Part shown: positions 1-64,000 of the stretch, in pieces
Position numbering within the stretch: the first letter of the stretch is position 1
Layout: every line of letters starts with the position of its first letter
Source: Azolla caroliniana
Taxonomy: Eukaryota > Plantae > Polypodiophyta
Assembly: GCA_043228905.1 (NCBI GenBank)
Contig: JBHGNT010000011.1
Coordinates: 4,278,001 to 4,342,000 of the forward strand
Reading direction: 5' to 3'
DNA: 64,000 bases
Position numbers and translations under genes: made by a program
Notes under the pieces: model-generated
Seen by the model: only the letters and a program-made list of their open reading frames with translations
The model's database searches: none
Told to the model about the DNA's origin: nothing

Positions 1-359
1 AATGATTGTGGTCGTTGTGGCTGTTGTTGTTTCTTTTATGTGAATGCCTCAGTTCTCGAGACGTGCCCTTGTGCCCTAGATTGAGAATCTTCCATCCCAT
101 ACTAATAGTCATGTGAATTGTCGGTACTTTCTTTTCTTGAAGATTGTTCCTCGTCTTTAAATAGTGAGTGAGTTTCTTTCTTCTTCTTTTTTTAAATAAT
201 AATAATGTACACGTGGAAGGTAGGTAGGGCCATTACCATGATTGAGGCGTGATGCCCTTAAAATCTTTTGTTCCACCTACCAGAGATTGGTTGTGGTCGT
301 GTCGTTGTGTATCGAAGGGGTTAGGTGGTGTCCGTCCACGGTATGGTTTCAATCAAAAT

Positions 360-763
360 TGTTGAGCGGCAAGCTCAACCGGAGCCGGATCGGCTGAATA
401 AGCCGAAGCCGGTAAGCGAGACGGATCGGGCGAAACGGATTGGTATGACGGTGAGCAACCGAACCGGCAAGCAGTGGAGGCCGGGTGCAATATGTAACCG
501 GAAGTCCAATCGGAAGCCTAGTATAGGATAGACTACTAGGTAGCTATAGTCTCGTAGTAAGTGTCAGATGCTCGTGTGAGCATTGAAGTACATGGTACTT
601 CTATCAGTCCCAAGTGGACTTGTATAAATAGTGCTACTTAGCACAATGTGTGTACAGAGTCTTGATATAATTTTGAAATTGTGTTCTCTCTCTGTCTCTC
701 TGTCTCTCTGTCTCTCTCTCTATTGTTCTCTATTTTACGCTTCCGCAAACACTTACGTTTACA
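360..763 (+). repeat. C1 5' LTR
   Basis: Direct repeat of 5895-6325 with about 14 substitutions by eye and a different (CT)n length; TATAAATA near 623-630. Confidence 0.97.
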
Positions 764-857
764 TGGTATCAGAGCGCGAGGGTTGAGAACCTTTGCTGCA
801 GACATTTACTCTTGAGAAGAAAACCCTAACAGGTTGAAAACAGACACAGTAGAAGAC

Positions 858-3800
858 ATGGATAGAGGCATGGCTACGTCGCTCCCGGTGGAGAAGCTCA
901 ACAGGAGCAACTACGCATCCTGGTCTTACAAGATGCACCAGTACCTGCTTGGACACGGGTACTGGAGTTATGTCGAAGGAGCGAATGATGCGGCGCCCGA
1001 CTCGGCACACAAGGACTTCCCGGTATGGGAACAGGCGGCAAGCAGGGTGATGTAGTGCTTCGCGTCCAGTGTCGGCGATCAGCTGCTCAGCCACATCCGT
1101 GACGCCAAGACACCGAAGGATGCTTGGGGGAACATGAAAAAGGTTTTCGCCGCAAGCACCACTGCCCGCAAGCTGCAACTCAGACAGGAGTTGAGCAATG
1201 TTCGACAGAAGAACATGTCTATGGCAGACTACACGGGCCGGATAAAGGAGATCTGCGACTCGCTCGCCTCTATCAATGTTATCGTAGAGGAAGACGAGAT
1301 GGTGCAGGTATGCCTCGGAGGCCTGGCGTCCAAGTTCGGAGCGTTCCGGATTGCGGTGTGTACAAGGGAGAATACCCCCTCATTCTTTGACTTACAATCG
1401 ATGCTCCTTGTAGAGGAGAACCACGCCGGTGCATCTACCAGTGCATCCCCGGACAACCGAATGTTGTACACGGGAACGGATCAGCTCCGTGGGCGTGGTG
1501 GAAGAGGTGGGTCGGCACGCAATAGAGGCGGCCGGCAAGAGCAGGAACGGAAGCACTATGAGCGTGCCGACAGCAGTTCCGGGACTTCCACAAGCAGGGG
1601 GAGTCAAGGCGGTGCCGGAAGCCGGCAAGACAAATCCGCTACGGAATGCTGGTACTGTGGCAAAAAGGGCCACAGGGAAAGCGAGTGCTGGATAAAACGT
1701 GCCGATTCAGACAAATCCGGATCCGGCAAGACCGGTAAGGATGGCCAGCAAAACTCGCACTACGCAAACGGATCAGAAGGATCCGGAACCGGAAAGGCCG
1801 GTAAGGGGCCAACCTTGATGATGAATCACAAGGCAAACTCAATGAAGAAGACCACTTCCAAAACGGAGGAAGTGTGGTATGTTGATTCCGGCGCGTCGAA
1901 CCACATGATGAGCCACAAAGAGTGGTTCTCCTTTCTGGAGAGACCGGATCAACCAGGAGTAGTCGAAACCGGTGACGACACTCCTCACCCAATCGTGCAC
2001 GTCTGAGAAGTCCCTCTAAGCCACGTCTAACAGATAGGGAAGCTGATGAACGTGTTACACGTTCCGACGATCACGAAGAACCTGGTGTCCGTCGGTCAGA
2101 TTGTTGACCAGGGGATGCAGGTGCGGTTTACGCACCTCGGGTGCTTCATTGAGGATGAGGGCGAAGTCATTGCGCAAGGGCGCAGAGACGGGAGGATGTT
2201 TATCCTCGACACCAATGACTTTGGCACCGCTCTGTTCGCGAAACGACAGAAGGTCGAGTCGGACATCGACCTGTGGCACAAGCGGATAGGCCACGTCAAC
2301 TACCGGAGGCTTCAAGATCTGCAAACGAAACAAGTCGTTTTCGGTATGCCGAAGTTCAGCGGCCGGAGAGCCGAAATTTGTGAAGCCTGCCAACTTGGGA
2401 AGCAACACCGGCATCCATTCCCCACCGAACGGCACCGAAGCCGTAACAAGCTCGATCTCATCCATTCGGATGTGTGGGGACCGGCACAAAGTGTAAGCCT
2501 TGGCAGGAGCCGATACTTCGTCTCCTTCATCAACAACTATACTCGGCATACTTGGATCTACCTCATTGAGCGGAAGAGCGAAGTCTTCGACTGTTTCCGG
2601 AGCCTCCAAAAGATGGTGGAACGGGAATTGGAGAGGAAGATCAAATGCCTTCGGTCGGATGGCGGAAAGGAATATTTTTCCGGCCAATTCACTAGTTATC
2701 TGCAGCAGAAGGGAATTCGGCGAGAGTTCAGCTGCAGATACACACCGGAGCAAAATGGTGTGGCCGAAAGGAAGAACCGGACACTCGTCGAAGCGGCAAG
2801 GGCAATGCTGGAGGAAAAGAGCATGCCCCGGTTCTACTGGGCGGAGGCGGTCCAGACGGCCGTCTACATACAAAACCGCATCGGTGACAAGGTGTCAGCT
2901 CATGAGCTGTATTTCGGGCGCAAGCCGAACTTAAGACACCTTCGGATATTCGGCAGCATAGCGTATGTGCATGTGCCGGATCAGAAGCGGAGAAAGCTGG
3001 ATGCAAAATCGGAAAAATGCATCCTAGTATGCTATGCTCAAGAGCAAAAGGGGTATAAGTGCTATAACCCCCGGAAGAAGGAAGTCCAAGTTAGCTGGGA
3101 TGTCAAGTTCGACGAATCAGCATCCTGGTACTCCGCACCGACTCCGACTTCCGATCCCGACCCAATGTCGGAAGATCAGGCCAGTGAGCCTGAATCAGCC
3201 CTGTCAGAGGATGATGAAGCCGAGACTCAAGATGCGAGTCCGGAATCGTTACGGTTGAGTGGACCGAACGAGCGACTGAGTCGGTTGGACCAATCGGATG
3301 AAGAGACGGCAAGGGGTGGAGACTCTGCCGTGCTCTCCCCGTGCAAGGAACCAAGGAAACGGTTCACGCGCAAAGAGAAGGGAAAGAGGAAGATGCCGGA
3401 ATTCGAAACCGGCAACGATGAGTCGGATCGGTGCATATCCGACTCCGGAAAGGAGAAAGGCGGATCTTCGGCAACGAAGACCGAACTGGCCAAGAAGGGC
3501 CTCAAATCAGGTGACGGTGCGCTGCGCCGATCAACCCGCCAAAAGAATCCTGTCATGCGGTACGGGTACAAAGAATACATGGCGCATCATTATGCGTACA
3601 TGACTAAGGTAACAGAAGTGCGTGAGCCGGAGAGCTACGCAGAAGCGGCAAAGGACGCAAATTGGCGTGCCGCTATGGACGAAGAAATGCGGGCACTCGA
3701 TGCCAACGAAACCTGGGACCTAGTTGATCCTCCCCGTCACTGTAAACCGATCGGATGCAAGTGGGTGTACAAGGTCAAGTACAACGCCGATGGTTCTGTT

Positions 3801-5900
3801 AACCGGTACAAAGCCCGGTTAGTGGCGAAGGGATATGCGCAAACCCACGGAATCGACTACGACAAGACCTTCGCTCCTGTGGCGAAGATGACGACGGTTC
3901 GTGTGGTACTGGCGGTTGTTGCGGCAAGGGGGTGGCATCTTCACCAGATGGATGTGAAGAATGCCTTCCTTCAAGGAGAGCTTGAAGAAGAAGTCTTTAT
4001 GACTCAACCCCCCGGATTTCAATCGGAGATGAACGAGTCGGCGGTATGCCGACTGAAGAAGTCGCTTTACGGCTTGAAGCCAGCCCCCCGAGCCTGGAAC
4101 GCGAAGATCACGCACCGGTTGCATAAGTTGGGGTTTGCTGTCTCTAAGTCGGACTCTTCGTTGTTCATCCGGAAAGGCTCTGACGGTCCGGTATGTATAC
4201 TCTTGTATGTGGATGATTTAGTCATCACCGGACCGGGTCTTCCCGAAATCAACCGCGTCAAGTCCCAGTTGTCGGACGCATTCGAAATGAAGGACCTGGG
4301 GGACCTTCATTATTTTCTTGGGATCGAAGTGATCCGGACCCCCGACGGCATATTGCTCTCACAACGACATTACGTGTTGAATATGCTGTATAAGTTCGGC
4401 ATGACGGATTGCCGACCTGTCTCCACACCCCTGGACCGGAACCAGAAGCTCCGTCCCAACTCCAGACCGGCCTACAATGAGAAACGGTTCCGATAGGTTG
4501 TGGGAAGCCTGATCTACTTAACCATCACCCGACCCGACATCAGCTATCCGGTCAGCATGGTAAGTCAGTTCATGCAGAATCCGACCATGGAGCACCTTCA
4601 GTGCGCACAACGAATATTACGGTATGTCAGCGGCACTAAGGACCGGGGACTGCTATACCGGCGAGGTATACCCGAAGAGCTTGTCGGTTACACAGATGCT
4701 GACTGGGCCGGCGATGCATCTGATCGCCGCTCCACTTCCGGATACATGTTCTCCATAGGTAGCGCGGCCGTTGCGTGGAGCAGCAAGAAGTAGCCCACAG
4801 TGGCTTTGTCAAGCACTGAGGCTGAGTACCGGGCCGCTACCGTTGCCACTTGTGAAGCCATCTGGCTTCGGCGACTGCTACAAGACTTGCGGATCGAGGT
4901 ACCGACCCCGATCCCGATTTACTGCGATAACATGAGCAGCTTGCAGCTCGCCAGGAACCCTGTGTTCCATGCTCGCACAAAGCACATCGAGGTGCACTAC
5001 CACTTCGTGCGTGAGTGGGTCCTGAGTGGTGAAATTGACCTACGGTATGTTCATACGGATCGGCAAGTTGCCGACATCTTCACCAAGCCGCTCGGATCGG
5101 ACAAGTTGCAGCACTTTACCGACATGCTTGGTATTCAGCATCTCGACGTGCCGCACTTGAGGGGGAGAAGCAAGGGCAAAGTCTCTATCGAAACGGGCAA
5201 AGGCAAAAAAACTGTTGAACCCGTCGGTAAGAGGAGAACCAGAAGAAGAGGAGACAAGAAGATGAAGGAAGCCGAGTCGACGAAGGAAGTCGACACATCC
5301 GAACAGGTCGGAGCAAGCGGCTGTGAAGAAGAGTTGTGCACTCAGGAAGAGAAGTGCATGCTGTGCGGAGGTCATCACGACGGTACTGACCATGATGCGG
5401 AGTCGAATGAAGAATTCGATTTCGGTTCACCGGCTGAAGAAGCCGAGGGAAGCATGGAGAAGGCCAAGACTCGGAAGTGGTCCGATGTGGTGAGAGGCCT
5501 GAAGCCGGAAGTCGAATCGGAGTGTACCGATTCGGACAAGAGCTGGAACGAGTCGGAGACAACTGACTCGGATCAACAGATGGATCCGGATGAGTCGGAT
5601 CGACTGAAGGCCATGGGGACACAGACACAGCGGAAGTCGATGCCATCGTGGGAGAACCGACGGATCGGCAAGTGCCGGAGTCACAACAACGTGAGTGCTG
5701 AGATGGGCCTATTGAGCAGACATGCCGACCGAGAGGGTCGAGGCGCGCAGAACCAAAGGGGTCACGGCAAACGGGACCGGACCAGACGAGGAGCGCGAGC
5801 AAGGCGGAGTGACGCCAGGAGAAGTCGGTTGGAAGAACCGACTGCCACAGAGGTCGACACTACGACCCCACCTCAGGTTGAGCTTGAGGGGGAGTGTTGA
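858..5900 (+). pseudogene. C1 gag-pol (Gag-CCHC, PR, INT, RT, RNase H, plus ~245-aa C-terminal extension) with in-frame nonsense codons
   Basis: ORFs 834, 1134, 2046, 4500 and 4800 share one frame; motifs [55 protein letters not shown]. Confidence 0.95.
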
Positions 5901-6222
5901 GCGGCAAGCTCAACCGAAGCCGGATCGGCTGAATAAGCCGGAGCCGGTAAGCGAGACGGATCGGGCAAAACGGATCGGTATGACCGTGAGCAACCGAACC
6001 GGCAAGCAGTGGAGGTCGGGTGCAATCTGTAACCGGAAGTCCAATCAGAAGCCTAGTATAGGATAGACTACTAGGTAGCTATAGCCTCGTAGTAAGTGTC
6101 AAATGCTCGTGTGAGCATTGAAGTACATGGTACTTCTGTCAGTCCCAAGAGGACTTGTATAAATAGTGCTACTTAGCACAGTGTGTGTACAGAGTCTTGA
6201 TATAATTTTGAAATTGTGTTCT

Positions 6223-6285
<63 letters not shown>

Positions 6286-6325
6286 TGTTCTCTGTTTTAC
6301 GCTTCCGCAAACACTTACGTTTACA
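5895..6325 (+). repeat. C1 3' LTR
   Basis: Follows the PPT, ends TTTACA, then the TSD. Confidence 0.97.
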
Positions 6326-9300
6326 AAAATCCATTGACCCAGTGGAAAAGTGGTTCACCGGCCAATGTGCCGAGCTAAAACGTGTCGTACGTGTTGATAA
6401 TCTAGAACGGGCCTATCCATCGGAATCGAACCTTGTTGGGCATAGCCCCGGGTTTTGTTTAGAAAACTAAAACTGGTTGTCCAATTTCGAAAGCTTTGTC
6501 CGGAATCCGGTAATGGTTGTCCATGAAAGCTTTTCGTTGTCTTTGGACGTGTTCTAATTGGGCCAGGCTGGTAATGCATTCTTCGCCAAGTTCAAGTAGT
6601 TGGACCAGACGTTGTTGTTCAGACTTTGATTCCGATAAGAATTCGGCTATTTGTAATCGCAAGCTGGGTACTTGGAATTCAATTGGCATTACGACTTCCA
6701 ATCCAAAAGTCAAACAAAAAGGTGTGGACCCGATACTAGTTTTGAACGTCATGCGATAGGCCCATAGGTCACTGTGTAATTTTTTGTCACAGACTGTACG
6801 ATGCTCATTTACAATTTTCTTCAGAATCATCTGGAGGGTTTTATTCGTTGACCCGGCAAGACCATTGGCTTGGGGGTAGTACAAGACGTTTTTCTTGTGT
6901 ACCACAACCTAATGTGAGGTTAATTTGCGTATGATTTGATTGACCAAGTGACCTCCCCGATCACTCACCAATTCGATTAGGCACCCAAAACGGCACCATA
7001 AATTTTCGTAAATGAATTTTGCGGTGGACGCAACTGTGTTATCTCGGAGATCTTTTTCTTTGACCCATTTCGTGCAGTAATCGGTCGCCATGAGGATGTA
7101 TTTGTTACCCGTGCGTGTTGCAAGAGGTTAAAAGGGACCCACGAAATCCAATCCCCACTTTTTGGAAAGGTTCCAAGGGAAGGATGAGTTGGTGTGGCAT
7201 GCAGTCGCGTTCGCTTGGTTGTCCCATCCGTTGGCAGAGATCGCATTGTTTGCAAAAATTATGAGCATCTTTTTCCGTAGTCGGCCACCATAACCTGCTC
7301 TACCAAATTTGTTGTGTTGTGGCATCTCCTACCACAATTAATTACTGCGCATCGCGGAGCACGACATCCTTCTCGAATTTTCGGACCACGCATCTCCGCA
7401 TGTCGCCTGAGCCTTTGTGAGACAAAGTATTCGAAAGTAAACAGAAGTTTCGGCTTTGGACTACTAACCGTTTTTTAGCATGTGTGTCATGTCGATGATC
7501 CAAGCGTCTTCAGGATCGGTGGACTTTGTGTTGATGGAGAAGAGGGATGTGTCCGGTAAGTCATTGTATTCCTGTTCCCTAGATTCAAATCGACTAAGGT
7601 AATCGGCTACCGCATGTTGGAGCCCTGGTCGGTGTTGGATATCAAAATCGAACTCTTGAAGGAGTAGCATCCACCATGCTAAGCGACCAGTTAGGGCTTG
7701 TTTATGAAGAAGATACAATAGTGTCGAATCATCGAGGTGGAAAGTGAATTTTCGGCCAAGTAGATACTGCTGGGATTTAGTGATATTATAGATCATGTCG
7801 AGCGCTTCACGTTCCGTGGTGGAGTAATTCCTTTCCACTGTCAAGAGACGTCAGCTAGCATAGTAAACGGGGCGATACCAATTCGGGGGAGTTTTCTGCA
7901 TTAAAGCGCTGCCAATGGCGATGTCGGATGCATCTACGAATACGTGAAAGGGTTGTACCCAATCCGGAGGTTGGACCGCTAGAGCTTGGGAAAGTATGAC
8001 TTTGAGTGATTGATAGGACTTGTCTTCCCGTTCTGTCCATCGAAAGGGAACCACGTGGATTGCTGCATGTAAGGGGGTCACGAAATCAACGAGGTATCGG
8101 AGCATATGGCTATGCCATCGTATTTTACCTGAAAATCGGCTACGTGCTTTGGTCGTGACTGGGGCCGCGGCATTCAAGATGGCTTGAACTTTGTTAGGAT
8201 CCATGGCAATGCCATCCCAACTAACAATGTGGCCGAGTAAAGCACCGCTTGTAACATGGAAAGCGCATTTTGCCGGGTTTAGGCTGAGTCGTACCTGCCA
8301 ACATCTTTCAAGGCACAATCGTAAATGCACAAGGTGCTCCAATTGCTGCCCATACACCGCGAAATCATCAAGGAATACTTTCATGAAAGCCGGAATGAAG
8401 CCCTCGAAGGTTTCGGAGATGATTCGTTGAAACATGGCGGGTGCCATTTTCAATCCAAACATCATGACTATGGCTACGAACACACCCCATTCCATTACGA
8501 ATCGCATAGTTTATCTATCTCTTCTTTCACTTTGATCAGCTAGATGAACCCGACACTAAGAAGTTTATCTATCTCTTCTTTCACTTTGGCTACGTAGTTG
8601 GGATTCATTCGGTAACGGCGCTACTGGATTGGCCGTGCATACTTCTGGAGGTGAATCTGATGTTGGTAGTACTAAGGGTTGAGGCCCTTCATATCGTTGT
8701 ACGCCCATGCGAACATGTCTTGATATTCTGTGAGCAATCCAAGTAGGGTTGATCGGTCCTTGATTGTCAGATCCTTGGCAATTTTTACTGATCGTGGCTC
8801 GGAAGGGGAGCCGAGATTAACCTCTTCCAAGGTGGAGGCCTTTACTCACTGCGAGATGGCTAATTTGTGGTGAAGTGCGTCACGGGCATGTTGTAGTTCT
8901 TTTATTGAATCCTGGTCAAGCTCTTGGGGAGCTTCGTTGTTTATTGCATTGGCTAAGTATGGTTCTATGGCCGAAAGAACGTCGATTTCGAAGAGCAAGA
9001 CGATCGTGGGATGCTCGTCCAGAAAAGTGTTCATTTCGTCATCTGCCAGTCCATCTAACATGTGGACTCCATCTGCATATAGCGGGTTGTTGTCAGAAGG
9101 AGTTGAAGTACATGCTTCCGTAATGATGTGAGCTTTGGCTTTTACTTGCTAAAATGACATCATATTGTGTTGCCAATGTTGGTTGACGTTGGCCATTCGC
9201 AGCCACGGTCTTCCCAACAAGAATGGGTAAGCACTTGGCACATGAGGTTGCGTGTGGTTGGCGCGGGGTTCAATTTGGTGGACTAGGGTTGTGTTTGTTC

Positions 9301-10295
9301 AGTTCAGCATGTTGTATTCACATTGCTCCACCGTATGAACCCTTGAATGGCAGATGGGGTAGTGTGATCGTGAAGGATAGTCAAAAGCAGAGTGGCCAGA
9401 TTTGGCACATATTGTGCATTGCAGCGCTTGCCAGAACTGAGTTTCCTCGATCGTTGGCAAGGCGGTTTGAAGTGTGCCCATAGCGAACGAATTATTATTA
9501 TGTGCCTTATCCAACATAAGGATGCGGGCGACCACTTGCTCAATGGTCTGCTAAGAAAATCTGTAGGAGGCAACGTCATGCGTAGAGGCTCACGGAGGCC
9601 GGCCAGAAACATATCTTTCAAATGATTCACAAATACTTCTTGTGCGAGTTGGCGGTACAGGTCTTGAAAGCGGCGAACAAACGGGGACACGGTTTTGTTA
9701 GGTCCCTAGCCGATCGTATAAAATTGACAAAGCAATTCCCGCTTCGGGATCTCTTGGTGGAATAATTCCAGAAACTGGGTGCTGACATCCTGGAACGTGG
9801 TAAACTCCCCAAAATCATGTCGGGAATACCACCGTCCAGTGGGGCCGTCGAGAGAGTGAGTGAATTCAGCGATTTTGGAGGTGTCGACCTTCATGGCGGT
9901 GAGTCGCTCTTTCGAATGGTTGGCTTGCCATGTGTTGAGAAAGGAATGGATATGGTCGTCAATGTCCGGGCCATCCGTATAACGGGTATAGGGATGGTAT
10001 GACATTGTGTCAAGCTCTGGATCTTCCGGTAGGGTTGGGAAAGGGTTGAGCTCTAGTTGTGGTGAGACTTCTGGAGGACATCGAGGGGTAGCAAGGTCGG
10101 CACCGATTTGCGACTGTGTGTCCGGGATTACCGATGGCGAAGATTGTGATTCTAGAGATGAGTGTTGTGTGAGCACGGAATCGGTTGTGTCCTCGGCAGG
10201 CTCTGTGCGACGGGGCGACGGCCGCGTAATGGCGATTGGGATGACCACCAACGTGATTTCGTTGTGTTGCACAGTGTGAACCAGACATGCCAAAT

Positions 10296-10820
10296 TGTGT
10301 TGCCTTCCTTCCCGGAGGCAACACCTTCAATTTCCTAGACGAAATCGGACCAAGAGTTGTGGTACGTGATGGTCAGGGCGATACCGGAAAACAGGATTTC
10401 AAATACGTTACATAAGGAACATCTCTTCCTTTTGCTAGTACTCACATCAATTGCATAAGGGACAGCAATCAGGTAATACCAACACAAGAAATAGACCCAA
10501 AACTATATGTATTACGAGTATGTAATGAATACAGTTACACGGCCCATGGCCGGAATTAACAGAAAACTAATAGTATGACCTAGACCCTCAGAATCCCGTA
10601 ATCACGGGCTATAACTCCCTTCTTTTTTCCCTCCTCCTTGTCTCGTTTTCCTGTTCTTCTTTTTATAGCTTTTCCCTTCCTCTTTGCTTCGGCGCGCTTT
10701 GCTTCTTCCCATTCTTGGTTGCGCATACTGTGGCTATTTTCGTTCCTTACGGTTGTTCACCTACTTTCACCTACTTCCTATTACGTTTCTTAGAATTATA
10801 ATTTTGGCTTATGGACAACA
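10296..10820 (-). repeat. G1 5' LTR (~525 bp)
   Basis: TG at 10296 and CA at 10820; copia integrase sequence resumes exactly at 10821; PBS-like TGGCATGTCTGG on the minus strand next to 10296. Partner LTR is not in the window. Confidence 0.7.
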
Positions 10821-11392
10821 GGCTCAAGCTTTTGCAGCTTCTCATCGGGAATGTGCACATATGCAATGGAGCCGAATATCCTTATATGGGATAGATATGA
10901 CTTCTTTCCATAGTATTTCTCGTGCGGGGTGACCTCGTGCACTCCGGATGTTCTGCACCGATTCATGAGGTAGACTGCGGTATTTGGAGCTTTTGCTCAA
11001 TATGACATGGGCATATGCTTCTCATTTAGCATGGCCCTTGCTACTTCGAGGATGTGCTGATTCTTGCGTTCGGCTACACCGTTCTATTGCGGTGTGTGTC
11101 GGCAAGTGAATTCTCGCCAAATTCTTTCTTGTCGAATGTATGTTCCGATTGGATGCATTAGTCGAAGAAGAGACCAACATAGAATTTTCTCTATGTCTCA
11201 TCTCGAACATTCCGTCATGGTCTTCATAATCATAGTTGGTGGCGTAATTTGTGAGTTGTCGGCTTGTGGAAGCCAATTGGCGCTTCTTTTTTCAGCACTC
11301 TTCTTCATGGTGGCCGATTTTCCCGCAAATATCCGCATTCGATCGAGGTTTGTCGGCTTGGACCGGAATGGAAGCTACCTCTACTTTGGAAG

Positions 11393-11853
11393 TGTAAAGA
11401 ATCAGGTATGATTCTTGTGCAGTGGAAGAGATATGTGTTATGTGTATGTGTAAGAGGAAATAGAGAAGAGAAGAGAAACACAAGATACATTAGATAGAAT
11501 GGAAATAGAATACCCAAGAAGAAGAAGATGTATATTCACAAGGAGAATATGAAATACAAAAAAGTAACATCACAAGGAGTCACAACCGACTTAGTATGAA
11601 GTATGAGGAGGGTGCTTTATATATAATCACCCTCTCTCTTCATTAACTAACTACAACAACCACTCTCTCTTGGGGAATGTGAAGACTCATAGTAATGGGG
11701 AATATGTAACTCATTAGTTGTGTCATAGAATATGATTCTATGACACATAGTTAATGTGTAGAGAGTAGTGGTGTGACTCTTGACCCTTGAGTAATCATAG
11801 ATTCTCAAAAGGTGTGTTGACACGTTGCACTATGTTGAGCTTGATTCTCAACA
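11393..11853 (-). mobile_element. Solo LTR (C2/C3/C6 family) inserted in C2 gag
   Basis: TGTAAAG..CTCAACA ends, flanked by TSD GGAAG (11388-11392, 11854-11858), no internal domain. Confidence 0.93.
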
Positions 11854-12796
11854 GGAAGGTTCCTCGATGACTTCCGTCTTGTTGCTGAAATTGGGAGTTG
11901 TTGTTGCAAGTCGAACCTTGTCCGCCTTGTCCTTGGCTGAATCGGCCTCTTGCTCAACCATTCGAATGTGTCTAGAGCATGTGGCCTTCCGAGGTGTTGC
12001 TCCTTGTTCGAACATGGTTTTCTTCAAACAACAACATGGATTGAAGATCGAAGAAAGAGGGAGGATTCCCCCTTGCTAGGACGGCGGTTCTAATCGCGTT
12101 GAACCATGGTGCAAGGCCGTAGAGGCATATTTGCACCATCTCATCATCATCTACATTGACACTTATTGAGCCGAGCGAGTCACAAAGCTCCTTGATCTTC
12201 AAGGTGTAGCTTGTGATGGACATGTCCCGTTGTTGGATGTTGTTCAACTCTTAGCAGAGTTGAAGCTTTCGTGCCGTCGTATTGGCGGGGAATATCTTCC
12301 TTAGATTCTCCCATGCTTCCTTTGGTGTCGTGGCTTCTCAAATGTAGCCGAGCATGTGTTCATGAACACATGTCGCCAAGCAATACATTACTCGACTCGC
12401 CACTTGCTCCCATGTTGAGTAGTTGGCGTCCTTTGGGTTGGGTCGATTTTCTTGTGCTCCTTTGATATAGCTCCAATAACCTTGACTAACAAGGTAATGG
12501 TGCATCTTGTACTCCCAAGATGTGAAGTTGTTTCGGTCCAACTTCTCGCTAGGGAGAGCGTTGCCCATTTGAGTATTCATGGTGTTCGATGTAGATGTCT
12601 TCCTTCTTCTTCTCTCTTCAATCTATGTAGCGGCACTACCATAGCGATGGGCTGCATTTCTTTGAATCGTCGGTGTAGACACCACATACGGTCACAATGA
12701 GGCGAGTGGGCTAGATCAAGCTACCAACCTCTCTCTGATACCATGTAAAGAATTGATGGTGATTGTTGTGCATCGGAATAGGTTAGATATGTGTGT

Positions 12797-12832
<36 letters not shown>

Positions 12833-12954
12833 GAGAGGAGAGAAACACAAGATAAATATTAATGAAAATACTCAAGAAGATTGTATATTACAAAGGAGAT
12901 TAACCGACATCTTACAAAGTAGGAGGAGAGTGTTTTATATAGTCACTCTCTCTT

Positions 12955-18630
<5,676 letters not shown>

Positions 18631-18821
18631 CTCTTCATTAACTACCAAAGCTCATGAGTCATGGGGAATGTGGAAACTCATTAGTTATGTGTCATAGAAT
18701 ATGATTCTATGACACATAGTTAATGTATAGAGAGTAGTGGTGTAACTTTTTACCTTTGAGTGTTCATACACTCTCAAGGGTGTGTTCACACATTAGACTA
18801 GGTTGAGCTTGATTCTCAACA

Positions 18822-19102
18822 CTCCTTATGTTCCTTAGTTCGTTTAGACGTCATTTTCGTGTCAATAAGATAAAGATAAAAGAAATGGGTGGGAGACTTA
18901 GCCGAGCCTATGTGGATCACATTCTCGATTCGCACATAGCACACAACGAGCACACCAAAAGAACCCACCAAAGGATCCACACACGCACAGGCAAGGGGTA
19001 GCAGACAATGACAACACGGCAGTAGACTACGGCAATAGACGGCAGACGATGACAGCACGGTAGTAGTGCAACAGCAGAACACACGGCAGAGCAACGCACA
19101 AC
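18822..19102 (-). mobile_element. L0: 5' UTR and ORF1 start of an RTEX-like LINE, interrupted by C2
   Basis: ATG at 18854 gives MTSKRTKEHKE before running into the C2 LTR; resembles the L1 ORF1 start MTSRRNHKE (40637) and has a similar GCC/GTC-rich 5' UTR that begins at a (CT)n tract. Confidence 0.6.
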
Positions 19103-19176
19103 AGAGAGAGAGAGAGAGAGAGAGGGAGGGAGGGAGGGAGAGAGAGAGCGAGAGAGAAAGAAAGAAAGAAAGAAAG
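19103..19176. repeat. (GA)n/(GGGA)n/(GAAA)n microsatellite at the L0/L1 junction
   Basis: Read directly from the sequence. Confidence 0.95.
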
Positions 19177-19988
19177 ATATATTAACGTCTTCTAAGGCCA
19201 AAATTGGCCCATGAGACAAATGGTTTACAACAAAAAATGGGATATTTACCCATTCATCAAAAGTAAAACATAAAAATAAAAATAGAGTTTTAAGCTAAAT
19301 AGTTCTAATAAAATAAAATAACAAACATGTTCTACAATGAAAATGATGTTATATTAGGCCTAATTTCATTTCCATCCAAGTCTCTCGAAGAGGAGCGGGA
19401 GGTCAAAGGGTTTCGATGTGGATGTGGCCCTGGCCCCAATGTAAAAGGTACCCCAACCATAGCTTCGAGTCCACGTAGCTCATGTTCCCTTATCTTCTTA
19501 ATCCTTTCTACTCCGTGTCAACTTGTTTTGAAGCCCAACATCCGAGGGCGTTTGGTTGTTCTTTGTGTTTCGGCTTCCTCAAGAGAGAGGCCGAGCGGCG
19601 TAAGTGTATCCACATTCATCGTCTCCCCTTGTTCCTAAAACATTACACTAGTTACAAGTTGATGAATAGTAAAAGGGTTATGGTTAACACTTTGTAATTT
19701 ATTCTCCCTATGTTGTTTTAGCTCTAAGATATACCTACCTAGTCTCTTTACATCGGAGGTATCTAATAGTTTGGAGAGGGTGGGAGAGGTTCCTAATATG
19801 TCTTGGTATTCCACTCATATCGCGGCATAAGTTGGGCACTTGCATGTGAAGTGATACTCATCCTCTATCTCTATGTGGCATATCACTTTTTTACGGTCTT
19901 CATGAGATATTAGAGTTTGGTCAGTCCCATGGTTGTACTTAAGGGGGGGTAGGTTATTAATGTCTAGGCCGCTTTGCAAGTAACCAAC

Positions 19989-22548
19989 TCACCACAATGC
20001 TATACCAAGAGCTAGTGTCTCCAGACGCATGTAGGGATCGAGATGCCCATAGGCTCGACGGGATATCCTATCTTGTGGTTGGGTATGTATCCGATGAATA
20101 AAAACTACCACTTGAAACAGTGCTTCTACTAACATCGGGGGTAGACTGAACACTGCTCTAATAATGTCATGTGGTATTGTTGATTTGCTTCGGAGTTGAC
20201 GTGATAACATCGTCACCAAAGGTCTCTCTAATTGCGTCCACATGAAAGGTGGTAGACCTGGAGCCCATACTATTGATGCATACATGAGGGAAGGGGTCAC
20301 TAATGAGTCGAAGAGCCATCCCCTACTCCGTGGCTCTTGAAAGTATGCTTGGTGGCATTGTCTCTCTAAGAGTGAGAGGGATGCATACCCTCTCGTTAGC
20401 CTATCTTTGGTTGCCTGGGTCATCGATAATTTACCTGAGCGAGCACTAAAAGTGACTCCCAAGTATACATACGATCCAACTACCTCAACTAGTTTATGAG
20501 AGAGGATTAGGTGACATTTACTCCTAACTCGGGACGATGTATGAAAGATAAGTACTTTAGTTTTCGCTAGATTCACTACTAGTCCTCGTTGTGTACAAAA
20601 GTCATCTAGGGCATTAAGATGCTTTTGTAGGTCGTGTTTTGACTCCGAGAGCAAGACAATGTCTTCTGCATAAAGTAAGAGACTAACTTGCGTATCCCCA
20701 ATAGCTACTCCCTTGCCTCTCTTACGAGCAATAAAATCAGTGATCTCATCAATGTCGATCCCAAAAAGAGTCGGTGATAGGGGGCAACCTTGTTTTACAC
20801 CAATGGTGCTAGTGAAACAATCAGATAGGCCACCTAGGCATCTTATGCACCTAGAGACTTGCTCATATAGGGCATAAATGGCCCAGATCATGTCATTTGG
20901 TATCTCCAAACTCTTACATCTATCAAACAACTTCTCCCTAGGAACTGTGTCAAAGGCTTTGCGGAAGTCCACAAAGCAACAATATGGTTTCTTCTTACGA
21001 GCCTTCGTCTGGTCAATTAAGCACCTAAGTGTGAAGATATGGTCAATAGTGGAGAAGGCTCGTCTAAAGCCAACCTGCTCAGGTGCTCGAAGACTTAATG
21101 TTTCCATATAATCGCTAAGCTCTGCTTCCATTGCCGCACCATATAGTTTAGCGAGTGTATGGCCTATCATAATGGTCCTATATGTATTTGGGTCCATTGG
21201 GTCCCCTCCTTTATGTATAGAGGCCACTGTGTTCATGGTCCATTGTGGTGAAAAACCCTCGGCAAGAGCGAGGTTGAAGATTAGAGTGAGAAAGGGGGCT
21301 AGGCACTCTCGAGCATATATGATGTGCTCGGTTCGCAATCCTGTGTGGTCCATGGATTTCCTATGTTGTAATTTTTTTTATGACCTTCGTGACCCTAGAT
21401 GTCGTGAAAAGTGTCCCCATGTTAAGTTGGGGTGTGGAAGGCATTGGGATGGGTGGTTGGTTCGGGACATGGTAGAGTCTCTCGATATAAGTGTGCCAAA
21501 TATTGGGATCCTCGATGGGTGTTTGTGGTCACAGTTCCCGTAGTCTCTTACATGCAAGGGCGCAATCCCTACTCATGAGCATATGGTAGAGTTCCCAATA
21601 TTGAGATGCTTTCCAAGCTCGTCTTTTACGACGTGTCATCTTGCGCATCTCTTTTCGAGCCTGTATTGAGGAAATAGTACCACTAAGTCACGACACTTTA
21701 AGTTGTCTATACAACTCTCTACAATCCTCGTCATACCACTTGTGCTGTGGCATAGACCCTATTCTACTATGACTGGAGTGTTTCGTGTATGGGAAGCTAC
21801 TAATTGCTTCCGAGTGAAGGGTGTGTGCGAGTTCTATAATGAGGTTCTCTAAAGGCAAGGAAGAATCAAAAGAGGAGAGATGGGCTTGAACATGTCCAGA
21901 GTAGATGTCAGTGAGCTCATGCGTGAAATGTATTATGGTGTGCTGGTTTGGTTGACTAGAGTTGGAGGCGTGGGAGGTGTCGCATTTTCGCTCAAAGTAT
22001 AGGAAGCTATGGTCTGCACCAATGGGGCATGGGTCCACCCGGAAGGAGTTAACCATGTGGGTAGCTTCAGGGCATCCTATTAGGTAATCAACTGTGCTTT
22101 CCCCTCCTCCATGTGGGAAACATGTGAGCGCTTCCGAGCCCGGCCACTTCGCTAAGCCATTATATATGATCATCTGGTGTCGGCTTCCAAGTTCAAGCAG
22201 ATGATGGCCAAAGCTTGTGGCGTCCACACCTTGATCCTTTGATGTACGCGTTATGTCTAAGTCTAAAGGGTCGACATTCACCATTTCGAGGTTTCTATCC
22301 ATTTGAAATATTGTGCATTGTCGGGATTGGGTTCTCGCATTGAAATCTCCTACAAGGAAGACTTTCCCTTGAGAAGAATATTGGATTATGTCATCCGATA
22401 AAGGTTCATATGGAGAAGGCCCATGCGGCGTTCCTTCATCAACTATACTCGCCTCTCCAGCCATATTATACCGGGATCCTTTCGAGGGGAAGTAACACAC
22501 AGTGATAAATATCTCTTGGTCCTTGCTAGTGAGGACTTTCACCCACAT
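19989..22548 (-). pseudogene. L1 ORF2 (endonuclease C-terminal half and reverse transcriptase), disrupted
   Basis: ORFs 21688-22548 and 19989-21353; catalytic YADD changed to YAED. Confidence 0.9.
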
Positions 22549-23164
22549 AAAACGGTGTCGTGAAGAAAACCGGCCATAGGTGGAGTCGGAGAGAAAGCGC
22601 GTAAACCGGCCCTTACACGGATGGACGCGTGACTTGATATTTTGTACACGAACCGGTGGATGTAGATACTAAGCCACACGCATTTATTAGAGGGGGATTG
22701 TGCATATCCCTGTCAGAGGGACAAGGAATAAAGCGAATGGACAAGGAAAAAAAGGGAGGAGATCGCACGGGAGAGAGAGGAGGAAGCGCTACTGCAGAAC
22801 CGAGGGGGGAGCTCTCTCTCTTCTCCTACAACCATCATTCTCTGCGGGCGTCGGGAGTTCGCTACCTCTGCTTAGGGGACAGCCCGTGTGCTTCCAGCAG
22901 AGTCTCTCCTTCCCCCCCTTTGTTTTTGGGAGTCGTGTGACTGTCGTCGGTGTGCGTGAGTAGGGTCCCCGTGTCGGGTTCGTCACCGCCTTGTCAGTTG
23001 TAACCGTTGGAGCTTGTAATCTCTTGTCATTGTAATTAAGTGTTACGTTCTATATCTCTCTTTCTCGCTTCCACGTGTCAGTGAATCTCTCTCTCGCTCC
23101 TCGGTCCAAGACCGCCGTGGTCCCGCCCCTTTCTACACGTACGCACGTAACAACGCGACATATT

Positions 23165-23182
23165 TAGTGAACCCGACGTGAA
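23165..23182 (+). promoter_or_regulatory. G2 primer binding site complementary to tRNA-Trp
   Basis: TAGTGAACCCGACGTGAA versus TGGTGAACCCGACGTGAA expected from the plant tRNA-Trp 3' end as recalled (one mismatch). Confidence 0.8.
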
Positions 23183-24545
23183 AAGGCGGCAAAGGAGTCG
23201 AAAGATGAGGGGATCGGAGCTAGCAAAGGCAATGGCGGTGGCCGTCGACCAGCTGGTGAGCGCTTGTGAGGGAACGGGTACCCTCGACAAAGCCATTGAA
23301 TCAATCGTCGGCTCTATAGGCCGTTTCGGAGGGAAAGATGCCACAAGTTATTTGGAGGCTTACCGGGACGAAATGACCATGAGGGATATCCCAGTGGATA
23401 GGCGGCTGTCCGGATTCCCTCGGGTGGTGACGCCGGGCATCCATGCGGAGGTGCTCGAGGTGCTGGCCGGATGCCAGACTTGGGAGGAGTTCGAGCTGCA
23501 GCTCCTCGAGAAGTACGGGTTTGATGACTCACACCGGCTGTCGAGGCGGGACTTCATGGCGTGGGTGGAAAGCCCCGGAAAGGGGAGGAACACGTCGGTG
23601 CTCCTCCAGGAGTTCGAAAAATGGTTCGCGCGGCTGTCGACGCTGGACCGGATGGTACTCGAAACAAGTCGAGTACTGTTGTTTGTCAAGTCGGTGGATG
23701 CGCTCGACAGAGAAAAGGTGGGTCCCCTATTGGAAACGGACGAAGGGCTCACGATGGATTGGGCCATGGTAAAACGGGTCTACAGCCGTTTCGACAAACG
23801 GCACGATTGGAGCGACGGAAGCACGTCGGGGTCGGGGCCGGTCCCGGGGAGGAGGCTCGAGGAGCCGGTTTCGGTGCCGGTTGGGAGGAAGGAAGAGACC
23901 CGAATCTGGCCGGAGTCGGGGTCGGCATCAAACGACGTGGTCAGAGGCCCATCCGGAGGAGCGGCTCTGGAGGAGCTAACACAAATGGTGCACGACCTGC
24001 AGATCGCACAGGCCCGGAGACGATGGTGAAAAACCTCGCGACCGGAGGCGCCGGCTGGGCAACGGTCTTTGTCGGAATTCCGTGCTCGGCCACAACCGAG
24101 GAACAGGATCGATTCACAGAAAACGGGAAATGCAACAATGCACGAAAACAATAGAGAGAAGGGCACACTGGATGTTTTACGTGGAAAACCCTAAATGGGA
24201 AAAACCACGGGAGTGCAAGACTCCAACTATCACTATACGCGGGAATGTACAATGGCGAGCTGCAAGGCGACGACCTTGAGATCGCTGTCCTCGCCACAGG
24301 CGGCGGTATTACACAGAGGCGTCGACCTCTTCCTTCCTCCTTCTCTCTCACTCTCTCTCGGCTGCTCTCACTTCGCTCCCTCTTAGTGGAAAACAGAAAA
24401 ATGAGCAACAGCAGCCTTAACTGTTTGCCCTAAGTCATATTTATACACATATGACTTTCGGGCTATTTACAAATATAGCCTCAAGGGCTCTTGGCAAACA
24501 TATTCACAAATATGTCTCCGCATCCGGATCTCTCTCCGGGTACAT

Positions 24546-24707
24546 TCATCATCCGGCTCCGTAACCGGGGTCTTCATCATCCGGCTCCGTAGCCGGGGTC
24601 TTCATCATCCGGCTCCGTAACCGGGGTCTTCATCATCCGGCTCCGTAGCCGGGGTCTTCATCATCCGGCTCCGTAACCGGGGTCTTCATCATCCGGCTCC
24701 GTAACCG
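24546..24707. repeat. 28-bp tandem repeat in C4 U3 (6 copies here, 4 at ~29360-29465)
   Basis: Unit TCTTCATCATCCGGCTCCGTA(A/G)CCGGGG. Confidence 0.95.
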
Positions 24708-24778
24708 CAACCGGGCTTGCCGTCATTCATCTCCGGACATCCCATCCGGAGGGACCGAAATCCCAACAAACTCCCCCT

Positions 24779-27700
24779 TCACTTCGGCATGGGATGTCTC
24801 TCCAGTCCGATCCTCTTCCGGCATGCTTCCAGCTTGTCGGGTGTGAGCACCTTGGTCAGCATATCCGACCCGTTCTCGTCCGTGTAGACCTTCGTCAGCA
24901 CGAACTCCTTGTCTTCTATCCTTTCCCGAATCCAGTGATATCTTCGCTGGATGTGCTTCGTCCGGGAGGGATAAGCCGCGTTCTTCGCAAGGTGGATGGC
25001 ACTCTGACTGTCGCAGTAGAGTCGGTACTCCTCCTGCTGGATACCGAGCTCTCTAATGAAGTCCTTCATCCATATTATTTCCTTGCCGGCTTCAACAGCC
25101 GCCATGTACTCCGCCTCCGTGGTTGACAACGCAACCGTCTTCTGCAGCCTCGACTGCCACGAAACAGCTCCACCTGCATACGTCATCACATACCCTGATG
25201 TGGACCGGCTGGTATCTGCATCAGCCGACATATCCGAATCGGTAAAGCCGTCGAATTCGGGCTTACCGGAGCCGAATCGGAGGCACACGTTTGCCGTGCC
25301 CTTCAGGTATCGGAGTATCCACTTGACCGCGTTCCAGTGCTCTTTGCCGGGATTGCTCATGTACCGGCTCACCACTCCAACTGCATATCCTATGTCCGGT
25401 CTTGTACACACCATTGCGTACATTAAGCTTCCGACGGCAGAGGCATATGGTACTTTCATCATGTCCTCCTTCTCAGCCTTTGTCTTGGGGCTTTGCTTGC
25501 TGGACAACTTGCAGTTTCCCGGGAGGGTTGACCCGACCGGTCTTGCTTCCGACATGTTGAACCGGTGAAGCACCTTTGTCACGTACATCTCCTATGACAG
25601 CCACAACTGCTTCTTCTTCCGGTCCCGGATGATGTGCATCCCTAGTATTTGCCTCGCCGGACCCAGGTCCTTCAATGAGAAGGTTCGGTGAAGCGCTTTC
25701 TTCAGCGTCCGTATCTTGACCTGGTCCCGTCCGACGATCAACATGTCGTCCACGTACAGGAGGAGTATTAGAGAGTCTCCTCCTTCGAACTTCTTCACAA
25801 ACACGCAGTGATCAGACTGCGTTTTGTGGTACCCTTCGTCGGTCATGAAGGAGTCGAACTTCCGGTACCATTGCCGGGGAGCCTGCTTCAGTCCGTAAAG
25901 GCTCTTCTTCAACCGGCATACCAGGTGCTCCTTCCCTTTCTTCTCGAATCCTTCCGGTTGTTGCATGTAGATCTCTTCTTCGAGGTCACCGTGAAGGAAT
26001 GCCGTCTTCACGTCCATCTGTTCTACCTCGAGGTCCATGCTTGCCACTATGCTCAGCACCGTCCGGATGGAGGTCATCTTCACTACCGGGGCGAATATCT
26101 CGTCGAAGTCGATGCCCTTCTTCTGCTGAAACCCCTTCACCACGATCTTGGCTTTGTATCTCGGGGGGTTTCCGGCATCTCCCGGTTTCAGCTTGAACAC
26201 CCACTTGTTTCGAAGTGCCCGCTTTCCTTTCGGCAACTCCACAAGTTCATATGTGTGGTTCTCATGCAAGGAATCCATCTCGTCCTGCATGGCACTCAAC
26301 CACCTGCAGCTCTGGGTGTCATGCTTTGCTTCTTCAAAGCTCTCCGGCTCCCCTTCGTCGGTTAGCAGCACGTGCTCTGGTTCCGGAAATCTCCGGGGGG
26401 CCCTTCTCTCTCTTAGAGGATATCTCCGTTCCGGAGCTTCGGTAACCGGTTCTTCCGATTCTTCTTCATCCGAATCCATTTCGGGATCAGGGCCGGTTCC
26501 GGTATCATTTTCATCTTCTTCGGCCGGTTCTGTTTCTTCATAGTCTTCGGCCGGATCCTCGAGTGTTAACCGGTCCCTTGCCGGTCGGGACTGCTCCTCG
26601 TAGAGTTGATCCTCACCGGTCGACTTGGAGCTCTTCATCTTCTTCTCCGACTCCCAGTCGGCGAGTGTCTTGTCCTCCATGAAGATGATGTCTCGACTCC
26701 TGAATATCTTCTTGTCGACCGGGTCCCATACTCGGTAGCCGAACTCGTCGTCGCCGTAACCGAGGAATATGCATAGCCGGGTCTTTGGATCTAGCTTTCC
26801 TCTCCGGTCCTTTGCCACATGCACGTATGCGAGACACCCGAACACCTTCAGATGCCGGTAGGACACTTCCTTACCGGTCCACACTTTCTGCGGCGTGTCT
26901 CCGTCCAAAGGTACTGAGGGTGATCTGTTTATCACGTATGTCGCCGTCGACATTGCCTCAGCCCAAAACCCCTTGGGTAATTTCGCATGCGCCAGCATAC
27001 TCCGGACCCTCTCCATTATGGTCCGGTTCATCCTCTCGGCCAGCCCGTTTAGTTCCGGCGTCTTCGGCACAGTAAACTCGAGCCGGATTCCCTTCGAGCG
27101 ACAGTACTCCTGGAACTGCCCCCGGTATTCCCCTCCGTTATCCGCTCGTATCGCTTTCAGCTTCTTGCCGGATTCCCTTTCCACTCTCGCGTGGAGTTCT
27201 TTGAAGACGGACAACACTTGGTCCTTTGTCTTCAACGGCGCCGTCCACAGCTTCCGGCTGTGATCATCAATGAAAGTCACGAAGTACTGGGCTCCGCCAT
27301 GTGACTTCGTTTCTACCTGACACACATCCGTGTGCACCAACTCCAATGGTGCGCTACATCTCGTCGGTGGCCTTGAGTGGAAGGAGGTTCGGTTCTGCTT
27401 ACCGGCCAGGCAATCGGTGCACTTCTCTAGATGCACATGCTTCACTGGAATGAGGTTGTCTTCTGCAAGCCTCTTCATCCCCTTCTCGCTCATGTGGCAC
27501 AGTCTCTTGTGCCACAGCTCACCGGCAGTGTCGGCTGCCACGTTCAGCTCCTCCGGACATAGCCGGGAATTCATCAGGTACAGGGTGTTGACCTTCCGGG
27601 CCCGAGCCACTATCAGGCTCCCCTTGCTGAACTTCATGACACCGTTCCGGATGCTACCCGTGTAGCCTTCATCATCTAGCCTCCCGGCCGAGATCAAGTT

Positions 27701-28867
27701 CAATCGGACCTCCGGAACGTGTCGCACATCCTTCAACAGCATCTTGCATCCGGTTGATGTCAACAGCCACACGTCTCCTATGCCGGCAATCCGGCATGTG
27801 CCTTCATTTCCCATCCGGACACAGCCGTGCTCACCGGCTGTGTAGGATGAGAAGTATTTCTTCTCCGGGGTCAGGTGGAACGACGCTCCGGAATCGACCA
27901 CCCAGGTCATCTCTACACCGGCAAGGTTCAGCTCCCTCTCTTCGGTAATAAGCATTATCTCTTCTTCACTTGCCGCGAGTGCCGTCATTCCTTTCCGGTC
28001 CTGCCCTCGCCGATCCGGACCTCTCCGGTCCGTGGCTCCCCGGTATGCACCGTTTCTCTCCGGTGACTTCTTCGAATCGGTGTCGTCGGCTCCGTTGTCT
28101 TTTCGGTAATGCCGACAATTCTTCCGGAAGTGCCCCGGCTTCCCACAGTGGAAGCATGTGGGTCTTCCTCTTGACTGCGACCGGGTCCCCGACTTCTCCC
28201 GTCTTTGCGGACTCCGGTTCCATTGTCTTCCCCGTTCCGATTCGGTAAGCAGCGCCTTCGAGTCGGAGACCGGTTCTTTATCTCTCCGGCGCGCTTCTTC
28301 GTTCAAAATACTTGTCTTTACTGTTTGTAGGGACAAGTTATCTTCGGTGCAGGAGGTGCTGAGAGTCACCACCAAGTTCTCCCAGCTGTCCGGCAATGTA
28401 CACATCAGGATGATGGCTTGCATTGCATCCTCCAACGGGAACTTGATCGCCGCAAGCTGGTTCACGAATCCCATGAACGTCCTTACGTGTTCCACCATAC
28501 TCTCGCCGTCCCGGTACTTGAGGTTCACTATCTTTCTCATCAGGGAGGTCCGGTTCAACGCATTCTTCCTCTCGTAGAGGCCCGACAGCTTCCTCCACAT
28601 CTCATATGCGTTGGTGTCGTTCGCCACGTGTTGTAGAACGCTCACGTCGACGTATTGCCGAATGGTTGCAACGGATTTCCGGTTCAGAAGCCTCCACTCC
28701 GTCTCAAGTACCCCCTTGGGTATTTCCGACCTGTCGATCGGTTCATACAGGTCCCGAACAATGAGCAGATCCTCCATCTTTATCTTCCAGTCGGCGTAGT
28801 TCTGCGCATTCAGCACCATCATCCCCGGCTGCCCGCTGCTGCCGCCTTCCATTTTCTGTGTTACCAT
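24779..28867 (-). pseudogene. C4 gag-pol, intact except for one nonsense codon at 25592-25594
   Basis: ORFs 25592-28909 and 24779-25588 are in frame; WLS(Q>*)E is consistent with CAG>TAG; CFHCGKPGHFRKNC, VDSGAS, HTDVC, YVDD, LSTTEAEY. Confidence 0.95.
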
Positions 28868-29526
28868 CGCTCTGATACCACTTTGTCGGAATTCCGTGCT
28901 CGGCCACAACCGAGGAACAGGATCGATTCACAGAAAACGGGAAATGCAACAATGCACGAAAACAATAGAGAGAAGGGCACACTGGATGTTTTACGTGGAA
29001 AACCCTAAATGGGAAAAACCACGGGAGTGCAAGACTCCAACTATCACTATACGCGGGAATGTACAATGGCGAGCTGCAAGGCGACGACCTTGAGCTCGCT
29101 GACCTCGCCACAGGCGGCGGTATTACACAGAGGCGTCGACCTCTTCCTTCCTCCTTCTCTCTCACTCTCTCTCGGCTGCTCTCACTTCGCTCCCTCTTAG
29201 TGGAAAACAGAAAAATGAGCAACAGCAGCCTTAACTGTTTGCCCTAAGTCATATTTATACACATATGACTTTCGGGCTATTTACAAATATAGCCTCAAGG
29301 GCTCTTGGCAAACATATTCACAAATATGTCTCCGCATCCGGATCTCTCTCCGGGTACATTCGTCATCCGGCTCCGTAACCGGGGTCTTCATCATCCGGCT
29401 CCGTAGCCGGGGTCTTCATCATCCAGCTCCGTAACCGGGGTCTTCATCATCCGGCTCCGTAACCGCAACCGGGCTTGCCGTCATTCATCTCCGGACATCC
29501 CATCCGGAGGGACCGAAATCCCAACA

Positions 29527-32500
29527 AGCGGTGCATGTGGTGTGAGACGATCGGTCACATTCGGAAGGATTGCGCGGATTTCGCCGACGCGCTCAGGACC
29601 AACGTCGTGTACCTCTGGAACGGGCGGGTGCACGCGAGCGAGATCCAAAGAGCCCTAGAACTGAATACGGGGCGCGGCGGAATGAAGAGGTTGATGGAAG
29701 AGGCCGCGGCACGGCACGTCGAAGCCGTCAACTACTCGGTGTCGGCAGGAATTCGGGTCGGGGGTGATGAGACCCGGAAGGCGAAGGACTCTGGATTCTG
29801 GCCGCTAGTGCTAGAAGGCCTCTCCGGAGTTTGGCTGAGGAAGGAAGAGGCGGACCGCGCGGAACAGCCGGTCCAGGAGGTCACCGGTTGGGACGATCCG
29901 GTCAAAGAGAAAACGGGCTTCGTAGAAGCCACTTGCCAGAACTACGAGGTTCTGGTGGAGGACAAACGGGCAGGAAAGGCCGAAGGGGTCGGCCCCCCGA
30001 GGTATGAGACCTGGTTCGGACCGAAACCGACCGGTGCAACCCAGGCGCGCCAGACGGAAAGAAGCAGGCGGGGTTTCGGTTGAGCACCGAGATCGAAAGG
30101 ACCAGACCTGCGAAAGGTCCTGGAGGAACATATCCTCGACAGCAAAGTGGAGTTGTCATTGTGGGAGGTGCTGGGAATCGCCAAGAGGGAGTTCCACGAC
30201 TCTATCGTAGACTTGGTGAGGCGCAAGAGGCTCTTGATGGAGCTGGAACTGGAGAAGCCGGTGGAGGTGCCGACCACGCACCTGGAAGACGAAGCCCTGG
30301 AAGACGAGTTGGCGGGAAGCCACTACACGAAGCCGCATTGGGCCAGGGCGACTACGGAAACCCCTATACGGATCGGCAACGTTCTGGAAGCAGTGGTGGC
30401 ATTGGTAGACCATGGATCCGAAATCAACCTGATGTCCATGGATTTCTACAAGAAGGGTAAATGGCCGATCAACACCAAGCATGGCTGGAAGATACGAGTA
30501 GCGTCGCGTGCCACGGAAGAACTACATGGGACCTGTCCGAACGTACGGGTGAAAATCGGCGATGTCTAGATCGACCAGCACTTCTTCGTGCAGGAGACGT
30601 CCTCGCATCCGTTTATACTAGGAGAGCTATATATCATGGCAGCACGGATGGACACCAAGGTGCTGGACAATGGTTCTGCCTATGCAAGAGTCAAGAGCCA
30701 GGACGGGCGTCACTCGGTCCAGTTCCTAACGGTGCGACCAAACCACGAGCGTAACTGCGAGGCCCTCGGCAGTGGAACCCGAGGGGATTTTTAGAGAGGG
30801 CTATCAAGGCATGGGGCCACGATAGTCCGGACACCGGGGAACAACCCCACAAATGTACAGTACGGAAGAAGACTTGTACCATGGGTAGGAAGTTTTGGTT
30901 CTCCGACAACAGAGGTTGTACTATAACCGGTGTCAGCGGCCGGGAGAGGAAGCGAGCGGAGGAGCGGCTCAAGGGATGCGGAGTCTTCTTCCCCGACGAA
31001 GACATCAGCGGCGCCGTGGAGGCGGTCTCTTTTGATGACACCTTGGGCTAACTACGAAAGGTGATCGATGAAGACCTTAGAGAAGACCGGACCGTTCTGG
31101 TAGGATCGATGGGAATGTACAAAGTCATCACGAACTTCGGGGAAAGGATCGGGTCGGATCGGACGGCCCACGTGGATACAAAGTACAAGACGGTGGACCG
31201 GAAGGTGAGGCCAATCGCGGCACCCTTGCCGAAGGGCAGCGAGGGGCGGATAAAAGGGGTCACGTCGGACCCAAGTTTACGGAATTCGGCTGGCATAGGG
31301 CACCGGTTCACCGAAATAACGCTACGGGAGCTCAAGGTCGGTGGGGGCGGCTTCCTACTGCCGGCGGAGGAGGACTGGTTTCGGAGAATGCTCGGGAGGC
31401 ACGGGAAGGCTTTCGCATTCTCACCAGAGGAGATCGGGTGCGTAGACCCAACAGTTGTCGAACCGATGGTGATCTTCACGGTACCGCATGTACCGTGGAA
31501 TCTCAAGCCGATTCCGGTGCCAAGAGCTCACATCCCGAAGTTGATGGAGCTCCTAAAGCAAAAGGTGGGGATGGGCATCCTCGAACCATCGAGTGCCCCG
31601 TATTCGAATCGGTGGTTTACAGTGCCACAAGGAGGGACGAACTCAGTGGCTCACATGGTGAACGCGATGAACAAAGTGCTCAGGGATTGTATCCCAGACA
31701 TCACCATGCCATTCTTAGATGACATCCCGATCAAGGGATGCCCGGTGGAGAAAAGGGACGAGGCAATCGGGCCGGACGGATGTCGAATTTCGTGGCGTCC
31801 CACATCGATGACTGCGAGAAGCTGCTGCAGAGACTAGAGCGCGCGAGGCTCACCTTCTCCGAGGAAAAGTCGGCCTTCGGACAGTCGGAGATCTTGGTGG
31901 TCGGACACCTGTGCGAGCCTTATGGTAGGAAACCGTCTTTGGCAAAGGTAGAGGCCATCTCCGCGATGAGGAACGATTGCGGGTCGGTCACGGAGGTCCA
32001 CAGATTCTTGGGGGCATGCGCGTTCTACCACATCTGGATCCCGCACTATGCACATGTCGCGGAACCCCTCTACGGACTATTGAAAAAGGGGCGTAGCTTT
32101 GAGTGGAGGACGGAGCACACGGAGTCGGTTCGCAAACTAAAGGAGGCGCTTACGGCAGTGCCGGCTCTCCGTAAAGCGGTTTACGGCAAGGATGTTCCCA
32201 TCTGCGTAACGGTGGACACCAGCCCGACCGGGATCGGGTGGGTAATCAATCAGGAGGACAAGGGCGACGTACGATTCCCGATCCGGTTCGGGGCGAAGGT
32301 ATTGAGCGAGCGGCAGCGAGGGTACGCCCAAGTTAAGCGCGAACTTTGGGGTGTCGTTTCGGCAGTCAAGGCCGACAAGGATTATCTAATTGGGACGGAG
32401 GTGATTATCGAGACGGACTGCCTGCCAATACTCGGAATGGTTTCTGAATGCGCGACGCCGGACCTAGCAATGCTCCGGTGGATAGCGTACATTAAGTCCC

Positions 32501-34041
32501 TGAACCCGGAGATACAGCACATCTCCGGAAAGGACAACGCCATGGCCGACATGCTTTCGAGGGCACGGTTCAACGACGAAGACAGCATGGTTTCGGATGA
32601 CGAAGAAGTCGGCGAGGACTTCTTCGAGTCGGCTAACGTAACGACGAGGAAAGGGAACACTCCGGTGCTTAACGAATTTGACGAAAGCAGGTACGACAGG
32701 GAGTGGCTCCAAATTGGGAGGTTCCTACGGACTATGACGCCGGACGCAGCATGGGCGAGAGAGGAGGCGAGTCGGGTACGGAGGAAGGCGTACCGATTCT
32801 TCCTGCGGGACGGGTGCATATGGAGGCACCCAAAGAAGAGAATCGGCAACCCACTCCGAGTAGTGGCAAAGAAAGAAGAACAGGGGAAACTATTGGCGGC
32901 ATTCCACGAGAGCCCATGGGCCGGACACCGCGGAACGTGGGCCACGTTTGAGAAGCTGAAGGAGAAGTACTGGTGGTCGAGGTTGTACCAGGACGTGCAT
33001 TGGTTCGTAACGACTTGCGAAAGCTGTCAGGTGCACTCCATAGTCCGACACCGGGACGAGCTATACCCGACCTACCCGCCTACGGTCCATTTCAAGTGGA
33101 TGGTGGACTTGGTGACGATGCCGATGGGGGTAGGACAGATGCGATACCTGGTGCTTGCACGGGAAGACTTAACGAACCAGGTGGAAGGCCGTGCACTGCA
33201 AAGCAAGACAACCGCGGCGGTATGCCGGTTCCTGATAGAAGAAGTAGTGTGTCGGTACGGGTGTGTCGGGAGGATCATGGCGGACCGGGGAGAGCTGGAT
33301 GCGCGGGAGGCCGAGGAGCTGTTTGACCGGCTAGGCATCAAACTCTCCCTCACCACGGCGTACAATCCGGAGGCGAACGGAAAGGTGGAACGTGGGCACG
33401 GACCGATTGTAAAGGCGTTGCTGCGTGCATGCGGTGGGCAGGTCGGGAATTGGCCGCGACTCCTTCCTTACGCACTATGGGCGGACCGAACTACGCACAA
33501 TTCGGTGACAGGGTTTATGCCGGCGGAGCTAATGTACAGACAAAAGCTGATCATGCCGGTGGAACGGACGGTTTCTTCGTGGGCGGCGATAGATTGGAAG
33601 GACGAAATGAGCTGGGAGGAGTTGTTGGTGGCGCGGATTCGGCAACTCGAGCGGAGGCCGGAGGATGTGATACAGGCGAAGGAAAAGCTATGAGCGGCAA
33701 GGGAGCGGAACCAGATCCGGTTCAACTGGACGCACCGGTTGCGACCAAAGAAGATCGAGGAAGGCGACTGGGTCTTGGTATACGACAGCAGCCTCGACAA
33801 TCAGCACAAGGCGGTGCGGAAGTTTGCTAGGAGATGGTTCAGGCCCTACACGGTGACGAGCGCGAACGACAACGGCACATACCACCTCGCGGAACTCGAC
33901 GGGACATGGTTAGCGGTGCCAGTGGCCGGAAAGAGGATCAAAGCGTTCAAAAAGCGGTTCGAAGAGGAGCCGGAGCCTGCGAGCGAGAGCAACAACGACG
34001 ATCAGTTCGGGTCCGGCGGAGAATCGGAGAGCAACGAGTGA
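29527..34041 (+). pseudogene. G2 gag C-terminus, PR, RT, RNase H, INT; disrupted, with an in-frame RT deletion near 31625
   Basis: ORFs 29475, 30147, 30588 (gag/PR frame), 31061, 31738, 33739; SNRWFTVP is fused directly to QGGTNS, so the middle RT motifs are missing. Confidence 0.9.
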
Positions 34042-35225
34042 GGCCGGGTTTCTTCGATATCTACCCGTCTCTGGCGCATGCCGGTGGATGCGTGGTTTGG
34101 TGGGGGTGGATGTCGTGAAGAAAACCGGCCATAGGCGGAATCGGAGAGAAAGCGCGTAAACCAGCCCTTACAGGGATGGACACGTGACTTGATATTTTGT
34201 ACACGAACCGGTGGATGTAGATACTAATCCGCACGCATTTATTAGAGGGGGATTGTGCATATCCCTGTCAGAGGGACATGGAATAAAGCGAATGGACAAG
34301 GAAAAAAAGGGGGGAGATCGCGCGGGAGAGAGAGGAGGAAGCGTTGCTGCAGAACCAAGGGGGGAGCTCTCTCTCTTCTCCTACAGCCGTCGTTCTTTGC
34401 AGCCGTCGGGAGTTCGCTACCTCTGCTTAGGGGACAGCCCACGTGCTTCCAGCAGAGTCTCTCCTTCCCCCCCTTTGTTTTTGGGAGTCGTGTGACTGTC
34501 GTCGGTGTGCGTGAGTAGGGTTCCCGTGTCGGGTCTGACGCCGCCTTGTCGGTTGTAACCATCGGAGTTTGTAATCTCTTGTCATTGTAATTAAGTGTTA
34601 AAGTTCTATATCTCTCTTTCTCACTTCTACTTGTCGGTGAATCTCTCTCTCTGTCTCTGTCTCTCTCGCTCCTCGGTCCAAGACCCCCGTGGTCCCGCCC
34701 CTTTCTACACGTACGCGCGTAACAACGCGACAACGGGCTTTTGGGTCTTTCTTTAGTATTTCTATCCTATTACGTATCTCTCTCTGGTATAGTATCGCAA
34801 CCCCTCTAGACCCTCTAGTAGTATGTCGACGTGAGGTTTGTCTAAAGACAGATTCCCAACGAAAACCGTCAACTCGTGGCAGTCCTCGATTTGGGCTCTG
34901 ATGTGTTTCTACTAAAAGACTATGTCTGATACCTTCAAAATCTCCTCTAGACGGCCAAGGTGTGTCCAAAGTGCACCGTTACAGTTCCATAAAGTCATCC
35001 TAAGTTTATTGTTTGTCACATGGGCCACACGCCGTCAATTGGCAGGGCTTCGTACCCCAACATTTTCCTTAATGTTTGCACATCTTCGTCAGGAGATGCC
35101 CCTTCCTTGTGTCAGGAGCACTACTAAGACTGAGAAGTATTGTCAGGAACAATACTAAAACAGAGAAAGAATTAGTACTAAAAGATGAGGATTAGTACTA
35201 AGGGAGGTGTAGAACTCTCGAGAGA

Positions 35226-35282
<57 letters not shown>

Positions 35283-37140
35283 GATAACAAAGATATATAT
35301 ATTATGTTAAGGGAATATACAATAGTAGCTAGGAGGCTTAAGACTGGCATTGAACCGATTTGGTTCAAAATAATGCCTTGTGCCTCCTTTTATAGTGTTC
35401 TCAGGAGTACTCCTAAAGTTTCTAGAATGTTCTAGAGAAATCTGGAATATGCATCAATTTTCTATAGTAAAACCTAAATGAAAATAATATTTTTCATATT
35501 ACAACATATAGTCTAATGGTCAAGAGCTCGACCCATGTAACATAAGGTCATGAGTTCAAGTCTTGACATATCATGACACTATCCTCCTTTTAAACGACAA
35601 GTGTCGCGAGTCTTTTTGGATTGAGGACCCGATTTGTCTGGATATTGAAGATGGAAGTCTTCAAGAAGAGCACGAGCACTGGTCACATTCTCTATTGGTT
35701 CCAAAGTACACTCACTGGGACTATATCCTAGCCAATCACCTAAATAGTAGAGCTTGTTGCGAACAATCTTGGAATCAAGGATGGCAGCAACCTCGTACTC
35801 AGGTTCATCTTCAAGCTCAATCGGGGGTGGAGGTTGTTTAATATGACCTGGGATGGTGCTGTTTTGATAGGGTTCAAGGAGAGAACTATGAAACATCAGA
35901 TGTATCTGAAGTTGTGGAGGTAGATCGAGACTAAAAGTGACATCATTAATTTTTCCGATAATACGGAAAGGACCTAATCTCCGGTAATCCAACTTCTCCC
36001 ATGGGCGAGTAGTCTTGATGTGTCATCGTAGTAGCCACACCCGATCTCCAATGTCAAAACTGGATGGAAGCCGATGACGATCCGCGTAAATCTTATGTGT
36101 TTGTTGAGCTTGTTGTACATGAGTAGATAAATCCGCTTGTATCTTACGTAGCTGCTCCAAACGATCCTCTACACAAGGATTTGTAGGTAACTCTAGGGTT
36201 TCAAATACACACCATCGGGGGTAACAACCTGTGTAAGCATAAAATGGTGTCACCTTTATCGATGAGCGGACAGAGTTATTATACCAGAAGGATCGTTGTA
36301 CTAAATCTAGTGTTTTAGTACTACCAAAATGCCCAGCTGTATATGTGTCGTGACAGTTTTGGACTACTTGAAGGCGACAAGTACCATTAGGAACATACAA
36401 GAGTTTCTTAAAGAATAGTAATCCATCATGACATTCGAATTGTCGATAGTCCATACTTGGTTGTTGCAACTGTGAATAAGATACTCGAGAGGGATCAATT
36501 TGTGCTAGAATGTCTTGAGCGAAAACATCTGTCTTCAAGTCCTCACATATGGTATCGATAACGTGGGAATCCAAGGGCACACCGAAGACCTTTGCTTGCA
36601 GTCGTGCCGGTCCTAAGATTACTTTCTTTTGGTTATCGAAAGTCGGCTCGTCGGGACGCGGTGCTAGATACGAACACCGTGATAATGCATCAGCCTTCCC
36701 TTGTTGCTTCCCTGGACGATATGTAAGTTTGAATTCAAAACGACTGAGGAATTAGGCCGACCGAGCTTGACGTCGATTTAACACACGAGCATTCTGAAAG
36801 TAGGCAAGGTTTTGTGATCACTGAATACGATGACTTGATGAGAAGACCCCTGTAGAAAATGCCTCCATTGCGTAAAAGAGTCCACTATTGCTAATAGCTC
36901 CTTATCATGAATTTCATAGTTCATTTTCGTGGCGTCAAACTTACGTGAATGGAAAGCCACAAGATGTAGCTTTTCATCATTGCCTTGTTGAGACAGAATG
37001 CTACCCAAGGCGAAATCCAACGCGTCTACTTCAATGATGAATGGTTTTTCTAGATCAACATGAGCTAAAATAGGAGCTGATGTAAATGCCTTCTTAAGAC
37101 TCTCAAAAGCAATGTCCGCTTCTTCAGACCAAACGAACGA

Positions 37141-37444
37141 TTTTCCCTTCTTGGTAAGTTGTGTGAGAGGCAGAACAAGCTTTGAGTAATCTTGTATGAA
37201 CTTGCTGTAAAAATTGGCAAAGCCTAAAAAGCATTGCACATCTTGCAACGAACGCGGAGTCTGCAACTCTACTGCCGTTTTGATCTTAGTTGTTTTCCCT
37301 TCCTAGTAAGTTGTGTGAGAGGCAAAACAAGCTTTGAGTAATCCTATATGAACTTGCGGTAAATATTGGCAAAGCCTAAAAAGCATTGCACATCTCGCAA
37401 CGAATGCGGAGTCTGACACTCTACCACCGTTTTGACCTTAGTTG
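37141..37444. repeat. 152-bp tandem duplication in G3 RT/connection region
   Basis: 37141-37292 versus 37293-37444, about 14 mismatches by eye. Confidence 0.9.
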
Positions 37445-40126
37445 GATCCATGGAGGTGCCTTCCAAGGAAATGACATAGCCCAAAAATTCTACCTAGTTG
37501 CACCCGAAACTACATTTTTCCAGTTTTGCATAAAGACCATGTTCTCGAAGTCGTTTTACTACTAACAGTACATGAGAATCATGCTCTTCTTGGGTCTTCG
37601 AATAAACCAGTAGATCATCCAAATAGATTATCAAAAAATCATCCAATAGATCTTGGAATATATCATTTGCCATGTGTTGGAAGACTGCTGGCGCATTAGT
37701 GAGGCCGAATGGCATGACCGTATACTCGAAGTGCCCATGTTTGGTGCGAAACGCAGTCTTCCATTCATCTCCTAGTTGGATCCATACGAGGTTATACGCT
37801 CCTCGTAAGTCGATCTTTGTGAAGAACCTTGCACCATTGGTCCGTTCTAAAAGACTTGAGATAAGAGGAAGTGCATACCTATTCCTGATGGTGACTTTAT
37901 TCAACCCACAGTAATCTACGACGAGACGAAGTGATCGATCCTTTTTCTTGACGGCTGGAGATTTCGAATGTTCAAGGAAACCATTTGCCAAATTCTCCTC
38001 TATATAGGCTCGAAGGACTTCTAGCTCGGTTGGTGACAAATTGTAGATTGGTCCCCATGGTGGCTTTTTTCCCGGTTGTAAATCGATGGAGCAATCATAC
38101 GGTCAATGGTGAGGAAGCATATTAGCTCGTACTTTATCAAACACATCGGCAGAATGACGATACTTCTCTGGAAGTTGAACGGTGGACTCCTCTTTATTGA
38201 TACTGGAGGGGTTTACTGATATTGCGAAGAGAAACATTTCTTCCTTGAGTCCTTCCTCTCGCAACTAATGTAGTGAAATGGTTGGCACAATCTTATGAGT
38301 AGATCCTCGGGTTTGTTGACACCGTATTTCTCTTGTTCTCCAATCTATGGCTAGGTTATGTAATTCGAACCATGGTAATCCCAAAACAATGGGATGTTCT
38401 GGGATACTAATTATATTAAATGATACTACACACGCTAAGTTATCTAGGACAATATTAATGGGTTCTGACTCTTCTATAATATTCCCGGAAGCAATGGGAC
38501 GACCATCAATGACTACTACAGAGGCTGGACATGGGAGTTTCTTTAGGGATATCTGATGAGCTTGGGCAAAATTCCTATTCATGAAGCAAGAGTTGGCTCC
38601 GGAATCTAAGAGTGTTGAGACATGTACTAGAGGAGTACTTTTAGTACTAACCATTACTTGAGCTAAGAACACATTGCTAACTTGCTTAGAGGAAATGGAA
38701 CCACTAATGGGCTGCATAGATCTAGGGTTGTCCAACCAAACGGCTCCTATTTTGGCTGGACTTAATCGTTTAACTCTTCTTCTAGTTGACTAAGGATTTC
38801 AAATATTTTTGAAAGGCTTGGGCTATTAGGACTATCAAACACACCTAGAGGAAAGGCTTTGCTACGATTGAAGCATAGGTGGGCTCCGATCTTGTCCATG
38901 GCATTTGGAATTGTCGTTCCGAACGTCGTTTGAAGAGGCGATTATCGCATCGCACCGCATGACTGATTGCTTCTGTCAATTACTTTGGCTCCTCGGGGAA
39001 AGTTAAGGGTAAATCTCTAACATCATTACGTATGCCAAAATGAAATTTCTCCATTAGTGCCTGGTCATCCTAAGGAATATCGGTGGTGAGAAGACGAAAA
39101 TCCGCAGCATAAGCCGAGGTCGACCGCTCACATTGGCGTAATCTTCGGATTTTGTTGATTGTTGTTCTAGCACTATCGGTATCTCCAAAACAGGCTTTAA
39201 ACTCGATAATAAACTCTTCGAAATTATTTAACAAGGGAGAGCTTTTTTCTAACAGGGGGGCGAACCATGCCAAAGTTGTGCCACTAAGTAGAGTTCCTAC
39301 TAGTCCCACTCGTGATGCATCGGTGGGATATCGAGAAGGATGCATTTCAATGACTAATCATACCTGATTAAGGAATCCTCTAAATTGCGATCGCGTTCCA
39401 TCGAATTTCATGGGAAGGCCGATCTTGGGTTCTTTATGAATCCCTTGTGTACTGGGTCCTTGTTGTTGCATCGCTACTAAGGTTGCTTCGAGTTGTTGCA
39501 CGCGTACCACTAGTTCCCCATGTTGTTGCGTTTGCTGCTTTTCTAAGGAGATTTGTTGAAGATCCCCCAACAACCGTTGATTTTCTTGTTCCAAAGCAAG
39601 GAACTTCTCTTTCAAGCATTGCAACTCTGAGAAAACAGATTGATATTCTTGAGCGCTAACAGTGGCCATAGTATGAGAGAAAAGAGGAATAAGATATTAG
39701 TATGAAGGGAGGGAGAAGTAAGAGGATAAAGGAAGCGACGGAAGGAGAGGAAAATTGGTTCAAACTGTAAGGAGCAGTACTAAGACAGAGAAGTATTATC
39801 AGGAACAGTACTAAAACAGGGAAGGAATTAGTGCTAAAAGATGAGGATTAGTACTAAGGGAGGTGTAAAACTCTTGAGAGAAGGAGAGAGAGAGAGAGAG
39901 AGAATGAGGATAACAAAAGATATATATTATTTTAAGGGAATATACAATAGTAGCTAGGAGGCTTAAGACTGGCATTGAACCAATTTGGTTCAAAATAATG
40001 CCTTGTGCCTCCTTTTATAGTGTTCTCAGGAGTACTCCTGAAGTTTCTAGAATGTTCCAGAGAAATCTGGAATATACATCAATTTTCTATAGTAAAACCT
40101 AAATGAAAATAATATCCTTCGTATTA

Positions 40127-40197
40127 CAACATATCGTCTAATGGTTAAGAGCTTGATCCATGTAACATAAGGTCATGGGTTCGAGTCTTGCCATATC
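40127..40197 (+). ncRNA. tRNA-like / Pol III A-box and B-box cassette in G3 LTR (second copy ~35502-35572)
   Basis: A box T(C/A)GTCTAATGG at 40134 and 35509; B box GGTTCGAGTC at 40178 (GAGTTCAAGTC at 35552); T8-to-T54 spacing 46 nt as in tRNA. Stems are imperfect, so not a functional tRNA. Confidence 0.55.
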
Positions 40198-41068
40198 ATG
40201 ACACCTTGAGCCCAATAACTTGTACATTTAGGCGTCGAGCTTGACACATTTTTTCTTCCTCAAGGGTAGTGTTTACAATATTTTCATCCTTTAGTTCCTT
40301 TTTAATATTACATTTTACTACATCAACCCACCCAGTTTTTGCTAAGTCCATATCGCTTTTAACCTCTTCCTTAGCCTTTTTTATCTCGTCCTTAATATCC
40401 TCTAGGAAAGATATTTCCCCATCTTCCCTAGATGTCTCAAGATCCTTAACTTGTTTCTGAAGGTTCGTGTTGTCTACTTTAAGTTTCGTTATTTCAGCAA
40501 TAAGCACTTCTTTTTCTTCCTTATCTTTTTGTTTTTCAACTTCAATCTCTTTCGCCCATTTTTCTAGTTTAACTAAAAAATTCTTCCTTACTTATAATTT
40601 CTTCATGTGTTTCCTTATGGTTTCGTCTGGAAGTCATGTTGTAAATCAAAAGATAAAAGAAAGAAAAGACAAAGAGAACAGAAAAAACTTAGTCGAGCAT
40701 CGGTGCCTTGCGCGCTAGGTTCGAGTGTAGAAGGACATGTATGCTTCAGCCGATTACATCGTCAGAAGCGTAGGTGATAGTAGGGACGGACAACGACAAC
40801 AGCGCCAACGACTACACACGACAACGGTGGCACCAACGACTACACATGACAATGACGGCGACGGCCAAGAACTCCGACAACGGTGACAACGGCAAACGTC
40901 AGATGACGGCGATGGCGGCAGCAGCAACAACAATGGCCGCAGACAGCTACGACATCAACAGACGGTGGCAGTAGACAGTGGCTGCAGACAATGATGGCAG
41001 CAAGCGACGGCAGTAGATGGCAATGGCAACGGCAACGGCAAAAAGAGTCGTTACTAGAGAGAGAGAGA

Positions 41069-41490
41069 TAGATTATATTATCGTCTTCGGAGGTCAAATA
41101 TGACCTATGAGACCAAAAATATTACATTTCACGTGATACGTGTGAAAGTGAGTAGTTACTCTCGATGTTCAAGAACTTTACCAATGAATGTTGCAATCGA
41201 GAGTGCACATTGTGGTTGTGAGAGGAATTCATGCAAGGATTAGGCTCAGTCGAAGAGATGTGGAAAGCATGGTCAAATATGATGAAAGGCAGAGCATTGT
41301 ATCAAAGTGTGATACTCTGACTCGCGAACTTGTTTAGGACAAAGTGTGCATAGCCGACCCCTCTCATCACTTGTGCCCCAACACCCTAATTCACATCACA
41401 ATGAATGTGAGCTAAGTCACATGGAAGCAATGGTTCGAATGACAGATAACGGTATGGGCTCTAACATGTATCGATGTGTACGTTTTCCCC

Positions 41491-41495
<5 letters not shown>
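41069..41495 (-). mobile_element. Lf: 5'-truncated RTEX-like LINE 3' fragment flanked by (GA)n on both sides
   Basis: Minus-strand translation LSSHSL*CELGCWG..RLCTLC..ESEYHTLIQC (LINE C-terminal Zn-finger region); 3' end homologous to that of L1 (GTCTCAT..hairpin..GAAGACG.TAATAT). Confidence 0.8.
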
Positions 41496-41522
<27 letters not shown>

Positions 41523-41797
41523 GAGGAGGAGGAGAAAGAAAGTAGGAGAAAGAAAGTAGGAGAAACAAGAAAATCAGAGAAACAAAGTAGGACAAAATCA
41601 GAAAATCACAAGGAAAAGAAGGACGAGGAGACACGAGAGGAACAATTATTCGCGGCTACATCGACATAATTGGGCAAGTGCTACAACAACATTCTTCTTC
41701 GACGGGAAGCTCGAATGTCATCGTGTCTATTTCAGGTTAATCATCCTCCTATTAATTTCCTTTTCCTTATAATTGGGGTGTAGTATATCTAGAAGCA

Positions 41798-43225
41798 ATG
41801 GATGAAGGAATAATTGAGAGACAAATACAAATTAAGATAGGAGAAGGAGAAGATGAGGTTATTTTGAAGAAACAAAAGATTGGCATTAATAATATGCATG
41901 AGGGGGATATAGATATTATGCCAAGACCATCATATGCACATGTGATGGGAGAAGGTGAGGAGGAGAGGAATGCGCAATATTGGGATGTAATGCATGTAGT
42001 TGCTAATGAAGCACTCCATGAGATTTTCCCGGATAATACAGATATGGTGGCCAATGTAGAAGAGGATGAGATTGTCAAGGTGGAGATGCCACGTAGAGAA
42101 ATCTTAAAGGCATTTTCCATGTTTCATGAGAGAGGCATTATTTGTTTCTTTACAAGGAAAAATCCTTTAGTAAATTGGGTGGTGCAATGGCCAAATGCAA
42201 TGATTGGTAGGAATACTGTGGAAGATGTGTATAAAGGTCCACGCGGGTTTTTTGAGGTCATTTTTTGAACCGAAGAACAACGGGATATATTGTTATCACA
42301 TTTGCCAGTCTTTTACAATAATAATTTAGTCTATATTGTCCCTTGGAAACCACTATCTAAGTTTCAGGAAATTTTGAAACAAGAGTGTCCAATATGGGTG
42401 GAGGTAGAGTGTAAATTTTCGTTTTTATGGCCTATAATTCAAGGTGTCATGGAACAATTGGGAAAGGTGATAGTAGCCCCAAATGCCAAAGCATATAATA
42501 GATATAGGTTATGTATGCTATGGAATACAACAAAAAAGAGACCTTTGTGGCTAAACATAAAGACTGAGGAGATGAGGTCATTCCGTTGCCAATTGCATTG
42601 GGGATCATTTGCCGGTCATTGCTTTCGATGTGGTCATTTAGGCCATTTCATGGCGGAATGTCATCAAACACCAGAAATGGAGGTGACTAATAATTCCCAT
42701 GGTAATGAGTTAATGTCAGACTCTATACTAAATGATAATGACATGTTGAAAAGTAAGGAGGCAAATGTGGAAAAAGGTAAGAGTGTTGTTATTTTGGAAC
42801 ATAATGACAAAGATATTCAAGAAAGAAGAAAAGATTTAATGGATGATGGTGGATCTTGGATTAAGGTGGCCTCTAAGGTAAATCATCCAAGGTACCAAAA
42901 AGACAAAGTTTATGCACATAATGGACAAGAGAGGGGTACTTCCTCTAGGGATCCTATGGGGTTATCACATGCACATAATTATGATCAATTGAAAGGAAGG
43001 TCAAAACCGTGGCAAGGGTCACAATATAAACAATCCAATCAAGGGACAAAACCTTTCAACCTTAGGTTTGATAAGAATGGTAAAATTAATTTACCATTAG
43101 AAAAACAAAATTGGAAAAGTGATCATTCATGGGGTACAATGGGATCCACCAATAATCATCAACCATCTGTGCAAAATACATCGGCACAACGGGAACAACA
43201 ACAAGCCAAGAAGCAATATAATTAG
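41798..43225 (+). pseudogene. L2 ORF1 (plant L1-type, CCHC knuckle), one internal stop
   Basis: ORFs 41798-42268 and 42290-43225 are in one frame. Confidence 0.8.
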
Positions 43226-43848
43226 TGAGTGATGAAGATAGTCACATGGAATGTAAGGGGAATTTGTTCTCCGTCCAAGCAGTATGGTATGTGGAAAAGT
43301 ATTTTTAATAGGGAATGGGATATATTATGTGTAGTAGAACATAAGGAGCATGCTAAGTCTCGGTCTTCTTTTCATCATAAGCAATATCACATGTTTTATG
43401 CTAGAGTCAATGGGGGCCCTTATTCAGGTGTAATGCTTATTATAACGGATAGCTTGAAACTGGTAGTGGCTCAAAGAGATGTGCATGGTCGGTTTTTGGT
43501 GGTTGAAGTTAATTATGAAGGGAAACAGATCTAGGTGGTTGGTATTTATGGATCGAGTGTTGCAAGACATCTTATGGAACTTTGGATATGCTTAAATCAA
43601 GTTTTGCTTCATGGGAGATCCGGTTTTTTGTTAGGGGATTTTAATATGTGTTCTGAGGTGGGCCAATCTACTTTGATGCATGGCTTGATGGATGCTCCTG
43701 AACAAGAGGTATGGGATTTGTTTATGATGGATGTTGTAAGGTATGATGCATGGACTTGGATCAATGGAAATGATGTTGGTTATACCTTTCAGTCGGCACA
43801 ATATAGATCAACTTGGAGTAGACTGGATCGCATTTATATTATACATGA

Positions 43849-46800
43849 TGTTGAGAATGTTTAAAAGTTATAACGGCTAGCCCAACGGCTAGTTAGTTTC
43901 AACAACTAGTTAGCCCAACGGCCAGATCTTGGCCTTTATAAAGAGGGACTTTCTCCTCATGTAAATTGAAGAGATCTCTGTATTTTTCTCCCTCCTACCA
44001 ATGTATATTACTGAACAAATGTGCTTTCTCATATTTCTTTATGGTATCAGAGCATAGATCCGCCCCTTTGCAAAACCCTAGATCTGTCCTCTGCAGAACC
44101 CTAGATCTACCCTCTACATAACCCTAGATCTACCCTCTGCAAAACCCTAGATCTACCCTTCTGTTGGTATGACAGTGATTGGAACAGCACTGTCCTAGCA
44201 TTCAAGAGAGGAAAGGGGGATTTTTTTTTGTTTCATTTGGGATGACATTGCTATGTGATTGAGAGGTGACTTGGGAAAAAAGTGAGAAGAGGAAAGCAGA
44301 GATAGGCCAACTTAACAAGATGGATGATGTGTTCTCAAAATTGAACGAAGATGAGGTGAAAACACTGGTGAAATACATGAAACAGGCTGAGATTGTAGCA
44401 TCTGGAGGTGTGACAGGAATACAACCACCACCCCGACTTGAACTCCTCCTAGTTGAGTTCAAACTCGATGGACCAGCCACATACTTGAGCTGGTCGCATC
44501 GGATTATAGGTGCCTTGGCAAGGAGAAGCCTTGACGGCTACCTTACGGGAGAAGAGAAAGAGCATCCTATCAAAACGAGCAATGAATGGAAAGCATGGAG
44601 AGCTACCCACATGTCATTGTACACGTGGCTTCTCAACTCCATGATTCCATCAATCGCCACAACAGTTGATGGAATTTTAAGTGTGAAGGAGATATGGGAG
44701 AAATTGCAAAAGACGTATGCAGGGAGGGGAAACAACATGAGAGTATTTCAAATCGAGCAGGAGATAGATGATGTTTGCTAGGGAGATAGGATGATTCAGG
44801 AATATGCCATAGAGCTGGAGTGCCTATGGGCAGAATACGATCATTTCTCGCCTGTGACAGTGTGCAATGATCCTCAGTGTAAGAGCAAGGAAATTTCTGC
44901 TCAAAGAAAAACTATGAAATTTTTGAAACATCTCAACCCGTCATTTGATCAAAGAAGGGCAGTTCTTCTAACCAAGGCTGAAATTCCTACACTTGATGAG
45001 GCAATCGCGACTATGATACAAGAGGAGAGTAGAATGAAGCTGCTCTCTGACACTACCGGACTTCCAGGGGTGCGATCGGCACTAATGGTGTCAAATTCAA
45101 GCGGGAGTGAAAATCGAAAATGCTACAATTGTGGTGAAGCTGGTCATTTCAAGAATGCTTGCCCTAAACCATCTAAGGAGAGAGAATATGGAGGACATGG
45201 ACAAACTAGAGGTTGTGGTCGATGGGGCCGAAGAGGTGCAAGAGGAGGTTACCAAGCAAACTTGATGGTAGCAAAAGAAGAGGAAGGAACTAAGGTGGTG
45301 TTCACCGAAGAGGATCAAGCTCTCTTAGAAATACTTAGGAGGAAGCAAAGAGCCGCATATGATACTTCATTCATGTCAAGAGGTAACACTGCTACCTATG
45401 CTTATTCGGCCACAAGTACTAGCAACACAAATACTCTTGCCTCTGCATCAGAATGGATAATTGATTCTGGTGCATCTAGGCATGTGACGGGTAATGCTAG
45501 TGAATTCTCCTCGTATACTCACTTAGCAATGCCAAAAAGCATTCAAATTGCTGACGGTACTACACAACCTGTAGTGGGTATAGGTACAGTAAAATGTACC
45601 GACTCTGTGACATTGTCTAATGTGTTGCATGCTCCTTCTTTTCCAGTAAACTTATTATCTATAAGTTCTATCATACACCAACTAAAATGTGTTGTTTCTT
45701 TTGATATTCCCAAGGTGATATTCCAGGAGAAAGGGACAGGTCGGAGACTTGGGATTGGCACATGGCATAGTGGACTATGGTATTTGGATCGTGAAGGGTT
45801 GGATTCAGCATTAGCATCTATGGTAGAGGGAATAGATGTAAGGGGATCTAAAATGAGTTATGAGGACTTGTTAATACTTCACCACCAACGCATGGGACAT
45901 GCCTCTTATGGCATTTTGAGTCGGGTGTATCCACACCTTTTTGAAAAGGCGGATAAAACAAAACTTGTTTGTGATGCATGTGAATTTGGTAAGCTTACTA
46001 AAAGTTCATATGCTAGTTCAGGTCATAGGAGTTCCCATGCATTTGATGTAATACACTCCGATGTTTGGGGACCATGTCCCACAAGTTCTATTAATGGATA
46101 TCGATATTTTGTCTCTTTCATTGACTACTTCTCTCGTGTGACTTGTTTATATTTGATGAGAAAAAAGAATGAAGTATTTGCTTGTTTTAAAGATTTTCAT
46201 AGAGCAGTTCAAACTCAATATGGTGCAGTAGTAAAAGTGTTGAGGTCTAATAATGGAACAGAGTATGCTAACATGACATTTAGGGCATACCTCTCAGATC
46301 AAGGAATACAACATCAAACTACATGCCCGTATACACCAGAACAAAATGGAGTAGCAGAGAGGAAGAATAGACATCTTCTAGAGGTAACGAGAAGCATGAT
46401 GATTTCTATGAATGTCCCAAAGCAGTTGTGGGGACAGGCCATTTTGACGGCTGCCACATTGATCAATAGAATGCCCTCTAGAGTATTGGAGTGGAAGTCT
46501 CCATGTGAGTTGTTAGAAGGCAATAACTCTGGAATCCTTCCTTTGAAGGTGTTTGGATGTGTGTGTTTTGTAAAGGATAGTAGACCATCTGTAGGAAAAC
46601 TTGATCCTAAAGCTGTAAAATGTGTATTTGTGGGATACTCTGCCACACAAAAAGGCTATGTTTGTTGGAGTCCAGTAGAGAAGAGATTATTTGTGAGCAT
46701 GGATGTGCATTTCAGAGAGTCAGAGCCATATTATAAACAAGGGGTAACTTCACCCTTTGATGACTTAATTCAGACTGAAAATATGAGGGAAGGAGATAAT

Positions 46801-48960
46801 TGTGAGAGGTTGCTAAAAATAGGATCAATTCCTTTGTTGATCCCTACATCAGCTGAGAAACAAGTGAGCGTAGGAGGTACGGAAGAAGAAGGAAACAAAG
46901 ACGAGGAGCCTATATGTGTTGGGACTCAAGCTGAGGGGGAGCTAAAGGTGTATACAAGGAAGAGGAGGCAGAAAGACAGAAATGTGAACACGTCTTCAGC
47001 ACCACATGTGCCATCAAGTTCCATGTCCTGACCTGCCTCGACTTCTGAAATACCTACAGAACTCCCGAACCTAGAAATCACAAGTGATATGATTTCCCCT
47101 CCTTCTCCTATCACGATTAGGAGGACCTCTCGCAGTAATGCAGGGGTCCCTCCTGATCGTTATGGTTTTCCTCATGATATTGCTCAGTTTATCTCTTATT
47201 TTAACATATCAGCTACACATAGAGCATTCATTGCATCATTAGACTCTGTCACTTTACCCAAGTGTTGGCAGGTTGATAAAGAAGATCCAAAATGGAAAGC
47301 AGCCATGCAAGAAGAACTCAGAGCTCTTGAGAAGAACAAAACTTGGGAGATTGTGTCACTACCACCAGGAAAGAAGGTGGTTGGGTGCAAATGGGTGTTT
47401 ACAATAAAACAGACCCCAGAGGGAAAAATAGATCGATACAAGGCACGATTGGTAGCTAAAGGATATAGTCAGACATATGGCATTGACTATGATGAGACTT
47501 TTGCACCTGTGGCGAAGATGAGCACTATTAGAACACTTATTTCCTTAGCAGTGAATAAGGATTGGAAGTTACATCAATTAGATGTAAAAAATGCATTCCT
47601 TCATGGAGAGTTGATGGAGGAAGTGTACATGTATGTTCCCCCAGGTTTCGGTACAATTCAAACAATAGGTAAGATTTGCAAACTTAGGAAGTCGCTTTAT
47701 GGACTGAAGCAATCTCCTAGAGCCTGGCTCAACAGGTTAAGAAGGGCTATGGTGGGTATGGGATACCAACAGACGAATGCAGACCATACAGTGGTCTTTC
47801 GACAACACAAGGAGCATACTACATTGCTTGATGTGTATGTGGATGATATAATTATCACGGGTAACGATGAAGGAGAAATTGCCCAACTGAAGATGCAATT
47901 AGGTAAAGAGTTTGAGGTGAAGAATCAAGGATTTCTACGATACTTTCTTGGAATTGAGGTAGCTTGTGGAGCAAAAGGAGTTGTTCTATCTCAGCGGAAA
48001 TATGTACTAGATCTTCTCAAAGAAACTGGAATGTTGGGTTGTAGGCCTGTAGCTTCTGCAATCGACCAAAAGATCAAGCTAACTGAACTTGCGGGAGAGA
48101 AAGTTGATCGTGAAAGGTATCAAAGATTGGTAGGTCGGCTAATTTATTTGACCCACACCCATCCAGATATCTCATTTGCAGTAAGTGTGGTAAGTCGCTA
48201 CATGCATGATCCGAGGAAAGATCATATGGATGTAGTGTACCATATTCTGAGATATCTCAAAGGTGCCCCAAGGAAGGGATTAATCTTCAGAAAACATGGT
48301 CATTTTAACATTGAGGGCTATTGTGATTCTAATTGGGCCAGTTGTGCTGATGACAGGAAATCCACATCAGGATACTGCATGTTTGTTGGAGGCAATCTGA
48401 TCTCTTGGAAGAGTAAGAAACAGTTAGTAGTAGCAAGGTCAACATCCGAAGTAGAGTATAGAGCTATTGCTATAGGAGCTGCGGAGATGTTATGGTTGCG
48501 AACTCTCCTAGTAGAACTAAAGGTGAATCAAGAAAATCAGATGATGTTGTGGTGTGACAATAAGTCAACAATCAGCATTGCCAACAATCCAGTACAGCAC
48601 GATAGGACCAAACACATCGAAATCGACAGGTTCTTTATCAAGGAAAAGCTTGATAATGGAATATTAAATTTGAGTCATGTTTCTACCGAACATCAAGTAG
48701 CAGATTGTCTTACAAAGGGACTTGGGCCAGTAAGTCTTACTAGATTGTGTGACAAGATGAGCTTAGTGGATATTTTTCGCCTATGTTGAGGGGGAGTGTT
48801 GAGAATGTTTAAAAGTTATAACGGCTAGTTAGCCCAACGGCCAGATCTTGGCCTTTATAAAGAGGGACTTTCTCCTCATGTAAATTGAAGAGATCTCTGT
48901 ATTTTTCTCCCTCCTACCAATGTATATTACTGAACAAATGTGCTTTCTCATATTTCTTTA
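43849..48960 (+). mobile_element. C5: Ale/Retrofit-like copia with short TG..TA LTRs
   Basis: LTRs 43849-44041 and 48797-48960, PBS TGGTATCAGAGC 44042-44053, PPT 48788-48796, TSD CATGA/AATGA (one mismatch). Confidence 0.95.
44320..48789 (+). pseudogene. C5 gag-pol, single frame with two nonsense codons
   Basis: ORFs 44266, 44791 and 47089 share a frame; CYNCGEAGHFKNAC, IDSGAS, HSDVWGP, YVDD, RTKHIEID. Confidence 0.93.
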
Positions 48961-50186
48961 AATGATGATACATTCTTGCCAGAGTTTTTGCCTATGCAAG
49001 TGCATAGGGGGATTGGATCATCAAATCATTTCCCAATTGTTTTGGAATGCACACATCAAACTATGGACGGTTTTAGAGCTTTATTGGGGAGACAACCGTT
49101 GAGATTTAATTCATCTTTTCTTGGACATGATAAATTTAAGCATGCTATAGGACAATTGGTGGGGGAGTTTACAAGACAAGTCAATGTCCATGGTGTTTCT
49201 TCATGGGATATTTGTCTTTCCAATATTCAACGGTTTACACGATATTATGGAATTTATCAAGCATCTATCTGTAAACAAAAGATGAGTTTGTTACAACACT
49301 TTCTAGATAGATGTAATGCATTGTTGGTAAAGATTCCATTTGATGATGTGTTGTTGGATATTCAAGAGACATTGTCACAGGCCTTACAAGTATTAGAGGT
49401 TCGCAGTTATCAACAATCACGAGTGATGGCTATGAAAAATGAAGTACATGATCACAACTGTAATTCACATAAGTTTTACCATGGGTTGCAAGCATCTCAT
49501 GCTAGAATGAATGTGATAAATGTAGAGATTGATGGAACTTTGAATACAAACCCACAAGTGATTATTGATCATTGTGTTAAACATTTCACGAATTGTTTTG
49601 GGCAAGATTGTATTATGAATGATGGCATAACACAAGCGCAATCGATGCTATTTAACTCGGTCAAGGTGAGTGGTGGGCAACATGACATGATTGCATTGGA
49701 GGAGGATATAAAGGAGGAGGAGGTGGAATATGTATTATCACATCTTGCAAGTGATAAAAGCCCGGGTTGGGATGGCATTACGAATGATTTTTTTAAAGCC
49801 TTTTTACATGGACTCAAAGCCCCTCTAACAATGATATTCCAAGAAATATGGAGTTCTGGTAAAATGCCTGATTCATGGAAACTTGGTCTTGTTAAACTTA
49901 TACCAAAAGTTGCATCTCCTACGTCTTTTGCTCAATGGAGACCGATATCATTAATGGGTGGGATGTATAAGATTTTTGCCAAAGTAATTGCAAATAGACT
50001 TCAAAAGGTGTTGTTGTCTATGGTCCATCCAATGCAATATGGGTTTATTAAGGGAAGGGACATCCTGCATAATATTTTGAATGTGCAAATGGTAGTGGAT
50101 TATGCAAAGGAATCCAAACAACAAATTGTAATGATACAACTCGACATCGAGAAGGCATATGATCATGTAAGTTGGTCTTTTATTAC

Positions 50187-50482
50187 TGTTGAGAATCAAG
50201 CTCAACTTGGTCTAGTGTGTGAACTCACCTTGAGAGTGAAGAGACACCTCAACGGTCAAGAGTCACCATTATGTCACCACTTTGTATTCTAGCATTTAGT
50301 ATGAGTCATAGAATCATATTCTATGACACATAACTTATGAGCTTTCACATTCCCCATGCTCCATGAGACTTGTAGTTAATGAAGAGAGAGGGTGACTACA
50401 TAAAGCACCCTCCTCCCACCTTGTATAATGTTGAGTCTTTCTCCTTTGTCAAAATATTTTACCTTGCGTATTCTCTATGTTA

Positions 50483-50528
<46 letters not shown>

Positions 50529-53500
50529 TAACTCACATCTCTTCCGCTTCACAAGAATCCATCTCTTGATTCTTTACATGGTATCAGAGCAAGGTTGGTA
50601 GCTCGATCTAGCCCATTCACCTCATCGTGATCGTGTGTTGTGCTCTACGCCGACGACCAAGAACCAGCTCATAGCTATCGTAGCTTCGCTACATAGCTCG
50701 CATTCGAAGAGAGAAGAAGAAGAAGAAGAATCGATATAATGAATACTCAAATGGGGAGCGCTCTCCCTACCGAGAAGTTGGATCGAAACAACTTCGCATC
50801 TTGGGAGTACAAGATGCACCAATACCTTGTCGGACAAGGCTATTGGAGCTACATCAAAGGAGCGCATGAAGACCGACCCGCCGAAGCGGCTCCCGGATAC
50901 GCGACATGGGAGCAAGCCGCAAGCCGCGTGATGTATTGTTTGGCGACATGTGTTCACGACCACATGCTCGGTTACATTTGAGAAGCCAAGACGCCAAAGG
51001 AAGCGTGGGAAAATCTACGAAAGATTTTCGCCGCCAACACGACCGCGAGGAAGCTTCAACTCCGCCAAGAGTTGAACAACATTCAACAAAGGGACACGTC
51101 AATCACGACATACACCTTGAAGATCAAGGAGCTTTGCGAATCGCTCGGCTCAATAAGCGTAAGTATAGATGATGATGAGAGGGTGCAAATATGCCTCGGC
51201 GGCCTCGCACCACGGTTCGGCACGATGCGAACCGCCGTTCTAGCACGGGAGAAATCTCCCTCCTTCTTCAAGCTCCAATCAATGCTATTGGTCGAAGAAA
51301 ACCATGTGCGTACAAGGAGCAATGAGTCGGAAGGCCACATGCTCTACACGCACTCTAATGGAGGAAGAGGACGCGGACGAGCGAGAGGCCGATTCGGCCA
51401 AGGACAAGGCGGACGAGGTCCGACCTACGATAACAACTCCCAATTTCGGCCTCAAAACAGAGGCCAACGAGGAACCTTTGCAAGAAGGGGGAGCTTCCAA
51501 TCCGGCCCGAGCCGTCAAAACGCAACCGAATGCGGATATTGTGGAAAGCTCGGCCACCGTGAAGAAGAGTGCCGAAAGAAGATGCGTGAATCGGCTTCCA
51601 CAAGCCGACAACTCACGAATTACGCACACAATTCCGACTATGAAGAGTATAGCGGAATGTACGGGAACAACTCCGACTACGAAGATCGTGGCGGAATGTA
51701 TGCATGGAACTCCGACCGTGGCGGAATGTTCATGATGAAACATAGAGCAAACTCTATGTCGGCCTCTACCTCAACTAGTGCCCTCAATCCGGAGGACGTA
51801 TGGTTTGTAGACTCCGGAGCCTCAAACCATATGACATCCCATAAAGAATGGTTTCTCGAACTTCGAGAGCCGGAGCGACCCGGTTATGTCGAAACTGGAG
51901 ATGACACTACGCACCCGATTCGGCACATCGGCAATGTTCCGTTCAGCAAAAGGGGTAAGCAAACATACATTAAAAATGTCTTGCATGTTCCCACCATCAC
52001 AAAGAATTTTGTCTCGGTCGGCCAAATGGTTGAGTAAGGGATGCAAGTACGATTCGACCAAGAAGGGTGCTTCATCGAAAAAGAAGGCCGAATCATCGCA
52101 CGTGGAAGAAGAGAGGGCCGGATGTTCATTCTCGATTCGCATGAGATGAAATCCGCCATGTTCGCGAAAAGCACGAAAGCCGACTCCGACATAGAGCTAT
52201 GGCATAAGCGAATGGGCCACATCAATCTCAACAAACTCAAAGCAATGAAATCGAAAGGAGTCGTCATCGAACTCCTGACATTCAAAGAGAAGGAGATTGA
52301 AGGTGTATGCGAAGCGTGCCAATTCGGCAAGCAACACCGACACCCATTTCCGAAGGAGCGGAATGTGAGCAAAGGCGTACTCGACGTAATTCATTCCGAT
52401 GTATGGGGTCCGGCTCAAACGGCGACATTCGGCGGATGCCGATATTACGTGCTATTCATCGACGACTTTTCGAGGCACACTTGGATCTACCCGATGCGGC
52501 AAAAGAGCAAAGTGTTCGGACACTTCCAAAAGTTCAAGAATGAAGTCGAGATAGCCACGGGCCGACATGTACGATGCCTTCGATCGGATGGCGGCAAGGA
52601 GTACTTCTCGGACGATTTCACGACGTATCTCCGAAAGGAAGGAATTCGGTGAGAATTCACTTGCCGACACACTTCGCAACAAAACGGAGTAGCCGAGCGC
52701 AAAAATCGGCACATCCTCGAAGTAGCGCGGGCCATGATGAACGAGAAGCATATGCCCAAGTCATATTGGGCCAAAGCGGCAAATACGGCCGTCTACCTAA
52801 TGAACCGGTGCACAACATCCGGCATGCACGAGGTCACTCCGCACGAAAGATTCTTCGGAAAGAAGCCGAACCTATCACATGTTCGGATATTCGGCTCCAT
52901 TGCATACGTGCACATCCCCGACGAGAAGCGTCAAAAGCTCGACCCGAAGTCGGAGAAATGTATCCTCATAGGATACTCACTGGAGCAAAAGGGGTACAAG
53001 TGCTACAACCCCTCAACTCAAAAATCTCGGGTAAGTCGAGACGCCATCTTTGACGAGTCCGCATCCTTGTACACACCAGAGACAACTCCAACTCCGACTC
53101 CGCTCGACCCGGAATCTGCCGACCAAGAGATCAAGGATGAAGATCGCCCTACGCACATGATTGAAGAAAGTCCGATCACGACCCGATTGAGCGGACCACA
53201 AGAGCCTTTGAGCGATCAAAGCACATCACGGCCTAGCCTGAAGATGGACAAAGGCGAGGCGAAAATGGCGGAATATGAAGACGATTGCTTCGACGACGAT
53301 GAATCGACTCACTCACTCGACAGTGAGTTCGGCGGCTTTGAGGTACCAATCGGAGCAAAGAAAGCCCTCATCTCAGCAAATGAAAAGCTCCGTCGCTCCA
53401 CCCGTGAAAAGAATCTCGTAAGCCGATTCGGCTACAACGATTATATGGCGTACCATTACGCCTTTATGATGAAGGTAGCGACAGTACGAGAGCCGGAAAC

Positions 53501-55714
53501 CTTTTCGGAAGCCGCAAAGGACCCGCGATGGATTGAAGCAATGAACGAGGAGATGCAGGCACTACGGAAGAACGAGACATGGGATCTCGTTCCCACCTCA
53601 CCGCACAAAAAGGCAATCGGATGCAGATGGATCTACAAAGTGAAGTACAACGCGGACGGTTCCGTCAACCGCTACAAAGCTCGACTCGTAGCGAAAAGAT
53701 ACGCTCAGACACATGGCGTCGACTATGAAGAAACCTTTGCCCCGGTGGCAAAGATGACGACGGTGCGGACCGTAATTGCGATTGTTGCGGTGAAAGGGTG
53801 GCACCTCCATCAAATGGATGTCAAGAACGCCTTTCTACAAGGCGAATTAGAAGAGGTGTACATGATCCAACCACCCGGCTTCAACTCGAGCACCCATCCG
53901 AAAGCCATATGCCGACTCAAGAAGCCACTCTACGTCCTCAAGCAAGCACCGCGTGCTTGGCATTCGAAGATAACGCAATATCTTCATCAAATTGGCTTCC
54001 GTATGTCAAAATCAGACAACTCCCTCTACATACGAAGCGATTCCGCAAGTCCGATCGTCATCATCTTATATGTAGATGACCTAGTCATTGGAGGTGAGCA
54101 TCTCGTCGAAATCAATAAAGTCAAATCCCTCCTTTCCGACAAGTTCGAGATGACGGACATGAAGGAGCTCCACTACTTCCTTGGCATCGAGGTAATTCGG
54201 ACTCCGGCCGGAATCATGATCTCCCAACGACACTACATCCTCAACTTGTTATACAAGTTCAGGATGGCTGAGTGCAAATCCGCGGCAACCCCGCTCAATC
54301 GCAATCTCAAACTGGATGCGAACTCCGGCACCAAAGCGTGTGAGCCGACTCAGTATCGGCAACTCATCGGGAGTCTCATCTACCTCACGATCACACGACC
54401 CGATCTCAGTTATCTGGTCGGTCTCCTTAGCCAATTCATGCAAACACCGCGTGATACTCACTTGGATTGCGCTAGGCGAGTTCTACGCTACGTGAGCGGC
54501 ACAATGGATTGCGGCATCCTCTACAAGACCGAAATGCCAATACGACTCGCACAGATGCCAATTGGGCCGGCTACAAAGCCGATAGAAGATCAACCTCCGG
54601 ATTTGTTTTCTCCCTCGGCAGCGGAGCAATATCCTGGAGTAGCAAGAAGCAGCCCACCGTCGCTCTTTCGAGTACGGAGGCGGAATATAGGGGTGCAGTC
54701 GTAGCTGCATGTGAAGCCGTATGGCCCAAGAGGATTTTGAAGGATCTGGGCGTACCCATCAAGGATCCGACTTCCCTTTACTGCGACAACATGAGCAGTA
54801 TCTATCTAGCTCGGAACCCGGTGTTCCACGCGCGGACAAAGCACATCGAAGTGCACTATCACTTCATCCAAGAGCGTGTTCTAGTTGGCGATGTCGACCT
54901 ACAACACATTAGCACCAATCTTCAAACGGCCGACATCTTCACTAAAGCCTTAGGAGCCGACAAGCTATGGCAATTCATGACCGATCTCAGATTGACGATC
55001 CCTGACCTGCCAAGCTTGAGGGGGAGTACTGAAGACACTACGCAATAACGTGTAGATTCCGCAACCGCGCACTACGCAATAACACGTGGATTCCGCAACC
55101 ACGCAACAAAGCCGCGAAGAAAGACGCAAGCCGAAGCACAGACTTCACAACTACGCACGCAAGCCAAAACACTGACTTCGTAACTACGCACAACGCAAGC
55201 TGGAGCACGGATTCTGCAACTCCGCATACATGCGAGTCGACACGAGTCGACGCGGACTCCAGAACGTGAGTTGAAGCGGATTTCGGATACCGTCTGAAAC
55301 CAACCCAACTTGAGCTTGAGGGGGCGTGTTGAGAATCAAGCTCAACTTGGTCTAGTGTGTGAACTCACCTTGAGAGTGAAGAGACACCTCAACGGTCAAG
55401 AGTCACCATTATGTCACCACTTTGTATTCTAGCATTTAGTATGAGTCATAGAATCATATTCTATGACACATAACTTATGAGCTTTCACATTCCCCATGCT
55501 CCATGAGCCTTGTAGTTAATGAAGAGAGAGGGTGACTACATAAAGCACCCTCCTCCCACCTTGTATAATTTTGAGTCTTTCTCCTTTATCAAAATATTTT
55601 ACCTTGTGTATTCTCTGTGTTACACACTCTCTCTCTCTCACTCTCTCTCTCTTACACACACTTATAACTCACATCTCTTCCGCTTCACAAGAATCCATCT
55701 CTTGATTCTTTACA
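50187..55714 (+). mobile_element. C6: full-length copia, same family as C3, inserted in L2 RT
   Basis: LTRs 50187-50578 and 55327-55714, TSD ATTAC (50182-50186, 55715-55719), PBS 50579-50590, PPT 55318-55326. Confidence 0.98.
50739..55048 (+). pseudogene. C6 gag-pol with stops and a frameshift near 54550
   Basis: ORFs 50739, 51072, 52041, 52734, 54509 with canonical copia motifs. Confidence 0.94.
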
Positions 55715-57775
55715 ATTACTCAACTTATGTCTCATATGGGTTTTGGGGAAAGGATATCTCGAATATCGTTGTTGGTGGGATTAGGTGCAGTCTCACACGT
55801 TATGTTAAACAGTGGAGTTACTAAGGCAATACCATTGAAAAGATCACTTAGACAAGGATGCCCATTGAGTCCACTATTACTTGCAATTGCTACACACCCG
55901 ATTTTGGTGAGGATGCATGAGTTGGTGACACGTGGGGAAACAGTTGGATTAGCTCTACCATCATGGAAACATTTGATCGCCCAAGCATTGGCTGATGATT
56001 CATTTTTATTTCTCAAAGCAACACCTGATAACATAGCTAAAGCCATGGAGGTGTGGAATGTGTTCGCATTGGCATCAGGATTACATATAAATATGCAGAA
56101 GTCAATGCTCATTAGATGCACTGAGAGTGATTTGGTGGATCTTGGATGGGGTGGCCAAATATTAGATCAAGGGAATGTGGGTCGACACTTAGGTTACCCT
56201 ATTGGTGTCGATATCTCATCATCACAAAGTTTGAATTGGATATCGGGAACCATTTTGGACAAATTTATGTATTGGAAGTCTCAAGCATGGTCGTTTAGTA
56301 CTCGTCTCAAAGTGGTATAAGCTATAATGATTCCAATGATTTCTTATTTTTTGCCATTGTTACTGTGGACAAAGAAATCACTTGATCATTTAGCTCGTTC
56401 ACTTAAATATACACTATGGAAGAAAGACACAAACCTTGGTATGAGTTGGGTATCATGGAAAAATATTTGTACCCCAAAACAATTAGGGGGTGTTGCTTTA
56501 CTAAATTTAGAAGATCATATGGTGGCTCGAAGATTCAATCTTTTGAAAGGTATGTGCATAGGTACCCAACCTTGGGCAGAAATAATTACTTATTTTGTGG
56601 AAAAGGTTGGTATTTACCATGGGAAAACGAGAATTACAGCTTCGTGGTGGCATGTTGTTAAAAGTACCCGGCAAGTGTTCAGAATCTAGTATGGTTCAAC
56701 AATTGGTGCTTTCTTGGAAACAGTGTTTGTAGTTGTTTAATTGGAGGCCTCTTGAGTGCAGAAAAGATATAAATTCATTGGCAGCAGAGGTGTTAGCAGC
56801 TTCAAGGATATTACACTGGGAGGGAAAAGAAAGTCTAAATTCACAGTTCAATCGAATGGCAAGGCTAGGTTTGATAACTATAGAAGATGGTATTTTAGAG
56901 TCATGTAGGAAAATGATGGCCTTTCGGACAATCAGAAATAAGTTTCATATACCACGTGGATATGGGTATATTTGGCAATCAATATTGCCTAAATTAGTTT
57001 TCCCAATTCCAGAGTTGGTGGTCGAGGAACCATGGAAAGATTGGTCATTTGGTAATGGGAAATTGCTTTATGTGGTGCACACTAATGATGTGTACCATAA
57101 GTTGGTTGAAGATAGAGCTTGGTTTGAAAATAAGGTGTTGGATACATGGAGCATTACTAGAAATGTAAAGTGGTGGCGTAGAGTTTTAGATGCAGGGTGG
57201 CAGTTTCATCTTCCATTATGTGCAAAGGTGTTTCTTTGGCGTGCCATAGTTGGTGGGTTGCCTTTGGCAATGGCCTTAAAACGAAGACATATTTCGAATG
57301 GGACATGTTTTTTCTGTACGGTGTTTGAAGAAGATGTCAGACATAGGTTCATTACATGTTCGGTTGCTAAGGCCATTTGGGTGATTATGTCAAAAATTTA
57401 GGCATCAATAACATGGAATATTTTGTCACCTTATAAATGGGTTTTTATGGATGAGGATAAAGTTATGCCCACACCATCATATAAGGTGGTTTTTTATTAC
57501 CTTAGATATTGGGGGATGTGGTTTAATTGGACCATGAGAAATGAGTTCTTGTTTGATGGACTTCATGGGATAACAAATCCGTAGGATGAAAGGGAAATTG
57601 ATTTGGCAATTTTCACAACTATGTTGTATGGGGATCTTGTCCCAAGAGGAGATAGACTTATGTCATCTAGTTTTACAACACTTGAGAGGGTTTCCCTTGC
57701 ACTATCACTATCTATGAAGTAGTGAAGATAGCAAGGGGTGTATTATCATTTTGTTTTAATAACAAACATTGATTT

Positions 57776-57780
<5 letters not shown>

Positions 57781-57810
<30 letters not shown>

Positions 57811-58221
57811 AGACAACAACTTTGATTGGAAATAATCAATACTCTGTATACATGCAATGTGCTCAGTGAATGGAAATGGAGGGCAAGCACACAGTGTGTG
57901 AGAGAGAGATTGAGTAAGCAGACAACAAATATTCTATTTCAAAACTTAGTACTCAATACTTACAAATGTGCTCACAGAGCACTTTATATACAATGATGCT
58001 GACATGAGTACAATCAACCTATTCAATTCCATTAACATTGATTGACCTACAATATTCCTAAACTAAGTTAGATGCCTAGTTCCTTGATTTTAGTGTCATA
58101 ACGGCCTAACAGCCGATTCGGCCCTATGGCACCCTCTTTCGACAGATAGTCAATCTCTTTAGTCGATTCGCTCTCGGCTTCTTCGGCCGATTCAGTTCGA
58201 TGTTGATCTTGTCACTCAACA
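57781..58221 (-). mobile_element. LTR-X: U3/R half of an older C1-related copia LTR, broken at its (CT)n tract
   Basis: Minus strand starts TGTTGAGTGACAAGATCAAC (C1: TGTTGAGCGGCAAGCTCAAC) and aligns by eye with the C1 LTR through the TATA region and GAGCACA..TACAGAGT.TTGAT..TCTGCTCTCTC. Confidence 0.75.
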
Positions 58222-59107
58222 ATGGGGTGACTAAATGGCTTTTGGTAGATCGGTTTCGATCGATTCGACAGAAAATGGACATAGTTGTTTTTAGTCCAAT
58301 CGATTCAGGCAAAGCGATGACTTCAGCCCAGTCGATTCAAGCATAGAGATGATTTCGACTCAACCGATTCGGCATCAGATTTTGGCTCTGTTGATTCGGC
58401 AACTAACTTCAGCTCAGCTGATTCGGCAATTAAAGGAAGAACAAAGAAACTCCACCGACAGCAGCACATCATCATCTCTTTGTTGTATCTATACTTTATT
58501 TTTATTCTTAGAGATTCTTTTTAATACGCTCATTATGGGGGAGTATCGAATACACTAATATAATGGAAGTATTCACATTACTCCATTGCACAAACTAGAT
58601 CAAACTATTTTTGTAAATAGAATAAAGGGCAGTTGTCCTAATCTGGTTAGTATATAACCAGTTTGTAACCTAGTTCGTCATGGGGTTGTTGTTGCCATTT
58701 TTTAATAATACAGCTTGTATATTTGTGCCTCTCTTTCTCCCTCCTTTTGTTGCTAGTTACTTGCAGTTTGTTTTTTATCTCTCTATTCATCTTGTTCCAT
58801 ATCTATCATCTTGCTAGTTTTGAACCATACAATGTTGTGTTTTACTTCTCCATTGACGACTTAGTTCTCAACACTCTACCCATTTGTCCTTATAGTGAAC
58901 ACCCTTGTATAGTTAGGGCTTACTTACCCTATGTATAAATAAGAGGAACTCCTCTTTGTAACTAAGTTCGACGAGATTTGAATAATACAGTCTTTCTCTT
59001 GTGAAATTATGTAACTCTCTTTCATTCTCATTCTCCGTGTAACTGGTTAATGATTGAACAATACACCATCTCTTTACTTGTTTCATGTTTGCTTGCTCCT
59101 ATTAACA
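58222..59107 (+). mobile_element. Degenerate 3' end of another LTR element (PPT plus putative 3' LTR 58544-59107)
   Basis: GGGGGAG at 58537-58543, TATAAATA near 58934, ends ATTAACA; preceded by GATTCGGC repeats. No partner LTR to confirm. Confidence 0.45.
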
Positions 59108-60897
59108 AGATCCATATACATATTCTGGATAAGTCAACCAACCTCACACACTAGTTGACCAAGTCTCTAACAGAGACATCAAACTTTACCTCAAGTTTCA
59201 CACGAGTGTATTTAACGTTGAATCTGTCTCAATGATAGTCAATCTAATCCCTTTTGCAGTTTGCTGCCTCAATACTCCTTCAAACCACATTATTACCAAT
59301 TAACTTTCCCTCAAAAATTGGGGCTCTGTATTGACTTTTTCATTTCATTATATTTTGCACTCCAATGAATGTTAAATGAAAAGAGAGAAGAGAGAGCCAC
59401 ATATCCTTACCACAATTTTTTACCTGAAGAGTGAAACAGTAGGGATCAGGTGCATAAGATATGTATGTGCAACAGTGTGCACATGAAATACATATAATGC
59501 ATGCATGCAACACTTGAAGAGAAATGAAGGCAAACCAAATCATACAATATCTTGAGAAATAAATAACATATAGGGCCTAGGTATAGGGGAACTTGTAATG
59601 AATGTGCTTTAGATATCCACAATTGACAAGGTGGCCACATATCAAAAGGACATTGATCAAGATATGTTTCATGCTAAATGATAAAAGTGAATAGAGAAGA
59701 CCCAAACGTTATCAAATGCAACAAGTTAGTGCAAAACGTACATTCAATTTAAAGTTACATCAAAATCTTTGCAAATGTAAGAACCTTGATACTCAAATAC
59801 ATGTCATCCTTGTTGTATTGATGGTAAGTCATGTGTATTTCTAGAATTAGACTCATAAAACTACAACTTAGAGGTTTGAAAGTTATATCAACTGTGATTT
59901 TGTAAATGCTCTTCGGCATGCTTGTTAGTTGAGACTTGATATTAATATATAAAGAGGCATGGCACTTGGAATATTATCCTTGTCCAAGGCCTTATTTATT
60001 ATCATCATGTCATTAGGATCTCTATAGTTGCTTTTATATTAAATTAATTACATCCTTTCTTCCACATATGTTTATTAATGTTAAACTTGGGAATACATCT
60101 ATTCCAAAATAATTGTGGGCAATAAACAAGATATGTTTGCCCAATTTTCAAGTCACAATCAAGTAATAATACCTATCCAGGAGGAAGCAATTGCAATATA
60201 AGAAGAACCTATTCTTTCTGCATACTTTTTACTTGGTGAAATTTTGTATCGTTTGTTTATTCTTCTCAAAGAAAAGACAACATTTTAAGATGTAATGTCT
60301 TGCTTAGTTAGCTCGGCCATTTTGGCCAATTATAAGACATTATTGTTTCTTTCTTTTTAAAGTAACAAAAGTGTGACAAGTTTTGATAAATAATACTTAT
60401 GACTATTGTTGATATGACATTCTCGTGGATAATGTTCATACTCAAAGACATGTCACATGAACCTCTACAACGAATTATTCACATGGAATATGATAAATTC
60501 TTACATTGATCACCATTATTGATGCCAATTTACCATATGTAAATACAACACCAAACCATCCACCCCCTCCATCATTATATGATTGGCTATGTAAATTGTT
60601 AAAATTGAATACATTATGTCTTCTTGTTGACTCTAGACATTTCAACCTCAATATAATAGAGTGTACCAAGTAAGGTGAATCAAAATACTAAAGTGAAGAT
60701 CATGCCAAGATACATATGACATAAAAATTATTATAAGCTAGGAAATAATTTTGTTTTTTTAGAGTGAATACATAGTTGAAACGTAGATCATAATTGTCCT
60801 TTACAAATAATGAACTTGTTACCTACACAAAGAAGCAAAGTATAATGAAATCGAAGAATGACATCTCATTAAACTTATGTAAGGCTCTATAATGCTC

Positions 60898-60944
<47 letters not shown>

Positions 60945-61125
60945 AATAATGGCTTTCATTACAAAAGTAAAAAACACCACCATGACTAACTTACTACAAA
61001 GTGTAGAACCCTTCTAGGTATCAAAACAACGATGACTCCAAACTCAATGCCACCATACACACCAATTCAAATGAAGAATATGATGATATGTGACATGTAG
61101 AGTTCTATTTCTTCATGGTTGAATT

Positions 61126-61171
<46 letters not shown>

Positions 61172-62204
61172 TCTCTCTTAGATGCATGTGTCTACAAAAA
61201 AGTGTCATGTGTTTAGAGTTACAAATTGTATCACGCATCTAAAGTCTAAAGCATTTGCAGTCAGAAATGAATTTAAAATGAAAGATACATGTACAAGTAG
61301 AAGATTTTGTGAGTTCTTCAATGTTCATCTCGTAAAAGTTTGATCTCGAAGCTCATGATATTGTGGCATGTGTTGGAGAATCTTGGTCACATGGCGAGGA
61401 CTTGGATGTTTCAGATTGATGTCGTAAGAAAATTATGGCTATATATGCTAAAGAGAAAATCAAAAGACTTGACAGTTACGATGATTGATGTCACATGATT
61501 AAGGTATGGATGACTCGCTCTCTTTTTTAGGAAGATTGCATCGGAAATCCCAACCGGTTAAGTAATGGATAAAACAAATTGGCTATACTTGACTAGGGGA
61601 GGCTCATAGGGAAAATAATTGGTTCTTATTAGATCCACATTGATCTTCTTTTTATCGCTACTATCCCATCGAAAAGCATTCTGCATTTTTGTGAACTTTT
61701 ATGGGACTAGGGAGAGTGGTCCTAGTGAAGTGGATTCAAAATAATGTGACGTTTCTTGCGGATTTCTTGGAATTGGGAGAATTGGTTTCTAGGAAGGGAA
61801 AGGGAAGGGGGTATGTGTTTGGGGGAAGGGTTAAGTAAGTGGAGGGTCCCTCTCACCCCTTTTGCCCTCTTCTTACCTTTTGATAGATGGGAAGGTGGGG
61901 CACATGGTGTGGACAATGTCATGGGGGTGTACCAAATTCGTCATGGGATGGTTACTTTTGGAGATATTACTGACATTGTGAGATCTCAAAGCCCATGCAA
62001 GGGTGGTTGGGACTTGTGATCACAATTAAACATTTCGAGGTGAGGAAGATCTGTGGGGAGCTGTCCTTGTTGGTTGGATTCCCATCCCCACCCTCATTCT
62101 TTGCATGACACTATATGATGTATGTATGGTTTTTGTTCGTTGCTTGTAAAAGTGGTCACACACAACTAGACGAGGCAATTTGTCTATTTTTTATTCTTTT
62201 TATG

Positions 62205-62316
62205 CATGTATGTGTGTATGTATGTATGTGTGTATGTATGTGTGTATGTATGTATGTATGTATGTATGTATGTATGTATGTATGTATGTATGTTTGTATG
62301 TTTGTATGTATGTATG
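62205..62316. repeat. (TATG)n microsatellite
   Basis: Read directly from the sequence. Confidence 0.95.
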
Positions 62317-62514
62317 ACCCAAGGTACGGGGAGATCATAACATTTGTTTTGCTCTCAACTTATTAGTTTCACGTACAATGAATGACAATGTTGTTGTAAA
62401 AGAATAAACTCCACGAAGACATTCATCAAGCTGACATTTTACCTCTTACATCTGCATACATATCTTTTGAATGCAATTCTTGAGTGTTTTCGATCCGAAA
62501 GTTTTGTGATGAGA

Positions 62515-62906
62515 AAAACAAGACTTTGGTCTTAGAAGACGTAAATATATCTTTGTTTCTTTGAGGGGGGGGGGGACCTAATTAAGCCTTCTTTTCTTGG
62601 AGGATTTTTAAAAATAAATAAATGAAAATAAGTAATCCTTCTTTTGGGGGGGTTATTTATTTTTCTTTTTGTCTCGTTATTATTTTCTTTTTCTTTAGAT
62701 GAAAAAAAAAAAAACAAGACTTTGGTCTTAGAAGACGTTAATATATCTTTGTTTCTTTGAGGGGGGGGACCTAATTAAGCCTTCTTTTCTTGGAGGATTT
62801 TTAAAAATAAATAAATGAAAATAAGTAATCCTTCTTTTGGGGGGGGTTATTTATTTTTCTTTTTGTCTCGTTATTATTTTCTTTTTCTTTAGATGAAAAA
62901 AAAAAA
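62515..62906. repeat. 196-bp tandem duplication carrying an RTEX-like LINE 3' terminus
   Basis: AGACTTTGGTCTTAGAAGACG at 62521 and 62717; copies differ mainly in homopolymer lengths. Confidence 0.9.
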
Positions 62907-63029
62907 TTGCTAATTATTTTGAACAAGTAAACAAATAAAAAAAACGCGAAAAAATAAATATGAAATAAAGTTCGATTTCCTTTCTAATTTTCTCCATTTC
63001 GCAAAGCCTCCTTTTGACAGAGTCAACGC

Positions 63030-63130
63030 CGTTTTTTTGGCGCGAAAACCCGTCTCATACGCTACGTGTCGGCCCGAGAGATCCCCGCTGACGTCATCTT
63101 CCGCAGATTCCTTCCTTTTCTCTCTCAAAA
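63030..63130. promoter_or_regulatory. Putative host promoter cluster (E2F, ABRE/G-box-like, C-box, pyrimidine patch)
   Basis: TTTTGGCGCGAAAA ~63035-63048, ACGTGTC 63064-63070, TGACGTCA 63089-63096, in a CpG-retaining island within AT-rich DNA. Confidence 0.5.
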
Positions 63131-63299
63131 TTTGTGGAAGAAAAAGAAAAACACACAAAAAAAGAAGAAGAAGAAGAAGCTAGAATTATGATAAAAAGTT
63201 AAATTAAATTAAATTAAATTAAACCCTTCGGTTTCTTGTGAGCCTCATGATTATAATTTATATTTTATTTATTTGGTTTTTGGAGCCCATTCACATGCT

Positions 63300-63330
<31 letters not shown>

Positions 63331-64000
63331 GGGCATTTGTTAATGAAGTATTGGGCATACAAGATCATTTTCCATCAATTGATGATTTAACAAATTTGTC
63401 ATTTTAATTATTGTTTTTAGTTTTCTTTTTTTGTACATGGCCTTCATGCGAGCATCAAGGAACTATTGACTCTAATTGATTGGTTAACGTGATATGTGTA
63501 GTTGAGTCATCAACATAAGTAACCCCCCAAGGTTTAGGCCCATTGGCTGGCTACTCTTGCTTTATGCCTTATAGAAGTGGCAGTGCACACTTTGAGATAA
63601 GAGTTGTACCCTTCCTACAAGAGAGGGAGGCGAGTGACATGTTAATAACATGAAGGAAAAATAAGGACATGCTATACAATAGATGAAGTCGCCCATTTAT
63701 ATGGATTACCTCTAGATCTAAGTATAGATGATAACATCCAATTTCCAAACCACCAACCATATAGTGGTTGACACACCCCATTTTAATTGGTCGAGAGATG
63801 GCCCTTAAATTTGTCTTCACCAATGTGTGCTTACAGCTTTTTGGCCAAGTCATGAACTTTCCTCTACTATGTAAGATAGAGGCCAAATGTTAAATTGCAA
63901 AAACTTAAATAATCTTCAAGACAAAAGCATCACGTGAGCCTATAAACTAAAATTGATGACCGTATCCTAGCCATCAAAATAGCTTGGGGAAGGAACATAA

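Follow-up and report, generated by a model that had tools for sequence, protein, structure and literature searches.

The window, a stretch of 64,000 nucleotides from the fern Azolla caroliniana (contig JBHGNT010000011.1, positions 4,278,001 to 4,342,000), contains four LINEs stacked end-to-end with a GA tract at each boundary. This layout is probably best explained by a single (CT)n/(GA)n microsatellite that once belonged to a copia-type LTR (LTR-X) and would have been struck repeatedly by two LINE families with complementary tails, one RTE-like and one L1-type, the landing pad regenerating with each insertion.

LINE copies and boundary tracts in the window

The preliminary description had placed a GA tract at every LINE boundary once nested LTR elements are removed, and this was confirmed for four of four boundaries (19103-19177, 41056-41068, 41496-41522 and 57780-57809). 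Perfect GA/CT tracts of at least 12 bp number 15 in the window and total 401 bp (0.63% of the window); at this coverage, four of four junctions on such tracts is far more than chance would yield. The boundary tracts are composite, consisting of a family-specific 3' tail and residual target. The layout described earlier, with three LINEs (L0, L1 and Lf) head-to-tail on the minus strand and the fourth (L2) opposite, was borne out as well. LTR elements are densely nested throughout the window, with target-site duplications (TSDs) CCTTG, ATTAC, about ACGG, and (C/A)ATGA for the nested elements; TSDs of the LINEs are not readable within a microsatellite target. Many long (CT)n tracts in the younger LTRs of the window carry no LINE insertion. 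Open reading frames are interrupted by nested insertions, and each piece was searched separately; the best match of the window proteins in the protein collection was 63% identical.

L0 (18822-19102, minus strand) is a 5' UTR fragment of an RTE-like LINE that aligns with the 5' region of L1 (40600-41055); a copia insertion cuts it off at 18822, the LTR of copia A' reaching to 18821, and the 5' end of L0 adjoins the tail of L1. This tail (19103-19177, minus strand) reads (CTTT)5 and then CT/CCCT repeats on the sense strand, directly follows the conserved 3' motif and is merged with residual target microsatellite; the same tail architecture is found in loci L001, L002, L003, L015 and L018. L1 itself lies in three minus-strand pieces separated by two nested LTR retrotransposons (22556-34732 and 35110-40204; TSDs about ACGG and CCTTG). 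The 3' piece (19178-22555) comprises a stem-loop (19181-19221, from folding of the 3' end), the reverse transcriptase (RT; 19452-21386) and the C-terminal part of the endonuclease (APE; 21502-22554), as found with Pfam (RVT_1, E = 4e-31) and by tblastn with the ORFs of L001. The same ORFs placed APE residues 1-86 in the middle piece (34733-35109; APE N-terminus 34736-34992), with APE resuming at 22554, and ORF1 residues 69-183 in the 5' piece (40205-41055), which has a 5' UTR rich in GCC/GTY besides an ORF1 remnant (40208-40504) and whose 5' end adjoins the tail of Lf. The remnants of ORF1, APE and RT are thus in colinear order over the three pieces.

Lf (41069-41495, minus strand) belongs to a divergent RTE-like subfamily and is truncated at the 5' end; it has coding sequence for the RT C-terminus, a 3' UTR and a stem-loop (41077-41117), after which stands a CTAT(CT)6 tail on the sense strand (41056-41068, minus strand). 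Its translation matched RT C-terminal regions in blastx (P0093, E = 2e-11; P0001, E = 5e-6), and this coding sequence begins at the first bases of Lf, beside a residual (GA)13 microsatellite (41496-41521) shared by Lf and L2 as their 5' flank, which on the Lf sense strand reads (TC)13. Classification of Lf as a SINE with a LINE-type 3' end was rejected on the RT coding sequence and on the lack of a tRNA-like head. At the DNA level Lf resembles L1 only over the last ~59 bp, and blastn alignment among L0, L1 and Lf is confined to short stretches, the divergence being too great.

L2 is likewise split into three pieces, on the plus strand, by two nested copias (43849-48960 and 50187-55714). Piece 1 (41522-43848) contains a purine-rich 5' UTR, ORF1 (41798-43225) and the N-terminal part of APE (43232-43849), as located by tblastn with the ORFs of L017; piece 2 (48961-50186) contains the C-terminal part of APE and the N-terminal part of RT (Pfam RVT_1), APE residues 204-297 resuming at 48958 and RT residues 1-52 ending at 50187 by the same search; and piece 3 (55715-57779) contains the C-terminal part of RT, a zf-RVT domain (56733-57401; Pfam RVT_1, and zf-RVT with E = 1.6e-11) and a 3' UTR ending ...GATTTACGA. 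The APE and RT reading frames are exactly continuous over both nested copias. The APE has human L1 endonuclease as its best PDB match, and DUF4283 was found in ORF1 of the relatives L016 and L017; a DUF4283 ORF1 and a C-terminal zf-RVT are features of plant L1 elements. By its predicted domains (APE, RT, zf-RVT and a plant-type ORF1) L2 would be a plant L1, but it departs from the poly(A) tail of such elements. The absence of poly(A), pointed out earlier, holds because the L2 family has a microsatellite tail of its own: the 3' UTR is 88% identical to that of L009 and 77% identical to that of L006 up to an identical end point, at which an (AG)n tail follows in three independent copies (window L2; L009, 2217-2263; L006, 5809-5845). 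L2 has few relatives, either fern sequences or unnamed ones.

The tail of L2, (AG)15 (57780-57809, plus strand), is fused with the (CT)n of LTR-X and matches in position the (CT)n of the LTRs of element C1. LTR-X (57810-58221, minus strand; beginning TGTTGAG at 58221) is the U3/R side of a copia-type LTR, as aligned with the two C1 LTRs (360-721 and 5895-6325); its minus strand carries (CT)15 after TTGTTGTCTG, and the C1 LTR carries (CT)n after TTGTGTTCTG. The earlier claim that this last tract occupies the position of the C1 (CT)n is plausible from the alignment, but the homology assignment is not unique because an internal duplication of ~115 bp in LTR-X brings a second, shorter (TC)5 tract. 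It is plausible that LTR-X supplied the original (CT)n pad.

Tails, junctions and an empty site in other ferns

A conserved 3' stem-loop with (CTTT)n(CT)n downstream of it recurs in three genera, being found in the window, in an ENA contig, and in Adiantum nelumboides and Ceratopteris richardii. The 19 RTE-like 3' ends collected (window, L001, L002, L003, L015 and L018) share the 3' motif and a tail made up of (CTTT)n or (CATTT)n plus (CT)n. Folded individually, 15 of 15 copies gave an identical two-stem hairpin, with compensatory changes in the inner stem (pairs C-G/U-G/U-A and G-C/A-U); RNAalifold on a MAFFT alignment of the 3' ends recovered the invariant outer stem only, because loop-length gaps caused misalignment of the inner hairpin, and the per-sequence folds were used instead. 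With a conserved predicted stem-loop right upstream of the tail and compensatory change within it, the RTE-like family would belong to the stringent type of LINE, in which the element's own RT recognises such a stem-loop and repeat tail. Its ORF1 of at least 302 residues lies upstream of APE (L001 and L002), and its 3' UTR, which includes the stem-loop, measures about 240-440 bp.

The 5' junctions of RTE-like copies lie in (CT)n in about 24 of 26 resolvable cases (window, 3; L002, 16; L003, 1; L015, 3; L018, 1, short; negative in L019 and L020), in a small and clustered sample drawn mostly from one Adiantum locus and, for the genome under study, from the window only. Locus L004 was not counted, the rearranged flanks of its RT fragment making it uninformative. 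The two exceptions, L019 and L020, are solitary and have no CT tract at the 5' junction; L020 has a short (CTTT) tail only and no CT flank. For the L2 family, four or five of six 5' junctions are in a GA tract, among them those of the window copy, the full-length L017 and the 5'-truncated L008; in copy 2 of L006 the 5' flank is not GA and the tail has degenerated. With six 5' junctions against about 26, the evidence for L2 is thinner than that for the RTE-like family. The preference for GA/CT is strong but not absolute. Microsatellite-specific LINEs have been defined by the presence of the same microsatellite on both flanks in >20% of copies (PMC4494074); within this small, clustered sample both fern families would qualify as microsatellite-specific APE-type LINEs. 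Orientation relative to the repeat strand is fixed: all RTE-like copies are colinear with (CT)n on the sense strand, as are L2 and the relative found in L015 with (GA)n.

Most of the junctions come from the 94-kb Adiantum locus L002, where 13 or more RTE-like copies share a single orientation. Each of its 16 resolvable 5' junctions adjoins (CT)n, in full-length and variously truncated copies (truncation points at ORF1 residue 211, APE residues 41, 211 and 346, and RT residues 1 and 515), and at five of the 16 the DNA upstream of the tract is non-LINE. From one unit to the next, the 5' truncation point, the subfamily, the type of tail and the internal deletions vary, and nested LTR insertions are present in some members only. 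The locus also contains a paralogous empty site: (CT)16 (58424-58455) stands within an intact repeat, a paralogue of which (flanking arms 86% and 91% identical) is split by an array of two copies (687-16808) exactly at the (CT)16 position. Judged from this pair, the pre-integration site would have contained the microsatellite; the pad that it reveals is a different repeat, not a copia LTR. In a second Adiantum locus, L015, RTE-like copies on one strand and an L2 relative on the other all lie in GA tracts.

A more distant L1-like element in L002 (88138-91637) has no GA tracts nearby and was taken as an ordinary L1. The 78-kb gene model behind the Adiantum protein P0020 (L7F22_030895) runs many LINE copies together and is an annotation error. 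In Ceratopteris, a copia primer-binding-site motif is located ~100 bp downstream of the RTE-like tail; an insertion flanked by both halves of one LTR was considered there and rejected, since the locus has no second LTR copy and this motif was the sole support.

Proposed mechanism and alternative explanations

The RNA of the RTE-like family (ORF1, APE and RT) would carry (CUUU)n(CU)n at its end, after the 3' stem-loop, and could pair through this tail with the purine (GA)n strand, on which it would integrate by target-primed reverse transcription; priming on this strand would account for the constant colinearity of the sense strand with (CT)n. The L2 family (DUF4283 ORF1, APE, RT and zf-RVT), with its (AG)n end, would prime on the pyrimidine strand and for this reason lie in the opposite orientation. 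We infer both the nicked strand and the order of the insertions. Each insertion would keep part of the target tract upstream and add a fresh tail downstream, so that the pad would regenerate and head-to-tail arrays would grow; matching tails together with preferential insertion into GA/CT would lead to the pile-up. The preliminary description had proposed that two unrelated LINE lineages use copia-LTR (CT)n tracts as a self-regenerating pad. The two lineages and the GA/CT pad find support in two other fern genera; the copia LTR turns out to be one pad among several, and the tracts are not pure target.

In principle, the (CT)n at a 5' junction may come from template switching by the RT instead of from the target. 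Template jumping is a property reported for R2 reverse transcriptase in vitro, and an RT that jumped from a finished or aborted RNA to the (CU)n tail of the next LINE RNA would yield concatemers in a single event, with the 5' (CT)n as a copied tail and with an anatomy identical to that seen here, the tail being followed directly by a 5' end. We regard this as unlikely, since the first array copy also has an upstream (CT)n, which is found in the paralogous empty site, and the (CT)n of LTR-X is at a position homologous to that of the C1 LTR; moreover, the solitary copies L019 and L020 lack an added 5' CT, and array members differ in subfamily, in tail and in the nested LTR insertions that only some of them carry.

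Endonuclease-independent capture of LINE cDNAs at lesions in polypurine/polypyrimidine tracts, which adopt unusual DNA structures and are prone to breakage, would account for the use of the same tract by two unrelated families with different endonucleases, and for a preference that is not absolute. The strict orientation, with the sense strand matching the element's own tail, fits primer-to-tail pairing, and the APE domains appear complete in both families; capture at breaks is thus quite improbable. More doubtful still is the reading that the GA tracts are element-encoded tails only, a possibility named in the preliminary description, and that the stacked LINEs are a transposon graveyard formed with no targeting. 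The tails are indeed family-encoded and the window is densely nested with LTR elements, but (CT)n also stands upstream of full-length and variously truncated copies, even beside non-LINE DNA, the empty site contains the microsatellite as well, and the junctions are base-exact in a window of which GA/CT tracts make up 0.63%; the present data already contradict this reading. Unequal crossing-over or replication slippage between microsatellite tails, i.e. tandem duplication after one insertion, might be favoured by misalignment of long (CT)n tracts, but is contradicted for most units by the differences between adjacent ones in truncation point, subfamily, tail type and internal deletions and by the mere short stretches of blastn similarity among L0, L1 and Lf, is tenable for near-identical neighbours only, and has almost nothing to recommend it as a general explanation.

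Within the preferred explanation of repeated insertion into a regenerating pad, the site may be selected by base pairing of tail and target, instead of or besides endonuclease specificity. We tentatively raise the further possibility that target choice is mainly by pairing of the RNA tail with the nicked strand, two unrelated lineages having converged on complementary (CU)n and (AG)n tails and sharing out both strands of one microsatellite.

Relation to known LINEs and significance

Arrays that grow by insertion into or next to earlier copies are formed by Zepp in Chlorella and by HeT-A/TART at Drosophila telomeres. The fern arrays are similarly head-to-tail, each new copy being the next target, but those elements use poly(A) or chromosome ends and the fern pad is an internal dinucleotide microsatellite. 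The Drosophila elements HeT-A and TART are mentioned in PMC10088271.

Among APE-type LINEs, Kibi, Koshi and crocodilian families of the Tx1 clade are specific for (TC)n, (TTC)n and (TTCC)n/(TTTC)n and, like the fern LINEs, have a polypurine/polypyrimidine microsatellite on both flanks (PMC3812793, PMC4494074). L2 shares with them the broad L1 group, as indicated by its endonuclease match; the Tx1 clade is described from animals (PMC4494074), whereas L2 is a fern element with a DUF4283 ORF1 and zf-RVT, and the second fern family, the RTE-like one, is not L1-like at all. Insertion into simple repeats is also known for Waldo and Mino (R1 clade), Dong (R4), Togen (NeSL) and some HERO elements (PMC3812793, PMC4640811), which belong to other clades, use other repeats and are all from animals; for these, unlike the fern LINEs, long mixed head-to-tail arrays with an opposite-strand partner are not described in the same reviews.

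RTE-clade LINEs with microsatellite tails include lepidopteran RTE, angiosperm RTE with (GTT)n, and Bov-B; they resemble the fern RTE-like family in APE, RT and simple-repeat tail, they generate microsatellites, and their tail correlates with the cleavage site (PMC2887409, PMC6007223). They are dispersed, with TSDs and a T-stretch signature, whereas the fern family is found at a matching microsatellite. In descriptions of canonical RTE there is one ORF and the 3' UTR is very short (PMC2887409), in contrast to the ORF1 and long 3' UTR of the fern element; of the features of RTE/RTEX, the simple-repeat tail is present, but an ORF1 of this size is atypical for canonical RTE. Against the PDB, the RT of the family gave similarly weak matches to structures of R2 and of L1, and its homologues are fern or metagenome proteins; searches of Pfam, the PDB and homologues returned no named LINE reference for either family. 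The labels RTEX-like (L0, L1 and Lf) and Tx1-like (L2) of the preliminary description are provisional.

The microsatellite-specific LINEs treated in three reviews are from animals only (PMC3812793, PMC4494074, PMC4640811). With a fern lineage outside the clades of those reviews, and an L1-type LINE beside it, this lifestyle would reach into plants, as a case of convergence in which two families approach a single pad from opposite strands. Whether tail or endonuclease chooses the site is a question posed for RTE (PMC6007223), and the fern pair is a direct test case for it. If the tail-pairing reading is true, these elements would represent a natural form of tail-programmable LINE integration that gives rise to new GA/CT microsatellites, extends existing ones and assembles LINE arrays of tens of kb; tail-guided, repeat-restricted insertion is of interest for safe-harbour retrotransposon design. 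The finding helps to account for the LINE arrays of tens of kb and the long GA/CT tracts in large fern genomes.

LINE junctions and nested elements in the window

The window is fern-like nuclear DNA, and its reverse transcriptases (RTs) have their best matches among proteins of Adiantum nelumboides and Ceratopteris richardii (45-65% identity). An RT filed under Enterobacter cloacae complex sp. GF14B (P0018; 48% identical to the window LINE RT) is probably eukaryotic contamination in a bacterial assembly. Nested LTR retrotransposons were resolved by self-comparison and junction reading. They comprise elements at 22556-34732 (containing a younger element) and 35110-40204 (TSD CCTTG), and two copias within L2, an L1-type LINE on the plus strand, at 43849-48960 and 50187-55714 (TSD ATTAC). 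With these taken out the LINE pieces are colinear, and, as stated in the preliminary description, their boundaries are GA tracts at four of four junctions: 19103-19177, 41056-41068, 41496-41522 and 57780-57809 (located with Tandem Repeats Finder and by reading the sequence). Only 0.63% of the window consists of perfect GA/CT tracts 12 bp or longer, and chance is therefore ruled out.

The ORFs are broken by the nested insertions, and each piece was searched separately. L1, an RTE-like LINE on the minus strand, retains remnants of ORF1, APE and RT in order, and the RTE-like piece L0 can be aligned to the L1 5' UTR. The APE and RT frames of L2 run on exactly across both nested copias. The small RTE-like piece Lf codes for an RT C-terminal segment; it is thus a 5'-truncated LINE copy, of a divergent subfamily, and its assignment as a SINE is ruled out.

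Outside the LINE stack, copia C1 occupies 360-6325 (TSD AAAAT). Copia B (12958-18630; TSD CTCTT) sits within the 5' LTR of the related copia A', splitting it into 12743-12957 and 18631-18821 (the LTR end), which accounts for what looks like a duplication at 18431-18824. A' itself extends leftwards with its body, which is broken by C1 and probably runs out of the window. The LTRs of copia B contain a compound (TG)n(GA)n microsatellite (18165-18311 and 13001-13066), which grew after insertion, since the 5' LTR has (TG)65 and the 3' LTR a far shorter tract. The young nested element has LTRs that are 99% identical and that both carry a 28-bp tandem repeat (24545-24707 and 29359-29465), one LTR having 5.8 copies of it and its partner 3.8. 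The right end of the window (62201-62906) is AT-rich, contains (TATG)29 and a tandem duplication of 193 bp, and has no relation to the LINE stack.

Tails of the two LINE families

The minus-strand 3' ends of L1 and Lf share the motif GTCTCATRGG, a hairpin and then GAAGACGNTAAT, after which CTTT/CTAT and (CT)n follow. A related element in an ENA contig (L001), with ORF1, APE and RT (RT identity to the window element 58% by tblastn, 63% by BLASTP), has a 3' end of the same type, (CTTT)5(CT)4, followed by unrelated DNA. A total of 19 RTE-like 3' ends, Lf included, carry (CTTT)n or (CATTT)n and then (CT)n; these were drawn from the window, L001, three Adiantum loci and one Ceratopteris locus. All copies folded (15/15) gave the same two-stem hairpin, the inner stem showing compensatory changes, and the predicted structure has the architecture of LINEs in which the RT recognises the 3' end of its own element. 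One copy in Adiantum locus L002 (43749-43793) stops inside the hairpin with (CT)22 directly after it; 3' truncation, mis-priming at insertion, or a later insertion into the hairpin could each explain this. The RTE-like element departs from the canonical RTE description of a single ORF and very short UTR. Microsatellite tails are known from RTE elements (PMC2887409, PMC6007223); those elements, however, insert in a dispersed manner, unlike the fern RTE-like family.

The 3' UTR of L2 shares 88% identity with L009 and 77% with L006, independent copies in ENA contigs, both of which end at the same base as L2 and continue into (AG)n. This identifies (AG)n as the tail of the L2 family and accounts for the lack of poly(A) in L2 that had been described earlier. 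L2 is similar to plant L1 elements in its domain features but does not have a poly(A) tail. The GA tracts, first described as a target, are target in part only; in part they are tail, each family having its own. Inverted 5' segments of the L2 family overlap a forward copy in L009 (35-1367 versus 1165-2216) and L005 (1886-2119), and look like the outcome of twin priming.

Microsatellites at 5' junctions

At least 13 RTE-like copies lie head to tail on one strand of locus L002 (94.5 kb), and (CT)n adjoins 16 of the 16 resolvable 5' junctions there. These comprise full-length copies, truncations at ORF1 aa 211, APE aa 41, 211 and 346, and RT aa 1 and 515, and three short 3' fragments. Non-LINE DNA lies upstream of the tract in five of the 16 (tracts 659-686, 24673-24702, 55852-55879, 59249-59276 and 70617-70675). 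Further, an intact repeat at 57981-58629 of L002, with (CT)16 mid-way, represents a paralogous empty site: its paralogue is split exactly at the (CT) tract by a two-copy array (687-16808), and the arms on either side of the array match the intact repeat at 86% and 91% identity. Together with one junction in Adiantum locus L003 (a tail and (CT)30 ahead of a copy whose truncation lies at ORF1 aa 256) and three in Adiantum locus L015, these results support targeting of the microsatellite by the RTE-like family, over and above the tails, in a sample drawn mostly from one locus. The pad repeat (L002 57981-58629 and 10-138) has a partial inverted match to itself, and may be a foldback or MITE-like element. 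The 78-kb gene model P0020 (L7F22_030895, 765 aa; L002 8001-86568, A. nelumboides JAKNSL020005335.1) is an annotation artefact, its exons stitched from many separate LINE copies.

The Ceratopteris copy has the tail (CTTT)5(CT)25 and, about 100 bp downstream, TGGTATCAGAGC, a primer-binding-site motif also found after the C1 LTR of the window; this sequence may mark another copia-LTR pad. Only CTCTCTC is kept at its 5' junction. For LTR-X, the partial copia-type LTR right of L2, the proposed correspondence to the (CT)n position of the C1 LTR agrees with a short motif that precedes both its adjoining (CT)15 and the (CT)n of C1, but the assignment is not unique owing to an internal duplication in LTR-X.

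Among L2-family copies, the 5' junction adjoins (GA)13 in the window and (GA)8, with AT-rich DNA before the tract, in the full-length copy of L017; a copy truncated within the zf-RVT region (L008) is preceded by a (GA)9...GAGAGAG tract, and a 45% identical relative in L015 comes after (GA)n tracts. One copy in L006 is ambiguous, and a second, truncated copy is without a GA tract and has a degenerate tail. The layout of L015 is that of the window: the RTE-like copies share one strand, the L2 relative has the opposite one, all are in GA tracts, and the sense strand of each family matches its own tail.

No CT tract was found at the 5' junction of the RTE-like copies L019 and L020, from other samples; L020 has a short CTTT tail only, without a CT flank. 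Many long (CT)n tracts in the younger LTRs of the window are unoccupied, reflecting either LINEs inactive by then or a low insertion rate.

Proposed insertion mechanism

In the mechanism proposed here, insertion would proceed by target-primed reverse transcription, with the RNA tail annealing to the nicked strand of the target: (CU)n-tailed RNA of the RTE-like family to the purine strand, and (AG)n-tailed L2 RNA to the pyrimidine strand. Such pairing would account for the fixed orientation of each family, for one tract being shared by two unrelated endonucleases, and for incomplete specificity. Each insertion would leave the target repeat upstream and add a new tail downstream, so that arrays would grow.

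Alternatively, the endonucleases may themselves be specific for the site, which is the assumption made for Kibi and Koshi (PMC4494074), and LINE capture at DNA breaks was also weighed. GA tracts as tails only, one-shot template jumping, and unequal crossing-over are argued against by the paralogous empty site, by the variety of subfamilies and of points of truncation, and by solitary copies that lack CT at the 5' junction.

No description of these two fern LINE families was found in our literature search, with Repbase outside its scope. The sources consulted on microsatellite-specific LINEs (Kibi, Koshi, Waldo, Mino, Dong, Togen, some HERO families, and crocodilian Tx1) list animal examples only, and none that is RTE-like (PMC3812793, PMC4494074, PMC4640811). 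A model in which the tail influences the insertion site has been proposed for RTE (PMC6007223), and pairing of tail and target, as proposed here for the two fern families, would extend it.
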